Source of the DNA: Candidatus Melainabacteria bacterium 17Bon1m | Lineage (GTDB): Bacteria > Cyanobacteriota > Vampirovibrionia > Obscuribacterales > Obscuribacteraceae | Reading direction: 5' to 3' | NCBI GenBank assembly: GCA_032128875.1 | Contig: JAVLKG010000001.1 | Coordinates: 320,001-384,000, forward strand | Length of the DNA stretch: 64,000 nt | Shown: in pieces, positions 1-64,000 of the stretch | Layout: each line of letters opens with the position of its first letter | Position numbering within the stretch: the stretch's first letter is position 1 | Translations under genes and position numbers: made by a program | The notes under the pieces: generated by a model | What the model was told of the DNA's origin: nothing | Seen by the model: the letters and a program-made list of their open reading frames with translations, nothing else | Databases searched by the model: none

Positions 1-1691
1 CGCCCGACAATATCCATCACGAGTTTTTGCCGTTCATCAAGCGTGCTCTGAAACTTCGGACCAATATAACTACTCTTGTCTGCAATCATCCGCGCATAAA
101 CATGCTCAAGCCACTGCTCAGTTTCACCACCAAAGTTATAGTTCTGCAGCATACTCCGCAAATTGTCTGAGGTCACAATCTTCGCTCCCTGTGCGCCGGT
201 TCCTACAAAACTCTTCGGCTCGCCGGCGAGCATTTTTGCAAAATTGTCATAGTAGCCCCAGGTGCTTTCGCTGCCGAGCGATGCAATTAGCGCGTCTTTC
301 GGCATGTCGCGCAACAACGCACCACGAATGACAAACACCTCATGCGGATTGTCATTGCAAGAGGCAAGCTTGCTCAATTTATTCTGCGCGCCGCAATGCT
401 CTCCCTTGTCGATCAACAACCCAACCATGCGCCCTGAGGTTGCCTCAACGACGTCATCCCCTTCCACCCAATAGTGCGCGGCAGTCGGACACGCTTTGTC
501 AAAACTGGCAGCCCAAGCCGGATCTCCAGGAATCGGTTGCGCATACGCTGTCAGCGTTATGTTATTCCACGGCCAGCTTTTCACTTCGTTGCGCAGCTCG
601 TCGCCATATGCGCCTTGCACCACGGCACTTACAAACTGGCTTGCAAGCCCGGCTCCAAGGCTGTGACCAGTCACGTAAATATGTTCTGGCGCCGAATATT
701 TCTGCTCTAAATATTTGCAGCAGGCAGTGATCGGTCCGAGCATAGTTGGCAGCGACTCCGCGAATCCCTGAGTCACAGTGCCGACTTTGCTGATGAGCGG
801 CTGCTGAATTTGCTTGCCGCTGCGCAAGTCCGTAATCCAATCCGGGTTGCCCTTCGCTGTTCCGATGTAGTCTTGCGCCTTCCAAACTGTTTTGCTCAAC
901 GCCGACCCGCTCCGGCTCCCGCGAAAAACAATGTACGCGTCGCGGCCGGTTGCTGTTTTTCGCATCAAAACAAAACCCATCAAGCTCCACGCTGGCTCGG
1001 TGTTGCCTGCAACTCCCGTGCCGCCCTCGAAGGCAACAAGATGATCTTCGCCGTCGGTGTACTGGCGAATTTGAAATCGTTCGACATCGTTGTACGGAAA
1101 GCCAGTCGGCTTCGACCTGTACCGCATCCCTTCGATTGTTTTGATGTTCTTCGAGAGATAACCCGGCGCCGCGAGTGCGATGAAGATCTCACCGTCGCGC
1201 GTGAAAGCGGGTTGGCGAGCGTCAGTTTGCTGATAATTGGTGATGATCGGATCGAGATTGAGGTTGCTGTCCGCCCAGCCTCGCGCCGCATTAGGTCCGC
1301 TGTAAAAGCCCTTGTGCGGTGAATCGCTGCTAGCAACGGTCGCCATCGTCAACGGATTGCCGAGCTTGCTTGCGTATTCATGAGTAAAACGGCAGATGTT
1401 GTTGCGCCTGTCACTGCCAACGCGCGAGAAAACGTCATACCAAGGGTCGAGTGGCAAGCACAGGGACTGGTGATAGAGCTGATACGCGAGCGTGCAAAGG
1501 TCGAGATTGATGATACAACGCGGCACAACGTCAGACTCGACGCTGCTGTCGAGGGCGAGCGATGGCACCGGCAACACGAAAGCTTCTGTCAGCAAGAACG
1601 CGCTTGTCAGCAAAATTACAGTTAAGGCATGAAAACCTTTCGGCGAGTGCTGTCTTCTTGTAGCCGTTTGGCTATAAACTCTGGCTTGCAT
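1..1691 (-). CDS. Secreted class-3 lipase (alpha/beta hydrolase), runs off the left edge; absent from the ORF track
   Basis: Manual minus-strand translation from ATG at 1691 (AAGAGG upstream): hydrophobic N-terminus, YIVFRGS, DWITDL, IYVTGHSLGAG (nucleophile elbow at about 651-668), AYAQP, VEGDDVV, NPHEV. No stop seen in the segments translated (3-~1050, ~1370-1691). Confidence 0.88.
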   Translation of the reverse strand, partial: MQARVYSQTATRRQHSPKGFHALTVILLTSAFLLTEAFVLPVPSLALDSSVESDVVPRCIINLDLCTLAYQLYHQSLCLPLDPWYDVFSRVGSDRRNNICRFTHEYASKLGNPLTMATVASSDSPHKGFYSGPNAARGWADSNLNLDPIITNYQQTDARQPAFTRDGEIFIALAAPGYLSKNIKTIEGMRYRSKPTGFPYNDVERFQIRQYTDGEDHLVAFEGGTGVAGNTEPAWSLMGFVLMRKTATGRDAYIVFRGSRSGSALSKTVWKAQDYIGTAKGNPDWITDLRSGKQIQQPLISKVGTVTQGFAESLPTMLGPITACCKYLEQKYSAPEHIYVTGHSLGAGLASQFVSAVVQGAYGDELRNEVKSWPWNNITLTAYAQPIPGDPAWAASFDKACPTAAHYWVEGDDVVEATSGRMVGLLIDKGEHCGAQNKLSKLASCNDNPHEVFVIRGALLRDMPKDALIASLGSESTWGYYDNFAKMLAGEPKSFVGTGAQGAKIVTSDNLRSMLQNYNFGGETEQWLEHVYARMIADKSSYIGPKFQSTLDERQKLVMDIVG

Positions 1692-1887
1692 CTCGCCTCT
1701 TGTGAACATCGACTTTTCCCCGCTGTGCCCCTCGGTCGTGCGCCAGTATAGACCTTTGCCGCGCCCCATTGTAAAACGCAGTATCAACACCACAGTGGAG
1801 GGATTCGCGGGACTTTCCAGTTCGGTATACTTTGAGGTGTTCAGCACAGCGCAAAAACGTGCTGGAGGGAGACAGAAGGAGAGGACA

Positions 1888-2625
1888 ATGGCAGGCAACG
1901 TCATTCAATTTCCCACCAATCGCGGGGATGATAAGCATTCCAGCGTGACCATCGAGAAGGTTCTCGCTGAGTTTTGCGAGGAGCACAGTGGCTCGGATAA
2001 AGCTAAGCAAGAGTGCGAGCGCTCCGTCGAGCTATTCATGAATTTCTTGAATGATTATGCGTACATGGGGCTCGATGAGAAAAATCGTCAGAAGCTCGAA
2101 CGCCACGAAAACGCGCGCGGTCCGAAGCACAAGACTTTCTGCCAGCTCTTTGGTCCTGAACAAATTCCGCGCAACATAGATGATTTTCTCCATGACTTTC
2201 TAGTCAGCAAAGTGCTTTGTTCGCAGGCGCTTCTTCAGAGCACTGCGAAGATGACGGAGCGTTTGTGTCTCTGGCTGCAGCAGAAAAGTTACCTCGATGC
2301 GAAGGAAATCAAAGACGCTGTACTGCTTGCGAAGAAGGCGGCTATTCAGTTGCCGAAAGCAGAGAAGGCCGCGCAGTTGATTTGGCGAGAGTCTGAGTCT
2401 AAGTATGGGCAGGTGGAGCCTGACGAAATCGGACACATGCGCATCGAACGCATCGAGCCCGGCAAGCTGTGGCTGCGACCTTATGAAGGGAAGTATCTTG
2501 GCCCGGTTGTGGTCTCGGAAGAGATATCTGAGTTGCTGGGCGTGGGCTGGGAAATCAACTGCGGGCTCAAGAAGAAAGGCAAAACGTGGCTGCTAATCGA
2601 GGCGATTAACATCTACCCGCGGTGA
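1888..2625 (+). CDS. Hypothetical protein (MAGNVIQFP...)
   Basis: Long ORF; ATG at 1888 follows AAGGAGAGGA SD, preferred over the 1702 start. Confidence 0.75.
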   Translation: MAGNVIQFPTNRGDDKHSSVTIEKVLAEFCEEHSGSDKAKQECERSVELFMNFLNDYAYMGLDEKNRQKLERHENARGPKHKTFCQLFGPEQIPRNIDDFLHDFLVSKVLCSQALLQSTAKMTERLCLWLQQKSYLDAKEIKDAVLLAKKAAIQLPKAEKAAQLIWRESESKYGQVEPDEIGHMRIERIEPGKLWLRPYEGKYLGPVVVSEEISELLGVGWEINCGLKKKGKTWLLIEAINIYPR

Positions 2626-2684
2626 GGGCTTGATTGATGAATGTCGCTAGTTACTTTCGGAACTAGGATCTAATTACTAATGCG

Positions 2685-3050
2685 TTAAGCGCGGCGTGCT
2701 TTGCTAACCCAATTGTTTAGTACGCAGTCGAACTCCTCGACCGTGAAGGGCATCACCAAGTAATCGTCGATGCCGGTTTTGAATGCGTCAAAGCGATCCT
2801 TCGCGAAGGCGTGAGCGGAGGCGATCACTATCGGGATTCCGGGGAATTTATTGCGTAAGCGTCTTATACTGAACTGATCCAACGAACCGCGTCCCCAGAT
2901 GTAGACCAGAAGCTCGGATATTGGATTGCCGTTGTTGCAAGCTTCTTCAACGGAGCTGCAGAAGTCTACGGTAATACCACGTCTGCTAAACAAACTTCGG
3001 AACATCAATTCCTGACTCTTATTTGACTCAATAACAACGGCTCTGATCAC
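2685..3050 (-). CDS. Single-domain atypical response regulator receiver
   Basis: IPIVIASAHAF, GIDDYLVMPF; no Asp at the phosphoacceptor position (ELLVYIW). Confidence 0.75.
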   Translation of the reverse strand: MIRAVVIESNKSQELMFRSLFSRRGITVDFCSSVEEACNNGNPISELLVYIWGRGSLDQFSIRRLRNKFPGIPIVIASAHAFAKDRFDAFKTGIDDYLVMPFTVEEFDCVLNNWVSKARRA

Positions 3051-3386
3051 GATAACTTCCTCTGGTTGTAAGAGTGAGTTATGCGCTCAAAAGTTCCGAG
3101 ACTTTGCCGAGCACAAACATCATCACCGACCAGTAGTCGTGGTTGCCGAGATCTCAATGACGTTAACTCACATATACATTTGGCTGAAAAGCTGGCCACA
3201 GCCCCGTCCAGCTCTCTCTGCCTTCTTTTAAATTACTACATTAATGGGGAGAATGCCAGGGGATAAGCTTCTAGGCTGTTTTACCGCGTGAAGCGCTGAT
3301 ATTCACTTGCCGAGTATCAGATGGGTGGCTGCATATGCCCTGTCGAACACACAATGCCACGAATGACAGCGAAGCTGTAATTCGGC

Positions 3387-4868
3387 TTAAGGACAAGCTT
3401 TGCCGGTAACTGGGACCAGGGTAGGAGGGTCTACAGTTGGGCAGGACTTGATCGGCGCAAAATAGGTGGGATCTCCAGGATTGCCCGTAGAAACCGTCGA
3501 TGGGTCATAACCTTTGAAGACAACCATGATTGTTCCGCCATAAAAACACGCCGCGCGATTCAATTGGCAAACTTGGTTGGTGCTGCAAGTGTTGACGCTC
3601 GGGCAAGGTGATGCCGCCGGTCCAGAGATGCAATTAGTGCAACCATACGGATAAACGCCAGGATTGTTCAGGTTAGAACCCTGGCAGAAATTTCTGATGA
3701 TGGCGCCCTGCACTTTGTAGTTTTGGTTGTTATATGCAAGCAACCATTGGCTTGTGTTCGCGCCGCCAAAACGCATTTCGAGAAAGGCATTGTTGCCGCC
3801 ATTGATGCTGATGTCTGCGGTTTCGTTGTGCGAGTAATCGTTAGTCCAGCAATATGTGTTGATACTGAATTCTGCTTTTGTTGTTCCCTGTGGAAACGCT
3901 TGAATTGCTGGCGGCGGACTGTTGCAGTTGTTGGACGCAGTGCCGAAAGCCATAGCCATGCCCGTCAGCATTGGTGCCGGTGTTGTTGCGGTTACGGTGA
4001 AATTTGATTTTGCGATTTTTCCGGCGGGCAAATTGAAATAGTATGTGGTGGCATCTGTGGTGCTATTCCAAGTCACCGGCGTGGTGCCAATTTGCAACGG
4101 AAGCTGATTGGGTACCGCGACAGCGCAAGCAGGTTGTCCCAATCCAATTGTTATGTAAACGTTTTGCGCAAAGTTTGTCTTGTTCCAGATTGCAAACTGC
4201 GTCGCGGCAGTAGGGATGCCGGTTGCGGTGAGTTTCTTTTGTGATGCGAATTCTAGTGGGCCTGTTGCTGTTCCGCCCCCGACATTGAAGAAGAGAGTAT
4301 TCATCACTTTCTTCACGGGGCTGTCATTGAAATAAATTGCGTCTGCTAAAAAACGTCCAGCGCTCTTTTGCGCAGGAGGGACAATCGTGATGCGCTTAAT
4401 CAAGCTGTTTTCCGAAATTCCAAACTGCTTGTTGCTTAACTGTATTGTTTTGAAGCCATCTTTCTGATTAGCGATCGTCTTACCTTCCGAGAGGAAAACA
4501 GATGAGCGCATCCATGTGCCGACGGGCGGTCGGTAGTCTATATAGCAGGCGCTGTCCGCTGGACCTTTATAATCGAGCGTCAAGCTCTGGAATTTGCCCT
4601 CGAATGCAGGATTGTCGGGGGAGATAATGATGCCGCCGTAGCTGGCGGGCGCTGCTTGTTTTACATGAGTTGCGTTAGCGAAAGGCGAGCGTTTTGCCGT
4701 GCTGACGACGCTCGCGGACATTGATTTTGTGTTTGGCGAGTCCGCCGCAACGAAAGGAGTTGCCGAAAGCTCTGAAAACTGCGCCTGCGCCATGGCAAGC
4801 TGCACAAATGCTGATACTGCAAGGCATAAAGACGCTGCCGTGAGCAGGCGTTTCGACAATCTGGTCAT
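3387..4868 (-). CDS. Secreted Cys-rich protein, C-terminal half possibly thaumatin-like
   Basis: Signal peptide (LLTAASLCLAVSAFVQLAMA); TKAEFSIN...ETADISINGGNN; many Cys in the C-terminus. Confidence 0.7.
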   Translation of the reverse strand: MTRLSKRLLTAASLCLAVSAFVQLAMAQAQFSELSATPFVAADSPNTKSMSASVVSTAKRSPFANATHVKQAAPASYGGIIISPDNPAFEGKFQSLTLDYKGPADSACYIDYRPPVGTWMRSSVFLSEGKTIANQKDGFKTIQLSNKQFGISENSLIKRITIVPPAQKSAGRFLADAIYFNDSPVKKVMNTLFFNVGGGTATGPLEFASQKKLTATGIPTAATQFAIWNKTNFAQNVYITIGLGQPACAVAVPNQLPLQIGTTPVTWNSTTDATTYYFNLPAGKIAKSNFTVTATTPAPMLTGMAMAFGTASNNCNSPPPAIQAFPQGTTKAEFSINTYCWTNDYSHNETADISINGGNNAFLEMRFGGANTSQWLLAYNNQNYKVQGAIIRNFCQGSNLNNPGVYPYGCTNCISGPAASPCPSVNTCSTNQVCQLNRAACFYGGTIMVVFKGYDPSTVSTGNPGDPTYFAPIKSCPTVDPPTLVPVTGKACP

Positions 4869-5018
4869 TTATTCACAAACTGCCGAGTGGAAGGCAGCCC
4901 CCTTAACCATTGTCATTGAATCCGGTACATTTGTACAGTTGTGTACACTACATCGTCATCCATAATGGTGGAAGACCCCTTTGAGCACTCGGTTTCGAAT
5001 CCAGCGGAAACGCTAACT

Positions 5019-5110
5019 CCGGATCGGCGGAAGTTCTATTTCCGAATCGGCGGAAGTTTTATTTCCGGAGCGGCGGAAGTTTTATTTCGGTATCGGCAGC
5101 GACTCTATTT
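5019..5110. repeat. 23-bp tandem repeat, 3 good copies plus 1 degenerate
   Basis: CCGGATCGGCGGAAGTTCTATTT / CCGAATCGGCGGAAGTTTTATTT / CCGGAGCGGCGGAAGTTTTATTT / CGGTATCGGCAGCGACTCTATTT. Confidence 0.9.
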
Positions 5111-6163
5111 CCGATCTGAAAGCAGACTCGCGAGCCGACCTCTAAGCCTGAAAGCTACAGCAACAACGAATAAACCAAATGCGAACACACCAACAGCTAC
5201 TGCAGCGACGGCATACAGAATAATCGTCAGCAGTTTGTTCAGCGAATCGAGCTGTCCGCGAACATCAGCGAGCGGCGACGAAACCCCGGTCATCGGGTCA
5301 CGCAGATCCTTCATTTGTTTGATCAATTCTGCAATCTGCGATTCCATCAATACCAGTTCTTTATGCACATGCACGACCTTGCCATTAACCGTGTTGAGCT
5401 GACCTTGGACGGTTTCAAGCGGCTTGCTGACTGAAGTTAGAGGCTCTTTGATTTGCGACAACGGTCCGTGCAATTTATGCATGTGAGAAGTCGCGTCACG
5501 AATATCCTGACGAATCATCCTTACTTCGCGAAGGTCTTGCTTGATTCCACTTAGTCCATCGAGCTGCTTATTCATCATCTTCAGCTCAGGCGACAACTCC
5601 TTCAGCGCAGAGAGGTCATGCGTGAGCCGATGTAGATTGCCGTTGACTGAGCCCAATTCGCCGCCCATTGTTTTTAGTTCGGTCTGTAAGCTGCCCATGC
5701 GGCTTTCCATACTCGCAAACGCCGGCTCGAGTTTTGCCATCGGTTTTTGCAGGCTAACGAGATCGTCGTCAAGCTCCTTCGCTTCCTGCCTGAGGCGCCA
5801 GACGGGCCGAAGCATTCTTCTTATTGGGTGAAACCCTTTGATCGGCGCAGAGTAGTCGCGGGTGGCGGGTGTTCCTGGGGAAGAACCGTTTTGGTTCGCA
5901 GAAGAGCTAGGAACATAGTGCGAAGAACCGTTGGAGGTCGCAGCTTGGTTTCTACCCCGACGGCTTCTCTTGGTTTCTTCCGGAGCTATACTTGTCGACC
6001 TCGAAGGCGGGGAAGTCGGCGAAACATTTGAAGTTGAATCAGGTGATGTGACGCCTGATTCTGCAGGGATTGTTGGATCCGCGTCTGCACCACGAACAAT
6101 TGTTGCAGTGCTTGTAAAACTGCAAACAATTGCGCTGGAAATCGCAAATACTCGAATATTCAT
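5105..6163 (-). CDS. Exported coiled-coil protein with C-terminal membrane anchor
   Basis: Signal peptide, Ser/Pro-rich linker, long heptad region, hydrophobic LLTIILYAVAAVAVGVFAFGLFVVAVAF. Confidence 0.8.
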   Translation of the reverse strand: MNIRVFAISSAIVCSFTSTATIVRGADADPTIPAESGVTSPDSTSNVSPTSPPSRSTSIAPEETKRSRRGRNQAATSNGSSHYVPSSSANQNGSSPGTPATRDYSAPIKGFHPIRRMLRPVWRLRQEAKELDDDLVSLQKPMAKLEPAFASMESRMGSLQTELKTMGGELGSVNGNLHRLTHDLSALKELSPELKMMNKQLDGLSGIKQDLREVRMIRQDIRDATSHMHKLHGPLSQIKEPLTSVSKPLETVQGQLNTVNGKVVHVHKELVLMESQIAELIKQMKDLRDPMTGVSSPLADVRGQLDSLNKLLTIILYAVAAVAVGVFAFGLFVVAVAFRLRGRLASLLSDRK

Positions 6164-6402
6164 GCAGACCCCGGTTTAGGTGCTCAGTATAGCCTATTAA
6201 ATGTTGTCTATGAGCCTAAGCCTAACGGGCTTTTCCTCACACGACTGGTAGTCGTTCTTGCGACTTGCAAGAACGGTTTCGTAACTTGCGAGGACGTTCT
6301 CACGGCGTGCCAGTGCACAACTTGAACTCATGACACTAAATGTGGTGTATTGCCACGCTCGAATAACAAATGACAATAGCAAGAAACTTTTCATAAAACT
6401 AA

Positions 6403-6427
6403 GGAACTGTAAGGAATTTGGTTCGTC
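6403..6427 (+). promoter_or_regulatory. Putative ECF promoter GGAAC-N17-GTC
   Basis: Motif lies 31 bp upstream of the in-frame TTG at 6459. Confidence 0.6.
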
Positions 6428-6458
6428 CCCAGCATGTTCGAGGACTAGGGACCGAATC

Positions 6459-7532
6459 TTGCAAATAGCTCTTATCGAAGCTAACAAATCGACGGCGCGT
6501 GCCTTAAAGGCAGCGCTGGCCCGCAAGGCGTCTTTCCCTTGCCAGTTTCAGCTTGCTGCTTCCCTTAAGGAAGGGCTATCCGCGCTGAACGAGAAGCCCT
6601 GCGACGTCGTGCTGCTTGATTCTTCCTTGCCGGATAGTGACCCGGTTTCGGCTGTATCGAGAGTTCGCGCGGAATTTCCTTCCATTCCTATTCTTGTACT
6701 TAGCCCAAGTGAGGACACAAATTTTGTAAAGATGATGCACGAGTATGGTGCTCATCCATATGCGATCAAAGGCACCGTGGATGGTGTTCGTCTCGAAGAG
6801 GCTATCAATCAGGCGATCGCACAGGGCAATACGCTAAAAGAAGAGAATGTTCTTCTGAAGAAGAACAAGGAAACACAATCGGAGAACATCAAAACATTTG
6901 CCGCCTTGCTTCAAGGATTGAAGGGACCTTCCTTGATGACAGAACGGATTTTGCAAGTCGTCATCAGCGAACGTTTTGGCAGCCTGCCCTCCGGTATGGC
7001 AAGCATATTCTCGGAGTTGCGCAGTTACAACTGCAAGACTTTAAAGATGATCAATCAGCTTTTGGCCATCTACGAATACGAGATAGATATGCACACCATG
7101 GAGTTCGAACCTGTCAAACTCTCCGAGCTGGTTGAAGAGGCGCTTGCATTGATTGATACTAGCGCCCAAGCTCGCAATGTCACCATAAATTCGGAAGTGG
7201 AGAATGGCGACAAGATTGTTCAATTGAACAAGTCCGGAATGCTAATGGCGCTGCTAACCTTACTCGAAATGGCCATTACCAACACCGGTTTGGATTGTGC
7301 GCTCAGCTTCAAGACGGTTGTCGATGAAAATTCAGTTTCAATTACTGTAGACAATATAAACCCACTGGACAAGCGCAACGACGAAGGGAGTTTTGAGCGA
7401 CTTCCCCCCACATCAGAACCAGGATTGCACTTTTGCAAAGCGATTGCGGAAGCTCATTCGGGTGAGTTACTTTTCCGGTTGGAAGATACGCTCGATTGCA
7501 AATTCATCTTTCGTGTGCCGACAAGTCACTAG
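6459..7532 (+). CDS. Receiver domain plus degenerate histidine kinase (pseudokinase)
   Basis: REC (IALIE, DVVLLDSSLPD, YAIKG); H-box reads ALLQGLKGPS, N-box LLEMAITNT; TTG start at 6459 fits the REC N-terminus. Confidence 0.8.
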   Translation: MQIALIEANKSTARALKAALARKASFPCQFQLAASLKEGLSALNEKPCDVVLLDSSLPDSDPVSAVSRVRAEFPSIPILVLSPSEDTNFVKMMHEYGAHPYAIKGTVDGVRLEEAINQAIAQGNTLKEENVLLKKNKETQSENIKTFAALLQGLKGPSLMTERILQVVISERFGSLPSGMASIFSELRSYNCKTLKMINQLLAIYEYEIDMHTMEFEPVKLSELVEEALALIDTSAQARNVTINSEVENGDKIVQLNKSGMLMALLTLLEMAITNTGLDCALSFKTVVDENSVSITVDNINPLDKRNDEGSFERLPPTSEPGLHFCKAIAEAHSGELLFRLEDTLDCKFIFRVPTSH

Positions 7533-7579
7533 GGATTGCCGCTGGAGTCTGCGACTTTTGAATGATTGCCGCTTTCCCC

Positions 7580-10500
7580 TTAGGCTGTGTAATATTCGTT
7601 CAAGAAGCCTTTTGCAACGGTGAATTGATTTTCTAAGTCATCGAGGTACTTTTGCAAAGCTTGCTCGTCATTTTTTCTCGCGGCGTCCTCGATGGCGTGG
7701 CAAGTCGTCTCCATGTGCGCTATGCCTAGTACTGCACAGACTCCTCGTACTTTATGCGCTGTGTCAGCGATTTCTTGAAAATTCTTGTCTTGTAGCGATT
7801 TGCGGAAACTGACGATTTGCACAGGAGCGTCGTCGACGAACATTTTTATCAACTCTTTTCCGCCAGCTCCAAACTTTGCATTGATGTTTTCAATGTTGAC
7901 AGGCTTGGACAAATCGAGACTGACTTCGGATATGTCAAAGTCTGTCTGTTTCGACTGCCCCGACTTTGGCAAAGGCAGCCACTTATCTAGCATCTCGCGG
8001 AGAGTTTTTGGATCCACCGGTTTACTCAGATAATCATCCATCCCGACGGCGATACACCTGTCTTTATCTTCCCTCATAGCGTGAGCCGTCATCGCCACTA
8101 TTGGTACGTGTGCACCAGTGCTAAGCTCGCGCTTTCTGATGATCTTCGTAGCGAGCAAGCCGTCCATTTCCGGCATCTGGCAATCCATAAACACGAGAGA
8201 ATATGTCCGCATCGAGAGTGCATTGAGCGCTTCCTTTCCGTTGCTCGCAATGTCCACGGTAAATCCTAGCTCTTCTAAATAGAGCTGCGCTACTCTCTGA
8301 TTAATGGGATGATCTTCAACCACCAAAATCAATTCAGATCTTTGCTGTTCGATCTGATTTTCGAAAGACGAAGTGTTGATTTCTTTGTTGAAGATAGTGT
8401 CCTTACAAACCACGTCTGTCAAGCAATCAAGAAGCTGAGACTGTCTAACTGGTTTTGTTATAAACGCTTTGAAGCCCATGTCGATTGCTTGCGCGCCAAG
8501 ACCCGGTGTGTCAAAAGCCGTGAGTAGAACGAGGTCGGTTCTGCTGAGTATTTGATCATTGAGGATTTCCTTCGCCATCTCAATGCCGTTTTTCTCCGGC
8601 ATAACCAGGTCGACAATGGCAACTTTATAGGGGGTGTCATCTACAGATGCAGTGTGTAGTTGCTCCACCGCATCACTAGCACTCACTGCGGTGCCGCACT
8701 GCATTCCCCACGACTGAACATATTTTTGTAGAATCTCTCTTGCGTTAGGCTCATCGTCAATAATAAGCACTCGAACATTCTTCAGCGCCTCATGTGTGCC
8801 TGCCCATCCTTTCACGCCCCGAGCTTCAAGCGGCACTTTGAACCAAAACGTTGAGCCTTCCCCCTTTTTGCTTCGCACGCCTATTGCGCCACCCATAAGT
8901 TCAACTAGCGATTTGGAAATGCTAAGACCCAATCCAGTGCCACCAAATTTTCGGCTTATAGATCCGTCTGCCTGGACGAATGGCTGAAAGAGTTTTTGCT
9001 GTTCATCTTGCGTCAGGCCAATCCCGTAGTCGGTTACAGAAAATACAATGTTCATCATGTTTTCCTGCATTGAATCAATCTCTGCTTTCACGACGACTTC
9101 ACCGGATTCTGTGAATTTGATTGCATTCGATGCGAGATTGAGCAAAACCTGTCTTAGTCTTTCAGCGTCACCTCGTAAGAGTCGAGGTATAGCGACATCA
9201 ACATAACTTAGAAGCGACAGTCGTTTGGTTCTGGCTTGAACAGCGAGAATTTCACAGACACCTTCTACCATGCTCGCAATATCGAATTCGTGCATCTCCA
9301 ATTCAATACGACCAGCCTCGATTTTGCTGAAATCGAGAATGTCATTGATGACCGTTAACAATGCGTCGGCTGCCGACTGAATCGCGCGCGCATATTGGTT
9401 TTGAGATTCGTCGAGTTTTGTTCTGAGCAAAACGTTGCACATGCCTACGATGCCATTCATCGGTGTGCGGATTTCGTGGCTCATGTTCGCTACGAATTCG
9501 GATTTGAATTTTGACGCAGCTTGAGCCTGATCTCTTGCGAGAGATAATTCTTTGTTGAGAACTTCTAATTCCTGTTTGGATTGTAAAAGTCTCTCTTCAA
9601 CTACGTGGCGCTCTGTTATGTCGCGGGTAACTTTTGAAAATCCCTTCAGCTTACCGGCCGAGTCTTTGGTTGGTCTTATGACGACGTTTGCATAAAACTG
9701 ACTGCCATCCTTACGAACGCGCCAACCGAAGGTTTCGCAACTTCCCTGTTCGATTGCTTCCTTTAAAAGCTTACTCGGGAGCTTTCTATCAATATCTGCA
9801 GGTTGATAAAAACACGAAAAATGCTTACCGATAATTTCTTCTTGCGTATATCCTTGAAGGCGTTCGGCGCCATCATTCCATGTCACCACGTTTCCCTTGG
9901 TGTCGAGCATGATGATCGCGTAGTCGAGCACGCTCGATATCAGCGTTCGAAATTTTTCTTCGCTACTCCTTATAGCCTCTTCTGCTGCTTTGCGCTGTGC
10001 AGACTGATGCATGAGCAGATACATCATAACGACGACTGAAGCAGCTATTGAAACCGCGAGCGCAGCTGTGGAAAACGCTGTTTGGCTTGATGTTTTGGTG
10101 ACGGTAGTGTTTTGCTCGTTGAGCACTGCGTTCATGTGCGTGGTCATGACATTCAAATTCACTCGAATATCATCCATCAATTTCTTGCCGGAGTCGGTAT
10201 TCACAATTTTGCGAGCGGTAGCAGAGTCGCCGTGAGTCTGGAGTTCTGTTGTTTGTCTGAGCTCATCCAACTTCGAGTAAACAAGAGAGCCCAGAGCCTG
10301 GATCTGAGAGCGCATCTCTACATCGTTGCCGGCAAGACCGCTCAGTTCTCGTAAGTCCTTGATGATAGATTCTTGTGCTTCATCGTAGGGTTTTAGATAC
10401 GACGGTTTGCCGGTCAGCAGATACCCTCGCTGACCGGTTTCGGCATCTTTTAGATCGGACATCAACTTTTCTAGCTGAACAAGAATTTTCAGCGAGAGGT

Positions 10501-10639
10501 CTGTTTTTGCCGAACTTTCCGCATATTGTGTTGCGTTGTAAAACGAGATGAATGCTGTCGAAGCGAGCAAAAGCAGTGTAAAAACTAGCATGAACCAAAT
10601 GGCACTGCTTTTATCGGATTGATACGATGCTGTTTTCAT
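7580..10639 (-). CDS. Hybrid sensor kinase CHASE3-PAS-HisKA-HATPase-REC-REC-HPt
   Basis: DAETGQRGYLLTG (CHASE3), MSHEIRTPMNG, NAIKFT, GGTGLGL, two receivers, AHKVRG HPt; start 10639 or 10705. Confidence 0.95.
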   Translation of the reverse strand: MKTASYQSDKSSAIWFMLVFTLLLLASTAFISFYNATQYAESSAKTDLSLKILVQLEKLMSDLKDAETGQRGYLLTGKPSYLKPYDEAQESIIKDLRELSGLAGNDVEMRSQIQALGSLVYSKLDELRQTTELQTHGDSATARKIVNTDSGKKLMDDIRVNLNVMTTHMNAVLNEQNTTVTKTSSQTAFSTAALAVSIAASVVVMMYLLMHQSAQRKAAEEAIRSSEEKFRTLISSVLDYAIIMLDTKGNVVTWNDGAERLQGYTQEEIIGKHFSCFYQPADIDRKLPSKLLKEAIEQGSCETFGWRVRKDGSQFYANVVIRPTKDSAGKLKGFSKVTRDITERHVVEERLLQSKQELEVLNKELSLARDQAQAASKFKSEFVANMSHEIRTPMNGIVGMCNVLLRTKLDESQNQYARAIQSAADALLTVINDILDFSKIEAGRIELEMHEFDIASMVEGVCEILAVQARTKRLSLLSYVDVAIPRLLRGDAERLRQVLLNLASNAIKFTESGEVVVKAEIDSMQENMMNIVFSVTDYGIGLTQDEQQKLFQPFVQADGSISRKFGGTGLGLSISKSLVELMGGAIGVRSKKGEGSTFWFKVPLEARGVKGWAGTHEALKNVRVLIIDDEPNAREILQKYVQSWGMQCGTAVSASDAVEQLHTASVDDTPYKVAIVDLVMPEKNGIEMAKEILNDQILSRTDLVLLTAFDTPGLGAQAIDMGFKAFITKPVRQSQLLDCLTDVVCKDTIFNKEINTSSFENQIEQQRSELILVVEDHPINQRVAQLYLEELGFTVDIASNGKEALNALSMRTYSLVFMDCQMPEMDGLLATKIIRKRELSTGAHVPIVAMTAHAMREDKDRCIAVGMDDYLSKPVDPKTLREMLDKWLPLPKSGQSKQTDFDISEVSLDLSKPVNIENINAKFGAGGKELIKMFVDDAPVQIVSFRKSLQDKNFQEIADTAHKVRGVCAVLGIAHMETTCHAIEDAARKNDEQALQKYLDDLENQFTVAKGFLNEYYTA

Positions 10640-10942
10640 GGAAGCCTTTAGGGAGCCCACCTCAAGGCCATCGCACACAAGCCTGCGTGTGCGATTTATG
10701 TTCAAAGGAGGTGCCGGGACACCGGGATACCATACAGGGCGCTATCTAAATTGCTGCCCTTGTTAGGTTAAAGCTACAGAAAAAGAATTGAAACCGCAAG
10801 CCCTACACAAGACTAACATTTGCGTAATCGGCAAGTGCGAAATCTCGAAATCTTTGAACAACGGGATTTTTCGGATTCTAGTGTGTACTCAATTGGCTAC
10901 ATGAGTGATTTTGAAACTTTTTAATGATAAAACGCTGTGTCT

Positions 10943-11650
10943 TTAACCGGGCTCTAAAAGGCCATCTTTAAGGGCTTTCACTGCTACTTGCGTGCGGTCC
11001 GATACCATAAGCTTTTCCATGATATGGCGCATATGGGATTTGACTGTATGCAATGTGATGCATAACTTTTCAGCGATTTCTTGATTGGACAATCCATCAA
11101 CAAGCTGTTGAAGGACATCTAACTCGCGTTCTGTGAGGGCGAACAAATTGTCCTTTGTGCCAGGGGCGGACGTCGAAACCCGGCTTGATTGTTGCCCGGA
11201 GGACGCTCTCAAGACACGCTTTGCGATTGCCGGATCAAGCCATGATGCGCCCATATCGCACGAGCGTACGGCTGCCGCAAGCACCTCCGGCTGCGCGTCT
11301 TTCAAGCAGTACCCATCAGCACCGGCAGACAGCGCCGCAAAAATCGCATTGTCCTCATCACTCATCGTGAGGATGATCACTTTTATATCAGGAAAAGAAG
11401 CCTTGATTGACTTTGTTGCTTCAATGCCGTTGAGCACCGGCATATTGATATCCATCATTACAACATTCGGCTTGAGCTGTTGAGCAAGCTCTACAGCGTC
11501 CTTTCCGTTTTCGGCCTCTCCGACAACTTCGAAATCCGGACACCTATTCAAAACTATCTTCAAGCCGAGCCGTGTTATTCCTTGATCTTCGACAAGTAAC
11601 AAGGTAATTTTCGAGTTAGATGTAGGCGGGTTTTCCTCGCCGTTGTTCAT
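10943..11650 (-). CDS. NarL/LuxR-family response regulator
   Basis: VMMDINMP receiver; LTERELDVL...GLSNQEIAEKL...TVKSH HTH. Confidence 0.95.
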   Translation of the reverse strand: MNNGEENPPTSNSKITLLLVEDQGITRLGLKIVLNRCPDFEVVGEAENGKDAVELAQQLKPNVVMMDINMPVLNGIEATKSIKASFPDIKVIILTMSDEDNAIFAALSAGADGYCLKDAQPEVLAAAVRSCDMGASWLDPAIAKRVLRASSGQQSSRVSTSAPGTKDNLFALTERELDVLQQLVDGLSNQEIAEKLCITLHTVKSHMRHIMEKLMVSDRTQVAVKALKDGLLEPG

Positions 11651-11755
11651 CCTTCATTCTCCCTTCAGCCAACTACTTAGGGGGTTCCAATGAAGAATTC
11701 TACATGTAATTACCTCTGTTGCAAGCCGATAACGTAAGGCATTTTTACGGCAGTT

Positions 11756-13990
11756 TTAGCATGCGCTTTTGCTGAACAGAGGAATCTCAAACCAAAACGT
11801 ACTACCCAAGCCAACTTTGCTCTGCACGCCGATGTTCCCACCGTGTTGTTCTACGAGAGCTTTGCTTACTGCCAGGCCAAGACCGGTGCCTTCACTTCGT
11901 CTCGTATCGGACGAATCGAGTTGCCGGAATTTCTGAAATAGATTTGGCAACTCCTCATCGGGAATTCCGGGTCCGTTGTCCACGATGCTGAAGCGAATTT
12001 GTTCGGCTTCAACGATTCCGTTGACTTTGACTTCTGATCCGTTCTTCGAGAACTTGACGGCATTCGAAATCAAATTGGCGAGTACCTGCGTGCAGCGATC
12101 TTTGTCTACGTTTATAGTTACATGCGGAGGTTCTTGTTCTACGCTTAGTTTGACACCTCGTTCGTCCGCCATTCCTTTGAGGCTGTTGACGGCTTCTGCT
12201 AAAAGTAAGTCGGCTGCAATTGGCTGCAATTGCAAATCAAATTTGCCGGCTTCGATTTTCTTCAGATCAAGTATGTCGTTGATCAATCTAATCAGTCTGT
12301 CTGAGCTTTCGCGCCCTATTCTGATCAGATCGATGCATTTCTGCGAACCATATTTTACGATGCCACCTTCGATCAGGCCCAGCGCTCCGCGAATTGAGGT
12401 GAGAGGTGTTCTCAATTCGTGCGAGACAATTGAATAAAACTCGGAAACACGTTTCTCAGCAGCTTTTCTCTCGCTGATATCGCGATCAATTTGCGATATG
12501 CCGACAATCTCACCATGTTTGTAGATCGGCGCCAAACTCAAACAGACTTCAACCGCCTGTTCGCCGCGCAAACGAGTTGAATCAAGTGACTCGATGCACC
12601 TGCCTTCTTTGACCTTGTCGACAAGTTCGCAAAGTTCTTGCAGCTTGTCCGGCGGCACCAACATTTTGACGCTCTTTCCGATGGCGTCTTTCGCACTGTA
12701 CCCGTAGAGTTTTTCTGCCCCGCGATTCCATCCAGTGATCATGAGATCCATGTTCAAACCATAAATCGCATCCGTGGATGACTCGACGATTTTGGCAAGC
12801 TGTTCGTTAATCTCCTCCGAGCTGCGTCGCAACATGAACTGACCAACCTGTCTTCCAATTGCCACCAATAGCTCGAAGAGTTCCATGGATGGCTGTTTTG
12901 ATTCATTGGTGTAAAACTCGATGACCGCCCTTATCCTTCCGTCAATCACAACGGGGAAGCCAACACCTGATTTCAAACCAGCTTCAATAGCGTATGTTTT
13001 TCTTGTCAGTTTTTCTGCTTCGATATCGTTGATCCATTTTATAGACCCCGCGGATCTTACCAGTCCAGGCAAGTCAGAATCAGACAAAATGTTCAAAGAA
13101 AGAGAGGCGCGTTCAAACTCTTCGCATGTTTCATTCCTGCGCCAAAAGCCGGCGCAGCGCATGTCTGTTTCAAATTCTTCTTGAACCCAAATCGCGCTGC
13201 ACATTACAGTTTCATCTCCAAACACGCAGTTGGAAATGCATTCAAGCAATGGGCTGTAACTGTCTTCGAGTGTCGCTGATTCCGCTAGAATACGAGACAC
13301 TTCGTACTGAGCGGCTACTTGTTTTTCGCTCTGTCTCAATTCCTTTGTTCGTTGCTCTACAAGCAACTCGACGTTTTCTTTGCTCGCCTCAACCTCGGCT
13401 TGCCTGGTAGCAATCGACTGCATTTCCATAATGCCCTGACGGCAACTGATAATCAAAAAGACGTCTTCGAAAACGACCCAGAAAATATGTTCGACAGTTC
13501 TCCAGGGGCTGGCGTAGGCAATGCCATATACCGAGAGAGGAAAAAAGGCACCACGCAAAATGTGATCGACTGCGGCAATAGCAGAAGCCGTGATTAAAAC
13601 ACGCCAATCCCGATAGAATGCCAGAAATGCTAAAGAGCCGAATATCAAAAAGTGAGATTCGATTCGTCCTCCAGTCAAATGTATAAGCAGTGCCGCGAGC
13701 ACCATTTGCGCCACCGCGATCATATGCCTTGTAATGGCAAACCCTGGACGAGTCCTCTGCAAAATCAATGGAAAACCAATTGCGAGTCCGCCGATAAAAA
13801 TCGCGGTCCAGATATGCGGGTGGATTGAACTTGATGTCCCAGCCCAAGTGTGCGGCGAGACAATTGCAGCAACTCCGATAAGGCAGATCCATTCAACTAA
13901 GAAAAGTTTGGCGAAAAGACGGTCGGTCCTTTTGAACAACTGAGTTTTCTGCTCTTGCAACAACTCGTCTATTCTTTGTTGATTGATCAT
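11756..13990 (-). CDS. Membrane sensor histidine kinase (RedC-like membrane domain, GAF, PAS)
   Basis: Multi-TM N-terminus with GGRIESHFLIFGSLAFLAFYRDW; GAF; PAS; VSHELRTPL; GTGLGL; ATG overlaps the upstream stop. Confidence 0.92.
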   Translation of the reverse strand: MINQQRIDELLQEQKTQLFKRTDRLFAKLFLVEWICLIGVAAIVSPHTWAGTSSSIHPHIWTAIFIGGLAIGFPLILQRTRPGFAITRHMIAVAQMVLAALLIHLTGGRIESHFLIFGSLAFLAFYRDWRVLITASAIAAVDHILRGAFFPLSVYGIAYASPWRTVEHIFWVVFEDVFLIISCRQGIMEMQSIATRQAEVEASKENVELLVEQRTKELRQSEKQVAAQYEVSRILAESATLEDSYSPLLECISNCVFGDETVMCSAIWVQEEFETDMRCAGFWRRNETCEEFERASLSLNILSDSDLPGLVRSAGSIKWINDIEAEKLTRKTYAIEAGLKSGVGFPVVIDGRIRAVIEFYTNESKQPSMELFELLVAIGRQVGQFMLRRSSEEINEQLAKIVESSTDAIYGLNMDLMITGWNRGAEKLYGYSAKDAIGKSVKMLVPPDKLQELCELVDKVKEGRCIESLDSTRLRGEQAVEVCLSLAPIYKHGEIVGISQIDRDISERKAAEKRVSEFYSIVSHELRTPLTSIRGALGLIEGGIVKYGSQKCIDLIRIGRESSDRLIRLINDILDLKKIEAGKFDLQLQPIAADLLLAEAVNSLKGMADERGVKLSVEQEPPHVTINVDKDRCTQVLANLISNAVKFSKNGSEVKVNGIVEAEQIRFSIVDNGPGIPDEELPNLFQKFRQLDSSDTRRSEGTGLGLAVSKALVEQHGGNIGVQSKVGLGSTFWFEIPLFSKSAC

Positions 13991-14601
13991 AACTGAGCCT
14001 TCTTTGGATCTTCGATGGGACATCCATAAACCGCACCGGATGCAGTTGATGTTCCTTCTCTAAGCGCCTTCACCGCCAAGTCTAAGTTTTTGCATTCACC
14101 TATATGCCCGCGTCCTTCCGTAAGACCGCCGGAGTATTTCAAAATCCCTTTTCGATCAAAAATATAAGTTTGCCCTGAGGTTATTGCCCCGAATTTCCTC
14201 GCTTCTGCTCCATCAATGTCCGACACAAGCTGCGCGCCAGGAACTTCAGCAGCAAGATTCCATATGTCGGTTTTCTCCCACCCCTTCGGAAATGTCGTTG
14301 GAGCGTAGACAAGAAAAATGCACTGTAATGAATTGTCGTTTGTTGTCAGTGTTGCGACTTGTTGTAAGCTCGCACGAGAACACGGGCATTTTGGATGCAA
14401 GAGCATGACCAACGTGTTGTTTGTGGTGCTGCGAGTAATATTGCTATTTTCCGGCCAGTTGATGCCAGACGTTGCCGTCAACCCCGGGATGCTGTCGAAT
14501 TTGAATACTAAACAAACGCCTACGGTTAGTGTGAATAACCAACTGAATGCGCCGATGATAACCCAATTCCTCCTCACCGATGACCAAAACCTGCTCAGCA
14601 T
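13987..14601 (-). CDS. RedB-like exported thioredoxin-fold protein
   Basis: N-terminal TM, HPKCPCSRAS, FGAITSG, YSGGLT.RGH, VYGCPI. Confidence 0.8.
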   Translation of the reverse strand: MLSRFWSSVRRNWVIIGAFSWLFTLTVGVCLVFKFDSIPGLTATSGINWPENSNITRSTTNNTLVMLLHPKCPCSRASLQQVATLTTNDNSLQCIFLVYAPTTFPKGWEKTDIWNLAAEVPGAQLVSDIDGAEARKFGAITSGQTYIFDRKGILKYSGGLTEGRGHIGECKNLDLAVKALREGTSTASGAVYGCPIEDPKKAQL

Positions 14602-15005
14602 GCCGTCCTTTTTGCCTGTGTTTCAGCGGCTTGCGCAGCCTCCAAAATTGCCACAATTTCGTCGGGCAGTGTGATTGGATCAAATGGTTTTCTGATGACG
14701 CCCGCAGCACCAAGACTTTGGTAATAGTCGATTTCTGTAGACTGAACTTTCGCAGTGAGGAAAATCACTGGAGGCATTGGATTCATCGATTCTTTCAAGT
14801 GTTGAAGAGTCGTTGGTCCGTCCATCCCAGGCATCATGACGTCAAGCAAAATTAGATCGGGCTTCTCTCTCAAAGCGGTTTCTATTCCTGCCTGCCCACA
14901 GTCAGCCATAACCACCGCCCAGTTCCCCACGCCCTCAAGTGTTATCTCAGCGATCGTCCGAATATTCGGATCGTCTTCAATCATCAACACTTTCTCGATT
15001 TTCAT
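14595..15005 (-). CDS. Single-domain response regulator
   Basis: MIEDD, ILLDVMMPGMDG, RKPFDP. Confidence 0.92.
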   Translation of the reverse strand: MKIEKVLMIEDDPNIRTIAEITLEGVGNWAVVMADCGQAGIETALREKPDLILLDVMMPGMDGPTTLQHLKESMNPMPPVIFLTAKVQSTEIDYYQSLGAAGVIRKPFDPITLPDEIVAILEAAQAAETQAKRTAC

Positions 15006-15151
15006 GTGTTCAACCCTTATCTGACACCTGGCTTTGCCGGTGTCTACGTGCCCTCAAATTAATCCTGACAGGTTTTATATGAGTAAGCGTCAGTCGGGGG
15101 TTTGAACCTCTATCACCCGATTTAGTGATTAAGAAGAATGAGGTGCTGGAG

Positions 15152-15571
15152 TTACGGCAACATTAGCGTATTGTCGTAGCTGGCGGTAATCGAGAAGTCA
15201 CAGGTCTGCTGCTTTCTGCGTGCGGAAAGAACGCTGCTAATGAGTTCGTCGTTATCGCAGGAAAGCGAAACAAAAGAGTCGATACCAGCTTGGTACATAG
15301 CTTGGACGTCATTCAGGTCAGTGGAAAATCCCAACCCAACAATGCAGAAGTTAGCACCGGCAGAACGCAGCTGTCGTGCTATTTCAAGGGCATTAGTGTT
15401 GCGCAATCTCCACCCTACAAGCAATGTGTCGCAGCCCGATTTGAGGATCCTTTTGCAAGCATCGTCTCGGCTGTCTCCTGTTTCTACGTAGGTAATTCGC
15501 TCTTCATCCTTGAGAACAATCGAAATGCTAAGCCTGAGTATTTCGCAGTCATCCAAAACAAAGATTCGCAT
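15152..15571 (-). CDS. Atypical single-domain receiver (Asp replaced by Gly)
   Basis: MRIFVLDD start after GGAG SD; DTLLVGWRL; AGIDSFV. Confidence 0.75.
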   Translation of the reverse strand: MRIFVLDDCEILRLSISIVLKDEERITYVETGDSRDDACKRILKSGCDTLLVGWRLRNTNALEIARQLRSAGANFCIVGLGFSTDLNDVQAMYQAGIDSFVSLSCDNDELISSVLSARRKQQTCDFSITASYDNTLMLP

Positions 15572-15729
15572 AGACCCCAGCTCCTTATGGTCGCAATGAT
15601 ATTCTCTCGCGTTTTCGACCCGCGTTATCACCCGATCGGGTTGCAAAAATGAAACTTTTAATACTTGTATGGAGTGAAACAATTGCTGCGGCGTCAAGGT
15701 TTAGCGGCTTTTGAAACCGGAGAAGTTTA

Positions 15730-15754
15730 GGAACTGTCGCCTCGATAGCAGGTC
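15730..15754 (+). promoter_or_regulatory. Putative ECF promoter GGAAC-N17-GTC
   Basis: Exact motif in an intergenic region, pointing into 15760-16012. Confidence 0.5.
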
Positions 15755-16030
15755 GTTCCTCTCGTCGGCAACAGCTCCAGAGTGTTGTATAACACAATCT
15801 TCCGCCCAACCTTCCCCAGAAAGCCTCTCGGTCCAATCTGCTGGGCAATGATGCTGTTCATCACCGGACAAACAGTAGTTATGCCTTTGTGCGGCGTAAG
15901 AGGGCGCTTCAGGCGCCAACCCAAAAGGGTGCTTGTGTATTGGCTCGCGCACGTGCTCTACGGCTTAGCATGCGCATCAAAAGACCGGTCTTCATCAGAG
16001 AAAACCGGTCTGCAATCATGAGCGAGTCTT

Positions 16031-17206
16031 TTAAGCAGCCATTTTGGGATGCAGAACGAATTTGGTGCATTCTTTTTTCTCTGCGAACAGCTTGTAAGCA
16101 TCGGCAGCTTGTTCGAGACTTACGTCGTGCGAAATGACAAAACGCGGGTCAATTTCGTTGTTCATTATTCTTTCGAGCAATGGTTTCATATAACGCTGTA
16201 CGTGCGTTTGACCCATCTTCAAAGTCAGACCTTTACCGAAGGCGATGCCCAGAGGGAATCGATCGACAAATCCAAGATAAACACCTGGAATGGAGATGGT
16301 TCCGCCATTGCGGCAGAGTCGGATCATTTCGCGCAGCGCATGCGACCGGTCAAACTCAATTCGCATAAATTGCATTACGCCGTCAAACACAGCATCCAAA
16401 GTATTTCCGTGTGCTTCCATGCCCACTGCATCAATACAAGAGTGTGGTCCCCGGCCTTGAGTTAGTGCAGCAAGGCGCTCCTGAACATCTTCTTTTTCAT
16501 AATTGATCGGAATTGCACCGCTCGTTTCTGCCATCGCAAGGCGTTCGGCAAAACGGTCGATTGCAATCACTTGCCCTGCTCCAAGCATGAATGCACTTTT
16601 GATCGCGAACTGTCCGACTGGTCCGCATCCCCAGACCGCAACCGTGTCACCAGGCAAGATATTGCAGTTTTCTGCCGCCATAAAGCCGGTTGGAAATATG
16701 TCTGACAAAAATAGAGCCTGATGCTCTGTAATGTGTTCGGGCAATACAAGCGCGCCCACATCTATCATCGGAACTCGAACATACTCTGCCTGTCCACCTG
16801 GGTAGCCACCATACATGTGTGAATAACCGAACAAGCCCGCCGCCGGATAAGCCGTCAAAGCCGTTAGTTTGTCATTGTCCGGGTTGGTGGTTTCACAAAG
16901 TGCGTATTTTTGCTCTGTGCACATGACGCATTCGCCGCATGCAATCACAAATGGTATTACCACTCGGTCGCCCACTTTCACTCGTTTTACGTCTTTACCC
17001 ACTGCCACTACCTGCCCTGCGAACTCGTGGCCTAAAATGTCGCCGGGTTTCATCATGGGTGTGTAGCCATCATATAAGTGCAGGTCAGAGCCGCATATTG
17101 CAGTGCAGGTGATTTCGAGAATAGCGTCTGTGGGCTGGATTATTTCCGGATCTGGTACCGTGTCGACTCGAACATCTTTGATGCCATGCCATGTTAGTGC
17201 TTTCAT
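16031..17206 (-). CDS. Zn-dependent alcohol/formaldehyde dehydrogenase (MDR family)
   Basis: ICGSDLH, GHEFAG, C-x2-C-x2-C-x7-C, GCGPVG; GGAGG SD before MKALTWHG. Confidence 0.93.
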
Positions 17207-17754
17207 GCAGGTCCCTCCAGTGAGGCTTGTAGCTTCGGTTCTGTTTGTCCGACTCTGCACTCTTGAAAGAGTTGCTAACTAACTGCAATGTGACGAAATT
17301 TGTACATTTATTCAATGCTTGTCTGAAACTACATGTACCTGGGAGTGACCGGGTTTTTCTTTTGTAATTTGAAGTGATATCAAATATGGTGCGCTGCTGT
17401 TTTGTGTCTGGAAGAGGTCATACGTCGTCCAAAACTGAGCTCTCCAAAACTTGCAGGTGAGTGCAAAATGAGTGGCTGCGTACACTGTATCCCTATATGT
17501 GTGCCCGAAATACCGCTTCACATTAGCCGTTAAGCAGGCTGTCCTCTCGCTTACCTGAAAGTTGCATAGTGAATTCGAATTCGGTTTCGCTAAGGATAAC
17601 CCGCGTTGTTGCAGTGTACTTACAGCGGCACAATGAAGAGAAGGGGCGGCGTCCCGAATCGGTAGAGGGATTCTGCTTTTGATTCGGGGAGCTAACGAAC
17701 GCTTTGCACCCAAATGCTTCCAAACACATGCATAGATCTGGAGATCAACTTTTA

Positions 17755-18438
17755 ATGAATAGTCTAAACATCAAAATGAGTAGCAGTGGCACCCTCACCA
17801 ACATAAGTGCTCCTGCCCAACTTTCGGTAGTAGCGCCAGAAAAGAAATTGGCGGAGCTGACAGACAATGAACTAATTCGTGCTTGCCAACAGCGACGTAA
17901 AGGAGCAATCGATTTACTCCTAAAACGCTATCATCCACTCTTATCGGCAATGGTTCGTAAGCGCTTTCCTGAGCTAAGTGACATATCTGACGTTGTTCAA
18001 GAGGCTCAAATCAGAGTCTGGAGATCAATTGAAAAACTTAGGTGCGCCGCCGCTTTTAAAGGATGGCTCAATCAGATTGTCACTAATCTCTGTTATGACG
18101 AATTGCGCAGAAAAGTTCGCGACCGTGACACGTTGTCGCTCGATGAAACTTTTGAATCTGAAGACGGAACGAAACTCGAGCGTTATATCGCTGACACAAG
18201 CACCCAGCCTGATACCGATCTTCACGAGAAAGAACTTTCACGGGCGCTGGCTGAAGCTCTCGGCAAAATTCCTCCCAGCTTTAAAGAGCCTATTCTTCTT
18301 CGCGAAGTGGAAGGTTTGTCATATGAGGAGATTGCGGTCGTAACTAACACAGAGCTTGGTACGGTGAAATCGCGAATTTCTCGCGCCCGCACCAAGATTC
18401 AGCACCATATGGCGAAGTTTTTGAACGATGCAGCGTAA
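17755..18438 (+). CDS. ECF RNA polymerase sigma factor
   Basis: Region 2 DVVQEAQIRVW...FKGWL...NLCYD; region 4 LREVEGLSYEEIA...GTVKSRISRAR; start uncertain (17704-17776). Confidence 0.93.
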   Translation: MNSLNIKMSSSGTLTNISAPAQLSVVAPEKKLAELTDNELIRACQQRRKGAIDLLLKRYHPLLSAMVRKRFPELSDISDVVQEAQIRVWRSIEKLRCAAAFKGWLNQIVTNLCYDELRRKVRDRDTLSLDETFESEDGTKLERYIADTSTQPDTDLHEKELSRALAEALGKIPPSFKEPILLREVEGLSYEEIAVVTNTELGTVKSRISRARTKIQHHMAKFLNDAA

Positions 18439-18463
18439 ACGACGAAGCAAACTCACCCTTCCG

Positions 18464-18488
18464 GGAACTTTGTCGTTCTCGGCCAGTC
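18464..18488 (+). promoter_or_regulatory. Putative ECF promoter GGAAC-N17-GTC
   Basis: Between the sigma gene and the PAS kinase. Confidence 0.6.
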
Positions 18489-18515
18489 GTACAAACTTCC
18501 CTCCTCGGACTGAGT

Positions 18516-20066
18516 ATGGGTACGCCATCGAACATTTTTGGGCGGGTGCTTTTGAGCAAGAAATATACTTATGACAGTAACCTTCTGCACCATCTAATCA
18601 ATGGTGTGAAGGATTACGCGATTTACGCCCTTGACCCTCAAGGATTGATTGTGACGTGGAACCTCGGCGCAGAACGCGCCAAGGGTTACGCTGCCGAAGA
18701 AATAATCGGCCAGCATTTTTCCAAGTTCTACACACAAGACGCGCGCGAGAGAAAACATCCCGATTTTGAACTCATTCAAGCTAAAGAAAACGGCTCATAT
18801 GAAGAAGAAGGATGGCGTGTTCGCAAGGATGGCAGCCAGTTTTGGGCTCATGTCACCATCACTGCAATATACGACGATAATGGCAAACACATTGGTTTTG
18901 CCAAAGTAACTCGCGATCTCACAGAGAAGAAGGTGGCGCAGGCCGAGAATGTTGAGCAATTACGTCTTTTGCATCAGCATGAAGAAGCCTTTAGACAGGT
19001 CATTCGCTCGGTTAAGGACTACGCAATCTTTATGCTAAGCCCCGAAGGCTATGTGAAAACTTGGAATGCCGGTGCTGAGAAAATCAAAGGGTATAAGGCA
19101 GACGAAATAATCGGCAAGCATTTTTCGATTTTCTATTTAGAAGAAGCGAAGGCAATAAACCACCCTGAATTCGAGTTGAAAGAGGCTGTTAAAAATGGTT
19201 CTTACGAAGAAGAAGGTTGGCGCTTGCGAAAGGATGGCAGTCAATTTTGGGCGAGCGTGACAATCACACCGGTCATAGAGAATGATCAATTGGCTGGTTT
19301 TGTCAAAGTGACGCGCGATCTGACAGAAAGGCGACTGTTCGAGCTTCAGCTTGCAGAGGCTCGTGACGAAGCCATCTTAGCGAATCAGATGAAGACTAAA
19401 TTGGTGGCGAATATAACTCATGAGATACGCACACCGCTTGGTGGCATTATTGGTTTAAGTCAGCTCATTGCAGAAAATGCAGAGATTCCCTCTGACATTC
19501 AAGATTCCGGCAACAAGATTTTTCAAGCTGCCCGCAACTTACTGCGCCTTCTCAATGACTTGCTGGACTACGCAAAGCTCGAGGCCGGCAAAGTGGAGAT
19601 CATCGATGGCCCATTCAAAATCGATGAGATTATCAACGACGTTAAGGGATTGACTGAAAACAAAGCGGAAGAAAAATCTCTTAAGCTTACATCATCGATT
19701 AGTGAAGATCTGCCGAGATTCATCGTCGGCGATAGCGTCAAAATCCGGCAAATCCTTTTAAACCTCGTCCAAAACTCCATCAAGTTCACCGAAGTTGGTG
19801 GCATTGATATTTCTGTTGAACGAGAGGGGGAAACCGTAGTTTTCTCTGTTACTGACACCGGCATTGGTGTTACAGAAACAGTTAAGTCGCGGCTTTTCCA
19901 GCCATTTACCCAGGGGCACGACCCAAGCTACGGCGGCACGGGGCTTGGACTTTCAATCTGTCAGCAGTTTGTGGAATTGATGGGTGGCCAGATCGAAATG
20001 GTCAGCGAAGAAGGTCAAGGCACAAATGTCTCGTTTCGTTTGCCACTGAAAGAGGTGGTTGAATGA
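18516..20066 (+). CDS. Cytoplasmic PAS-PAS histidine kinase
   Basis: Two near-duplicate PAS/PAC domains (DYAI...EEEGWR.RKDGSQFWA), THEIRTPL, GGTGLGL. Confidence 0.95.
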   Translation: MGTPSNIFGRVLLSKKYTYDSNLLHHLINGVKDYAIYALDPQGLIVTWNLGAERAKGYAAEEIIGQHFSKFYTQDARERKHPDFELIQAKENGSYEEEGWRVRKDGSQFWAHVTITAIYDDNGKHIGFAKVTRDLTEKKVAQAENVEQLRLLHQHEEAFRQVIRSVKDYAIFMLSPEGYVKTWNAGAEKIKGYKADEIIGKHFSIFYLEEAKAINHPEFELKEAVKNGSYEEEGWRLRKDGSQFWASVTITPVIENDQLAGFVKVTRDLTERRLFELQLAEARDEAILANQMKTKLVANITHEIRTPLGGIIGLSQLIAENAEIPSDIQDSGNKIFQAARNLLRLLNDLLDYAKLEAGKVEIIDGPFKIDEIINDVKGLTENKAEEKSLKLTSSISEDLPRFIVGDSVKIRQILLNLVQNSIKFTEVGGIDISVEREGETVVFSVTDTGIGVTETVKSRLFQPFTQGHDPSYGGTGLGLSICQQFVELMGGQIEMVSEEGQGTNVSFRLPLKEVVE

Positions 20067-20653
20067 TAAATGATGACTTCAGAATCCTCCTCGTTGAGGA
20101 TGATCCTTTGCTTCAATTCGTATTCGAACAGCAGGTCAAAAAGCTCGGCCTGTCCGTTCATAAAATTGTCGGAAATGGACTTGATGCAGTTGATACCATC
20201 CTCGCAGATAAATATCACCTTGTATTTATGGATGTGCGAATGCCTGGTTTAGACGGTTTGTCTGCTACCGAAAGAATTCGCCGTGCAGAGCGGTTAACCG
20301 GTGCGTATACGCCGATCGTAGGTTTAACCGCCTTTGCTCATCGCGGTAAGTGCTTGCGAGTTGGTATGGACGATTTTCTGCAAAAACCTATCGAGTTGGA
20401 AGACCTTCAAGAAGTTATTGAAAAATGGAAACTCAGTGGCGGTAAAAGACGCGCAAATGAGCAGGCGAACGCAGGCTCGGAGCAAGTCAAAGCGACTACG
20501 AGTCAGCTCAAGACTGCCGAGAAAGCTCCTATCGTCGATCCTCAGGATTTTGAAACAATCAGCCAGAGACTGTCGAACATCAAAGACAAGATTAAACAGC
20601 TTAGAGTGACGTTCGACCTTGACCGTTATGATCAACCCGGACAGCAAAATTGA
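20063..20653 (+). CDS. Response regulator receiver with C-terminal coiled coil
   Basis: LLVEDD, VFMDVRMP, QKP; ATGA overlap with the kinase. Confidence 0.9.
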   Translation: MINDDFRILLVEDDPLLQFVFEQQVKKLGLSVHKIVGNGLDAVDTILADKYHLVFMDVRMPGLDGLSATERIRRAERLTGAYTPIVGLTAFAHRGKCLRVGMDDFLQKPIELEDLQEVIEKWKLSGGKRRANEQANAGSEQVKATTSQLKTAEKAPIVDPQDFETISQRLSNIKDKIKQLRVTFDLDRYDQPGQQN

Positions 20654-20731
20654 GCTGAGAAGTTTCTTTTGCTGATAATGCACATTGGTCTGGGTTGAGC
20701 ACTGACTATTCCTGAGAATGCCACGCCAGAC

Positions 20732-21136
20732 TCAGCATGCTTCTTGTGATGTTGGTTTTGATGTCCAACGAAGCAGCATGTTCTTAAATCGTTCTGGTGA
20801 AATTGGCTTTTCTAAGTAATCATCCATGCCGTCAGCCAAGCATTGTTTTCGGCAGCTTTCCGATGAGTGTGCGGAGAGTCCGATGATTGGTGTTCTGAAG
20901 CCCAACTCTGCTTCGATTTGCCGAATTGCTTGGGTGCATTCGATGCCATCCATTACCGGCATGTTTAAATCCATCAGAACCGCGTCGAAGGGCTTTTGTC
21001 GGTCTTTGAAAAGTGAAATGGCTTCATATCCAGACCTTGCCGGAATTACCTCAAACCCGAATCTATCAGCAAGTGCTTTCACCACCATCTGATTGACCGG
21101 ATTGTCTTCGACGACAAGTATTGCTGCTTTTTCCAT
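20732..21136 (-). CDS. Single-domain response regulator
   Basis: VVEDN, VLMDLNMP, EKP. Confidence 0.92.
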   Translation of the reverse strand: MEKAAILVVEDNPVNQMVVKALADRFGFEVIPARSGYEAISLFKDRQKPFDAVLMDLNMPVMDGIECTQAIRQIEAELGFRTPIIGLSAHSSESCRKQCLADGMDDYLEKPISPERFKNMLLRWTSKPTSQEAC

Positions 21137-21283
21137 CGACTCAACTCTTAATTTCAGCGGGCATCGTTTTTAGTAAGTTTCTAAGTCCCGGTAGAAGAAG
21201 ATAGAGTTGCACTTTCGGCGTTTTGTTCCCGCCCCGACATTACAAATATCTAGGTCTTGAGTGATCGTACGTTTGCCCTTGAG

Positions 21284-22477
21284 TTAAGGGGTTACGAACG
21301 AAGCGCCTTTTTTGGCAGAGCATACATACACTGAAGTCTGGTTGCCGGTTTCTTTCTCGTACCGCGGAATAACGATATTTTTGTAATTGTCGACTTCAGA
21401 AGAGCGAATTATTGAGACCGTGCAGCCACCAAAACCGGCGCCGGTCAGCCGCGAGCCACTAGTAGCGGGAAGCGCTTGGGTGAGTTTGACTAGTACGTCA
21501 ATTTCAGGAGTACTTATCTCGTAATTCGTCTTCATGGACTCATGCGATTCGTTCATTAGATAGCCAAATCGTTGTATATCTCCATTTTCTAAAGCAGCCA
21601 CCGCATCTAAAACGCGCTGGTTCTCAGAAACAACGTGTAAGCAGCGTCTATAAATTCGTTCTGGCAGACTTTCCTTGTGCTGCGAAAGGTCGACAAGCGA
21701 GACATCTCTGAGGCTCGATAAATGCGCGCCTCTCAACTGCGAAAGCAATCTTACGCCCTCTAGACACTCGTTTCGCCTGGCATTGTATTCGCTGTCTACA
21801 AGACCGCGATGAACGCCTGAATGTGTAATGACAATCGAGTATCCATTTTTCTCTAAATTTAGTGGCACTGCTCTGTATTCCAACGAGCGGCAGTCGATTT
21901 GGATAGCTGAATCTTCCTCGCCCAGCGCAGAGACGAATTGATCCATAATGCCGCATTGCACGCCGACAAACTCGTTTTCAGCTTTCTGCGCAAGTAATGC
22001 AAGTTCCTTCTTGCTTAGATTTAGAGAAAACAGCGCATCAAGGACAGTGACAAGTCCGACTTCAAATGATGCGGAAGAACTCAGTCCCGCCCCTTGGGGA
22101 ACGTTGCCCGATGTGACTAGATTGAGTCCGCCGATGTTGCCACCATTTTTGGTGACAACATCAACAACACCGCGGAGATATGCAGACCAGTGGTGCTTAT
22201 CATCGTTGTTCGGAATTTCATCGGTAGAAAATGAAACATCCTCGTGATAGTCGAGAGAGTATGCTGAAACTATTTCGTCATCGCTTGGTGCTGCGGCAAT
22301 TATCATTTCGCGATCGATTGCTGCAGGGAAAACGAAACCTTCGTTGTAATCAGTATGTTCGCCGATCAAGTTTACTCTTCCAGGCGCTCGAACAATAACT
22401 TTCGGCTGCACACCATACTTTTCCAGAAAGGTCTCTTGCAAATTATTTATTCTGCGTTCATAGCTTGCTTGCATCAT
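21284..22477 (-). CDS. galK: Galactokinase
   Basis: APGRVNLIGEHTDYN, GAGLSSSA, GIMDQ, GSRLTGAGFGGC. Confidence 0.97.
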   Translation of the reverse strand: MMQASYERRINNLQETFLEKYGVQPKVIVRAPGRVNLIGEHTDYNEGFVFPAAIDREMIIAAAPSDDEIVSAYSLDYHEDVSFSTDEIPNNDDKHHWSAYLRGVVDVVTKNGGNIGGLNLVTSGNVPQGAGLSSSASFEVGLVTVLDALFSLNLSKKELALLAQKAENEFVGVQCGIMDQFVSALGEEDSAIQIDCRSLEYRAVPLNLEKNGYSIVITHSGVHRGLVDSEYNARRNECLEGVRLLSQLRGAHLSSLRDVSLVDLSQHKESLPERIYRRCLHVVSENQRVLDAVAALENGDIQRFGYLMNESHESMKTNYEISTPEIDVLVKLTQALPATSGSRLTGAGFGGCTVSIIRSSEVDNYKNIVIPRYEKETGNQTSVYVCSAKKGASFVTP

Positions 22478-23449
22478 TTAGATTTCCACAGCTCTAAGCT
22501 CTGCCGCCTTTTCTTCCGGGAGGGTATCGTTGACGAAAGTTCCTGCACCTGATTCGCAACCTGCCAAATACTTGAGCTTTTCTGGGGTTCTGAGCGGAGG
22601 ATAAAACTCAATATGAAAGTGGCATCCGGGCCAGTCTTTTCCGTCTGTTGGTTTTTGATGCATCACCATCATGTAGGGCATTGAAAACTTCCAGAGTGCA
22701 TCGTACTTTTTCAGCAAAGCATTGAGAATTTTTGCAAGATCATCTTGTTCTTCATCGGTGAATTCGCTTATTGCTCCACGGTGCTCTCTTGAATAGACGT
22801 GCACTTCATAAGGATAGCGAGCATAAAACGGAATTATCGCGACGAACATTTCTGTCTCCGCAACAATGCGCTTCTTCTCACTGAACTCGTGCTTAAGTAT
22901 GTCGCAGTGTAAGCAATTGCCGGTTTTTTCTAAATGCTTTGCTTCGTTAATCAGCTCTCGTTCAATACGCGGGGGCAAATAGGAAAACGCATAAATTTGA
23001 CCATGTGGGTGATGGATTGTCACGCCAATTGCCTCACCTTTATTCTCGAAAATGAATACATATTCGATTTCAGGCTTATTGCCTAGTTCTTCGTATCTAT
23101 CTTTCCAGACACGAACGAGGTGCTCAATCTTTTGAAGAGGCATTTCCGCAAGACTCGACTTGTGATCCGACGAATAAAGTACTACTTCGCAGATTCCGAG
23201 TGAGCCTCGAACTGGCATCAAATCAGATCCTTCCACCGCCGGGGCATCGGGCGTACCTCTAAGGCTGGGAAATTTGTTTTCAAAAACAACCATATCGTAG
23301 GTTTGTTCATGAATTTCTGTCGGAAAGCCCCCTTCCGCTGTAGGGCAAAGCGGGCAATACCCTGCTGGAGGTAGAAAGGTGCGGTCTTGCCGGTGAGTAG
23401 CGGTAACCACCCACTCTCCCATAATCGGATTCCATCTCATCTCAGACAT
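22478..23449 (-). CDS. galT: Galactose-1-phosphate uridylyltransferase
   Basis: CPLCP, FENKFP, FENKG, HHPHGQ catalytic motif, AGCE; adjacent to galK. Confidence 0.95.
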   Translation of the reverse strand: MSEMRWNPIMGEWVVTATHRQDRTFLPPAGYCPLCPTAEGGFPTEIHEQTYDMVVFENKFPSLRGTPDAPAVEGSDLMPVRGSLGICEVVLYSSDHKSSLAEMPLQKIEHLVRVWKDRYEELGNKPEIEYVFIFENKGEAIGVTIHHPHGQIYAFSYLPPRIERELINEAKHLEKTGNCLHCDILKHEFSEKKRIVAETEMFVAIIPFYARYPYEVHVYSREHRGAISEFTDEEQDDLAKILNALLKKYDALWKFSMPYMMVMHQKPTDGKDWPGCHFHIEFYPPLRTPEKLKYLAGCESGAGTFVNDTLPEEKAAELRAVEI

Positions 23450-23474
23450 TTACGGATTTCCTATGGACGTCAAA

Positions 23475-23711
23475 TTATTCGAGGATTTTGCCGTGACTTT
23501 CCTCACCAGAGCTATCCTTAGTTTTTGCACTCGATTCTCTGTTGGGTTTCTTTGCGGTGCTGCTGCGCGTTTCTTCGCTGCTATACCCGGACGCGTTGAC
23601 AATGATGCCGGCCGTGCAACCTTCATTGCATTCAAAGTCGTAGAAGATAAGCAGGCGTCCATCTTCTTTCTGGATGCTTCTCTTGATTAGCTTGTGTTTT
23701 TTTGACTTCAT
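23475..23711 (-). CDS. Small protein upstream of galT with KEDGRLLIFY motif
   Basis: ATG with AAAGAG upstream; co-oriented, ends 25 bp before galT. Confidence 0.6.
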   Translation of the reverse strand: MKSKKHKLIKRSIQKEDGRLLIFYDFECNEGCTAGIIVNASGYSSEETRSSTAKKPNRESSAKTKDSSGEESHGKILE

Positions 23712-23897
23712 TCTCTTTACAAGTGTTGCGGGAATTCAATCATACCCCAGCTGATCTATTCTCTCATTTGGGCTTCACCCAAATAGACTTCAAAGTTTTT
23801 GTCTTTATCGAGAATTCGATCATAACGTTGCCACTTCTTCTAAAATCAAAAACCTTGAAGGCACCATATGCAGTGTCTAAGGCGAATGTGAGTCTAT

Positions 23898-23982
23898 AGT
23901 GAAGAAAAGAAGTGAAGAAAGAAGTGATGAAAGAAGTGATGAAAGAAGTGATGAAAGAAGTGATGAAAGAAGTGAAGAAAGA
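23898..23982. repeat. 12-bp purine-rich tandem repeat AGTGA(T/A)GAAAGA, 7 copies
   Basis: Read directly; first copy is 13 bp. Confidence 0.95.
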
Positions 23983-24232
23983 GCGTTTACTCTGCCGTTA
24001 TTCGAAACTGACGCAGGCACACGCTTTATTGCGATCCAAATGAAACAAAAGCTTTGATGTCAGTATAGACGAATTTAAGACGCGAATTGGAACATCTCGC
24101 TAGCAGTGAATCTCTACTAGATTGGGGATTGCAGAACTTCCGGGCACTCGCCACCATTCGAGGTATCACCCAATCTAGGTTTTCAGTTATCCAGAGTTTG
24201 CGCCATACTGGAGATGGAGGATTAGGAAGTCT

Positions 24233-24424
24233 ATGAACAGGAAGAAAACAAAATATTGGTTTGAAAAAATCGATGCAACTTCACCTTTGCCGAATTTTTA
24301 TCCATACAGCGAAGACGCTGCGGGCGCATCTGACGAGCATTTATCAGAAAGCGTACATTCGATAAACGGAGATAACATACTTACTCTGAATAGTTGGAAT
24401 CCAGACGACCAGCTGGCTGTATAG
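24233..24424 (+). CDS. Small hypothetical protein (63 aa)
   Basis: AGGAAG SD, ATG start, followed by an intrinsic terminator. Confidence 0.5.
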   Translation: MNRKKTKYWFEKIDATSPLPNFYPYSEDAAGASDEHLSESVHSINGDNILTLNSWNPDDQLAV

Positions 24425-24464
24425 TTAATTTCATAGGTTTATCCCTACCCCAGGGAGAAAAGGA

Positions 24465-24489
24465 GGAGTGCATAGCGCTCCTTTTTTTT
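24465..24489 (+). terminator. Rho-independent terminator
   Basis: GGAGTGC-ATA-GCGCTCC followed by T8. Confidence 0.8.
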
Positions 24490-24526
24490 GCACTATTTAT
24501 TCAGTGCGCAGTATTGATTTGCCGGA

Positions 24527-24551
24527 GGAACTTTGGATAACTTGTGCGGTC
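24527..24551 (+). promoter_or_regulatory. Putative ECF promoter GGAAC-N17-GTC
   Basis: Exact motif directly after a terminator, with no ORF downstream on this strand. Confidence 0.6.
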
Positions 24552-24557
24552 ATACCA

Positions 24558-24665
24558 TTCGGAAAAAACGAAATATCTAAAACACTGTGAGAAGCACAGA
24601 TTTGCGTTTCGATCGACGCCGAAACGCAGAAAAGTGAAGGGCCGCTTAGAGCAAGCGGCTCTTTG
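24558..24665 (+). ncRNA. Candidate three-hairpin small RNA
   Basis: Promoter motif; hairpins CTGTG/CACAG, TGCGTTTCG/CGAAACGCA, GGGCCGCTT/AAGCGGCTC+TTT. Confidence 0.5.
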
Positions 24666-24675
24666 CTGCTTTAAG

Positions 24676-25278
24676 TCATGCAGTTAATTCGTCTTCTCGC
24701 AAATCTTGCGCAAGTCGCTCGGCATTTGCAAGTTGCCATCTCACCGATGATGTTGACATGTCTCCTGTCAAAACAATACGCGGTGCTGGAGAATCCTTTA
24801 TCAGGCAAGGAGTGGACGATATCCTCTCTTTCTGTGCGAGTTGCGGACTCTTCAATACGTCGATTACTGACAGCGAATATTTATTCTTGTCACCGCCAAA
24901 TAAGCGTGCGACGTTGGTCAGCAGTTGTTCGTCAGGAGTGCCGCAAACAAAAAGCAATAGGTTGACCTTTTCACCGCTCGAAAAAACGTTGTCTCTGATT
25001 GAAACGCTGACGTCTTTTCCGAGCTTCTCCAACCAGACAATAAGCATGTCGATGCTGAAGCGGTCTACCCTACCTTGAACGACATCTGATATTCGCGGTT
25101 GTCCAACACCCAGGACTTCTGCCGCTTGGCCTTGCGTCCAGCCCTTTTCACGGATCAATTCGGCAATAGCTGCCATTAATTCCGCGCGCAGCACTAAATT
25201 GGACGCAGCGTAATCATCTTGCGAAGAGTGATTTTTTTCGCGAGATCGATTTCCCTTCATTGCGTTACCCGATTTCAC
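24676..25278 (-). CDS. XRE-family HTH regulator fused to a KaiB/SasA-like domain
   Basis: WTQGQAAEVLGVGQPRISDVVQGRVDRFSIDML (HTH); LLLFV...VIDVLKSPQLAQKERISSTPCLIKDSPAPRIVLTGDMS (KaiB-like). Confidence 0.88.
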   Translation of the reverse strand: MKSGNAMKGNRSREKNHSSQDDYAASNLVLRAELMAAIAELIREKGWTQGQAAEVLGVGQPRISDVVQGRVDRFSIDMLIVWLEKLGKDVSVSIRDNVFSSGEKVNLLLFVCGTPDEQLLTNVARLFGGDKNKYSLSVIDVLKSPQLAQKERISSTPCLIKDSPAPRIVLTGDMSTSSVRWQLANAERLAQDLREDELTA

Positions 25279-25396
25279 ACTTCATATACTTAATTATATA
25301 TGTGCATCCTCTGTGGGCTATCCCTCGTCTGGTATATAAAAGATTAAATAGCTAGATGAGCAAGCAGTGGACAACTTGCTTGTATCTGACTGACCG

Positions 25397-25414
25397 TATA
25401 GAATTAATTCTATA
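25397..25414. promoter_or_regulatory. Perfect 18-bp palindrome TATAGAATTAATTCTATA, candidate operator
   Basis: In the divergent promoter region between the XRE-KaiB gene and a pseudo-receiver. Confidence 0.45.
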
Positions 25415-25453
25415 AAGTGATAATTTGATTGGCATATCTATTTGGGTGACTAT

Positions 25454-25882
25454 ATGGATAAGCAACCAAGTTTGATGAATCGCATATTGCTGGCCCACGA
25501 CCCGCAGAAAATCGGTTTTTTGCTCGATTCGCTGACGGGTTTTGAACTTGTCCCGGCTGCGACGGTCAAGGAAGCCGAAAGGCTCATCACTGAGAATGGA
25601 ATCAACCTGTTTATTATTGGAATTCATTTTGATGATTCCCGCGCTCTCCAGCTAATAACGGACATTCGTCTCGACGAAAAGCATAAGACGACACCCATCG
25701 TGGTTGTTCGTCTCTCTCAGTCAGAGCACACAGAGATGCTTAGAATGACGATGGACACTCTGATTAAGCTTCACATCGTCGACGAGTTTATCGAGATTGA
25801 AAATCCAGGACAGAATCAAAAGAAACTTTTTCGCAAACTCGTAGAAAAGATACTTAATCAGGCAGAGGCTATAAGCCAATAA
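25454..25882 (+). CDS. Atypical receiver-like protein (no phospho-Asp)
   Basis: RILLAHD, ATVKEA, NLFIIGIHFDDSRAL, TPIVVV. Confidence 0.75.
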   Translation: MDKQPSLMNRILLAHDPQKIGFLLDSLTGFELVPAATVKEAERLITENGINLFIIGIHFDDSRALQLITDIRLDEKHKTTPIVVVRLSQSEHTEMLRMTMDTLIKLHIVDEFIEIENPGQNQKKLFRKLVEKILNQAEAISQ

Positions 25883-26026
25883 TGGGCTGCGCAGTTTAGA
25901 TTAGCTCCAATGTTGTCTGCCGCGCAGCAGGAAGCGAAAAACACAAGAGAGACGTTTTTAAGCGTCTCTCCTCTTTGGTTGCTCACTACTTAGTTAGCTC
26001 GGGGCGTGCTGGTTTGGCTGGCGCCG

Positions 26027-26413
26027 TCACTCATTTTGCCCCTTTTTTTGACCTTCGTTTTCACCCTGGCTTTCTTTGGTTAAGCATTTGCCGAGATACA
26101 TCTTCAGTGCTTCTACGTGCTCACGGTCTGAAGTTCGGATCTTATCGAAAAGGTCTCTCAGCTCAGCACAGGGTTGTGCGTCCAATATGTATTTGTCATA
26201 TGCCTGAAGTGCTTTGGACTTTTCGTTAAGCACCATAACTACGTCGAATTGAAGGTCGGATAGCGGGAAATATCCAGTTCCTTTATCCGCTCTTACTCCT
26301 TCCTTTCCCTGACCATTGCTTTTATTTTGCTGTCCTTGATTTTGTTGATTCTGAGTTTCTTGGTTTTGTTTTCCTTGATCTTGTGCCTTGTTTTCTTTCA
26401 TAGAACTAGCCAT
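26027..26413 (-). CDS. Gln/Asn-rich small ferritin-like stress protein
   Basis: LNEKSKALQAYDKYILDAQ...LFDKIRTSDREHVEALK; GAGG SD before ATG 26413. Confidence 0.75.
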   Translation of the reverse strand: MASSMKENKAQDQGKQNQETQNQQNQGQQNKSNGQGKEGVRADKGTGYFPLSDLQFDVVMVLNEKSKALQAYDKYILDAQPCAELRDLFDKIRTSDREHVEALKMYLGKCLTKESQGENEGQKKGQNE

Positions 26414-26791
26414 CTCGCTTACCTCATAAAATCGATTCGCATTATGAGGAGAGTCAGTATTTGACTGATTGTTCCTCATGTATCCAACAGTGTTGAGCCT
26501 TTTGATAGCTTGTTACGAATCAAAATCCTTGTGTCTTGATCCGGTCATAGTGTGGCGACCATTGCGTTGAATGAGTGTGCCACAGGTCGCATCAGCACGT
26601 CCCCATTTGCAGTGTGCTCTTCTAAGTCCTGTTCCGGACTTATGCTTTCTACATCTAATCGTTGGACTTTTGTTTGTTTCTAAGTGAATAGCACCAAGTT
26701 GTGGAACAATAATGTTAGTCTCGAAAGCCGATGGCCCGTGCGCCTTCTGTCTAGGCGGCAAAATAGAAATGTGTGGTGGAGGAAACTATAA

Positions 26792-27163
26792 GTGAAACTG
26801 AATCCAACAAAATCTGCGGAATTATTTGATGTGCTAGAGGCAATAGGCACCGCTAGTAACTTGGACTCGGAAATTGAAAAACAACAAAAATTGGTCGCCT
26901 CTATGTCGGAATCATCGTTTTCATCAGGCGAGCGTGGTGATGCTTTGTTCTACCTTGCGCGTTTGTATTTTCAAAAGCAATCATTTCAGCAGGCAAAGAA
27001 TTGTGCTGTAGAAGCAGTAGGTTTAAGACGTTTGTTTTACGGAAAGAAGGCGAAAGAATTTCTTGATGCTGTAACTCTGGCGCGATTAATTAACGATGAA
27101 ATTGAGAAAACTGAGCCACCGAAAAGGCGGCGAAGAGGCCGCGTTAAGTCTCCTAGCATTTGA
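26792..27163 (+). CDS. Small TPR-like protein
   Basis: ALFYLARLYFQKQSFQQAKNCAVEAV; GGAGG SD. Confidence 0.65.
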   Translation: MKLNPTKSAELFDVLEAIGTASNLDSEIEKQQKLVASMSESSFSSGERGDALFYLARLYFQKQSFQQAKNCAVEAVGLRRLFYGKKAKEFLDAVTLARLINDEIEKTEPPKRRRRGRVKSPSI

Positions 27164-27181
27164 GTTTTCTTAAAGTAGAAC

Positions 27182-27973
27182 TCAAGTAATTTTTTGCGCT
27201 GCCTCGTTGGACTCCGCGCCAGAGTTGTTGTCTCTGTTCGCGGAGTCATGCGGAGGGGAGAATATGCTCGGCTCTTTTCCAAACAACTTTTCGAAATTTT
27301 CCGCGATGGCATGATAACAGCCGCAACTTGCGGCTTCTAATCCTTCACGATCTTTTACCGTGACAATGCCTCTGACATATGAGATTAGCCCCGCTTTTTG
27401 CAAGGTCATTGCCGCAACGTTCACCGCCGGTCTGCGAACTCCAAGCATTTGTCCCAGGAACTCCTGCGTTAATGGAAAATTCCTTCTATCCATTCTGTCG
27501 TGGCAAAATATCAACCAGCGTGCACATCTTGAGTCAACATTGTGCGAACGGTTGCAAGCCGCGTTTTGAGCAGTTTGATTGAAGAGCGATTGAGCATACT
27601 TGTTCATTAACAGCCCAAATGTCGGAAGGTCTTTCATAAACTGTTTGAAGTCTACGGCGGGCATTCTTAGAGTCGGACCCGGTATCTGGCAAAAACACAT
27701 CCCTTCCATTGTCTCTGCGCCGAATATTATTGGCACACCCACGACACCTTCCTTCCCTACTGTTGCAACTTCAATGAATTCGTTTTCTTCAACGTATGCA
27801 ACTATCGATTCAACGCCACTTTCCGGAAAGTACACAAAATCCAATGGTTGTCCCGATTCGAAAATAGGATACTTTGTATTGAGGCTCAGGTATTCCAAAT
27901 GTGGTAGCACCGCTTCTAATTCTTCTGGTGGCAGTCTACGTAGAATGTGATTTTCAATTTTTTCAATAACCAT
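27182..27973 (-). CDS. Crp/Fnr-family transcriptional regulator
   Basis: VYFPESG, VGKEGVVG, RCARWL, LTQEFLGQMLGVRRPAV. Confidence 0.93.
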   Translation of the reverse strand: MVIEKIENHILRRLPPEELEAVLPHLEYLSLNTKYPIFESGQPLDFVYFPESGVESIVAYVEENEFIEVATVGKEGVVGVPIIFGAETMEGMCFCQIPGPTLRMPAVDFKQFMKDLPTFGLLMNKYAQSLFNQTAQNAACNRSHNVDSRCARWLIFCHDRMDRRNFPLTQEFLGQMLGVRRPAVNVAAMTLQKAGLISYVRGIVTVKDREGLEAASCGCYHAIAENFEKLFGKEPSIFSPPHDSANRDNNSGAESNEAAQKIT

Positions 27974-28015
27974 CAGTATCCCTCGGGCTTATGTTTGGTA
28001 GCGGTCATATAGGAA

Positions 28016-28040
28016 GACTGCGAAATGATCAGACGGTTTC
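28016..28040 (-). promoter_or_regulatory. Putative ECF promoter variant GAAAC-N17-GTC
   Basis: Upstream of the Crp gene. Confidence 0.5.
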
Positions 28041-28076
28041 TGAATGTCACATGTGTTTACTTCCAAGTAGAAAGAC

Positions 28077-28100
28077 AAAAAGACGTCACAGGACGTCTTT
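28077..28100. terminator. Bidirectional terminator
   Basis: AAAAGACGTC-ACAG-GACGTCTTTT. Confidence 0.75.
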
Positions 28101-28122
28101 TCATCGAGATATCTAAGTAGCT

Positions 28123-28428
28123 CTACGCCGCTTTCTTTGCCTTTGCTTTTCCACCTTTCCTTCCAGCTTCTACCTTCTGCTGGTGAGATGATGATTTTGC
28201 TTTCCTACCGGTCTTTGGCTTGGTGGATGCTTTTTTTGAACTTGTCTTTTTGGCAGTGGTTTTTTTCTGCCCCGAACCTCCGGCTTTTTTGCCGCCACCA
28301 TCTTGCTTATTGACCGTCGCCCACGCCCTACTTTTCGCTTCTTTCTCGCTTACACCCTTCTCCTCGTAACTTTCTTCTATGTGTTTTGCTTTTCGTTCTT
28401 GTTTGTCCGTATATTTACTTCCTGGCAT
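28123..28428 (-). CDS. Basic general-stress protein with KGG motif
   Basis: YTDKQERKAKHIEESY...RAWATVNKQDGGG; EAGRKGG; GGAGG SD. Confidence 0.85.
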   Translation of the reverse strand: MPGSKYTDKQERKAKHIEESYEEKGVSEKEAKSRAWATVNKQDGGGKKAGGSGQKKTTAKKTSSKKASTKPKTGRKAKSSSHQQKVEAGRKGGKAKAKKAA

Positions 28429-28455
28429 ATTCAAACCTCCATGATCAGATTTGAA

Positions 28456-28480
28456 GACCGTTGCTCAGTTTGTCGGTTCC
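28456..28480 (-). promoter_or_regulatory. Putative ECF promoter GGAAC-N17-GTC
   Basis: Upstream of the KGG protein gene. Confidence 0.65.
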
Positions 28481-28566
28481 AATGTGAATTGGCCATATCT
28501 CGCGCCCTTAAGTTGTTGGGTATGCACCCGCGTAAGGGCAGATTTACTTGTAATCGTGCTTGTTGC

Positions 28567-28690
28567 AAAAATAGTAGGCGACTGGGTTAGCCCCAGTCGC
28601 CTTGAAGAACCGGAAACTTCTTATCAGTAGTTTCCCCGTTCATAGTTGTGGCTTTCATAGCCATTTTCTTTCTCTATTCTCGTATCGATA
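28567..28690 (-). ncRNA. Candidate three-hairpin small RNA (contains a 25-aa ORF, 28587-28664)
   Basis: Promoter at 28698-28722; hairpins TGGCT/AGCCA, GGAAACT/AGTTTCC, AGGCGACTGGG/CCCAGTCGCCT followed by a T-rich tail. Confidence 0.5.
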
Positions 28691-28697
28691 ATATGAT

Positions 28698-28722
28698 GAC
28701 GTTAGAAGCATCCTTCAGTTCC
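28698..28722 (-). promoter_or_regulatory. Putative ECF promoter GGAAC-N17-GTC
   Basis: Exact motif just downstream of the hemerythrin stop. Confidence 0.6.
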
Positions 28723-28746
28723 AAAAAACGTGCAAATTCTTAGCTG

Positions 28747-29259
28747 CTAACTAGCTTTTCTTTGTCGGATGGCGCTACGTCCTTTGCTCGTGTTCATCAT
28801 TCGCATTTTTTTCTTCTTGACGGTTTCAGCCATCATTTCTAGATCTTCGTCCGAATCCTTCAACTTCGGAAGCAGCTCGTTCTCTTCTTCTTTGACGTGA
28901 TGCTCGATCAACTCTTTGAGTACTGTGACTTTAGCCTTGCAGTTTTCTTCAGAACCATCCATTCTCGACATTTCTCGAAGAATGCCTTTGACTACATGAT
29001 GCTCTTCATAAGCTTCTTTAGCTCCGTCTTCTTCTTCCACCATTAATGGAGGATAAACAATTTGCTCCTCAAGAGTGGCATGAATTGTTAATTCAGTGAT
29101 TATTTTCTCCATTAAGCTTTTGCGCTGACGGCTAGTACGTGCGCCCTCGAATTCAGCAAAAAGTGCTTCGACTTTTCTGTGATCTGCCTTGAGCATAGAG
29201 ATTATTTCGGGTTCGCCCATCATTGCACTGACGGCATCGCCAACACTCTTTACGTTCAT
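28747..29259 (-). CDS. Hemerythrin/HHE cation-binding protein
   Basis: LKADH, HATLEEQIVYP, EEH, HHVKEEENELLP; AAGGAG SD. Confidence 0.9.
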   Translation of the reverse strand: MNVKSVGDAVSAMMGEPEIISMLKADHRKVEALFAEFEGARTSRQRKSLMEKIITELTIHATLEEQIVYPPLMVEEEDGAKEAYEEHHVVKGILREMSRMDGSEENCKAKVTVLKELIEHHVKEEENELLPKLKDSDEDLEMMAETVKKKKMRMMNTSKGRSAIRQRKAS

Positions 29260-29289
29260 ATGATTTCTCCTTTCAGTGTCTTTAGAAAT

Positions 29290-29314
29290 GACCTGAATAG
29301 GACCTTTTAGTTCC
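29290..29314 (-). promoter_or_regulatory. Putative ECF promoter GGAAC-N17-GTC
   Basis: Upstream of the hemerythrin gene. Confidence 0.65.
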
Positions 29315-29650
29315 AGAAAATGGCGATTTTGTTCAGTCAGGCTTTGCGCAAATGAACCGGATTTTCGCTCCAATTGAAGTTTCCTCTTCTAGCCCTTGTG
29401 TCTGGATCCGGTCACTTGCAAAAACGGTTAAGAGTAATGGTGATGCACCATAGGCGGTGGCGCGCGCTTAAAGAGAACTGTTCTGTGTCCGGATGGCGTA
29501 TCAACAAGGCTCTCAAGGTCCAGCGGTACCGCACAAAACGCAATATTTGCTCACGCGGGATATAGCCATAAGTATATCGATTGCCTTATTATCGTCACTT
29601 AATTTTGGCCGCTGTGTCGCAGTTACCTCTCGTACATAAGGGTTTTACTT

Positions 29651-31858
29651 ATGACTAGTTTGTTTATTTCCCGACAGACAACCAGAGCGCTTTCTTTTCT
29701 TTTTGCGCTAACCTTTTCACTTCAAACTTCTGCCTCTTATGCCAAAGATTTGCCGAGTGTCGGAGATTGGGATAAAGGCACCCAAGCCGCAGGTGAGCCG
29801 CCTGCCAACGCCGGAAATGGCGGTGAATTGCACCAGACCAATGTCAACCTGCCTCCGTTGACTACTGATTTGGGGACACCCATCTCCGATGACCAGAATT
29901 CGCTAAAAGCAGGTTCTCGAGGTCCGACTTTAATGGAGGACATGCCTGCAAGGGAAAAAATATTCCACTTCGACCATGAGCGAATTCCTGAAAGGGTGGT
30001 GCATGCAAGAGGTTTTGGTGCTCATGGTTTTTTTGAAAATTACAGACCCTTAAGCGATGTGACCAAAGCTGACCTCTTTCAAAAAGCCGGGGAAAAGACA
30101 CCTGTTTTTGTAAGATTCTCGACGGTAATTGGTCAAAAGGGTTCGTTCGATTTGGCTCGCGATGTTCGTGGTTTTGCGACAAAATTTTATACAAAGCAGG
30201 GCAACTGGGATCTTGTCGGCAACAACATTCCAGTCTTCTTTATTCAAGATGGCGTGAAATTTCCAGATCTGGTTCATGCAGCTAAGCCCGAGCCTCAGCA
30301 TGAAATTCCACAGGCGGCGACAGCGCACGATAACCTTTGGGACTTCATATCGCTTATGCCCGAATCAATGCACATGATTATGTGGGCAATGTCAGATCGC
30401 GCTATTCCGCGCTCTTACAGATTTATGGAAGGTTTCGGTGTTCACACATTCCGTATGGTGAATGCACAGGGCAAGAGCACTTTCGTGAAGTTTCACTGGA
30501 AGCCAAAACTTGGTATGCAGTCAGTTCTCTGGAATGAAGCCGTCAAAATCAATGGAGCCGATCCAGACTTTCACAGGAGAGATTTGTACGAAGCCATTGA
30601 GCGAGGCGACTATCCTGAGTGGGAACTAGGCATGCAACTCTTCGATGAAGAGTTTGCTCGCAAGTTTGACTTCGATGTTTTGGATGCAACCAAAGATATC
30701 CCTGAAGAGCTGATACCTGTGCAAAAGGTCGGAAGGCTGGTTTTAAATCGAAATGCAGACAACTTCTTTGCGGAGACCGAGCAGGTTGCTTTTTGTACTC
30801 AGAACATTGTTCCAGGTATCGATTTCACCAACGATCCTCTTCTGCAGTTGCGCAACTTCTCTTATTTAGATACGCAGTTAAAGAGGCTGGGATCACCTAA
30901 TTTCACTCAGTTGCCCATCAATGCTCCCAAATGTCCATTTTTCAACTTTCAGCAAGATGGACATATGGCGATGAATAATCCTAAAGGGCGGGTGAATTAT
31001 GAACCTAATTCTTGGGGTGGTCCGAGAGAAGTTCCGGAAGCCGGTCTTCAATCATTTCCCGAACCGATGCAGGGCGTGAAGGAAAGAAAGCGATCGGAAA
31101 CTTTTGCCGATCATTACAGCCAAGCAAGACAGTTTTATATTAGCCAGACACCTACGGAGCAGGGACATATCGCTGATGCCCTGGTCTTCGAGCTGTCTAA
31201 AGTGAAGAAGGCGTTGATTCGAGAAAGAATGGTAGCTCACCTAGAAAATATTGATAAGGATCTTGCGGGCAAAGTAGCTACAGGGCTCGGTATGAAAAAT
31301 CTGCCTGCACCTGCGAAGGCTGCAAGACCAACAAAGATGGATCTGCCGGCGTCTCCCAAGCTAAGCATTATTCTCAACGGTCCTAAGAGCTTTAAGGGAC
31401 GCAAGTTGGGCGTTGTGCTCACCGATGGAGCAGACGCAAAAGTATTCAACGGGCTAAAAGCTGCTGTTGCTGCTGAAGGCGCCGCACTCGAGGTGGTGGC
31501 TCCCACTATTGGCGGTGTCAACCTCAGCGATGGATCGCACGTCAACGCAGACCATAAGATTGATGGTGCACCATCGGTTCTGTTTGATGCCGTAGCGCTT
31601 GTGTTGTCGCAGCCAGGGGCGGAAAAGCTTGCTGGTGAATCAACCGCAAAAGACTTTGTCTCTGATGCTTATGCACACTGCAAGTTCATCGGCTTCACTG
31701 CTCCAGCAATGATTTTGTTTGACAAAGCAGGATTGAGCAAGTCTGTTGATGCAGGGTTTGTTCCTCTGGGGCAAGGAAAAGGCGCCAATGACTTCATCGC
31801 CTCTTGCAGGGGAGTTAGACTCTGGGCTCGTGAACCCAAGGTGAAGATGTCCAGATAA
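29651..31858 (+). CDS. katE: Large-subunit catalase (HPII type) with apparent signal peptide
   Basis: [30 protein letters not shown] heme ligand, C-terminal GATase/DJ-1-like domain. Confidence 0.95.
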
Positions 31859-31887
31859 TCACCACAAGCGTGGAAAACAATGAAAGG

Positions 31888-31918
31888 AGCGAAGGTTGAC
31901 CTCTACCTTCGCTTTTTC
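31888..31918 (+). terminator. Rho-independent terminator after katE
   Basis: GCGAAGGT-N8-ACCTTCGC followed by TTTTT. Confidence 0.75.
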
Positions 31919-31971
31919 TTTGCTGGAAGCACCAACAATTATGAAGCGAAAAACGAGTTCGAGCATCCAGC

Positions 31972-33054
31972 CTAGGCTTTCATCAACAGTTGTTTTTCGG
32001 CAACCTTGATTGCTACACCCATTTGTTCTGCGGACTGCCATCTTTCCAACGGATCTTTGGCAAGTGCTTTCATTACAATCGCTGAAACAACCGTCGGTAC
32101 AGACTTTGAGTCAAGCGGTTTTGGCGCTTGATTCATATGTTGCATGATGGTCATGAAATCGTTGTTGCCTGTGAAAGGTGGTGCGCCGGTGAGGCACTCA
32201 TATAAGACACAGCCTAGCGAATAAATATCCGCAGACACTGTTGATTGACGAGAGCTTGCATAATCCGGAGCAAGATATGCTGCACATCCATAAAGACTGC
32301 ATGTAATTGTCGCTATTTTGTCCCACTCAAGTCCGCGGAAAACACGTTCTGCCACAGCAAAGTCGCAGACTCTTGCTCGAACTATGTCACCAGACTTTTC
32401 TAGAAATATATTCGATGGTTTTAGATCTCCGTGCACAACTCCCCGTTCGTGTGCATATTGAAGGGCGGCACAAATATCACCAGCTATCGCCAAAGTGTCT
32501 TGCGGCGTAGGAAGTTGGTCTTTGTCTATAAGTGTGGAAAGTTGGTGCCCATTAGTGTGTTCGTACACTGTAAAAGGGCGAATGCATTTGTGGGTTTTGT
32601 CATCGTAAGTGCCGTAAGCGAGCGAGCTGACAATGTTTTCGTGAGCGAGTGGTAGCGCAAGCCTTGCCCCCTCTAAATATTTTTTCTCTGATTTTTCATC
32701 ACACATCAACGGGCTGAGTAAAACTTTCACAACCACCGAAGTACCAGCATTTGTGCAATAAGCTTCGTAGGCATCACACATGGAACCGCTACTAATCGTC
32801 TTCTTGCAAATGAGATTCCATTTCGAGCCGTCAGGTCGAGTTGCAGAAAAAGAAGAAATCGGTTGAGGTGTTTGTTGTTCGTGCAGCGGAGGATTTTTAT
32901 AGGCGAGAAGAGTCTCGTCGTATATGCACACAAACGTTTTTTCCCTGTACAAGCGCTTGCACTTCGGGCAAATCTTCACGGGAGGACCCTGCTGTTCTCT
33001 CTTGGCTTGCAAATCGGCATTGTTGTTATCTCTGCTCCAGAAGAATTCAAACAT
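31972..33054 (-). CDS. Ser/Thr protein kinase, divergent, with N-terminal zinc-ribbon-like segment
   Basis: CPKC; VVVKVL, HGDLKPSN, DFA, YLAPD, DIYSLG. Confidence 0.88.
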   Translation of the reverse strand: MFEFFWSRDNNNADLQAKREQQGPPVKICPKCKRLYREKTFVCIYDETLLAYKNPPLHEQQTPQPISSFSATRPDGSKWNLICKKTISSGSMCDAYEAYCTNAGTSVVVKVLLSPLMCDEKSEKKYLEGARLALPLAHENIVSSLAYGTYDDKTHKCIRPFTVYEHTNGHQLSTLIDKDQLPTPQDTLAIAGDICAALQYAHERGVVHGDLKPSNIFLEKSGDIVRARVCDFAVAERVFRGLEWDKIATITCSLYGCAAYLAPDYASSRQSTVSADIYSLGCVLYECLTGAPPFTGNNDFMTIMQHMNQAPKPLDSKSVPTVVSAIVMKALAKDPLERWQSAEQMGVAIKVAEKQLLMKA

Positions 33055-33188
33055 TTGTCAGCCTCCCCGAAACGGGCCCCTGGATTACCCCTTTATTCCC
33101 AGGCGAAGGCAGTTAATCTTCAAAATGGCGGACAATACATCAAAGCTTCATTGTGAGGCTCAAGAATTGATTTTAGTTTTTCTCGTCG

Positions 33189-34787
33189 TTAAACTGCGGC
33201 TGGCTCTTTTTCCGGATGTGTATTATGTCCGTGCACCGGCGTCGGCGCGGCAGATAGTGCTGGGCGACTATGGCGCGAGCGACGCTTGCTGCGGAACATC
33301 GCGCGCAATTCGCCCCAGTCCATAACAAGCGTTCCACCGGTGGATTCGTGTTGTTTTTCCCAATCAATTATCAATTCCAAGCATGCGTGATCGACGTAGT
33401 CCAGCTCGTCCATGCATACATGCAATTCAGTATTGGCCGGAACCGAGTCCAAAGCGTCGGCGAGAATCGGCAAACTCAAAAAGGTTGCCGCGCCGCGCAG
33501 ATGCAAAATTGATTTTGTTTCGCTGCGATCAATGGTTATGTTCAGGCGAGTCATCGTGTAGACAAGCTTCACCACGGACATTGCTACACCGAGAGCCACT
33601 CCGACCAGCAAATCGGTGGAAATAATTGCGATTGTCGTGACTGCGTAAACACCTACCAAGCGTGGACCGAAATCCCAGAGCTTGCGAATTGCTTTGAAGT
33701 CGATGAGTTTGAATCCAGTGAATAAGAGTAGCGCTGCAAGGGTTGCAACCGGCACCATTCGCAGGACGTTCGGAAATACTACCACCGCGATCAAAAGCCA
33801 AACGCCGTGCAGGATTGCAGAACGATTTGTTTTTGCGCCGCTCATTACATTAACGCTGCTGCGAGCAATGACGCCCGTCATCGGCAGCGCGCCAATGAGA
33901 CCGCATATCGTGTTGCCGACCCCTTGGGCGATCAATTCTTTGTCGTATTTTGTACGCGGTCCACGATGCAGTTTGTCCACGGCTGCCGCGCTGAGCAATG
34001 TTTCGGCGCTGGCGATAATTGCCAGCACGACTGAGAATCTAGCGATAGACCACGGATCCAATTTTGAAATTTCCGCGAAATTCAAAAACTGAACTCCACT
34101 GAAAATACTTTCTGGCAAAGGAATTGTCTTTAGCGGTAAATGTAAAAGACTTGTTGTTATGGTTGCTGTTACTACTGCTACGAGCGCGCCCGGAATGGAA
34201 GCGAGCTTGCCCTTCGCAAACTTCATCCACAGGACTAAAACAACAATGGTCAAAACGCCGATGTTGACTGATTCTAGTGCCGTTGTCGTCGGATCGAGAA
34301 TATTGGCGATGAGGTCTGGAATGTGCTTGATGTTGTGCAGAGCGTGCGCTTTAGGATGCAGAGCGCCGATGACATAAAGTTGGCTGAGTATGAGTGTGAT
34401 GCCGATGCCCGACATCATTCCGTTGATCACTGCCGGTGATACCGCGCGGAAAATCTGTGCGATGCGTGCTAGACCCATGCAAAGCTGCAAAAGTCCCGCG
34501 CTGACTAAAATAATTGCGAGTCCGGAAAGCCCATGATTACTGACGATTTCGTAGACGAGAACTGTCAGTCCGGCAGCGGGTCCGCTAATTTGCAGAGGGC
34601 TTCCTGTGATAAAACCGATGATGCAGCCACCAACAATACCTGTGAGGATTCCTTTTTCTACCGGCACGCCGGACGCGAGCGCAATGCCCATGCAGAGCGG
34701 CATTGCCATTAGAAAAACTACAAGCGAAGCAAGAAAATCTTTTGTGATTGATTCTCTAGTCGTCACGTGTGGGTTCCATCGAAACAT
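33189..34787 (-). CDS. SulP/SLC26 anion transporter with STAS domain
   Basis: PLCMGIALASG, ISGPAAG, ELIAQGVGN, TGVIARS, LDYVDHA; GGAGG SD. Confidence 0.93.
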   Translation of the reverse strand: MFRWNPHVTTRESITKDFLASLVVFLMAMPLCMGIALASGVPVEKGILTGIVGGCIIGFITGSPLQISGPAAGLTVLVYEIVSNHGLSGLAIILVSAGLLQLCMGLARIAQIFRAVSPAVINGMMSGIGITLILSQLYVIGALHPKAHALHNIKHIPDLIANILDPTTTALESVNIGVLTIVVLVLWMKFAKGKLASIPGALVAVVTATITTSLLHLPLKTIPLPESIFSGVQFLNFAEISKLDPWSIARFSVVLAIIASAETLLSAAAVDKLHRGPRTKYDKELIAQGVGNTICGLIGALPMTGVIARSSVNVMSGAKTNRSAILHGVWLLIAVVVFPNVLRMVPVATLAALLLFTGFKLIDFKAIRKLWDFGPRLVGVYAVTTIAIISTDLLVGVALGVAMSVVKLVYTMTRLNITIDRSETKSILHLRGAATFLSLPILADALDSVPANTELHVCMDELDYVDHACLELIIDWEKQHESTGGTLVMDWGELRAMFRSKRRSRHSRPALSAAPTPVHGHNTHPEKEPAAV

Positions 34788-35040
34788 GGTGGACCTCCCA
34801 TAGTGGTGGCGAGTTAAAACGAGATGCCGAGGCACCTAGAGTCGGTTATATAGGGATAGGCCAGGAACTCGGTCGGGTTTCCTAAGGCGTATTCTGCCTG
34901 TGCAAGGTCAACCGCTTTCGCGGTTTGCTGTTCTGGTGTTGCTCGGCCATCCGCAAATGGTGGTCCGGGCGGGACACTAGCCGTACCTGTCAGCCAATTT
35001 AATTGGTTGCTTGGGCGGGCGTATTTGTTACCCAATTACC

Positions 35041-35202
35041 TTACCTCAAAAAGGGCTCCTTGGCAAGCGAAATTTCTGAAAGCTTGTGGCTGAAAGCTTT
35101 GCGGAGATCTTCTTCAGAAGCCGCTGCTATCAGCAATGTGAGCGAAATTACGCCGGCGCCGAGAATGCGCCTTAAATTAGTTTCGATAGTTTGAGCAAAC
35201 AT
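35041..35202 (-). CDS. Possible small protein (53 aa) MFAQTIETNLRRILGAGVISLTLLIAA...
   Basis: Manual translation; one hydrophobic stretch; below the ORF-track cutoff. Confidence 0.3.
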   Translation of the reverse strand: MFAQTIETNLRRILGAGVISLTLLIAAASEEDLRKAFSHKLSEISLAKEPFLR

Positions 35203-35445
35203 AAAATAGAAAGGTAATTGTCAGCACCATATACGGTGTCGCAATTGTTATGCAGTCGCTTTAGCAATTATCAAGTTGGAAGTGCAAGTTGTGCGCAAGT
35301 TTTAAACCAATTTCCAGGTTGGTTACACGCAAGTGTGATTGCAATCTTTTCAGCCCGCGGTTAAGGAGTTATGAAAGTAGAAAGAACTCATCGCTCGAGT
35401 TTTGCGTTGCTGCCGCTCGCGATTCGTGGTGTTTTTTCCAAACAA

Positions 35446-35472
35446 AAAGAGCATCTCGCTGGAGATGCTCTT
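35446..35472 (-). terminator. Terminator downstream of the tRNA pair
   Basis: AAGAGCATCTC/GAGATGCTCTT stem followed by a T-run on the minus strand. Confidence 0.75.
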
Positions 35473-35478
35473 CGAAAG

Positions 35479-35553
35479 TGGTGGGTCATGGTGGATTCGA
35501 ACCACCAACCAATTGCTTAAGAGGCAACTGCTCTGCCGTTGAGCTAATGACCC
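35479..35553 (-). tRNA. tRNA-Lys(CTT), CCA encoded
   Basis: GGGTCATTAGCTCAACGGCAGAGCAGTTGCCT-CTT-AAGCAATTGGTTGGTGGTTCGAATCCACCATGACCCACCA folds as a cloverleaf. Confidence 0.95.
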
Positions 35554-35571
35554 TTGCGATGGGGAAAAATT

Positions 35572-35644
35572 CGCGCTCGGTTGGATTCGAACCAACGACA
35601 ACCCGCTTAGAAGGCGGGGGCTCTATCCACTGAGCTACGAGCGC
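35572..35644 (-). tRNA. tRNA-Arg(TCT), no encoded CCA
   Basis: GCGCTCGTAGCTCAGTGGATAGAGCCCCCGCCT-TCT-AAGCGGGTTGTCGTTGGTTCGAATCCAACCGAGCGCG. Confidence 0.95.
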
Positions 35645-36026
35645 CCGAATCCGCATCGCGTGAGAGACATTAGGTTACCAGATATACCGGTGGTCTCGGC
35701 GCCTGCGGACGTTCATTATAACGTAGTCCCTTAATCTCTCGAAACATCGCGCCGAAAACTAAGGATAGGTCTGGGTTTTCGCTTTCAAGGGGATGAAAAC
35801 GTCTACCAAAAGCACGCAGAAGTCTATTTGACGCGACTCCGGCAATGATGTTCCGGTTGTAAATGCGGGCGATGCCGGGCGCTGCGATTTTGCTCCCGGC
35901 AACCCCCAACATAGATAAGGCCTTCTATACTGTATACGGAGGCTGTGGTCGCCTACGGGTGCCTCGGTCGCCGGAGTGGGGCAGCAGACCGATTGATTCG
36001 GATCTTGACTTCAAGGAGCTTTAGCT

Positions 36027-38396
36027 CTGAATAGCAAAATTGAAGCCAGGCAATATGCCGGATCGGTTGGTGTAATCATCGACCGGACGTCGTCGAACGA
36101 CGAAGTTTTGGCGACTTGCTGGCTTATCGATGACGACAAGGTCGCTACAACCGCGCACTCCATCATTCTTTTTACAGATTACCTCGAAGCGCTCAAGATT
36201 CGTTTTCCCTGCTCAGGTGAGGAGCGGGGCGTTTCTAAAGCGATGTTTCACCCGCGTTTTAGTCGCTCTTCCACGACACAAATGGCTACCCAAGCCATGA
36301 CGGAGTATTTGCCGCAGGTTTCTTTGCAAAAGAACAATGCTGTAGTCCTCGTTACTCGCCCGACCTTACCAGACCTGAGTATCGATACCATCGCCAAGCT
36401 GATTCAGAAGAACAGCGTGCCACAGGCTGCTCTCGAGCAAGGCATGGGTGGTTCACTTGCGGAGTTGGATTTGGCGATGGTGCTGCAAACTATCACCAAT
36501 GCTCGCAAAGAGGGCATTCTCGTCATTACCGATGAGCGCAATCGCACCATCGCGCGCATCTTCTGCCAAGAAGGAAAGGTGCTACACGCCCAGTACGGTG
36601 GGCTTCTCAACGAATACGCGCTGTATCAAATTTTTGAATCAAGGATGGACGGTAACTTCCATTTCCGTTCGGCGAAGAGTCCTGATTGGCTTTCACGCAG
36701 ACCTATTCAACGTCCTGCCGATATGCTGCTTATCGAATCCCATCGTCGATACGATGAATTGCCAAAGTTGCAGCAAGAAATTGGCGGAGCGGATTCGCTC
36801 TGGCAGCGTGTCTCGCCTGAACTAAATACGAATAATCTTACAGGTGATTCACTCGAACGCGCGAAGCTTCTCTGGCCTGTGCTCGATGGAGTTACGCCTG
36901 CAAATGAGCTCTGGCGCCTGGCTGGGCTGGATGATTATTCTGTTTTTCAAACGATAGCTGAACTGCGGCATCTCATGCAGATCAACCTTCAGCCTGCCAA
37001 CCAAAGTCCGTATAACCGCAAGGCGGTGCCGATTCCCGTCGCCATTCAAGTTCAACTCAAACCTTATGACGAGATCGAAAGTCTCACTGTCGAGCCTCTC
37101 GAGGCCAAGCCGTTTGTTCGCAAGGGAAGTTTGCTAGGTAGTCTTCGTGAAGCAGATCCGAATCACTTGGTTCACAATCTGGTGCTTTCGCCCGAATCAT
37201 CGGGCTGTCCGATGTTTAAAGATGGCCATGTCATAGGCATGCATTGCGGATCGCTGCCTCCCGAGCCGGATACAAGCGACGGCACCAGGTTGCAGCAGAT
37301 GCTTTGGGTCGACGTGATTGTGCAATGCCTGGTTCAAGGCGGTGAGGCGACACTCGCGCGCAAGTTGAGCCAAAGTGCTATCGACATTCCAAAACCCGCG
37401 GCGGGCGCACCTGTGCCAAAAGCGGGTTGTACCGAAGTGGCTCGTGTAAACTGCTCTAAGTGCGGAGCGTCGCACTTGGAGTCTTCGCGGTTCTGCAAAA
37501 CCTGCGGTCAGAAACTGATATCGGATATCGAGTACAAGCCTCGGAAGGCAGCATTTGTGAACAGTACGCTGATTATGGTCCTCCTCCTGCTTGGCATAAG
37601 TGTGGGCACTGTTATGGTTTTAGCGCGTGCTCCCCAACCAAACATTTTGCCGCCTGAATATGTAATGAAGCCTGAAATCCCATGGGTGACGCTCGAAGGT
37701 AAGTACAACGACCCACGGCGCGCTAAGGAAAACGTCTTCCAGCGCTACCAGCCAGGCGTGACACTGCGTAATGGCACGAATTTCTACATGAAAGTCAATG
37801 TGGATGAGCCTTCCTACATTTACGTTTTCCATCAATCCAGCTCTGGCGGCGATATAGACACGCTTTTCCCGCCTTCGCAGGAAGACATCTCAAAAGAAGA
37901 AGCCGCGAATGCCGCAGCCAAGGCTGGAAAAACGGGTAAGAATGATAGCGGTGCAAAGGATCTTAAGCCTGCTAAGTCCGTCCCTGTGTCCGATTCGGGT
38001 CGTAAACATGCGGAAGAATATTCCCTTTCCGCGGGCGACTATTTCACCTGTCCATCAAATCTCGAGACCAGTTTTGCGAATATTCAGGTTAAGCAGCAGC
38101 AGAATGTTCTGCACGACTGCTACGCGCTGGGTGAGCCGGCGGGTGCTGAGACGTTCATAGCCGTCTCCAGCCATTCCCCGTTTGCAATTTACGGCGACCA
38201 GGAGGCTACAAACGCCTTCTTTGCCAAGGCTGCAGACTTTTTGAAGAAGCACGAACCAAATTCTGGAATAGAAATTGAAGCGGACCTCCTAAAATCCGGG
38301 CTGCTATCTGTAGAGAAGAAGAGTTCAAGTTCAGCGCTACAGGACCGCCCGCGCAGCAAGGTTTTTCTGACCAAACTAGCAGTCCTACACAAATAA
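36027..38396 (+). CDS. Membrane protein: split trypsin-like domain / DUF4388 / zinc ribbon / TM / DUF4384-like
   Basis: TTAH...HPRF; GSLAELDLAMVLQ...G.L (DUF4388); ESSGCPMF..GHVIGMH; CSKC/CKTC; TM; YIYVF...LFP...GAETF. The frame is open back to CTG 36027 after an AAGGAG SD; ORF-track start is 36108. Confidence 0.82.
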   Translation: MNSKIEARQYAGSVGVIIDRTSSNDEVLATCWLIDDDKVATTAHSIILFTDYLEALKIRFPCSGEERGVSKAMFHPRFSRSSTTQMATQAMTEYLPQVSLQKNNAVVLVTRPTLPDLSIDTIAKLIQKNSVPQAALEQGMGGSLAELDLAMVLQTITNARKEGILVITDERNRTIARIFCQEGKVLHAQYGGLLNEYALYQIFESRMDGNFHFRSAKSPDWLSRRPIQRPADMLLIESHRRYDELPKLQQEIGGADSLWQRVSPELNTNNLTGDSLERAKLLWPVLDGVTPANELWRLAGLDDYSVFQTIAELRHLMQINLQPANQSPYNRKAVPIPVAIQVQLKPYDEIESLTVEPLEAKPFVRKGSLLGSLREADPNHLVHNLVLSPESSGCPMFKDGHVIGMHCGSLPPEPDTSDGTRLQQMLWVDVIVQCLVQGGEATLARKLSQSAIDIPKPAAGAPVPKAGCTEVARVNCSKCGASHLESSRFCKTCGQKLISDIEYKPRKAAFVNSTLIMVLLLLGISVGTVMVLARAPQPNILPPEYVMKPEIPWVTLEGKYNDPRRAKENVFQRYQPGVTLRNGTNFYMKVNVDEPSYIYVFHQSSSGGDIDTLFPPSQEDISKEEAANAAAKAGKTGKNDSGAKDLKPAKSVPVSDSGRKHAEEYSLSAGDYFTCPSNLETSFANIQVKQQQNVLHDCYALGEPAGAETFIAVSSHSPFAIYGDQEATNAFFAKAADFLKKHEPNSGIEIEADLLKSGLLSVEKKSSSSALQDRPRSKVFLTKLAVLHK

Positions 38397-38435
38397 ATCG
38401 CTTGTGCAAGAATGAAAGCAGATGGAGGATTAGTA

Positions 38436-39386
38436 ATGAATTTCCGTAGAACCCTTCCAGTGGCACTCTGTGCCTTGATAACGGCGGCGCTGCCGGCGTT
38501 TTCGGCGGGGCCGGCTGACAACGTCGTACCGGGTCCGAAGGACCTGTTCCGGACCCAACTGAGCAACCAGAAGGAAGAATCCAATACTGGCGTCCAGTAC
38601 TGGATCGAGTTGAAGCGCGGGTCCGAGCACATGAAGGTCAGCAACAAGTATCCGTTCAAGACGGGCGATCAGGTACGCTTTCACGTCATACCTAATATAG
38701 ATGGTTATGCGTACGTCCTCCTGAAGAACGGCAGCCGCGGCGAGCGTGCTGTGCTCTTCCCCAACGAGCGGATGCATGAAGACAATCATGTTGCCCACGG
38801 TCGCGACGTAATGATTCCCGGCGACGGCACTTACTTGCAGTTCGACGAAAATCCCGGCACTGAGCAGCTTTCGCTTGTAGTCTCTCGCGCTCCGATTAAT
38901 GCCACTGCTTACCTCGATCAGCAAAGTGCGCCAGTAATGATCGCGTCTTCGGAAGGCGGCAGTAAGGATTTGATTCCAACTAAAGTCTATGTGTCATACG
39001 GCGTGCCGCATGGCAGACCAATTGGCGAGAAGGAAGAGCTGATTGCTGCTTCCGTTCCTGATAAGAAAAACCCGGAGACTGCTAATTCATCGAGCTCATC
39101 CGGTTCGAAGAAGCCCTCGAAGAAGCCCGTGGTTGCTAAGAAAGCGCCTGTTGTGAAAGAGGAAAAGGAAAAAAACACCTCTACAACTACAGTGTCACGC
39201 CACTCCAGTAGTCGTTCTTCGCGCACGGAGCGCAGTGAGCGTCTGATTGCTCAAAAGCCGCATGTCACCAAAGACGTGTTCAAAGGGCAGGTTTCGGTGG
39301 ACGCTGAAGGCGACCCGTCAGTGACGACGGTTGTTTTCCAAGGCACTGGTGCCTTGCAAGTTGACGTCGCTCTCGACCACAACTAG
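38436..39386 (+). CDS. Secreted DUF4384-like protein
   Basis: Signal peptide; FKTGDQVRF, DGYAYV, VLFP, PGTEQLSLVVS; GGAGG SD. Confidence 0.85.
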   Translation: MNFRRTLPVALCALITAALPAFSAGPADNVVPGPKDLFRTQLSNQKEESNTGVQYWIELKRGSEHMKVSNKYPFKTGDQVRFHVIPNIDGYAYVLLKNGSRGERAVLFPNERMHEDNHVAHGRDVMIPGDGTYLQFDENPGTEQLSLVVSRAPINATAYLDQQSAPVMIASSEGGSKDLIPTKVYVSYGVPHGRPIGEKEELIAASVPDKKNPETANSSSSSGSKKPSKKPVVAKKAPVVKEEKEKNTSTTTVSRHSSSRSSRTERSERLIAQKPHVTKDVFKGQVSVDAEGDPSVTTVVFQGTGALQVDVALDHN

Positions 39387-39598
39387 GTATCCGCTAGGGC
39401 GTAGGTGCGAGTACGCGTGCGGAATGCTCTGCAGAACTCATCTACGAAATTCAAAATCCGGGGGCGCCCCGGCATTGCAAAAACTAGAACTGGGGTTGAA
39501 CGTTAATGTTCAGCCCCTTTCGTTGTTGCCAAACTGGTTTGTCGTGCCCCCATGTTTCCGAAAGGGCCGGGCAAGCCACTTTGTTTCGGAAACGTTGA

Positions 39599-39910
39599 TT
39601 AATTCAGCCTTTTGGCAGAAATTTTTCGGCTATCTTTCTGCGCAATCACTCGTGTTTTCAAGCGATCGGACCCGCCTTGCATGTGCGTTTCAAGGCTCTG
39701 AAAGCCCGCCCACCGCACTGTTTTCTCCTTCTTGAAACAGACTAGACAGGTTTCATTAAACTCAATAAACTTTTTCCTTAACCGGTCCTTAAACCGGTCG
39801 AAACGATGATGTACGTCAACTTGGCTGGTAGTAAGTTTCAAGACAGTTGGAGTTTTTTCGACAATCATGATCTGGGTATTTTCACTCGGTTTAACGCTCG
39901 CACTGGTCAT
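39599..39910 (-). CDS. Hypothetical protein
   Basis: ATG-started 103-aa ORF in an otherwise empty region; no motif recognised. Confidence 0.4.
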   Translation of the reverse strand: MTSASVKPSENTQIMIVEKTPTVLKLTTSQVDVHHRFDRFKDRLRKKFIEFNETCLVCFKKEKTVRWAGFQSLETHMQGGSDRLKTRVIAQKDSRKISAKRLN

Positions 39911-40194
39911 TTGCGTGGTCTGCGTTATGTGCCCTGAGCTTCTTGCGCCTTTCCTGGTTGATCACTGGAAGAAGTACTTCACGTACTGGCGTTAACTAAT
40001 AATTTGATCACAGGCGGCTTTTAGTCGCCTATCGAACACCTTGCAAAACGAGCATGAACAGCCGGATTTCGTGAATCCGCCTTTCTCCTCTTGACTGCAT
40101 TACAGAATAATAAGCCCAACATTGGTGCTTTTCACTTCTTCTTAACCGCCTCGATGCATATAATCGTAGGCAATGTCAAGAAGGAGGCCGAGTA

Positions 40195-40368
40195 ATGCCA
40201 GCCGCAGCATGTGGACTGTTCCTAATAGACTTCATCGCTAGACCGTTCGCCAAGATCTACGAGAAGATTCCTTTTCTGATGTTTGCTGTCCTGCTACTGC
40301 TGTACGGGACCATCACTTATTTTGTCCTCAAGAGCTCTTTTTTCAATAAAGAGTACAAGCAGTACTAA
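40195..40368 (+). CDS. Small single-TM protein (57 aa), not in the ORF track
   Basis: TATAAT at 40159, AAGGAGG SD, MPAAACGLFLIDFIARPFAKIYEKIPFLMFAVLLLLYGTITYFVLKSSFFNKEYKQY, then a terminator. Confidence 0.75.
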   Translation: MPAAACGLFLIDFIARPFAKIYEKIPFLMFAVLLLLYGTITYFVLKSSFFNKEYKQY

Positions 40369-40389
40369 GCCGCTTTAATGTACCTAAGC

Positions 40390-40419
40390 GTGGGGGCGCA
40401 TTGCATGCGCCCTTTTTTA
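40390..40419 (+). terminator. Terminator, REP-like hairpin
   Basis: GGGGGCGCATTGCATGCGCCC followed by a T-run. Confidence 0.75.
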
Positions 40420-40501
40420 TTGCCGCGCAACAAGACTATTTGCTCGTGGACAGCGCATTGCACGGGTAGAGGCGATGCACGGCGTCGACCCTGGACTAAA
40501 A

Positions 40502-40963
40502 CTACTCGCGTTCGACGCCTATAGGTTTTACGGCAAGTTTGTCGCTGTGCAGGTCCACAAGCCCCAGATACTGTTCAATGAAGTTCTTCACCTGTCCTGC
40601 CGGGACTTCGCCTTCCATCGTGTAGGTGCCGTGGTTGAGGAGCTTTCCTTCGAAGTCGTACGTTGCATAGCTGATCTTCGGATTCTTCACTGGCACGTGG
40701 TTGTAGTTCATCACGCGAATCCAGGCGACCGGACAATTGATTACCCAGAGCCCGCTAACATGCCAGTCTACGAGTTCCATATAAACGTTCTTCGACAATT
40801 CAACGTCTGTTCCCATCTCTCCGCCGCAGCTAGTCAGCAAAGTCGCGCCGCACACCATGCACGCGATTGCCAGAAAAGAAGACAGCGCAAAGGAAAGCCT
40901 CTTCGAGAGCTTACTTTCTGCTTGTATGGATCCGGAGTACATGACGCTTAATGGGGCGGGCAA
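40502..40963 (-). CDS. Hypothetical lipoprotein
   Basis: Hydrophobic leader with LLTSC lipobox; start 40942 or 40963. Confidence 0.75.
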   Translation of the reverse strand: MPAPLSVMYSGSIQAESKLSKRLSFALSSFLAIACMVCGATLLTSCGGEMGTDVELSKNVYMELVDWHVSGLWVINCPVAWIRVMNYNHVPVKNPKISYATYDFEGKLLNHGTYTMEGEVPAGQVKNFIEQYLGLVDLHSDKLAVKPIGVERE

Positions 40964-41230
40964 TTACCGAGACTTCGATTTAGTACACCACGCCTAACCA
41001 ACCCATGTTTGCGCCGATGCCCAGGAATACCATAATGGCAAAGATTACAAATAGACCTATGAATGCGGGTTCGCCGTCGGCTAACATAGACACACCTGGA
41101 AAAAGAACACGTCTTGCAACTGTATTGTATGCAAAAAAACACAGGTGGCAAGCGCAGTTAGCGTATTTCCCGCATTCTTGTTGAAATCTTTATTTCAGCA
41201 GCGACAAAAATGGCAAAAAGGCGATAAATC

Positions 41231-42457
41231 GTGGACAAAAACGAGATTCTGTTAACGAAACCGGAGATTGGCGAATTGAACAAAACCCTTGTTGCCAGCG
41301 AGTTTCCATACGGTGCTCCTGGGAATACGGAATTTCCGCTGTATTTAAACACCGGAAGCTGTGGTCGCAAGCCTGTATCGGTGATTGCCGCGCTTGAGGA
41401 AGGTTGGCGCAAGCTCAATCAAAATCCGACACTGACTACGTTTTTTGAAACAGAGCAGCGCGAAGACGCACGCACTATGGCGGCGGAGATGTTTGGCGTA
41501 GAGCGCGATTTACTCATGCTGACCGAAAGCACGACGGAAGGTCTGCAACTGATGATGCAGACTTACCTCCTTAAGGAAGGTGATGAATTGGTCACCACCG
41601 ATCACGAGCATGGTTGTTTGAACACGATAGCTCGTCATCTGGAAGAAACTCGTGGCATCGTTGTGCGCAGGCATAAGGTCGAGCCAGAATTGGGTAGCCA
41701 TCATCATTGCCAGAGTATTGAGAAGTTGGTGACACCAAGAACAAAGCTCGTGGCGGTAAGCGAGATTGACTGCTTTACAGGTTGGAGACCCAATCTCGAT
41801 ACACTAATCGCTGAGTGCCATCTTTCAGGTATGCCACTATTGATTGATGGTGCGCATGCTCCGGGTCAAGGTCCGGTAGATGTATCCCGTTACCACAGCT
41901 GGGTTTCGTCAGCACATAAATGGTTGGGTTCTCCAAATGGAATCGGTTTTGCTTACTTCGACCGCAAGATTTTGGAAGATTTGAAACCAGTTTGGGTTGG
42001 ACACAAGTATTTTGAAACGCGCGCAGCTAGCTCATCTCCTGTATGGGCATTGGAATGCCGAGGAACAGAAGACTCCGTGAAATTTATGGGATTGCAAGCT
42101 GCGCTAAAACTTCAAAAACAGCTAGGGGAGCGGAATATTGCCGCACGTCAAATGGAACTTATGCGTTTTGCTCGCGACCTGATCGCTGAAAAACTCAATC
42201 CGAAATTCTTGTTGCCATCGCCTGACAAAATGCCTGCCAACGAGCTCAGTGCCTTGCTTGCATTCGACTTCGAGCCGTCGAGATTGCTTGTCGATGATCT
42301 CGTGCAGGCACTTTGGCAGAAAGACAAAATTTGGATTCAACCGGATTATTTGTTGCAGACACCTGGACACGGCGTGCGTATTTCATGCCATTACTCACTT
42401 GGAGAAGCTGATATTGAACGCTTCGTGAAGGCGTTATCTGCTTTTGTTAAACCGTAG
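41231..42457 (+). CDS. Class V PLP-dependent aminotransferase-fold enzyme
   Basis: YLNTG, TTDHEH, DGAHAPG, SAHKWLGSPNG, VRISCH. Confidence 0.92.
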   Translation: MDKNEILLTKPEIGELNKTLVASEFPYGAPGNTEFPLYLNTGSCGRKPVSVIAALEEGWRKLNQNPTLTTFFETEQREDARTMAAEMFGVERDLLMLTESTTEGLQLMMQTYLLKEGDELVTTDHEHGCLNTIARHLEETRGIVVRRHKVEPELGSHHHCQSIEKLVTPRTKLVAVSEIDCFTGWRPNLDTLIAECHLSGMPLLIDGAHAPGQGPVDVSRYHSWVSSAHKWLGSPNGIGFAYFDRKILEDLKPVWVGHKYFETRAASSSPVWALECRGTEDSVKFMGLQAALKLQKQLGERNIAARQMELMRFARDLIAEKLNPKFLLPSPDKMPANELSALLAFDFEPSRLLVDDLVQALWQKDKIWIQPDYLLQTPGHGVRISCHYSLGEADIERFVKALSAFVKP

Positions 42458-42462
42458 GGGCG

Positions 42463-43467
42463 ATGGCAGATTTCGTCCCACATCCGTTTCTTTTATCGCC
42501 GCATTTGATGACAATCGTGCCGACATTTATTCCGCGCGCGCGACACCCAAAACATTTGCCTGGCGGTGAAAAATGCATAATCGAGGTGGCGAGCGGTTCT
42601 TCCGTGCTCACTTATGTTCATCTTCAACCTGATCACAAGAGTCGACCGACACTTCTAATTGTGCATGGGCTAGAAGGCTCCAGCGAATCGTCGCAAGTTC
42701 AAGGACTCGGCATAAAGGCGATGAGTCAGAACATGAATGTCGTGCGGATGAACCTGCGCAATTGTGGTGGCACGCTGCACCTCAGCAACACGCTCTATAA
42801 CGGTGGCATGAGTGCTGATGTAATCGCGGTTACGCGACATTTGCAAAAAGCGTATGACCTGAAAGAGATCTTTGTCGCTGGTTTTTCCCTTGGTGGCAAC
42901 ATTATTCTCAAAGCTGCGGGCGAACTTGGCGAAGACGCCTTCGGACTATTCGCTGGCATCTGTGCAATTTCTCCGTCAATCGATTTGCACGCCAGCGTCG
43001 AATCGTTGAACAGAGGTATCAACAAGATATACGAACTGCACTTCTTGCGCGGATTGACGAGCAAGATCCGCCAGAAAAGCGTTTTGTTTCCCGACCGATT
43101 TGACGTGGAAAAACTCAGGTTGGTAAAAACTATCAAAGATTTTGACGATATTTTCACTGCGCCAGACGGTGGTTATGGCGACGCTGACAACTACTATTCG
43201 AAGGCTAGTTCAATCAACTTCATCGAGCAGATCTGCGTGCCCACGCTGATTATCGCTTCCAAGGATGATCCGATCGTCCCCTTCGATTCGTTTCTTTCTG
43301 ACAAATTAAAGACACCATATGTAACGCTGCTGGCACCGGAATGGGGCGGACACAGTGGCTTCCTCGGTGCGCGAAGCGAGGCTACAGGGCGCGATCGCAG
43401 CGACAGGTTCTGGGCTGAGCACAGGGTTGTAGCGTTTTGTCTCTGTAAAAATACTGAAGGTGCCTAA
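42463..43467 (+). CDS. YheT-like alpha/beta hydrolase
   Basis: VHGLEGSS, NLRNCG, GFSLGGN, DDPIVP, GGHSGF. Confidence 0.92.
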   Translation: MADFVPHPFLLSPHLMTIVPTFIPRARHPKHLPGGEKCIIEVASGSSVLTYVHLQPDHKSRPTLLIVHGLEGSSESSQVQGLGIKAMSQNMNVVRMNLRNCGGTLHLSNTLYNGGMSADVIAVTRHLQKAYDLKEIFVAGFSLGGNIILKAAGELGEDAFGLFAGICAISPSIDLHASVESLNRGINKIYELHFLRGLTSKIRQKSVLFPDRFDVEKLRLVKTIKDFDDIFTAPDGGYGDADNYYSKASSINFIEQICVPTLIIASKDDPIVPFDSFLSDKLKTPYVTLLAPEWGGHSGFLGARSEATGRDRSDRFWAEHRVVAFCLCKNTEGA

Positions 43468-43670
43468 TAGGCAAAATCTGGTAACATCCCACCTGTAGCC
43501 CGTGTATCCGTTCGATGCAAAGTGAAATTCGAAGGTCTGACTGACGAAGCTCAAAACCAAACGCATGTAACGGCTTAGAGACTTACTAGTTTTATTCCAC
43601 ACAAAGTGTGGAAGAATTCAAGAGATATACCGGGGCAAAAATGACAGGGAATCTGATTGGAGGATTAACC

Positions 43671-44069
43671 GTGAAGAATTTGAAAGCCTTTGCGCTCTCA
43701 GCAGTCATGGCAGCTGGTTTGGTTACACCGGCACTCGCTTCTGACGAAGGCGTAGAAAAAGTAGTTGATGGCTCGCTCATCGTGACCCGTATGGGTGGTT
43801 TGGGCGCAGGCATGGTAATCGGCACCCCGGTTGCTGTGACCCGTCAAGTCGTCAAGTCCTACAAGGATATGACCGAAAAGGCTGCTGACAAAGTCGGCGG
43901 ACATGAATTCGGACCGTCCTGCGCTCTCGTTAGCTTTGTCACCGTTCCTGCCGCATTGGTATACGGCGGAGCAACCGGTGTGTTCTACGGCAGCAAGAAC
44001 GCATTCGTTCATGGCTTCAACGAGCCCTTCCACCCGGATTCCTTCAGCGTTGGCAAGTTGGAAGACTAG
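43671..44069 (+). CDS. Secreted or membrane hypothetical protein
   Basis: GTG after GGAGG; signal peptide ending PALA; terminator at about 44105. Confidence 0.8.
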   Translation: MKNLKAFALSAVMAAGLVTPALASDEGVEKVVDGSLIVTRMGGLGAGMVIGTPVAVTRQVVKSYKDMTEKAADKVGGHEFGPSCALVSFVTVPAALVYGGATGVFYGSKNAFVHGFNEPFHPDSFSVGKLED

Positions 44070-44152
44070 TCACTGAAGCGGCTTCGCTAAGAAGAATCAT
44101 TGTTAGGACCGGGGGCGACTCCGGTCCTTTCGTTTGTTTTGAATTGCTGGAA

Positions 44153-44258
44153 GCATCGGTAGCTTGCCTTGGGAGAGTCTGGAGCTAGCCTGGCAGCGTC
44201 GGGAGCTTGCCTTGCGAGCGTCGGGAGCTAGCCTTGGGAGCGCCGGCGGCTCGCCGGC
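44153..44258. repeat. Degenerate 21-22-bp tandem repeats ending in a palindromic GGGAG-type element
   Basis: About 4 units resembling GCGTCGGGAGCT(A/T)GCCTTGGGA; final TGGGAGCGCCGGCGGCTCGCCGGC. Confidence 0.75.
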
Positions 44259-44503
44259 ATCGAACGCATCGATCGCGGCCCTTTGACGCAACGACGTCGC
44301 CGTAGAAACGCATTATACTGATAGCTACATCTGGAAAACTCGCCAAGCGGCGCAGACGCTGGCAATGGGCAGCTCTATGAGATGTATTGCAACTGCTAAT
44401 TAAGCAGTCCGTAAACGTAAAAAAGCGTCGTGTAAAACTGCACTTGTGTAAACTTCAACAAATTCGAAAAGTGCATTTGTGTAAAAAGTGAGAGCAAAGA
44501 GAA

Positions 44504-44866
44504 ATGAGTGAAGGCGACAAAAACAAAGATTTGAATATCTGGTTGGCTCGCGTCAAACAAGCAAAGACGCGTAAAGAAACTTTCCGCATTCTCGACGAGT
44601 TCAGAAAGCAAGAATGGACTGATGTCCAATGTCAGACTATGTCGCATTTGTATATTCGCTTGATTGATTTGATGCCGCCCGAAGAGGATGATACGCCTGT
44701 TGAAGTCACATCCGTAGCGGTTGCTGATGACACCGCATCTGGTGCCGCTGCACCGGCTGCCGCGGCAACTGCTGGCGCTACTGCCGCTGGTCCCGAAGGC
44801 GAAGCAAGTGGCGAGCCGAAGAAAGCCATAGTCAATGAAGGACCCGTCTGGTACGAGAAGATGTAG
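44504..44866 (+). CDS. Hypothetical protein with Ala-rich linker
   Basis: ATG-started ORF with a helical N-terminus and PVWYEKM tail. Confidence 0.75.
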   Translation: MSEGDKNKDLNIWLARVKQAKTRKETFRILDEFRKQEWTDVQCQTMSHLYIRLIDLMPPEEDDTPVEVTSVAVADDTASGAAAPAAAATAGATAAGPEGEASGEPKKAIVNEGPVWYEKM

Positions 44867-44945
44867 GACGTTGGCAGCTTGCGTTCGCAAGTGTGTGGCT
44901 ATGCCACGTGTCGCCCGGTTGAAAAGGAAACGATATTTAGGCACT

Positions 44946-45072
44946 GTAGGGGCATGCGATGGAACGCCCGGTGAAGGGAAAAGACATTAGAAACTGTAGG
45001 GGCGATGCGATGGATCGCCCGGTGAAAAGGGAAACGACATTAGAAACTGTAGGGGCGGCATTCATGCCGCCC
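44946..45072 (+). repeat. Three tandem GTAG-type REP elements
   Basis: GTAGGGGC...GCCC palindromes at 44946, 44996 and 45049 with conserved GGGAAA..GACATTAGAAACT linkers. Confidence 0.85.
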
Positions 45073-45091
45073 GCCGACAAAGTAAGAGGCA

Positions 45092-45715
45092 ATGGCTAAG
45101 AAGAAGAGTTTAGCAAAGAGTGAATCGGCACCAACTGAAACTAAAGTTGGTGATGCTTCTAGCGCGAGCGCTCCTATTTCCCCTGGTCAACCCGTTGCCT
45201 CCTCCTGTATGGAAGCGGCGACGACACCATGTACAAGTATCGCTGATGTTGTAGACAATGCAGAAATCAACGAAATGTGCTCGGAGCTTGTTGCAACACC
45301 TTGCACTGATGAAGAACCGGCAATGGAACTGACCACTAGTTCTTCTGGGGAAGTTCAACAAACAGAAGGCGGAGTCACCGATCTGGTGGCGCAGCAATTG
45401 CGTCAAATGCTCGAAGAAGGTGGCGGCGGTACGCCGACTTGTGCGACTGCTGGGTCATTTACCGGCACGCACACAATGAACTTGAACGTCAAAGCCGGCG
45501 CAGTCGATATGAACTTGTCCACCGTAACCGAGGCGAATCAGGAACTCATCGAACTGAAAACACAGATTGAATTGCAGAAGCGACTTTTAGCAGACGCGCA
45601 AGATCGTCTCGATGTTGCAAATCAGCGTATCGGATTTTTGGAGTCAGAACTCGCGCGCAGAGATAGAGAAAAACAGGAAAACAGCGGCTGGCTCAAGTCA
45701 CTTTTCGGTATTTAG
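45092..45715 (+). CDS. Hypothetical protein, disordered N-terminus plus coiled coil
   Basis: GAGG SD; C-terminal coiled coil ending in amphipathic GWLKSLFGI. Confidence 0.75.
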   Translation: MAKKKSLAKSESAPTETKVGDASSASAPISPGQPVASSCMEAATTPCTSIADVVDNAEINEMCSELVATPCTDEEPAMELTTSSSGEVQQTEGGVTDLVAQQLRQMLEEGGGGTPTCATAGSFTGTHTMNLNVKAGAVDMNLSTVTEANQELIELKTQIELQKRLLADAQDRLDVANQRIGFLESELARRDREKQENSGWLKSLFGI

Positions 45716-45755
45716 GTTTTGTCTATTAGATAGCAATTGACTGGGGGTAAATCGA

Positions 45756-46064
45756 TTGGATTACGTAAACGATCAAGAACGCATCAAAGAACTGGAAGAA
45801 ATCTACGGAGAAAATGCTCCAGCCGTGCTGGCGTTTACTAAGTTGGAAGATCTTTTCCATCAAATGGTTACTCTAAAAGATCACAGCACGACTGCAGATC
45901 CCAGAGTTGTTGGTGAGCAGGTCTGGATGGCATATGAATTTCTCTCGCACTACTTGGCGAAAATTGACGCAGAGTACGCGGACGAATACAAAGTCAATGA
46001 GTCATTCTTGAGCTCTCTCGAAATCGGCAAAGCAAAAGAAGCAGTAGGTAGCAGACGCAAATAG
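45756..46064 (+). CDS. Hypothetical protein
   Basis: TTG after GGGGG; protein-like composition. Confidence 0.65.
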   Translation: MDYVNDQERIKELEEIYGENAPAVLAFTKLEDLFHQMVTLKDHSTTADPRVVGEQVWMAYEFLSHYLAKIDAEYADEYKVNESFLSSLEIGKAKEAVGSRRK

Positions 46065-46074
46065 TTCGATAAAT

Positions 46075-47331
46075 CTATTTCGCCATCACCGCGGCGAGAC
46101 CTTCACTAAAACTGTTTCCCCAGGGCGAATTTGTCTTCACCGCTTCGTTGCCTTGCATATCTAGATAGACGGTTCCGTTATCTGAAAAAGCTCGGGCCAG
46201 CCCATCGCAATATGCCGCGATATGATTATATTTGGGTTTCAAAATCCAGTTGCCTTTATTGTCGATAATTCCGTTCGACGCGTGGTAATTGCCCATCACG
46301 TCTAGTTCTGTCTTGCTCACAATCGCGCGTCCGCTGTGGAAGTTTCCTGCAAGATTGTTTCCGCTGATTTCAAATGCAGGCTGAATTACGGTTGCTCCGG
46401 TCTTGTCTATGTAACCGTATTTGGTGCCTTGCGAACCAAGGGAGCCCTCACCCCATTTCATCGCAACTGCACCAAGTCCTTCACTGAAGACGCGCGCATC
46501 GACGAACTCTTTCTTTGTTAGTCGCTCGCCTTTTGAGTTTAGGTAATACAACTTGCGAGTTGCATCGTACTTGCCGTTTGTTGCGAGAAACACTTTGTCG
46601 GAATAATCCAAGCATCGCTCATCGGTTTTGAGGATCGGATTGCCTGTTTTATCAATGAAGGTAGAACCAGGTAATTTGCGCATATCCTCGGCTGTTTCAA
46701 CTTTTGCTACGCCATCTTGGAACGCAGCAGCAGAAGCAAACTTAGGTTCTATGACAAACTTTCCACTATGATCTATGTAGCCTTCTTTACCATCTTTTCT
46801 GGCGACTGCTAAACCGTCGCTGAATCCGAATTTCTCGATCAGTGCCGCTGAAAAATCCCAGTCTGGATTATCGCTTCGTGCGTTGTTCGAATGTTCGTAG
46901 GCGTCAAACTGCAATGGCACAGCAAGCTTGCCTGTTTTGTCTACGTAACCGCATTTTGCTCCAAGCCTCACGCATCCAACACCTTCTGAGAAGGTACCTG
47001 CGTTGTCGTATTTTGCTTCGATGACAAACTTACCTGTCTTGTCTATGTAGCCCCATTTGTTGCCTACCCTGACTGCGCAGAGCCCTTCACTGAAGTTCTT
47101 AAACATCCTATGAGAGTACGGAAAACATCCACCATATTGATCACGCAGAACATCATCGAATTGTGGTTCGATAACCATCTTCCCGGTCTTGTCGATGAAG
47201 CCCCACTTCTTGTGAGGCATAGCTTCGAACATCTCCTTGCAGCTCACCAGCTGGAACGCTATAAGTGCCAGCATGCCAATTTTGAGCAGGTGTTTGTACG
47301 ATTTTGATTGTTTGAGAAACACGTTTGGCAA
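46075..47331 (-). CDS. WG-repeat lipoprotein
   Basis: LVSC lipobox; repeated FSEGL.AV...KWGYIDKTG..VI.P.F. Confidence 0.92.
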   Translation of the reverse strand: MPNVFLKQSKSYKHLLKIGMLALIAFQLVSCKEMFEAMPHKKWGFIDKTGKMVIEPQFDDVLRDQYGGCFPYSHRMFKNFSEGLCAVRVGNKWGYIDKTGKFVIEAKYDNAGTFSEGVGCVRLGAKCGYVDKTGKLAVPLQFDAYEHSNNARSDNPDWDFSAALIEKFGFSDGLAVARKDGKEGYIDHSGKFVIEPKFASAAAFQDGVAKVETAEDMRKLPGSTFIDKTGNPILKTDERCLDYSDKVFLATNGKYDATRKLYYLNSKGERLTKKEFVDARVFSEGLGAVAMKWGEGSLGSQGTKYGYIDKTGATVIQPAFEISGNNLAGNFHSGRAIVSKTELDVMGNYHASNGIIDNKGNWILKPKYNHIAAYCDGLARAFSDNGTVYLDMQGNEAVKTNSPWGNSFSEGLAAVMAK

Positions 47332-47529
47332 AGTCCGTTAATAAGCTATTTTGATTCTGCCCGCTAACTTGTCATTTCCTTCTGGTAAATCGCTGCACGC
47401 CTACAGAATTTTAGCCGGGAAACTGCCGCAGGTGCTGCGTTTTGATACTTTATCTTCGAAAAGCCGGCATATTAGGCACATTCTTTGGGTTTTAACGTCA
47501 TTCGATCTTTACGATACGAGGGTTCGACT

Positions 47530-47715
47530 ATGGATGTTGACGAACTAAAGATGCGTGTTTCAAAAGAAGTTGCCGACATAATGCTTGAGATATCGAGACT
47601 CTACAATTCACAAGGCAAAATTGAACTCGCAACTCTTGCGCAGAAGCTTGCTGCCAAGCACTTGCAACGGTACGCTGCTTATACGAATCGATTACGGGCA
47701 CGCGCAGTCGGTTAA
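47530..47715 (+). CDS. Small hypothetical helical protein
   Basis: GAGGG SD before ATG 47530. Confidence 0.5.
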   Translation: MDVDELKMRVSKEVADIMLEISRLYNSQGKIELATLAQKLAAKHLQRYAAYTNRLRARAVG

Positions 47716-47746
47716 TCTGGGGCACGGCGAGTTGCTTTGCCAGTTT

Positions 47747-48103
47747 CTATTTTGTTCGTTTCTTTGGCACCTTCTTCTGACCAGCAGCATAGCGACTTGC
47801 TCTCTCCCGAACAATGGGCTTGCTACTCAATTCAAGCTCACTTTCAATCACGGACAACCGCGCTTGAATTTCTTCGATATCTCTTATGCTAATTGAGTTT
47901 TTCCTCGAAGGTCGGCTAATTTCGATTCCTAGGCGTTCGATTACCCAGTCGCGTACCATTACTGTCACTCGAACATTCCTCTTTTCTGCCAGCGCATAGA
48001 GCTTTTCCTGTTCATCTGAGGGGAGGCGGAAGGTCATGACCTCACTCTTTATGAGTTCTTGCTTGGCTGCGTCTCGACCGGCTTGTAATTCTTTACTCTT
48101 CAT
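47747..48103 (-). CDS. Putative ribbon-helix-helix antitoxin
   Basis: VMTFRLP...EKLYALAEKR...VRDWVIERL; overlaps the toxin stop. Confidence 0.75.
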   Translation of the reverse strand: MKSKELQAGRDAAKQELIKSEVMTFRLPSDEQEKLYALAEKRNVRVTVMVRDWVIERLGIEISRPSRKNSISIRDIEEIQARLSVIESELELSSKPIVRERASRYAAGQKKVPKKRTK

Positions 48104-48368
48104 ATCCGACTAGCCTCATAGTGGCATCGCGCGCTTTCATTGCGTGGTAGATGTGGTGATGTTCGTCCGAGAAAATCTCAATTCCAATCTCAATTGGAAA
48201 CTTCCGATTTGGTGACCGGCCTACTATAAGAAACCTCTTGTTTCCCCTTTCACTTAGTCCATTTGGAGCGTCTTCGTTAAAAGGATCTGCATAAACTTCT
48301 AAGCAGTCCCTGTCAGAAATTCTGTGCTTCTTCAGGTTTTCTCTGTCAAACGTGAATTTCACAGCCAT
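48093..48368 (-). CDS. BrnT-like type II toxin
   Basis: FTFDRENLKKHRIS...EVYADP...KRFLIVGRS...HAMKA. Confidence 0.72.
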   Translation of the reverse strand: MAVKFTFDRENLKKHRISDRDCLEVYADPFNEDAPNGLSERGNKRFLIVGRSPNRKFPIEIGIEIFSDEHHHIYHAMKARDATMRLVGYEE

Positions 48369-48468
48369 TCACCATTATACAGTGTATTACGAATGTATTA
48401 CATGTTGTCAGTGCAAGTTGCGTTTGGGAGGCAAGCTGAATTTGTAAAAGCGCAAATAGACTTAAACT

Positions 48469-51400
48469 TTACTTGCGCATTCTCTTCTTCATGAATTCTC
48501 CGGCTGCAATGTCTTCAACGGATAGACCTTGTTTTCTGAGCGCTTCAATAAAGGGATCAACTGAGTTTTTAGCAGTTTGTTTGTCACTGCTTTCTGTCCG
48601 ATTGTCAGGGGGCTCCTTCTTTGCTCCGTTTTCCTTGGGAGCGAGTGCCTTACTCTCTCGCTTAACTGACTTCTTCACTTCTATCACTTCTTGTTTCTCG
48701 TCCTGTGGGGGGTCACCCTCATCCACAGGCAGATGTAGTATTTGGGGATCTGTCAAACCATTGGATAAATATGAGGCAACGCTCTCCTCGACGGTCGAGT
48801 CGTCGCTTAGCGGACGAAATAGAAATTCTAGTTCTTGCTCAGTGATGTTTATAGACGCAGCTTTCTTCTCATCGAATATGCCTTCGGCAAGTACTTTCTT
48901 CTTTTCTTGTAGTTGCAGCATACGCTCTTCAATTGTGCCTGCCGCAATTGCCTTGTAGACAAAGACGGGCTTGGTTTGACCAATTCGATGAGCTCGATCT
49001 GTCGCCTGATTTTCGACTGCAGGGTTCCACCACGGGTCATAGTGAATAACTGTATCCGCGGCGGTGAGATTTAGACCTGTACCACCCGCCTTAAGGCTCA
49101 GAAGGAAAACTGGAACTTCGCCTGCTTGAAACTTTCTCACAGGCTCAGCGCGATCTTTTGTATCTCCTCTGATCTGAACAAAATCAATTTTTAGAGCTTG
49201 GAGTTCCGCTGCGATAATATCGAGCATGCTCGTGAATTGTGAAAAGATGAGGATCTTGCGCCCCTCATCGACGAGTTCAGTGACCATGTCTAAAACCCTG
49301 CGCAATTTGCTGCTGTCTTTAGCTTTATGATTGAATTTTGTGCCAATCAAGCGTGGGTCACAACAAACCTGTCGTAAGCGCAGCAATGCTTCCAATATCG
49401 CAATCTGGCTGCGTTTGAAGCCCTTCAATAGAATTTCTTCTTTTACTTTTTCATGCATTGTTAGTCTAACGGTCTCATATAAGTCGCGTTGAGCACCGTC
49501 AAGCTGCACGCTTTCTATCATTACTGTTTTTGCTGGAAGTTCTTTTGCTACTTCAGTTTTTGTTCTGCGCAGTAGGAAGGGGCGAACTCTCTGTGACAAT
49601 ATGGCTTGTCGGGTCCGATCTCCATGCTTTTCAATCGGTTGTCTAAAAAAGGAACCAAAGTTTTTTTGATCTCCGAGATAACCAGGAATCAAGAAGTGAA
49701 ACTGTGACCACAAATCACCCAGGTGATTTTCAACCGGCGTTCCCGTTAAGCAAATTCTATAGTTTGCTTGCAACTGAAACGCGCTCTGTGCTGCTAATGT
49801 ACCTGGGTTCCTTATGAACTGAGCTTCGTCGAGAACAACAACATGCCAATTGCGTTTTGCTAATTGATGTTTGTCACGGTGAAGCAATGCATAAGTTGTG
49901 ACAACAATATCGTGCTCGTATACTTCACCGAAATTATTCTGCCGGTCGGCTCCATATAACGCCAGAACACGGAGTGTGGGCGTGAACTTTTTGGCTTCAT
50001 TAACCCAGTTTGGCAGAACGCTCGTGGGACAAACGATAAGAGCCGGGTAGTCCAATCGTCCCTCCGTCTTCTCGATTAAGATGTGGCAAAGAGTTTGAAC
50101 TGTTTTTCCTAATCCCATGTCATCGGCAAGAATTCCGCCGGACTCAAACTCACGAATAAAATTGAGCCAGCCTAAACCTTCTTTTTGATAATCACGCAGA
50201 GTGGCCTGGAATTCTGGTGGGGCTTCAAGTGCGGAAATTCCCTTAAACGATTTGACCCTTTTCGCCAACTCATTAAGTCGCGTTTGGTTTTCAAACGTTA
50301 TTCCAATGTTAGCGAGATCTGCAGCTTGCCAGGGATTGATACTTATTTCGTCGGCTTGGGCGCTGCGATCGAATATGTCCAGAATTACACTGAGTAAGTC
50401 TTTTACTCGCTCGAAAGGTAAAGCTACGTGGCGACCATCTTCAAGAGGTGCGTAAAACTTTCCATCAACATTTAGGCTGTCCAAGTCGTCAGGGGTGAAG
50501 ACAAAGGGAGCTCTTCTCAAGGCGTCAAGAAGAATCGGCAACAGCGGTATTCGCTCTCCCTCTACTTCGATACCTATTTCGAGAGAAAACCACCAGCTGC
50601 CATTGTCTTCAACTTCGCTGGACCACTCATCTTCGGCTTCTACGCTCTCGACTGTAAAAGATGGATCAATTTCTACGGTCCAGCCGGACTCTTGAAGCTT
50701 TGGCAGCTGTGACTTTAGAAACCTAAACCAGGTGGTTGCAGTTATTACCTTTTCGTTGGCAGCAACTGAGGGAATGAACAAAAGTTTGTCGCTAGGACGA
50801 ATATAATTGGGCAGAGCCTCCAATCCACTTTGCTGCAACTGGCGAATTGCAGAACGCTCCATCTCCAGATTTCGGTTGATTATCGTAATAACGTTTCCCT
50901 CAATAGAGGAAATTTGTTTGTTGTTGGACTCTAAATCAATTCCCGGGACACCATAATCAAACACTGCCGCTACATATGGTGCTTTATGACCAAATGCAAA
51001 TCCTCTGCGTAATAGAGTGTCGTCTGCGTAGGTAACAGTCTTGGACTGAAGAATTAGTTTCTTGACTGGATCTCTGTCTACTGTTCTTCTCTCAAAATTA
51101 TCGATTGGCAGAGCTGCTTCATCGTCGGGCAAAAATCTTTTGAGGGCTGTGCGAACTGCTGCGGTCTCTGTTGGCTCTAATTCAGGAGCATCAAGCAAAA
51201 CCTCTATAACACTCGCTGCAATAGGAAGTTTTAGCGGACCAGATTCCCAATTGGCAGTGTCTACGTACCAAGGATGTGGATCAAGAAAAGCTAGAATATT
51301 CGATTTATCAACGGTAATGGCAGGCTTTTGTCTGCCACTAGGCAACAACGTCCAAGAGACGCTCGCCGCTAATGGATGACCAAGTTTGAGCGGGGGCTCA

Positions 51401-52140
51401 TTTACATCTCTGAAATAGCATCTCCCTGTGTTGAGCATGCTGATGAAAAGTTTTGTCATTATTCCAGCATCTTGATCCGCTGTTCCATACGAATAATTAT
51501 TGAAAAATGTGTTGAGCATAGTTGCAATCAGCTTATCGTCGACATTGCCATACTCCTCGATCTGGTATAAGACGTCATCATGCGAAATTTCGATTAGTGT
51601 TGGCCCTCTTTTATTTGCCTTCGCATAATAAATTGTGGGAGTGAGGTCGTATTCAAGATTGTCCGGTGAATTCAATATGTAGACGAGATTGCTCTTATCG
51701 TCGATATCTGGCGAATCTTTTGTTTTTTTAGCGCCCCGAGCGGCAATATTGAGCTCATGTAGCCAAGCAACAGTTTTTGCAGTCAAAAAATGTCCTTCAG
51801 GAGTTACAAACTTACCGGTATCTTCGCCATCAAAACCAAATATCTGACCAGCAGTTAGAAGCATCGCCGCAGAATGCTTGCAGTCATAATTGACTGGACA
51901 AGTACACTGACTTGTATATATGACCCATCCAGATTTCCGTTTTGAGAACCGAACACGCACTAAGTAAGGCTTTTTCTTCGAGCCTCGGACATAAGCACTG
52001 ATGCTTGGCATCGCGATGTCGAAGGTATCTACAAGAACTCTGTTTTCCAGGGCATAGACTTCGCCCCGACCGAAAGTTGCGGAGTCGAAATATTCCGCCA
52101 GCTGAGCGCGGCTGATAGGAAGTTGCCTCTTGGCTGGCAT
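48469..52140 (-). CDS. SWIM zinc finger / SNF2-family helicase
   Basis: CTCP..YDCKH; LRDYQ, LADDMGLGKT, DEAQ, TGTPVEN, GGTGLNL, QATDRAHRIGQ. Confidence 0.96.
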   Translation of the reverse strand: MPAKRQLPISRAQLAEYFDSATFGRGEVYALENRVLVDTFDIAMPSISAYVRGSKKKPYLVRVRFSKRKSGWVIYTSQCTCPVNYDCKHSAAMLLTAGQIFGFDGEDTGKFVTPEGHFLTAKTVAWLHELNIAARGAKKTKDSPDIDDKSNLVYILNSPDNLEYDLTPTIYYAKANKRGPTLIEISHDDVLYQIEEYGNVDDKLIATMLNTFFNNYSYGTADQDAGIMTKLFISMLNTGRCYFRDVNEPPLKLGHPLAASVSWTLLPSGRQKPAITVDKSNILAFLDPHPWYVDTANWESGPLKLPIAASVIEVLLDAPELEPTETAAVRTALKRFLPDDEAALPIDNFERRTVDRDPVKKLILQSKTVTYADDTLLRRGFAFGHKAPYVAAVFDYGVPGIDLESNNKQISSIEGNVITIINRNLEMERSAIRQLQQSGLEALPNYIRPSDKLLFIPSVAANEKVITATTWFRFLKSQLPKLQESGWTVEIDPSFTVESVEAEDEWSSEVEDNGSWWFSLEIGIEVEGERIPLLPILLDALRRAPFVFTPDDLDSLNVDGKFYAPLEDGRHVALPFERVKDLLSVILDIFDRSAQADEISINPWQAADLANIGITFENQTRLNELAKRVKSFKGISALEAPPEFQATLRDYQKEGLGWLNFIREFESGGILADDMGLGKTVQTLCHILIEKTEGRLDYPALIVCPTSVLPNWVNEAKKFTPTLRVLALYGADRQNNFGEVYEHDIVVTTYALLHRDKHQLAKRNWHVVVLDEAQFIRNPGTLAAQSAFQLQANYRICLTGTPVENHLGDLWSQFHFLIPGYLGDQKNFGSFFRQPIEKHGDRTRQAILSQRVRPFLLRRTKTEVAKELPAKTVMIESVQLDGAQRDLYETVRLTMHEKVKEEILLKGFKRSQIAILEALLRLRQVCCDPRLIGTKFNHKAKDSSKLRRVLDMVTELVDEGRKILIFSQFTSMLDIIAAELQALKIDFVQIRGDTKDRAEPVRKFQAGEVPVFLLSLKAGGTGLNLTAADTVIHYDPWWNPAVENQATDRAHRIGQTKPVFVYKAIAAGTIEERMLQLQEKKKVLAEGIFDEKKAASINITEQELEFLFRPLSDDSTVEESVASYLSNGLTDPQILHLPVDEGDPPQDEKQEVIEVKKSVKRESKALAPKENGAKKEPPDNRTESSDKQTAKNSVDPFIEALRKQGLSVEDIAAGEFMKKRMRK

Positions 52141-52341
52141 CTTGTATTCCCCCGAATGCAGCTATTGTATTTCCCGCGGCAAAAACTAGTGTGAGTTGCC
52201 GCTTTTTTATAGACGACTCCGCCTCAAAAAAAGTTCAAACCGCCCCCAAAGTTGGTTCAGGGTTAACCCTATTACCGTCCTAAACGGCATCCCCAATGAT
52301 GGGGATGGTTGATCTTTCTCAGTGCGCGAGGGAGTTGGATT

Positions 52342-53286
52342 ATGAATCCTATGCGTTCACTGTTTCTCTCGATTTCGAGAATTCCGCCCGCAATGATGTT
52401 GTTGATTATTGTGGGCTTGGCGTCACTGGTCACATTTCAAGTCAGCAGCTATGTAAATGGTACGAAAAATAAGTACGATGACGAGCTCAATCGTCTGAAA
52501 GAGGCTCAGGCAGCCAAAGGAAAGGTTGTCTACGCAATTAGAGATATTCCAGAAGGTATGGCAATCTCAATGGAAGCTCTCGAAGAAAGAGAGTTGGAAG
52601 TCGGAAAGATTCCTGTGGACAGCGTGTCGAATGCAAGTCTTGTGGCTGGTCGCATCAGCAAGTTTGGCATTGCCTCGGGACAGTTGCTCTCGCAACATGA
52701 CCTGGCACCACAAGGAATGTCGCTCGGATTTGAAGCGCGTCTTATGCAAGGCATGCGCGCCGTCACGTTCGCAGTTGATACCAATAGTGGCGTAGCTGGA
52801 TTCTTGAATCCGGAAAGTCATGTTGATGTGCTTGCTATGGTTGGTGCTGGCGCTGAAACAAAGGCTTCACCGATTCTCTCCGATATCGAAGTAATTGCGG
52901 TTGGTCAAACATATCAGCGTCAACCCGGTCAGCAAGCGGCGACACCGGCAAGTTCGGTTACTGTAGCTGTCACTCCGGAAGATGCGCAGAAGCTCGTCAA
53001 AGCGGTCGCAGCAAGCAAGTTGTATCTGTCCTTGCGTAATGAGAAAGACCACCAACCTATCGCAACGGTTGATGTAACCTCGCTTTTCGCCAAGCCGGTC
53101 AAAGCCGATCCGAATATTGCCATGCTGCCGGGTCCGAGCAGTTTGACGATTCCTGAACCACCAGCTCTGACGGGCTTAGGCAACTCAGGCGAATCATCCG
53201 CTGCAATTGCGCCTCCCAAGCCGCCTCACGAGATTGAAGTTTGGGCTGGCGGTCGCAAGGACGTGGTCTCAGTTCCTGTCAAATAG
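52342..53286 (+). CDS. cpaB: Flp pilus assembly protein CpaB (SAF plus RcpC domains)
   Basis: N-terminal TM, VVYAIRDIPEG, GMRAVT, GVAGFLNP..HVDV, VIAVG, LSLRN. Confidence 0.9.
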   Translation: MNPMRSLFLSISRIPPAMMLLIIVGLASLVTFQVSSYVNGTKNKYDDELNRLKEAQAAKGKVVYAIRDIPEGMAISMEALEERELEVGKIPVDSVSNASLVAGRISKFGIASGQLLSQHDLAPQGMSLGFEARLMQGMRAVTFAVDTNSGVAGFLNPESHVDVLAMVGAGAETKASPILSDIEVIAVGQTYQRQPGQQAATPASSVTVAVTPEDAQKLVKAVAASKLYLSLRNEKDHQPIATVDVTSLFAKPVKADPNIAMLPGPSSLTIPEPPALTGLGNSGESSAAIAPPKPPHEIEVWAGGRKDVVSVPVK

Positions 53287-53367
53287 TGGGATTTGGCAGA
53301 AACACCTGAGAGTCGCGCTTCGATTGCTTTAAGGAAAGCAGGAGTCGGACCCGGTCCGGCTCCTGTT

Positions 53368-53730
53368 CTATAGTTTTTTGAAATTTCCGAACCTGGCGAC
53401 AAGCGCCGCCACAGCTTCTTTGACTTCCTTGCCTTTAACCAGAGCCGGAATTTCGTTGTCTTTGTCCAACTGTTTGAGCGCCTCCTCGGCTTTCTCTCTA
53501 ACCTGCTGCACCGGATGACCCTTGGCGACGACGTAGAGGGGCGGGATGCTAATTTCGCGTTTTTCCTTGGCTAGCTGCTCGATAGAAATCATCGCAGCCG
53601 TAGGGTCGTTGCTTTTAAGCCCGCCAATGGTCATTTTGAACGTCACTGAGTCCAGTTTCGCTATAAAGCCCTTGGTTGCGCCTTTCACCGCTTCTTCGAC
53701 CATTTGCAATTGACTTAAGAAATCCGACAC
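53368..53730 (-). CDS. Hypothetical helical (HEAT-like) protein
   Basis: GTG after AGGGGGG; HPVQQVREKAEEAL. Confidence 0.7.
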   Translation of the reverse strand: MSDFLSQLQMVEEAVKGATKGFIAKLDSVTFKMTIGGLKSNDPTAAMISIEQLAKEKREISIPPLYVVAKGHPVQQVREKAEEALKQLDKDNEIPALVKGKEVKEAVAALVARFGNFKKL

Positions 53731-54010
53731 GCCGCCCCCTTGTCTAGCCTGGTCTCCGCGAATTTAATATGCATTCTATGCGCTTTATTCCCCGTCGGGT
53801 GGCAGTTGTTTAGATGCCAAACCCTTGGATGTTCCAGGCGTGGATTCGGAATTGGCGCCCGCTCTCATCGGAGCCCAATCAGATACAAACTTTTAGGTAA
53901 AAAATGCTGCCAGACCGTACCGAGGGGAGAAATCTCGGCCCTAAATGGGGTATTAATTGGAATAGATATTACATAACTTTTGTCTCTTCATCTGACCGGG
54001 TGAAATATCG

Positions 54011-55270
54011 ATGAACGAAGGAAGAAACGCAAAACGCGCCTCTGTTTACAGCCGAGCTTTTCTTAGAACTGCGGCGGTGGTGCTGCTGGCTTTCAACACA
54101 GTGCCCGTTGTACATGCAGCCGGACCCGTAAATGAAACAGCTTTGCGCAGCGCATGGGCGCTGTACACGCAGCAAAAGTATCGAGAGTCCTCGGACGCGT
54201 TTGAAGCCTTAATTGCTTCATCCACTCCCAATGCCCGGTTGTATTATTATGCAGCTCTCGCGCATCGCGCTAGTAATCGAACCGCGCGTGCTAAGCAACT
54301 TTGCCAATACATCACATCTACGTTCCCTAGTGCTCCAGAAGCAGCTTTCGCACAGAAGCTCTTTCCAGGCAGCGCGCCAACTTCAACAGCTTCAGCATCT
54401 GGCGCTGATCCCGTACCTGATTCTCTCAAAGGCAAATCGACCGAAGAAATGTTGAAGTCCGAAGAAGGTAGGAGATATGTCGCTGAGCAGCTCGCCAAAA
54501 AAGAGTCTGGCGCAGGTTCGAGGCTCCAAGAAGTTTCGCCTATGTTAGCGAAATGGAAAGAGAGTGGAAAACCTGGAGCACGCGTCTTCACTGCGGCTGA
54601 TATTGCTAAGGAAGGAGCAAACGGTATCGACCAAATGTACTATCCGAATTGCTGGTTTGAAAGCACGATGTCGACTCTCGCACAGTTGCCGCGTGGACAA
54701 AGATTGATGGCGGATATGGTCAGTTATGGTCACAAGGAAGGAACTTATGTAGTGCGCTTTCCAGGTGACGGGCGCATCTACAACATTGACGAAAAACTAT
54801 TGGAAGACAAGAAAATTCACAACAAAGCTCTTTGGGCAACATTGATTGAGTGTGGTCAGGTTTTGAAATTCCCATCGGACAATGGCAATCTGCTGTCTGA
54901 AGGCTTGTCTACATTGACAGGTCAAAAGTCACAATCCCTCGATCCTGAAGACGCATCAGAACAAGAGCTGTCTTCTTTTATAGATGGTGCAGTCAAGTCT
55001 CAGAATCCAATCATTTGTGCAACGCACAATGGAATTCCTGCTGGCATGCCTTATATCGTAGAGACAAATCACGCATACACCATTATTGGTTTTGAACCAT
55101 CGAGCGGCATGATCGTCATTAGAAATCCGCACGGCGCCAACTCACGTCGTTTTGCTCTGAAAAACGATCCGCGTCACGAGAAATTTGAAATGATGGACGA
55201 TGGTGTTTTCAGAATACATATGTCCCTTTTCAAAAAGTATTTTGATGAGGTCGCCAGAGCGAACATCTGA
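54011..55270 (+). CDS. Secreted TPR plus calpain-like (papain-fold) cysteine protease
   Basis: Signal peptide; TPR-like N-terminus; IDQ...PNCWF, NHAYTI, IRNPHG triad. Confidence 0.85.
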   Translation: MNEGRNAKRASVYSRAFLRTAAVVLLAFNTVPVVHAAGPVNETALRSAWALYTQQKYRESSDAFEALIASSTPNARLYYYAALAHRASNRTARAKQLCQYITSTFPSAPEAAFAQKLFPGSAPTSTASASGADPVPDSLKGKSTEEMLKSEEGRRYVAEQLAKKESGAGSRLQEVSPMLAKWKESGKPGARVFTAADIAKEGANGIDQMYYPNCWFESTMSTLAQLPRGQRLMADMVSYGHKEGTYVVRFPGDGRIYNIDEKLLEDKKIHNKALWATLIECGQVLKFPSDNGNLLSEGLSTLTGQKSQSLDPEDASEQELSSFIDGAVKSQNPIICATHNGIPAGMPYIVETNHAYTIIGFEPSSGMIVIRNPHGANSRRFALKNDPRHEKFEMMDDGVFRIHMSLFKKYFDEVARANI

Positions 55271-55274
55271 TTTT

Positions 55275-56483
55275 ATGAAACATGTCAAGCCTAGCGTACT
55301 AGCCATTTCGCTGTTGGTGGTGCATTCTTGCAGCTACGCACTAGCTTCCGGGCCCGCAGATGAAGCGGCAATTCGTAATGCGTATTTGCTATACACACAG
55401 AATAAATTCGTTCCGGCAGCAGATGCGTTCGAGACACTAATCAGAACGTCGACGCCGAGTTCGCGCCTCTACTACTACGCTGCTGCTGCAAATAAAGCTG
55501 CCGGCAGAATTCCGCGTGCTCAGCAACTCTGCCAATACATCACTACAAATTTTTCCAGTAGTCCGGAGGCTGTGCACGCGCAGCAACTGTTTCAGAGTGC
55601 CTCCGCAACAGCTGCTGGTACAGGTCCAGTTCCAGTTAAGGGACTGCCAGAGCATTTAAAAGGAAAAAGTATCGATGAACTGATGGAGACAGAAGAGGGC
55701 CGCATGGCACTGAAGACGGCGATGGCAAGCGTGCCAGCCAGCGGAGCTAGATCTACCGGTATTTCTAAAACACCTCAGTCTATATCCAAAGCTCCCCGAC
55801 CGCGTGATGCTGCATTTACTGCTGAGATTATTGCAGCTGAGGGCGCCGATGGAATTATTCCTTTTATTAAGAAACCTGATGCTGGTTTGGAGTGCTCGAT
55901 GGCCGCGATGGCACTTTTGCCGCGGGGAAGGGAGATTCTCGCTGACATGATTCGCTGTCCCAGTTCGCAAGACATTTACATTGTTCGCTTTCCCAACAGC
56001 GCAACCGATTATCAGATTACGCCGGAGAAAATCGAGTCTTATCATATGAAGGACAAGGCACTCTGGGCGACCCTTATTCATGCGGCTGCACGCGAGAATC
56101 CCGCTTATAATCTCGAGCAGGGTCTTTCGATGATGACTGGACATCCCGCGGAGAAAATATTTGCAAGCAGTACCAGTGAGGCCGTTTTGGCTCTTTTCAT
56201 TGGCGATGCGGTACGAAATCAGCATCCTGTCGTCTGTCTATCCACAGATAAAGTTCCTAAGCCCGAACTAGTCGAAGAATTCGCTGGATACACCATTACG
56301 GGATTTGACTCAGCAAGTGGAATGGTGACGTTGAGAAACCCACATGCAGGAAACTCCAGGCGTTTTCGTTTGGAAGAAGATCCGCATCGCAAGAAATTTG
56401 AACAAATGAACGACGGATACTTTAAAATGCATATTTCCTTATTTCCTAAATACTTCAAGGAAGTAGCTCGCTCTCCACTCTAA
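55275..56483 (+). CDS. Secreted TPR plus catalytically dead calpain-like paralog
   Basis: Aligns along its length with the upstream gene; PDAGL and FAGYTI replace the Cys and His motifs. Confidence 0.82.
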   Translation: MKHVKPSVLAISLLVVHSCSYALASGPADEAAIRNAYLLYTQNKFVPAADAFETLIRTSTPSSRLYYYAAAANKAAGRIPRAQQLCQYITTNFSSSPEAVHAQQLFQSASATAAGTGPVPVKGLPEHLKGKSIDELMETEEGRMALKTAMASVPASGARSTGISKTPQSISKAPRPRDAAFTAEIIAAEGADGIIPFIKKPDAGLECSMAAMALLPRGREILADMIRCPSSQDIYIVRFPNSATDYQITPEKIESYHMKDKALWATLIHAAARENPAYNLEQGLSMMTGHPAEKIFASSTSEAVLALFIGDAVRNQHPVVCLSTDKVPKPELVEEFAGYTITGFDSASGMVTLRNPHAGNSRRFRLEEDPHRKKFEQMNDGYFKMHISLFPKYFKEVARSPL

Positions 56484-58643
56484 ATGCCTAACGACCCAGA
56501 CAACGCTGCTTCCGATCCTGCCAACTTTTCGTCTGCCTCAGGAGCAGAGCTTTCGCCTGGCACCATAATCAATGACACTTACAAAGTTGTTTCGCTCATA
56601 GGCAGAGGCGGAATGGGCGCGGTCTATCGCGTTCATCAGGAGATGCTCGGAAAAGATTTCGCCATCAAAGTATTGGACTTGCAACAGACGACTGATGTTG
56701 CGGTGCGACGGTTTCAACAGGAGGCGCGTACTGCCTCTCAATTGCAGCATCCCAATCTTGTCGAGGTGCATGACTTTGGCATGTTTGGTGATGACCAACC
56801 TTTTCTTGTGATGGATCTCGTTGAAGGTGTTTCACTCTCGGAGATTTTGAAAAAGAAAGGTTCACTTCCTGTTGAATTTGTTGTAGGGATGAGCATACAA
56901 ATTTGTTTTGGTTTGATGTATGCGCACGAAAAGGGCGTGGTGCACCGCGATATAAAACCGGGCAATATCATGCTCTTACATCCTGATGAACAGTCCCGAG
57001 AAGGAACAGTAAAGATTGTCGATTTTGGTATTGCAAAGTTAGTTCAATCAGAAAGCGGAGAGATCCAAACACTCACGAAGACTGGTGAGATATTTGGAAG
57101 CCCTTTGTACATGAGTCCGGAGCAATGCAAGGGCGATCCGGTGGACAGGCGTTCGGACATTTATTCTCTAGGGTGCGTAATGTTCGAATGTCTCACAGGA
57201 TCGCCGCCATTCTTTGGCGACACTGCGATGTCTACCATGATGAAGCGCTTGTCAGAGCCACCTGTTAGCCTGAAGGAAGGCTCTTTGGGACGTGATTTCC
57301 CTCCTGGGTTGGAAAATACAGTTCGCAAGATGCTGGCGATTGAACCCAACGATCGGTACCAGGATCTTAGTGCGGTTATTAAAGACTTGATGGCTGTACA
57401 ACGTTCAGACTCTAGCGCAACTGCAGTTGAAACGGTAGCGGAAGCCGACAAGCGTGACCGCCGCGGTGAGTTTGTTGTGATGCTTGTCGTGTTGGCACTT
57501 TTGTCTGTCGTTGGCACATTAGCCGTTGATGCGTATGTGATTTTCCCGCAGATGGCGAAAGAGGAAATTGCTCAACAAAAGTTGGCTGAAGATCGAGCCA
57601 AATATGGAAAAAAGATCTCTGCAGAGGAGGCAAGCGCTAAACAGGCGGCTGAGAAAAAGGCGCTCATTGATGACTCGGAGAAGGCGAAGCTTAGTCTTCA
57701 GAAAGTATTGAATCAGCAGGATGCACAATATCCTTATTTGATTACTGAGAAAACTCCGAACGGCGCGAAGCAGTTTATTGTCTTTCCTTTTGACATTGGT
57801 GTCATATCTATTGACTTTGAGTATCCTGGGCGAAGGGCGTTTCAAAAAATTGAACTGCCACCGAATTCGTCTATCGTGCTGAGATTGAACAAAGAACCCA
57901 GCACCGATCCTAGCCTTCTGAAAAATTTGACTCATCAGCATTTCGCTTCCATAGAATACGGAAGCACCGCGGGAGTGAATAGCAAGACTATAGAGATTCT
58001 TGAATTCATTCCATACTTGTCGGCATTGAAGCTCGAGGGCTCTGAAGTCGACTCTCTGCAGCCGATATACAAAAACACGGTATTGAATGGTCTTGAGGTC
58101 ATGAATACATTGGTACCTGTTTCTGAGCTCTTAAAGTTGCAACGTTTGAAGCACCTCCAGTATCTTACTTTTGGACCTACTGAAAATACCACCGCGCTTC
58201 TCAAGGAACTTGCGCGTCACAACACAATCGGCAGAATTCACTTTAAGCCGAGCGCGGCAAAGAAAAATGCAAAAGGCGAATACATCAAACAATTTGATGT
58301 CGCGACCTTATCGAAGTTGACAAATTTGCAAGGACTCGGGATCGAAAGTGCACTCACTTTTACAGATGAAGACCTTGAACAGCTGACGACGCTAAAAAAA
58401 CTGCGGGCGATTGTTCTTAGAAACACTGGCGTAACACCAAAATCTATTAACACATTTAAAAAGTTTCCACATCTCGAGCTAGTGAGAGTCTCGCGCGATA
58501 ATTGGCCAGATGCAGATCTGGCAAAACTGCGAAAAGTCGTGAAAAAACTTGAGGTCTCTGGAAGCCGGCAAGATATGCGTGACGTCTTAAAAAGAGACTT
58601 TCCCGATCTCGGGCGACAACTGCAGACGGATCCCAGGTTTTGA
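56484..58643 (+). CDS. Ser/Thr receptor kinase with TM and extracellular LRR-like domain
   Basis: GRGGMG, AIK, HRDIKPGN, DFG, MSPE; TM; L..L.L repeats. Confidence 0.93.
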   Translation: MPNDPDNAASDPANFSSASGAELSPGTIINDTYKVVSLIGRGGMGAVYRVHQEMLGKDFAIKVLDLQQTTDVAVRRFQQEARTASQLQHPNLVEVHDFGMFGDDQPFLVMDLVEGVSLSEILKKKGSLPVEFVVGMSIQICFGLMYAHEKGVVHRDIKPGNIMLLHPDEQSREGTVKIVDFGIAKLVQSESGEIQTLTKTGEIFGSPLYMSPEQCKGDPVDRRSDIYSLGCVMFECLTGSPPFFGDTAMSTMMKRLSEPPVSLKEGSLGRDFPPGLENTVRKMLAIEPNDRYQDLSAVIKDLMAVQRSDSSATAVETVAEADKRDRRGEFVVMLVVLALLSVVGTLAVDAYVIFPQMAKEEIAQQKLAEDRAKYGKKISAEEASAKQAAEKKALIDDSEKAKLSLQKVLNQQDAQYPYLITEKTPNGAKQFIVFPFDIGVISIDFEYPGRRAFQKIELPPNSSIVLRLNKEPSTDPSLLKNLTHQHFASIEYGSTAGVNSKTIEILEFIPYLSALKLEGSEVDSLQPIYKNTVLNGLEVMNTLVPVSELLKLQRLKHLQYLTFGPTENTTALLKELARHNTIGRIHFKPSAAKKNAKGEYIKQFDVATLSKLTNLQGLGIESALTFTDEDLEQLTTLKKLRAIVLRNTGVTPKSINTFKKFPHLELVRVSRDNWPDADLAKLRKVVKKLEVSGSRQDMRDVLKRDFPDLGRQLQTDPRF

Positions 58644-60760
58644 GCGTGCAAGAAGATCAAGACAGCACAGTCTCTCTCAACTCTTTCTCCGCGAAAGGGC
58701 AGGAGTTTGTGCCTGGAATCGTGGTTGACGATAAGTATCAAGTCGTCTCATTGCTCGGCAAGGGCGGAATGGGCTCGGTGTATCGCGTTCACCAAATTTT
58801 CTTGGGTAAAGACTTTGCGCTAAAAGTTCTCGATTTGCACCAGCGAACGGAATTGTCCGAAAGAAGATTCAAGCAGGAGGCACGCACCGCATCACAGCTT
58901 CAACACCCAAATCTCGTAGGAGTGCATGGTTTTGGTGTTCTACCTGGAGAGCAACCATATTTGGTGATGGACCTTATTGAAGGTACTACGCTTTCAGACG
59001 TGCTCAAAGAAAAGCGCACACTACCGTACGAGTATGTGGTGCGCTTGGCTGTTCAACTCTGTTTCGGATTAATTTATGCACACGGCAAAAGTGTTGTTCA
59101 TCGCGATATTAAGCCCGGCAATATCATGCTGCTGCACCCTGAGCGTGAGCCTGCTGAAGGCTTGGTCAAAATTGTAGACTTCGGAATTGCAAAATTGACT
59201 CAAGCTGAAGATGGTGAAATTCAGTCTTTGACAAAAACCGGTGAAGTCTTTGGAAGTCCGCTTTATATGAGCCCTGAGCAGTGTAAAGGATCTGCCGTAG
59301 ACAAGCGATCGGATATTTATTCCTTGGGCTGCGTTATCTACGAATGTCTGACTGGTGTGCCACCATTCTTTGGCGAGACCGCAATGGCGACAATGATGAA
59401 GCGCTTATCCGAGCGTCCTGCTAGTTTGAAGGAAGCTACGTTGGGAGAGCAGTTTCCGGAGCTGCTTGAGAGAATTGTTCAAAAGATGTTAGCTACCGAG
59501 CCTGAAGATCGCTATCAGGATTTGAGCGCTGTTGTAAACGATTTAATGGCTTTGCAGCAACCAGAAGTTGGTATTGCTGTTTCTGCTGCACCATTAAAAC
59601 CTCAAGTCAAAAAAGAACTCAAACTATCGCGGAAGTTGTCGCTTGCTTTTGCGACTGTTCTCTTTGCTATAAGCGCAACTGCTGTCATTGATCGCGCTTA
59701 CGTTTATCCTCTTTATTTTGCCCCTTCAACGAAATCTATAAAGGACGGGTTCGTGCTGAACCCGTTGGGTAACGATAAAGGTCTTAGCAACGGTGAATCG
59801 GAAAAATTGCGCAGCTCAAGGACGGGCCGCAGCAATTTTGGCACTGATCCGCACGAGAACAGCCCACAATTGAGGATTGAAAAAGATGCATCAGGGGAAA
59901 ACAAACAGATTTTGTTTTTCCCTGATATCTATGGAAGTATCTCGGTTGGAGGCGAACGCGTTAAGGCGAACGGTGAAATGGTCGTGCCACCAAATGCGAA
60001 GATTTCATTCCGGATAAACGATGCCGCTGCAGCCAACGATCAAACGTTCAATAATTTGACTGGATTGAAGTTTCGAAGAATTGACTTCAATGGCAGCAAG
60101 CTAATTGACGACCGCTATATAAAAATTCTGCGAAGTATTCCTCATCTCGAACAAGTAGGACTTGAAGATACTGAGATTACAACTCTTGAGCCTTTGTACA
60201 ATTCCGACAAACTCAATCATTTGGAAGTAGGCAACACAAGAATTTCGGCAGATGAAATTTTGAAGATGAAGGGACTGAAGCGACTAAGCCTGATTTCATT
60301 CGGACCCATCCCAGATGCTTATCGCGTTTTTGACGCCCTCGTCCCATCCACTACGCTCAACAATGTCATTTACAAGGGAATAAGGCTACGTGATGAGACA
60401 AGAGGTCACGATCTCACCTCACGAGATATTACATCTCTAGCCAAGTTGACGAGTTTGCGCCACCTGACGATAAGCCGTTGTCCCAAGTTTAATGACGCAA
60501 GTTTGGCAAGACTTTTAAAGCTCAAAGATTTAAACAGCCTGATAGCCATTGATAGCGGACTGACACCCGCATGCATACCCACTCTTGCAAAGTTCAAGAA
60601 CTTGCAAGAAGTTTCGTTGACCACCAAAAACTGGCCGAAATCTGCTCTTGACACGTTGCGACAAAAATATAAATTTTCCCAACGCAAAACTCACGATGAG
60701 GAGCGGGAGGAGCGCAATGGAGGGATTGATGCGGTTCGTTCGTTCATCGACAAACAGTGA
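58640..60760 (+). CDS. Ser/Thr receptor kinase with TM and LRR-like domain (paralog)
   Basis: Same motifs; TTGA start/stop overlap with the upstream gene. Confidence 0.93.
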   Translation: MSVQEDQDSTVSLNSFSAKGQEFVPGIVVDDKYQVVSLLGKGGMGSVYRVHQIFLGKDFALKVLDLHQRTELSERRFKQEARTASQLQHPNLVGVHGFGVLPGEQPYLVMDLIEGTTLSDVLKEKRTLPYEYVVRLAVQLCFGLIYAHGKSVVHRDIKPGNIMLLHPEREPAEGLVKIVDFGIAKLTQAEDGEIQSLTKTGEVFGSPLYMSPEQCKGSAVDKRSDIYSLGCVIYECLTGVPPFFGETAMATMMKRLSERPASLKEATLGEQFPELLERIVQKMLATEPEDRYQDLSAVVNDLMALQQPEVGIAVSAAPLKPQVKKELKLSRKLSLAFATVLFAISATAVIDRAYVYPLYFAPSTKSIKDGFVLNPLGNDKGLSNGESEKLRSSRTGRSNFGTDPHENSPQLRIEKDASGENKQILFFPDIYGSISVGGERVKANGEMVVPPNAKISFRINDAAAANDQTFNNLTGLKFRRIDFNGSKLIDDRYIKILRSIPHLEQVGLEDTEITTLEPLYNSDKLNHLEVGNTRISADEILKMKGLKRLSLISFGPIPDAYRVFDALVPSTTLNNVIYKGIRLRDETRGHDLTSRDITSLAKLTSLRHLTISRCPKFNDASLARLLKLKDLNSLIAIDSGLTPACIPTLAKFKNLQEVSLTTKNWPKSALDTLRQKYKFSQRKTHDEEREERNGGIDAVRSFIDKQ

Positions 60761-60882
60761 ATGCTTGCCAAGCGAAAATGGCTGATGAACCGACTCGAGC
60801 AGGCTAATCCGTCTAATTCAGCCTAAATGGCCACTTTTGTGTTCTAATTTGGGACGGGACACTCCATCGGCGCCACTCCCAG

Positions 60883-62739
60883 TTGACGCAACGGAACCCC
60901 GGTGAAATAGGCAGTATTGAAACGCGCATGAGACTGGAAGATCGAACATACAAATGGTGTCATCGTTGCAGTGGCAGCATTGATGAAGCGGCAATCTATT
61001 GTCGCTTTTGTAGAAACGATCTTCTGATGGGTGAGCAGAGGAAGGATCCATTCTTTGGTCCCGAGTCTAAGTTTGATGCGGCACGCCGTTGGGTGCCGAA
61101 TCTAAATTCGCTGATTGAGATGCTGCCCGATTCCAATTTCAAAAAGCATTTACTGGACGGTTTGCACATGCGTGGTCGCATGCCGACCATGGCGATGTAC
61201 GAGCGCGACGAGGAGTCCGAGCGTCAGTTCAACGAATCAAACGTTGGACTAGAACGTCCGCCAATGGAGCAGGAAAAGTCGATTATTCGGGAAGTTTTTT
61301 TGAATCTGAAAGACGCTGGTATTGATATTGACCCGATGTTGGATACCCCAAAGCTGCGGGTCCTCAAACTTACTCCAGAAACAATAAATGTGATGTACGA
61401 CGCACGAATAGCTCGTCAATCAGGTGGAAAGCAATGCAAATTCTGCCGTGAGAAGAGCGAGCAGAATGCTGTGTCGTGTGAGTTTTGCAAGTCGAATTTT
61501 TCAGACCCTCCCAAACGAGAGGCAAGGAGATTTAGAAAGAATGCAATTGGATTCTTTCCTCTCGATAAGGGATTGCTGAAGGAAGTCTTGCTCCATATCG
61601 CAATTAATCGCGCGCTTACTGGCGGCACATGGCGCAGTGAACTTGCGGATGTGCTTTCGAAACATGATATCTGCAATGCAGATGTTGAGAACGGAGTGAA
61701 GCAGCGCCAATTCCTCATGGAAGAGGATATGTCAATCGAACTGCCTATGTCCGAGTGGCAGCGAAGTTTGATGTTTGAAGGTTTGGATGATGGCATGGAT
61801 GGATACCATGCAATTCACAATATCATCGAATTGGGTCAAACTTGTTTGCACGAAGAATTTCACGAAGAAGCAGAAATGGTTTTGAACTTTGCCATGGCTG
61901 TTGCTGATACTCATCCCTTGGGCAATGTTAATGGCTTGGACGCAATGCGTGAACCCCTGAAGACATCGGGGTGGATGGCGTTGTCGCAACTCTATGAGAC
62001 TACCGGTCGTTATGCTGAAGCAGAAGAAGCGCACGCGAAAATGTTCCAAATCGGACCTTCAATGGCAATTCCTGGTCTCGATGAGATTATGAAGGCGACG
62101 ATGGAATTGCTAAGTCCTCAGAGATCCATTAGACAAGCCGATCTATGTTTTAAGCAAAGCAAGTTCGATGAGGCTATCGACTTGTATAAGAAAGCGTTGA
62201 CTGCACTGGACAAGCAAGAAAACAAGCCGTTCATCGGTTTTTCTAAAATGTCTGGACTGGTGCAGGGCGAACCTCCGTCTTCAATTACGACCCCTGCTCC
62301 TGAAGACTATGATGTTGCTCCTACGATGGATGGACCTGACCAAGCAAAGCTTAATGAAGTCAGCGATCTCGTTTTGGTGTCAACGGCCCATCGTGTTGGT
62401 GTCATGAAAAAACTCGCCGAGGTGTATATGGCGAAGAAGGATTACGCAACTGCTGCGTATGTTTTAGATGAATCAATGGAGCTTGCCGACCAGCTAAATG
62501 AGCCGTATCAAGCTCTTGTCGCTGATGTTTGCGAATGTTATGGACGCTTCAATATGATGCAGAAGCAGTACCCAGAAGCCGAGCAACAGTTCCGGCGCGC
62601 TGTCGAGTTTTACTCCTCTGTGAAAGATCCCATGGATCCGGAAGAATTTGAAATTGTCGTCAACAAAGCTTCCAATTGCCTTGCGGATTCATTGGAAGCT
62701 CAAGGCAAAATCGAAGAGTCGAAAAAATATAGAAAGTAG
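60883..62739 (+). CDS. Double zinc-ribbon plus TPR protein
   Basis: CHRC..CRFC and CKFC..CEFC; C-terminal TPR helices; start 60883 or 60928. Confidence 0.82.
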   Translation: MTQRNPGEIGSIETRMRLEDRTYKWCHRCSGSIDEAAIYCRFCRNDLLMGEQRKDPFFGPESKFDAARRWVPNLNSLIEMLPDSNFKKHLLDGLHMRGRMPTMAMYERDEESERQFNESNVGLERPPMEQEKSIIREVFLNLKDAGIDIDPMLDTPKLRVLKLTPETINVMYDARIARQSGGKQCKFCREKSEQNAVSCEFCKSNFSDPPKREARRFRKNAIGFFPLDKGLLKEVLLHIAINRALTGGTWRSELADVLSKHDICNADVENGVKQRQFLMEEDMSIELPMSEWQRSLMFEGLDDGMDGYHAIHNIIELGQTCLHEEFHEEAEMVLNFAMAVADTHPLGNVNGLDAMREPLKTSGWMALSQLYETTGRYAEAEEAHAKMFQIGPSMAIPGLDEIMKATMELLSPQRSIRQADLCFKQSKFDEAIDLYKKALTALDKQENKPFIGFSKMSGLVQGEPPSSITTPAPEDYDVAPTMDGPDQAKLNEVSDLVLVSTAHRVGVMKKLAEVYMAKKDYATAAYVLDESMELADQLNEPYQALVADVCECYGRFNMMQKQYPEAEQQFRRAVEFYSSVKDPMDPEEFEIVVNKASNCLADSLEAQGKIEESKKYRK

Positions 62740-62807
62740 GCCTGGCACTGTATTGCCCCCTGATGCTCAAAGTCACCTGAAGGGCGAATTCGCGTTTCTG
62801 TCGTGAA

Positions 62808-62831
62808 GCCGGCGAGCCGCCGGCGCTCCCA
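62808..62831 (-). repeat. Second copy of the 24-bp palindromic GGGAG element
   Basis: Exact reverse complement of 44235-44258. Confidence 0.85.
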
Positions 62832-62835
62832 GGTT

Positions 62836-64000
62836 CTACGAATTTGCTGGAAGTCTAAACCAGAAGGTGCTGCCGTTGCCTTCTTCGGATGTGACACCGA
62901 TGGTGCCACCATGTGCTTCGACGATGGCTTTGCAGATTGCAAGTCCAAGACCGGTGCCTTTCTTGACCGTGGCGTCCGTTTCTGAAACCTGCTTGAAGCG
63001 CTCAAAGACAGTCTTTTGCAGTTCTGTCGGAATACCCGGACCTTCGTCTTTGATTTCGATTTCTACAAATCCGTTTTCTTTCTTAGCCTTCAGATCAATA
63101 GTGCTTTTATCCGGAGAAAACTTTATTGCATTATGCAAAAGGTTGATCACTACCTGCACCAGGCGCTCGGCGTCGCCACGTAGTTGCATGTCCTCAGATG
63201 GAGTATTGATGGTGACTTTTTTTACTTCTTTGTGAGAGTTTACTGCTTCTAGCGATTGTTCAACTATCGATTGCAGCGTGGTTTCTCCGATTGCGATTTT
63301 GAGATGACCCGCTTCCCATCTTTCTATGTCGAGCAGGTCGCGGATCATATTGACCAATCTGTCGACGCTCTTATTCAATAAGGCGAGCTTTTGTGTCCCT
63401 GCGTCACTGAGATTGCCGTAAACACCGCGACCAAGTAAGTCGAGGTAGCTTTGGACAGACGTCAGCGGTGTTCGTAAATCGTGGCTAACCATCTGCACGA
63501 ATTGAGCTTTCATCAGTTCTACTTCGTGTCTGTCAGTGATATCCAGAACCAACCCGATCAAGCGTTTTCCATCCAATGTTTCAATCTCTCTAAAAGAGAT
63601 TTCCACAGGAACTTCCGTTCCATCAAGTTTTTCCACAAGACATTCGTGTGCGCGGCCAAGCGCATTTTCTGTTATGTATGCAAGATTGACTTTTCGCGCG
63701 CGTGAATCGGTAAGAATCGTGTCAATCGTTTTTCCTTCGATGTCAGCCATTTTGTATTCGAAGACTTCCTCGAATGTTCGATTTGAAAGTACAATTTTTC
63801 CGTCGAGGTCGATCATCATCAAGCCTACTGGCAGACTTTCGAGAATCTGGCGCAGTCGTGCTTCTGCTTCTTTTACCACTTGCTCTGCCGCTTTTCGTTC
63901 TGTGATATCGTGCGCGACGCAGAAGAATGAATCATCTGGATCAGACCACTGCACAGACCAGAGAATGTTGATGTCCGAGCCGTCAGCACGAGTTATGCGG
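62836..64000 (-). CDS. PAS histidine kinase, 5' end outside the window
   Basis: PAC/PAS, VSHDLRTPL, NAIKFS, GTGLGL; frame open to the window edge. Confidence 0.93.
   Translation of the reverse strand, partial: RITRADGSDINILWSVQWSDPDDSFFCVAHDITERKAAEQVVKEAEARLRQILESLPVGLMMIDLDGKIVLSNRTFEEVFEYKMADIEGKTIDTILTDSRARKVNLAYITENALGRAHECLVEKLDGTEVPVEISFREIETLDGKRLIGLVLDITDRHEVELMKAQFVQMVSHDLRTPLTSVQSYLDLLGRGVYGNLSDAGTQKLALLNKSVDRLVNMIRDLLDIERWEAGHLKIAIGETTLQSIVEQSLEAVNSHKEVKKVTINTPSEDMQLRGDAERLVQVVINLLHNAIKFSPDKSTIDLKAKKENGFVEIEIKDEGPGIPTELQKTVFERFKQVSETDATVKKGTGLGLAICKAIVEAHGGTIGVTSEEGNGSTFWFRLPANS

Follow-up and report, generated by a model that had tools for sequence, protein, structure and literature searches.

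GGAAC-N17-GTC is probably the core of a sigma-E-like ECF promoter in Candidatus Melainabacteria bacterium 17Bon1m, an uncultured, non-photosynthetic Obscuribacteraceae-type relative of cyanobacteria, where it would define a genome-wide stress and dormancy regulon read by a clade of five paralogous sigma factors. We analysed a window of 64,000 nt (contig JAVLKG010000001.1, positions 320,001 to 384,000), the genome that contains it and the genomes of relatives.

The motif in the window and across the genome

The window contained nine exact GGAAC-N17-GTC sites, against 1.36 expected from dinucleotide shuffles (sd 1.19, largest 5), and at least nine matches were reached in 0 of 100 shuffles. Eight sites lie within 23 kb around the sigma factor gene 17755-18438. 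A sequence-only reading of this DNA had listed seven, with minus-strand sites named by their 5' end. We re-found all seven; two further sites, 16770(+) and 35830-35854(-), were absent from its list. The seven are intergenic, as it had claimed, provided that the starts 6459 and 29259 are taken. Its distance of 25-45 bp to co-oriented starts agrees with the 31, 27, 27 and 30 nt that we measured from the C of GTC. Its chance rate of one site per 33 kb is arithmetically correct; the empirical background in this genome, taken from other spacers (128-180 matches per 7.55 Mb), is one per 42-59 kb. The window features are as follows.

6403..6427, plus strand: exact GGAAC-N17-GTC, promoter-like, 31 nt ahead of TTG 6459
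6459..7532, plus strand: receiver-domain protein behind the 6403 site (Pfam Response_reg, 2.1e-10), earlier called a pseudokinase
15730..15754, plus strand: exact site between two minus-strand genes, followed just by a 79-codon ORF without a family
16770..16794, plus strand: exact site, antisense within the ADH-like gene 16031-17260
17755..18438, plus strand: predicted ECF sigma factor, sigma-E-like (Pfam and NCBIfam), one of three close paralogs
18464..18488, plus strand: exact site, 28 nt past the sigma stop codon and 27 nt ahead of ATG 18516
18516..20653, plus strand: two-gene unit behind the 18464 site, PAS histidine kinase 18516-20066 overlapping response regulator 20063-20653
24527..24551, plus strand: exact site, convergent with the HTH-KaiB gene and lacking a downstream ORF
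28016..28040, minus strand: GAAAC-N17-GTC, one mismatch, 42 nt ahead of the Crp-like gene 27182-27973 (ATG 27973); membership unsupported
28456..28480, minus strand: exact site, 27 nt ahead of ATG 28428; a GGAGG box lies between the two
28567..28722, minus strand: exact site 28698-28722, 25-codon ORF (from 28664) and strong terminator-like hairpin 28602-28576
29290..29314, minus strand: exact site, 30 nt ahead of ATG 29259 of the hemerythrin gene 28747-29259
35830..35854, minus strand: exact site, intergenic, beyond the range of the earlier reading; two tRNA genes lie about 186 nt downstream

The C-terminal half of the receiver-domain protein has weak matches to histidine kinase cores (KdpD, CreC and ZraS; NCBIfam, 24-27 bits, far below the cut-offs). 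The gene starting at ATG 28428 encodes a 101-residue lysine- and glycine-rich protein (earlier called a KGG protein), and the layout of 28567..28722 suggests a short transcription unit of its own. There is no convincing ORF behind either the 15730 or the 24527 site. The former could be the promoter of a small or antisense RNA or could be inactive; the latter lies just past a conserved 63-codon ORF (24233-24424), and in the relative L005 an N17 site directed at the ADH gene comes after the same ORF. A Pfam scan showed the window locus to be dense in response regulators and LuxR/Crp-type regulators. Four sequencing runs were labelled RNA; they behave like DNA, since the region lies in contigs of 25-180 kb with even depth.

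Across the genome (7.55 Mb), spacer 17 gave 292 matches compared with 128-180 at 14 other spacers, and GGAACT-N16-GTC gave 113 compared with 21-37. In a gapped-motif scan against the coding background, as the sequence-only reading had proposed, the excess at spacer 17 was confined to intergenic DNA. Coding DNA held about 135 of the 292 N17 matches, the same number as for other spacers, and intergenic DNA held 157 N17 and 56 N18 sites compared with 12-30 at other spacers, a split made with a crude home-made ORF caller that misses small genes and over-extends starts. Background should account for about 20 sites in each of the two sets, which leaves about 135 N17 and about 35 N18 intergenic sites above it. 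Because coding DNA holds as many N17 matches as matches at other spacers, the 16770 site is most likely a background match.

The enrichment was upstream of genes, as judged by intergenic counts and by orientation. Within 300 nt of a co-oriented start we counted 105 N17 and 42 N18 sites, and 6-10 for each other spacer. Where a start lay within 150 nt, 91 N17 sites faced it and 36 faced away (N18, 33 and 10), whereas six other spacers summed gave 28 toward and 28 away. Site-to-start distances peaked at 20-60 nt. Counts of mismatch variants revealed that all eight motif bases are essentially invariant; the bases that follow GTC show just a weak preference for T/C, and the A-rich tail is not conserved. 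The base after GGAAC was T in 70 of 157 N17 sites compared with 7 of 56 N18 sites (Fisher p = 9e-6). The motif is bipartite, strictly spaced at 17 or 18, gene-facing and identical to the sigma-E core, which bears out its proposed identity as an ECF-type promoter. The sequence-only reading had also assigned the GAAAC-N17-GTC site at 28040(-) to the Crp-like gene. The site is present, but intergenic counts of the variant show no excess at spacer 17 (54 genome-wide, compared with 33-55 at ten other spacers). Indeed, no one-mismatch variant of GGAAC-N17-GTC was enriched in intergenic DNA genome-wide, and the site ahead of Crp is therefore without statistical support.

Genes behind the motif and their conservation

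Motif targets include three hemerythrins, both of the genome's two BON genes, Dps, OtsA, LigD, PolX, MscL, a GSP26-like protein, YetF, TspO and two group-2 sigma factors; for 59 of the 147 targets Pfam gave no family. Judged by annotation, the genes behind the motif resemble a set for general stress and dormancy, and the proposed general stress response fits this content. The set is not "all stress genes", since a single Usp gene carries the motif in a genome with about 31 Usp domains and the catalase gene in the window has no GGAAC-N17-GTC. Housekeeping genes (metK, carA, murG and nadE) are also among the targets, and these may be background matches.

We found that the motif is kept across the genus. 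It was present in exact N17 form at 17 of 17 homologous hemerythrin loci in nine genomes and at all eight Dps loci, where a second site ahead of the neighbouring gene was also kept in 8/8. At both kinds of locus, the spacer sequence drifts between species while the motif is retained. Among 14 Dps loci from outside the genus, the motif was present at only five. N17 matches outnumbered N20 matches in 12 of 12 genomes of the genus (1.40- to 2.57-fold). The ratios were lowest in G004 and G006, at 1.40 and 1.43 (127 versus 91 and 159 versus 111); in these two assemblies, which are 90% and 79% complete, we found neither a sigma factor of the type without an anti-sigma nor a hemerythrin or Dps match.

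In several species and genera, genes for sigma factors of this clade occur within or next to groups of these promoters and stress genes, in agreement with the association first noticed in the window. An N17 site directly follows a sigma gene of the type without an anti-sigma in the window, at L002/L129 (then catalase) and in G036 and G041 (then Dps). In another species, L005 is a rearranged homologous island with a sigma gene, catalase, hemerythrin, response regulators and six N17 sites. G039 has a sigma-Dps-Ku cluster without any exact motif.

Candidate sigma factors

By its domains, 17755-18438 is classed as an ECF (group IV) member of the sigma-70 family with regions 2 and 4 only (Pfam Sigma70_r2 3e-15, Sigma70_r4_2 8e-15, Sigma70_ECF 1.7e-5; no r3), and it scores 95.5 bits against a cut-off of 42.9 with the NCBIfam superfamily model TIGR02937. 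We rejected it as an RpoE ortholog, since it falls below the cut-off of the equivalog TIGR02939 (114.2 bits, cut-off 236.15); it is sigma-E-like instead. Its closest solved chain is E. coli sigma-E (1or7), and an alignment to this chain places a serine at the position of sigma-E S172, which, in the available text of PMC1540707, pairs with the second G. Two paralogs share 65-68% identity with the window sigma and two more share 41-46%, and all five have the same -35 recognition helix, GTVKSRI(S/A)RAR. Because of this common helix, sequence cannot assign the N17 and N18 forms to individual paralogs.

The window sigma was also rejected as a typical ECF unit. No anti-sigma lies beside it (the neighbours are the ADH-like gene, a 133-codon ORF without a family and the PAS kinase), and no exact motif occurs within 700 nt upstream. 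Of 13 loci with this type of sigma whose upstream sequence was available, just one carries an exact motif there. The usual ECF self-activation is absent, so that this tie of the window sigma to the motif is missing. One paralog (G000 C2:406961-407542) has a zf-HC2 protein downstream and an N18 site 29 nt before its start. In G000, G004 and G014, the gene for the anti-sigma-linked sigma has an N18 site 29-50 nt ahead of it, with GGAACA in all three, and motifs at this paralog's own promoter were found in 3 of 5 species checked. Its anti-sigma combines zf-HC2 and RseA_N domains. As a driver of the response, which the sequence-only reading had made it, 17755-18438 stands as a candidate; the lack of an upstream motif within 700 nt, the close paralogs and the autoregulatory site elsewhere count against naming it as the one. 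It is quite possible, if slightly short of an even bet, that the window sigma reads the N17 set.

The analysis shows the motif with its spacing and orientation, its retention across species, the content of the genes that follow it and the family to which the sigma belongs; we infer the start site, the assignment of paralogs to motif forms and the inducing signals. RNA polymerase with a sigma-E-like ECF factor would contact GGAAC (-35) through region 4 and GTC (-10) through region 2. By analogy with E. coli sigma-E, transcription would start about 8-9 nt past the C of GTC, which would give short leaders of about 15-50 nt. The regulon would comprise about 135 spacer-17 and about 35 spacer-18 promoters, partly clustered and mostly of stress, dormancy and signalling genes, and its readers would most likely be members of the one clade of five paralogous sigmas. 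The RseA/zinc-finger-linked paralog would autoregulate through the N18 GGAACA form, with targets that appear to concern the envelope; the three paralogs that have no anti-sigma beside them, the window sigma included, would most likely serve the GGAACT-biased N17 stress set.

A less likely arrangement, to which we give a small but real chance, is that the RseA/zinc-finger-linked paralog alone takes both N17 and N18 sites, with different or redundant functions for 17755-18438 and the two paralogs closest to it. In its favour, no other paralog has a conserved exact motif in its own promoter, and it alone among the clade was found across most of the family's genera (45-50% identity). A modest N17 excess also persists in G004 and G006, in which this was the sole type found; the available text of PMC1312014 also gives sigma-E spacers a range of 15-19 nt. 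However, its own promoter is N18 GGAACA in three species whereas the N17 set favours T, and G014, which has this type only (one match, anti-sigma confirmed), shows no N17 excess (95 versus 104). The large N17 excess instead follows the genus in which sigmas without an anti-sigma expanded, and N17 sites adjoin genes of that type at four loci.

The sequence-only reading had described the regulon as local. A version in which 17755-18438 alone drives a handful of genes close by is, in our view, very improbable. The density of sites around the sigma gene and the homologous island with sigma and N17 sites in another species suit it, but the 157 intergenic N17 sites are spread over many contigs, and hallmark targets such as Dps lie on contigs other than the window's. 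Clusters of at least six sites per 25 kb number seven genome-wide (0.16 expected); the window's is one of them, and the six others are as dense. Moreover, the two paralogs at 65-68% identity share its DNA-reading helix. "Local" therefore gives way to a genome-wide set to which the window cluster belongs. It is just as improbable that the motif is a transcription factor binding site (for example, of a response regulator), despite a locus rich in response regulators and LuxR/Crp-type regulators, given its two short invariant blocks and the variable sequence of constant length, 17 or less often 18, between them, its strong gene-facing orientation at a fixed short distance to start codons, its identity with the sigma-E -35/-10 core and, unlike usual regulator sites, a form that is neither palindrome nor direct repeat.

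Beyond the sigma-E-like promoter core itself, we tentatively suggest that a lineage-specific expansion of sigma-E-like factors, without anti-sigma or self-activation, runs the Obscuribacteraceae stress and dormancy response through an all-or-none 8-base code at about 135 promoters, tuned by self-induced two-component proteins. Such proteins would include the PAS kinase and the response regulator encoded just downstream of the window sigma.

Significance and comparison with known systems

An ECF regulon is an ordinary, known kind of system, here large and well delimited. Melainabacteria (Vampirovibrionia) are known largely from metagenome assemblies, and in the literature searched, by title and the beginning of the abstract, we found no description of their sigma factors or regulons. 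The strict, easily scanned motif makes it simple to map co-regulated genes, well over a hundred in number and many of them family-less, and predicts which uncharacterised genes serve stress survival or dormancy in this lineage. It could also supply compact, highly specific promoter and sigma pairs for heterologous hosts. The sigma-E promoter code would have been kept far beyond Proteobacteria with a changed gene set behind it. If the suggested expansion of sigma-E-like factors does run the stress and dormancy response, this sister lineage of cyanobacteria, itself non-photosynthetic, would add one more independent solution to general stress to those of sigma-S, sigma-B and EcfG.

The alphaproteobacterial EcfG general stress response, with NepR and PhyR, uses the promoter GGAAC-N16/17-CGTT. 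Like it, the system described here has a GGAAC -35, what looks like a large ECF-driven stress regulon (Dps, catalase-type, BON and KGG-type small proteins), sigma paralogs, and histidine kinases and receiver proteins clustered with the sigma. In contrast, the -10 here is GTC and GGAAC-N17-GTT is not enriched (25 versus 19-40), the sigma genes of the type without an anti-sigma are not autoregulated, and the phylum is different. A Pfam scan of window ORFs found no PhyR-like protein (sigma-like domain plus receiver) and recognised no NepR near the sigma, a protein too small for exclusion by Pfam. We rejected membership of the EcfG/NepR/PhyR system on the basis of the -10 and the lack of a PhyR-like fusion among the scanned window ORFs.

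Cyanobacterial SigG is an ECF factor of the sister lineage. In the available text of PMC2758279, it is co-transcribed with its downstream partner SapG and one sigG promoter is RpoE-like; that of PMC8155712 gives a -35 of GGAAC and a -10 of GTC, predicted from sequence clusters. We found no large SigG stress regulon of comparable kind in the literature searched. The anti-sigma-linked paralog has the same layout as SigG/SapG, whereas the window sigma has no SapG-like neighbour.

Also among the closest known systems is that of E. coli sigma-E, the closest solved relative of the window sigma. Its promoters, in the available text of PMC1312014, have GGAACTT, a strongly preferred 16-nt spacer and TCAAA preceded by G. 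This core and spacing equal GGAAC-N17-GTC, and the preference for T after GGAAC is common to both. One paralog here likewise has an RseA_N and zf-HC2 anti-sigma and a self-promoter. The window sigma differs in scoring below the RpoE cut-off and in lacking both an adjacent anti-sigma and a self-promoter. The promoters differ in that the A-rich tail of TCAAA is not conserved here and all eight core bases are essentially invariant, and the N17 set would serve cytoplasmic stress and dormancy rather than outer-membrane biogenesis.

An eight-base element with a fixed spacer

An exact pattern scan of the window recovered all seven GGAAC-N17-GTC sites (hereafter N17) proposed by a sequence-only reading and added two more, at 16770 on the plus strand and 35854 on the minus strand. 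These nine matches compare with 1.36 expected from 100 dinucleotide-preserving shuffles, which gave at most five and never nine. Distances below are counted from the last base of GTC to the start codon, and minus-strand sites are named by their 5' ends.

Candidate promoter sites in the window
6403 (+), exact N17; 31 nt before the TTG at 6459
15730 (+), exact N17; downstream only a 79-codon ORF without a family match
16770 (+), exact N17; antisense within an ADH-like gene
18464 (+), exact N17; 27 nt before the ATG at 18516
24527 (+), exact N17; no ORF downstream, small hairpins present
28040 (-), one mismatch, GAAAC-N17-GTC; 42 nt before the ATG of a Crp-like gene at 27973
28480 (-), exact N17; 27 nt before the ATG at 28428, with a GGAGG-type box between
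28722 (-), exact N17; 25-codon ORF ending inside a strong terminator-like hairpin at 28602-28576
29314 (-), exact N17; 30 nt before the ATG at 29259, with a GGAGG-type box between
35854 (-), exact N17

The proposed spacing of 25-45 bp to co-oriented starts thus held at five genes. Three sites (15730, 24527 and 28722) had no convincing gene downstream, the last forming, through its hairpin, a unit of roughly 120 nt. Searching the whole window against Rfam returned two tRNAs only, and these ORF-less units matched no described RNA family. The 16770 site is best read as a background match, and no exact motif was found in the 277-nt upstream region of the window catalase gene. A 63-codon familyless ORF at 24233-24424 (+) is 54% identical to one at 1322-1564 (-) of L005, a locus from another species; an N17 site follows the ORF in both, facing an ADH gene in L005 and nothing coding in the window. 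The 24527 site thus looks like a promoter stranded by rearrangement, or one that may now be the source of a small RNA.

The window spans C1:320001-384000 (C, contig) of a 7.55 Mb assembly in 35 contigs. Scanning this whole genome gave 292 matches at spacer 17 and 128-180 at the 14 other spacers between 10 and 24; with a T added (GGAACT), the counts were 113 and 21-37, respectively. On a crude ORF-based map (5,859 genes, 85% of the DNA), which misses small genes and over-extends some starts, intergenic matches numbered 157 for N17, 56 for the same eight bases at spacer 18 (N18) and 12-30 for seven other spacers. Within 300 nt before a co-oriented start there were 105, 42 and 6-10, respectively, and the distance from site to start peaked at 20-60 nt. 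The sites also pointed towards genes: 91 N17 sites had a co-oriented start within 150 nt and 36 a start on the other strand only, compared with 33 and 10 for N18 and 28 and 28 for six control spacers pooled. Across the genome the motif is specific to its spacing, enriched in intergenic DNA and directed at co-oriented starts. Coding regions held about 135 N17 matches, the level of other spacers, so intragenic copies are neither avoided nor selected. Subtracting about 20 background matches per spacer from the intergenic counts gives a regulon of about 135 N17 and about 35 N18 sites.

Beyond the eight fixed bases the sequence logo was almost flat. N17 sites showed T, and never G, following GGAAC, then a weak TT, a C ahead of GTC and T or C after it. 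The T right after GGAAC occurred at 70 of 157 N17 sites and at 7 of 56 N18 sites (Fisher p = 9e-6). Across intergenic DNA of the whole genome, no single-substitution variant of the eight bases was enriched at spacer 17: the exact form had 159 matches versus 12-31 at other spacers (N18, with 57, left out), whereas GAAAC had 54 versus 33-55 and GGAAC...GTT had 25 versus 19-40. One-mismatch sites in the window likewise numbered 34 at spacer 17, 36 at 16 and 42 at 18. The eight-base code is effectively all-or-none. We therefore dropped a wider, degenerate motif and with it the Crp site: the one-mismatch site proposed at 28040 is present, but its membership in the regulon is unsupported.

The regulon had been described as local, a reading that the genome does not sustain. 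Seven clusters with at least six sites per 25 kb emerge among the 213 intergenic N17 and N18 sites, against 0.16 expected on average from random placement (500 simulations), and the window holds just one of these clusters. The remaining ones map to C2:15 kb, C1:1050 kb, C1:272 kb, C4:341 kb, C12:116 kb and C1:563 kb.

Genes behind the sites

A Pfam profile search covered 147 genes, those whose start lies no more than 350 nt downstream of an intergenic site; 59 had no Pfam family at E <= 1e-5.

Families among the 147 target genes
Protection and dormancy: three hemerythrins, two BON proteins, Dps/ferritin, a tandem Usp, a transglycosylase-associated (GlsB-type) protein, two YMGG Gly-zipper proteins, ChaB, trehalose-phosphate synthase (GT20), a glycogen-debranching-type enzyme, a GSP26-like pyridoxamine-oxidase-fold protein, YetF, TspO, DoxX, two SRPBCC proteins, three patatins, two PEMT-type methyltransferases
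DNA repair and channels: LigD, PolX, MscL
Signalling and regulation: a free-standing KaiB, PP2C phosphatases, three GGDEF proteins, several histidine kinases, two group-2 sigma factors

Judged by its annotated families, the set would resemble a regulon for general stress and dormancy, one that does not take in every stress gene. The motif precedes both BON genes of the genome and four of the six hemerythrin genes above cut-off, but one Usp gene only, out of about 31 Usp domains. Some targets (metK, carA, murG, nadE and nadC) may be background. The N18 subset, which includes an M23 peptidase, a DPBB lytic transglycosylase, MurG, an outer-membrane efflux protein, HlyD and TPR proteins, looks more envelope-related than the N17 set. 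The two group-2 (RpoD-like) sigma genes have exact upstream motifs, N18 at C4:237471 and N17 at C6:208055, which suggests that sigmas of the ECF clade may act on group-2 sigmas in a cascade.

Several further features of the genome were observed. About 20 of the 31 Usp-domain matches fall within 45 kb at C1:421000-466000, none of them a motif target; this stretch forms a stress island of its own, controlled by other means. KaiB-type proteins occur in this non-photosynthetic lineage, one inside the stress regulon: the free-standing kaiB gene (C2:170736-171050) lies behind an N17 site, and in the window a gene at 24676-25278 (-) encodes an HTH_37/HTH_3 domain fused to a KaiB domain. The minus strand of the window also carries a dense run of signalling genes (7580-15697), comprising a CHASE3-PAS hybrid kinase with two receivers and an Hpt domain, a GAF-PAS kinase, a NarL-type regulator, two further receiver proteins and a 204-residue familyless membrane protein; several of its genes have homologues in L005.

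Conservation and the candidate sigma factors

To follow the motif across species we used spacer 20 as the control, having rejected the reversed pattern since its composition differs (CAAGG-type words are commoner). N17 matches outnumbered N20 matches 1.40-2.57 fold in every one of the genus's 12 other genomes (211 versus 82 in one, 250 versus 103 in another). The ratio was 0.74-1.58 in six other genera of the family; beyond the family, at the level of order and class, counts (10-36) were too small to judge. Orthologous promoters provide the strongest evidence for conservation. An exact N17 site precedes all 17 hemerythrin loci (4 in this genome and 13 in eight others) by 17-66 nt from the approximate start, and all eight Dps loci of the genus by 37-71 nt from the ATG; each of these Dps loci has a second N17 site, which precedes the neighbouring gene and lies 515-620 nt upstream. 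Between species the 17 spacer bases of the hemerythrin and Dps promoters vary, and the eight motif bases are unchanged in every case. Of 14 Dps loci from the family's other genera, 5 show an exact N17 or N18 site no farther than 130 nt away, so the system extends past the genus, though not everywhere. No N17 site adjoins any of the Gastranaerophilales sigma homologues (L006-L029).

The sequence-only reading had assigned the motif to the ECF sigma gene of the window (17755-18438, +). Its product has regions 2 and 4 only and scores above the cut-off of the ECF superfamily model, not above that of the RpoE equivalog. Relatives share 64-69% identity in Melainabacteria/Obscuribacterales MAGs and 35-42% in Gastranaerophilales. 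The genome, that of a non-photosynthetic relative of cyanobacteria, has 19 sigma-70 region-2 matches, including seven long group-1/2-type frames. It encodes four paralogues of the window sigma, at C9:113076-113714 (68% identity), C3:923117-923746 (65%), C2:406961-407542 (46%) and C10:218804-219418 (41%), and the recognition helix is common to all. Downstream of the C2 sigma lies a gene for a protein with zf-HC2 domains, whose counterparts in G014 and G017 also have RseA_N, and an exact N18 site (GGAACA...) stands 29 nt ahead of the sigma start. An exact N18 site precedes the anti-sigma-linked sigma in three of the five species examined (G000, the present genome, G004 and G014) and is absent in G001 and G017. 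From this arrangement, the C2 sigma and its anti-sigma would be a classical self-activating pair using the N18 form.

For the window, C9 and C3 types, Pfam detected no adjacent anti-sigma, and the long ORF that follows the C9 sigma (1,131 codons or more) had no Pfam match. Three conserved small island proteins considered as anti-sigmas for the window sigma (26792-27163, 24233-24424 and 13987-14601) had no anti-sigma features. An exact motif lies within 700 nt upstream at 1 of the 13 sigma loci that lack an adjacent anti-sigma and have upstream sequence, so the self-promoter argument is unavailable for these types. A DNA-level search within the genus for orthologous flanks of the sigma matched the coding part alone, at 66-71%, the paralogue level, which left no upstream alignment for footprinting.

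A recurring exact N17 match, GGAACAGTT.CG.AC.....ATCGTC, was also seen inside anti-sigma-linked sigma genes across genera and even orders (L136 at about 1605(-), L137 at 1713(+), L179 at 2907(+) and L180 at 2747(-); also G022, G023, G027, G028 and G029). It overlaps codons of the conserved region-4 peptide EQFRT(S/A)IV, about 160-190 nt ahead of the anti-sigma start, and could be a coding by-product or a promoter that drives the anti-sigma gene from inside the sigma gene.

Gene neighbourhoods place sigmas of this clade beside N17 sites and their targets. An N17 site lies 28 nt past the sigma stop in the window, followed by a PAS kinase gene; 196 nt behind the sigma gene in L002/L129, followed by catalase; and directly behind it in G036 and G041, with Dps next in G041. 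The sigma adjoins an N17-driven hemerythrin in G005 and G010 and is the immediate upstream neighbour of Dps in G039 and G041. L005, a rearranged copy of the window island, has six N17 sites among a sigma, catalase, hemerythrin, three receiver proteins, the ADH gene and the 63-codon ORF. At L182 (G039:C6:102500-107000) the order is YflT-like protein, clade sigma, Dps and Ku, with sigma and Dps only 18 nt apart and the full 4.5 kb free of exact motif matches; either specificity has diverged in that genus, or the genes form an operon under another promoter code.

Presence of the sigmas without an adjacent anti-sigma also tracks the motif. The strong N17 excess occurs in the genus where they reach 60-69% identity in 1-3 copies, other genera having 45-50% matches only. 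G014, with the anti-sigma-linked type only, has no N17 excess (95 versus 104). G004 and G006 (90% and 79% complete), where none of the sigmas without an adjacent anti-sigma was found, have the lowest N17/N20 ratios of the genus, retain some N17 excess, and gave no hemerythrin or Dps match. Because these genomes are kin and few, the association of such sigmas with the N17 set is suggestive only. Taken as a clade of five paralogues, these sigmas are the likely readers of the motif, and we hold this with some confidence. Naming the window sigma itself as a reader of the N17 set is tentative, and we lean slightly against it.

Likeness to sigma-E promoters and a proposed mechanism

The Escherichia coli sigma-E consensus has GGAACTTTT at -35 and (T/C)GGTCAAAA at -10, with 16 nt strongly preferred between GGAACTT and TCAAA (range 15-19) and 5-6 nt onward to the start (PMC1312014). 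Counted from GGAAC to GTC, the consensus spacing is exactly N17, as here, and its GGAACTT accounts for the T preference after GGAAC. The window sigma aligned to sigma-E (1or7) with E = 4.5e-23. According to the structural study of sigma-E on -35 DNA, R176 reads the first G, and S versus T at position 172 tracks G versus A at the next base (PMC1540707); both serine and arginine are kept in the window sigma (GTVKSRISRAR, versus GTVRSRIFRAR in sigma-E). In cyanobacteria, a SigG -35 of GGAAC and -10 of GTC are predicted from sequence clusters according to a Synechocystis 7338 paper (PMC8155712), and a review describes one sigG promoter as resembling RpoE promoters and sigG as co-transcribed with its partner sapG (PMC2758279). 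On the consensus match, the helix residues and the SigG prediction, the motif is of the kind expected for a sigma-E-like ECF sigma.

Four public runs labelled transcriptomic RNA-Seq, all from one plankton-metagenome sample, covered window positions 14001-31000 with contigs of 25-180 kb at an even depth of 17-33. They probably contain DNA; the label may be wrong or the libraries DNA-heavy.

More than 100 genes are thus preceded, at a fixed short distance, by a strict bipartite element that is kept across species and identical to the sigma-E core, and the genome encodes a clade of sigma-E-like sigmas with a fitting recognition helix. We propose that holoenzyme carrying a clade sigma would contact GGAAC with region 4 of the sigma and GTC with its region 2, and would start transcription some 8-9 nt past the C of GTC. 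The anti-sigma-bound paralogue would respond to envelope or redox signals and amplify itself through N18. The three paralogues without an adjacent anti-sigma would be made from other promoters, controlled after translation, and turn on the stress and dormancy set along with the two group-2 sigmas, forming a cascade. The many signalling proteins in the target set may provide feedback, of which the PAS kinase and regulator pair at 18516-20653, behind the window sigma, could be part.

ECF regulons controlled by sigma-E-type promoters are already a known kind. As judged by titles and abstract openings, the literature searched contained no description of sigma regulons of Melainabacteria, so the lineage would be new for such a regulon. 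Also new here are its size and clean delimitation, the use of a sigma-E code in front of stress and dormancy genes, and a set of paralogous sigmas that are neither autoregulated nor beside an anti-sigma.

Follow-up and report, generated by a model that had tools for sequence, protein, structure and literature searches.

KaiB and the N-terminal domain of SasA dock on the CI ring of KaiC in a thioredoxin-like (fold-switched) shape. A further setting of the domain is provided by the elongated KaiB proteins of cyanobacteria, and the KaiB domain of one of them, KaiB-4, is described as stable in the fold-switched state, both by prediction and by NMR (PMC10808063; 10.1101/075291). The second of these sources concluded that another clock output route must exist (10.1101/075291). 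The locus analyzed here touches on the question of how a KaiBC timer transmits its state to genes in organisms other than the photosynthetic cyanobacteria, since a transcription factor carrying its own KaiB domain would be the shortest possible route from a KaiBC timer to genes.

The locus lies in a window of 64,000 nucleotides, the whole stretch of DNA analyzed, from Candidatus Melainabacteria bacterium 17Bon1m. An earlier reading of this window, made from the sequence alone, had proposed a DNA-binding domain of the XRE type fused to a KaiB/SasA-like clock domain, read out directly by a KaiC-family ATPase and set within a stress cluster. The XRE-KaiB fusion is a real regulator that was previously undescribed; that reading knew of no characterized fusion of this kind, and no published description of one was found in literature searches.

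An XRE-Type Regulator Fused to a KaiB Domain

The open reading frame proposed by the sequence-only reading was real, starting with GTG on the minus strand and encoding 200 aa with a translation identical to the peptide quoted there (Table 1). Both of the proposed domains were recovered by the HMM search that it had suggested. HTH_37 was found by Pfam at aa 24-95 (75.2 bits, E 3.6e-21, cutoff 27) and KaiB (PF07689) at aa 108-178 (50.5 bits, E 1.7e-13, gathering cutoff 27), the latter match spanning positions 1-74 of the 82 of the model, and a whole-genome scan placed the KaiB domain at 24745-24957 of the window with 52.4 bits. Besides the score above the cutoff, the N-terminal half showed the helix-turn-helix fold expected of an XRE/HTH_37 protein, and was matched by Foldseek to 2a6c_A (TM to target 0.84, rmsd 0.9 over 67 columns) and also to 2o38_B. 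Neither a HisKA nor a HATPase kinase domain was found in the fusion protein with Pfam, and the CxxC motif was absent.

Table 1. Positions in the window of the fusion gene, its domains and the surrounding features.
Feature	Position	Strand	Basis
XRE(HTH_37)-KaiB-domain fusion gene, 200 aa, GTG start	24676..25278, stop codon included	-	ORF, Pfam, homologs, AF2
HTH_37 DNA-binding domain, aa 24-95	24994..25209	-	Pfam, invariant columns, structural matches
KaiB domain	24745..24957	-	Pfam, whole-genome scan, AF2, Foldseek, phmmer
C-terminal helix alpha3, aa 176-199, family motif S-x-R-W-Q-L	24682..24753	-	AF2, conservation
Intrinsic-terminator-like hairpin, directly 3' of the fusion stop	24641..24659	-	8-pair stem, 5 GC pairs, T-rich tail
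Perfect 18-bp palindrome TATAGAATTAATTCTATA (9+9), candidate operator	25397..25414		Divergent intergenic region, script search
AT-rich start-proximal motif, TATAAT box and imperfect palindrome; likely core promoter, possibly second operator	25283..25304		14-nt arms, 79% complementary
Receiver-fold protein of a single domain, 142 aa when started at ATG; TTG at 25442 as an alternative start	25454..25882	+	ORF, AF2, Foldseek, alignment

The search for this domain architecture across genomes, also proposed by the earlier reading, was productive. Both domains were common to 39 of the 40 proteins returned by the homolog search, with identities of 51-100%, and the fusion was present in 8 of 104 genomes of one family (named records Obscuribacterales/Melainabacteria), always as one copy per genome. 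The alignment of the 39 proteins contained 32 invariant columns distributed over both halves, and the recognition-helix motif QPRIS of HTH_37 (Q60 P61 R62 I63 S64) was invariant across the family. Since the 39 homologs share the two domains and the invariant columns in both halves, the frame is not a chance one. A charged C-terminal tail of about 40-65 residues was observed in most of the homologs, compared with 20 residues in the 17Bon1m protein, and the gene ends naturally at this short C-terminus, because the terminator-like hairpin directly follows the stop codon. The reach of the finding is limited, given that the family is small and so far found only in uncultured Obscuribacteraceae. Metagenomes were scanned with sequence patterns located in the HTH, and 79 of the 80 kept loci matched the HTH part only; the single full-length locus (L115) had neither a receiver neighbor nor the palindrome.

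The N-terminal half also suggests a HigA-type antitoxin of a toxin-antitoxin system that acquired an extra domain and would still serve a toxin encoded elsewhere. The closest stand-alone HTH relatives, of about 110 aa, are encoded directly after a gene for a protein of about 110 aa resembling Gp49 (HigB-like) in four of the five loci examined, Gp49 being confirmed by Pfam in both of the loci scanned, and NCBIfam gave weak matches of the fusion to the HipB and Y4mF antitoxins, all of them below the cutoffs. However, no toxin-like gene was observed upstream or downstream of the fusion at any of the nine loci, and the gene occurs once in each of the eight genomes, as part of a conserved divergent pair with a receiver-fold gene. 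We therefore regard an antitoxin role as very improbable.

Predicted Fold of the KaiB-like Half

The AlphaFold2 (AF2) model of the fusion protein reached a mean pLDDT of 87.4, with values of 90-97 in the KaiB domain. The KaiB half was predicted to adopt the thioredoxin-like, fold-switched topology, the state that the earlier reading had singled out as worth checking. Its best match in the PDB was 5jwo_B, the fold-switched KaiB in complex with KaiC-CI (Foldseek, E 5.4e-6, TM to target 0.68), followed by Legionella KaiB (4kun), the SasA N-terminal domain with CI (6x61) and KaiB-RS (8fwj_M), and many thioredoxins were present among the structural matches. At the sequence level, the fusion matched KaiB 1vgl_A with an E value of 9.2e-10 (phmmer against the PDB). 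According to PMC10808063, the KaiB of T. elongatus favors the ground state, yet AlphaFold2 at default settings gives the fold-switched state for it, so the predicted fold is not a proof of a locked state in the fusion. The long helical alpha3 of the model would favor a fixed thioredoxin-like fold.

Such a fold, with so many thioredoxins among its matches, would also suit a KaiB-like domain that has no protein partner and serves an ordinary XRE repressor as a thioredoxin-fold oligomerization module or as a thiol-based redox sensor. All of the 39 members have a cysteine where beta1 ends (position 112) or behind the T-P of the loop preceding beta3 (position 158), two positions that are presumably near each other, judging from thioredoxin structures; both cysteines were observed in 18 members, only Cys112 in 13, only Cys158 in 8 and neither in none. 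The lack of members without any of the two is weak evidence, because about 2.7 would be expected by chance (8 of 39 lack Cys112 and 13 of 39 lack Cys158). Neither cysteine is invariant, the CxxC motif is missing and the T. elongatus KaiB 1vgl also has the T-P-C-L stretch. A conserved Cys112-Cys158 disulfide was considered and rejected, as the two residues coexist in fewer than half of the members.

Catalase and hemerythrin genes located 3-6 kb away in the window, together with a catalase gene directly downstream of the fusion in L013, are consistent with redox sensing, but the catalase neighborhood was found in only two of the nine loci. The same count bears on the stress-cluster setting proposed from the sequence alone, which stands for this window and for L013 and does not extend to the other loci. 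The long charged alpha3 tail of most homologs could form a coiled coil, and the survival of the KaiB-like domain in genomes devoid of KaiC is in line with either role. Nevertheless, a redox or oligomerization module explains neither the enrichment of KaiC in the fusion genomes nor the conserved pseudo-receiver neighbor described below, and we consider it distinctly unlikely.

Intergenic Palindrome and Divergent Pseudo-receiver

A TATA-N10-TATA arrangement, as in the palindrome of the divergent intergenic region, was found in seven of the eight genome loci, with at most one palindrome mismatch in five of the eight; in the shuffle control, 23-86 of 2000 shuffles per locus did as well. The position of the palindrome is constant as well: in seven of the eight genome loci its center precedes the fusion start by 110-142 bp. 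In the 7.55-Mb genome of 17Bon1m the palindrome is unique at up to 3 mismatches, and in G005 at up to 2. No second genomic copy turned up within these limits, and hence no sign of such sites beside kaiBC or the catalase gene. The single site argues for a local regulator acting on two genes instead of a clock-output factor for a stress regulon.

The AT-rich start-proximal motif recurs in other loci, where it precedes the fusion start by 12-30 bp, and in L011 and L009 it shares the right half-site of the palindrome of its own locus, as read from the sequences. A -10-like TAGAAT is located inside the palindrome; a promoter scan returned 2 sites versus 2.1 expected from shuffles, which places the promoter-like match inside the palindrome at chance level. 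The whole 3.8-kb stretch was also present in contigs from three runs labeled RNA-Seq, all of one sample. The longest records of these runs measure 137-156 kb and their contigs cross both strands and intergenic regions; they reveal no transcription, strand or start site, and may hold DNA.

The protein encoded by the divergent gene was modeled by AF2 as a (beta-alpha)5 receiver fold with five strand-helix units (pLDDT 86.4), and Foldseek returned 248 PDB matches at E <= 0.001, those listed being almost all receiver domains. By contrast with the fold, no match to Response_reg was obtained with Pfam at E <= 0.01, the only match being VpsR, whose 17 bits fell short of its cutoff. Strand beta3 (52-56) ends in Gly56, which aligns with the phospho-acceptor Asp of the standard receiver encoded in L012. 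The neighbor is thus a pseudo-receiver, as it lacks both the phospho-acceptor Asp and a match to Response_reg.

In seven of nine loci, the fusion gene and a gene for a single-domain receiver-fold protein point away from each other, including the loci of two of the three fusion genomes without KaiC (G101 and G102). The Asp is replaced in six of these seven neighbors, by Gly in G000, G005, G018, G025 and G102 and by Glu in G101, and the neighbor in L012 is a standard receiver with Asp. In L011 the neighbor is a PAS protein; the PAS domains of KidA are described as binding KaiB (PMC9478674). Elsewhere, receiver and KaiB domains are joined in one chain, in the proteins P0082, P0098 and P0159, one of which has His at the acceptor position.

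Several of these features would agree with a closed feedback pair without any role of KaiC, in which the pseudo-receiver gene is under the control of the regulator, and its product docks on the KaiB-like domain and thereby switches the regulator. The receiver-fold neighbor (7/9 loci) is more constant than KaiC (5/8 genomes), its acceptor is mostly lost, the fused receiver-KaiB proteins exist, and a PAS protein as the alternative neighbor would fit a ligand of a KaiB-like domain. However, a pseudo-receiver that is a mere regulated target would account for the adjacency just as well, the neighbors are only 22-35% identical between subgroups and that of L012 keeps its Asp. Moreover, Foldseek placed the neighbor among ordinary receivers, with no pseudo-receiver of CikA or KaiA among the matches listed. 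Receiver genes are also very common in this family: a profile of the receiver-fold neighbors, built from an alignment that included one genuine receiver, matched every one of the 104 genomes, as many as 35 times in a single genome, and is uninformative on co-occurrence because ordinary receivers were matched in all of them. As the enrichment of KaiC would be left unexplained too, we regard the closed feedback pair as a real possibility on the unlikely side.

Co-occurrence of the Fusion With KaiC

The absence of kaiC from the window was correctly stated in the sequence-only reading, and the gene was located elsewhere in the genome, on contig 2, where kaiB (104 aa), kaiC (505 aa) and a gene for a PAS-HisKA kinase lie in a row. 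The resident KaiC passes the cutoffs of both NCBIfam KaiC equivalogs (675.9 vs 408 and 614.8 vs 546.25). Neither KaiA nor a photosynthetic reaction centre was found in the 17Bon1m genome. Among ten KaiC orthologs, G107 and F109 show no variation and D110 hardly any; these residues form part of a G-x-F-D stretch that was matched by eye to the cyanobacterial B-loop. The F122/D123 pair of the B-loop is reported as needed for the binding of KaiB and of SasA (10.1101/2020.06.17.158394).

KaiC was detected in 21 of the 104 family genomes, namely in five of the eight with the fusion versus 16 of the 96 others (one-sided Fisher p = 0.008). When the comparison was restricted to assemblies of at least 5.5 Mb, KaiC was present in 5/7 with the fusion versus 13/56 without it (p = 0.017). 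Both values overstate the association, because related genomes are not independent.

The remaining three fusion genomes, G101, G102 and G126, contained no KaiC at E <= 1e-5 and no KaiB domain besides that of the fusion, and their matches to the ATPase family of KaiC were all weak and confined to single domains. Their completeness is 90, 95 and 65%, respectively, and KaiC was found neither in the two genomes of genus g49 nor in the two of genus g50, the homes of G101 and G102. In these three genomes the KaiB-like domain, as read by eye, is as conserved as in the other members, and hence a KaiC-independent function must exist. Direct readout of KaiC as the only or obligate function of the fusion, as first proposed, has to be abandoned on account of these genomes, two of which are at least 90% complete. 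When a complex was predicted from KaiC-CI (aa 1-245, alignment of 10 rows) and the KaiB-like domain (aa 100-200, alignment of 39 rows), a control in which an unrelated protein took the place of KaiC scored too close to the real pair, and the prediction speaks neither for nor against binding.

Two additions made by these results bear on the roles of the KaiB fold outside clocks: the persistence of a KaiB domain without KaiC, and the recurring pairing of KaiB with a receiver or pseudo-receiver, either as neighbors or in one chain.

Proposed Mechanism

The reading that we prefer, held tentatively and somewhat short of probable, is that of a local XRE-type transcription factor with a KaiB-derived half for signal input, kept in the thioredoxin-like (fold-switched) shape, which forms a two-gene module with the pseudo-receiver and has the CI domain of KaiC as its likeliest, although facultative, partner in this genome. 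The factor would probably be autoregulated. Its HTH, presumably dimeric, would bind the 18-bp palindrome between the two genes, and the KaiB-like domain would offer a protein-docking surface able to modulate this binding. The likeliest docking partner in the 17Bon1m genome would be the CI domain of the resident KaiC, contacted in the manner of SasA, and in this way the state of the KaiBC timer could reach the expression of the pseudo-receiver without a relay of kinase and response regulator. The link to KaiC would be facultative because the module persists in relatives without KaiC. We infer the DNA binding at the palindrome, the autoregulation, the dimerization and any protein partner of the fusion from these comparisons and models, and the readout of KaiC in the 17Bon1m genome is plausible, facultative at best.

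A more far-reaching version, unlikely in our estimation, would turn the fusion into a one-component output of KaiBC. A fold-locked KaiB domain would then dock on the phosphorylated KaiC CI ring and compete with free KaiB as SasA does, so that the binding of the palindrome would follow the KaiC cycle without a kinase or a response regulator, and the pseudo-receiver would bind the same KaiB-like domain as a second ligand, similar to the pseudo-receiver of CikA. In that case the two genes would make up a minimal circuit for clock output in a sister lineage of the cyanobacteria that is not photosynthetic, and would continue to function as a two-protein switch in genomes that have lost KaiC.

Comparison With Known Systems

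The N-terminal half of the fusion has the same fold as the HTH_37/HigA-type XRE antitoxins (2A6C, NE_1354, and 2O38). Unlike the Gp49-HTH_37 pairs, the fusion is devoid of a toxin partner at nine of nine loci, and has an added KaiB domain and a divergent receiver-fold gene.

With KaiB (PF07689) the C-terminal half shares the motif V-I-D-V-L-x-x-P-x-x-A-x-x-x-x-I-x-x-T-P-x-L...G-D-x-S, and the identity to the KaiB of the same genome is 43% over 70 aa. The topology predicted for the domain is the thioredoxin-like one of fold-switched KaiB (5JWO/5JYT) and of the fold-switched-type KaiB of Legionella pneumophila (4KUN). KaiB, however, is a protein of its own, of about 100 aa, with a gene that neighbors kaiC, whereas the fusion is a DNA-binding protein of 200 aa with the KaiB part at its C-terminus, encoded on contig 1 and not with kaiB-kaiC on contig 2. 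The fusion scored below the cutoffs of the NCBIfam KaiB equivalogs NF006798 and TIGR02654 (35.0 vs 110 and 31.9 vs 145.3), but these are tuned to cyanobacterial KaiB, since the KaiB encoded beside kaiC in this genome fails them too (56.3 vs 110 and 55 vs 145.3). The fusion family also has invariant motifs of its own, such as the R-W-Q-L of alpha3, which was unaligned with KaiB in the PDB comparisons.

The elongated KaiB proteins of cyanobacteria (KaiB-4; KaiB-TV-4, PDB 8UBH) also have the KaiB domain at the C-terminus of a longer protein, and 8ubh was among the Foldseek matches of the fusion; in phmmer, the match to 8ubh_A (E 3.4e-6) was weaker than that to 1vgl_A. Their N-terminal extension of about 150 aa has no assigned function, while the N-terminal half of the fusion is an identifiable HTH_37. 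Elongated KaiB occurs in Nostocales and Oscillatoriophycideae, and the fusion family in the non-photosynthetic Obscuribacteraceae.

SasA resembles the fusion in its design, a KaiB-like thioredoxin-fold domain joined to an output domain, with docking on KaiC-CI driving the output (PDB 6X61/1T4Y). In sequence the fusion is closer to KaiB than to the SasA N-terminal domain, for which phmmer against the PDB gave E values of 5.7e-5 and 3.6e-4, and with 31.6 against a cutoff of 342 in the SasA-type model PRK09303 it is not a SasA-type kinase. The domain order is also reversed, the KaiB-like part being C-terminal in the fusion and N-terminal in SasA. Finally, SasA is a kinase with an RpaA-type relay, whereas the fusion has a helix-turn-helix as its output domain, which would contact DNA itself, without a relay.

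Identity and Conservation of the Fusion Protein

From its sequence alone, this gene had been read as an XRE factor with a KaiB/SasA-like domain, read out by a KaiC-family ATPase. The peptide quoted in that reading was found in the translated open reading frame and both domains were scored by Pfam, so that the protein belongs to the KaiB and HTH_37 domain families. When 5.8 billion clustered proteins were searched, 40 were retrieved, 39 of them with the same two domains (51–100% identity), and the alignment of this family contained 32 invariant columns over both halves, among them Q-P-R-I-S in the recognition helix and the KaiB-type T-P-x-L and G-D. The sole database name for these proteins was "predicted XRE-type DNA-binding protein." The gene is a genuine one. 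Only 20 residues follow W181, versus 39–65 in most homologs; since a terminator-like hairpin lies 3′ of the stop codon, this short C-terminus was taken as the natural end.

Features of the fusion locus and of the kai operon in the source genome
Feature	Position	Strand	Remarks
Fusion ORF	24676..25278	-	200 codons, GTG start
HTH_37 domain	aa 24-95 of fusion	-	Pfam, 75.2 bits
KaiB domain	aa 108-178 of fusion	-	Pfam, 50.5 bits (cutoff 27)
Palindrome TATAGAATTAATTCTATA	25397-25414		perfect, 18 bp; candidate operator in the 163-bp region between both start codons
Receiver-fold protein	25454-25882	+	142 aa; directly upstream of fusion, opposite strand
Q/N-rich protein	within 26027-31858		150 aa, no family; downstream of the two-gene module
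Crp/Fnr-type regulator	27182-27973		
K/G-rich protein	28123-28434		103 aa
Hemerythrin-domain protein	28747-29373		
Large catalase	29651-31858		
kaiB-kaiC-PAS-HisKA kinase	contig 2, about 170760-173260 (locus L001, 1163-3682)		104-aa KaiB, 505-aa KaiC; consecutive, operon; outside window

The N-terminal half had its closest relatives in sister genomes; these were stand-alone proteins (about 110 aa), encoded directly 3′ of a Gp49/HigB-like toxin gene in four of five loci examined (Gp49 Pfam-confirmed in two). The label "HigA/HTH_37-type" was correct. Toxin and HTH_37 antitoxin genes overlapped in the Gp49 (HigB-like) pairs of loci L090, L091, L094, and L096, and several family genomes carried more than one HTH_37-only match. 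A residual antitoxin role of the fusion, as this kinship might suggest, is nevertheless very improbable, because no toxin partner was present at any fusion locus.

The surroundings of the gene were also inspected. The catalase and the K/G-rich protein adjoined the fusion in locus L013 as well, and in no other. A short ORF of repeated E-R-S-D units occupied window positions 23899–24057, and the contigs of all four sequencing runs broke within this repeat, at 23946. In runs X2–X4, which are filed as RNA-Seq, the region 23400–27200 was contained in very long contigs (the longest records of the runs measure 137–156 kb) and covered at even depth on both strands; these runs therefore behave like DNA libraries.

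Fold and Relatives of the KaiB-Like Half

The AlphaFold2 model built from the family alignment had a mean pLDDT of 87.4 (90–97 over aa 101–170), with the order beta1 (105–111), alpha1 (117–125), beta2 (134–140), alpha2 (145–150), beta3 (158–163), beta4 (168–171), and alpha3 (176–199). The predicted topology is thioredoxin-like, as in fold-switched KaiB and the SasA N-terminal domain, without the ground-state KaiB arrangement, a fold-switched outcome that default AlphaFold2 is reported to give even for the ground-state-favouring KaiB of T. elongatus (PMC10808063). The best Foldseek match in the PDB was 5jwo_B, fold-switched KaiB complexed with KaiC-CI (E 5.4e-6), and the other first-ranked matches included 5jyt (fold-switched KaiB, NMR), 4kun (Legionella KaiB), 6x61 (SasA-N with CI), and 8fwj_M (R. 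sphaeroides KaiB on KaiC). By sequence, KaiB (1vgl_A, E 9.2e-10) was a closer relative of the domain than was SasA-N (6x61_B, E 5.7e-5), and the domain shared 43% identity over 70 aa with the KaiB of the source genome. It fell far short of the NCBI KaiB equivalog cutoffs, which this genuine KaiB failed as well.

When the KaiB-like domain alone was scored against 1.84 billion representatives, only six relatives reached E ≤ 1e-10. Three of them were HTH_37-KaiB proteins (P0022, P0037, and P0051) and another, P0050 (119 aa), was an apparent fragment of the fusion family; next came ordinary KaiBs, about 100 aa long, at 1e-9 and weaker. The domain therefore forms a small KaiB-family branch of its own. 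Other KaiB architectures in the representative library were receiver-KaiB fusions and tandem KaiB-KaiB proteins (P0082, P0098, P0159, and P0052–P0054), and one receiver-KaiB fusion carried His at the acceptor position.

Two cysteines of this half, Cys112 and Cys158 (codons at window positions 24945 and 24807), presumably fall roughly where the thioredoxin fold has its active-site region and its cis-Pro region. Every one of 39 family members had at least one of them (both in 18, only Cys112 in 13, only Cys158 in 8, neither in 0). A thiol-based input to the fusion is possible, albeit weakly suggested, and a KaiB-like domain working without a partner, in oligomerisation or a redox role, seems decidedly improbable to us.

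The Adjoining Receiver-Fold Gene and the Intergenic Site

The divergent neighbour of the fusion matched only VpsR in Pfam, at 17 bits and under that model's cutoff. Its AlphaFold2 model was a (beta-alpha)5 receiver (pLDDT 86.4), and almost all PDB structures among the matches listed were receiver domains. Such a gene adjoined the fusion in seven of nine loci (the window, G005, G018, G025, G101, G102, and G110), the exceptions being a PAS protein in G126 and a 101-aa ORF without assignment in the metagenome contig L115. The phospho-acceptor position at the end of beta3 was occupied by Gly in five of the seven neighbours and by Glu in one; Asp was found only in that of G110, a standard receiver (86.3 bits). 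With the acceptor replaced in six of seven, the neighbours are mostly pseudo-receivers.

In locus L011, the only genome locus lacking a receiver neighbour, positions 2026–2670 held a divergent gene for a PAS-domain protein and, after it, one for a small XRE-like protein; binding to KaiB has been reported for the PAS domains of KidA (PMC9478674). Window positions 18516–21136 encoded a PAS-PAS histidine kinase and then two single-domain response regulators, which the receiver gene beside the L012 fusion matched.

Receiver and KaiB domains are joined in one chain in other lineages (P0082, P0098, and P0159), and in cyanobacteria the CikA pseudo-receiver is described as competing with KaiA for one KaiB site (PMC7766417). 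Given these precedents, the neighbour is a candidate for binding the KaiB-like domain, but its position alone would be accounted for just as well if it were simply the regulated gene. A mechanism relying on the pseudo-receiver only is rather unlikely.

Across the eight genome loci, TATA-N10-TATA was found in seven and a degenerate copy in the remaining one. The element was palindromic with at most one mismatch in five of eight loci, a symmetry equalled by 23–86 of 2000 shuffles per region, and its centre lay 110–142 bp upstream of the fusion start codon in seven of eight. The outer TATA and adjoining bases were conserved and the centre varied, which fits the invariant recognition helix of the family. 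We infer that the palindrome may be an operator for the XRE half, controlling the fusion's own gene and the pseudo-receiver gene. Allowing up to three mismatches, it occurred once in the 7.55-Mb source genome, and the G005 version occurred once in G005; with one site in each genome, a local regulator is favoured over a factor driving a clock-controlled or stress regulon. An additional AT-rich motif, containing a TATAAT box, was located 12–30 bp upstream of the fusion start, and in L011 and L009 it had the same right half-site as the palindrome of its own locus. Matches in a promoter scan were no commoner than chance.

Kai Genes and Co-occurrence With KaiC

The source assembly (7.55 Mb, 35 contigs, 93% complete) does encode the KaiC on which the original reading depended, on contig 2. 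This KaiC cleared both NCBIfam circadian KaiC equivalogs and retained the S-T phosphorylation pair and a G-x-F-D stretch in CI; G107, F109, S420, and T421 were invariant in ten orthologs, and D110 nearly so. By eye, the stretch appears to be the counterpart of the cyanobacterial B-loop, whose Phe-Asp pair is reported to be required for both KaiB and SasA binding (10.1101/2020.06.17.158394). Neither KaiA nor a photosynthetic reaction-centre protein was found in the source genome.

The full-length fusion was detected in 8 of 104 family genomes, from seven genera (G000, G005, G018, G025, G101, G102, G110, and G126, of which G000 is the source). No other was found outside the family in a scan of one genome per species (185,579 species), whose five full-length records all came from these eight. 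Public fusion-bearing records of the family were titled Candidatus Obscuribacteraceae, Obscuribacterales, or Melainabacteria. The MAG records of L010 (G018) and L013 (G025) were titled "Planktothrix sp." and "Oculatellaceae cyanobacterium," yet were placed in the family of the Candidatus Obscuribacteraceae records; these cyanobacterial titles look mislabelled.

An ortholog of the resident KaiC was present in 21 of the 104 genomes: in 5 of 8 with the fusion versus 16 of 96 others (one-sided Fisher p = 0.008), in 4 of 7 genera with it versus 5 of 30 without (p = 0.045), and, among assemblies of at least 5.5 Mb, in 5 of 7 versus 13 of 56 (p = 0.017), p values that are generous because related genomes are not independent. 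By contrast, no KaiC was found at E ≤ 1e-5 in the fusion genomes G101 (90% complete), G102 (95%), and G126 (65%), nor any KaiB domain besides the fusion's. Their KaiC ATPase family matches were weak and single-domain, of a kind that the source genome also has beside its KaiC, and KaiC was likewise missing from the one other genome in the genus of G101 and from that in the genus of G102. The KaiB-like domain was apparently as conserved in these three as in other members; hence it must have a KaiC-independent function, and the KaiC link is facultative at most.

Taken together, we propose that the fusion would act as a local XRE-type regulator. Its KaiB-derived C-terminal domain, whose thioredoxin-like fold is probably fixed by the long alpha3, may be a docking module through which DNA-binding activity is set. 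Fold, homology, the conserved CI loop, and co-occurrence make the KaiC CI ring the best candidate partner in the source genome, putatively bound in SasA's manner; docking on KaiC in this organism is a tentative reading to which we give nearly even chances, and it is not mutually exclusive with the pseudo-receiver mechanism.

Comparison With Known Systems

Among the openly accessible papers searched, supplements aside, none was found that described an HTH-KaiB fusion, and none on Kai proteins of this lineage. Among the matches listed, no title or abstract on KaiB domains, KaiB-like domains, KaiB-like proteins, or KaiB homologs concerned such a fusion; the sole paper naming KaiB and XRE was an unrelated review; none with the lineage's names contained KaiC; and no title or abstract treated Kai proteins of Melainabacteria. 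In one of the papers that mention this lineage and KaiB, the lineage is present solely in a set of non-cyanobacterial sequences included in an rRNA tree.

Assignment of the fusion as a circadian KaiB, a SasA, or a HigA antitoxin was rejected, as it is without their defining features. With SasA it shares the design of a KaiB-like docking domain joined to an output domain, and the cyanobacterial elongated KaiB/KaiB-4 is likewise described as having an N-terminal extension followed by a KaiB domain of the fold-switched type (PMC10808063; 10.1101/075291).
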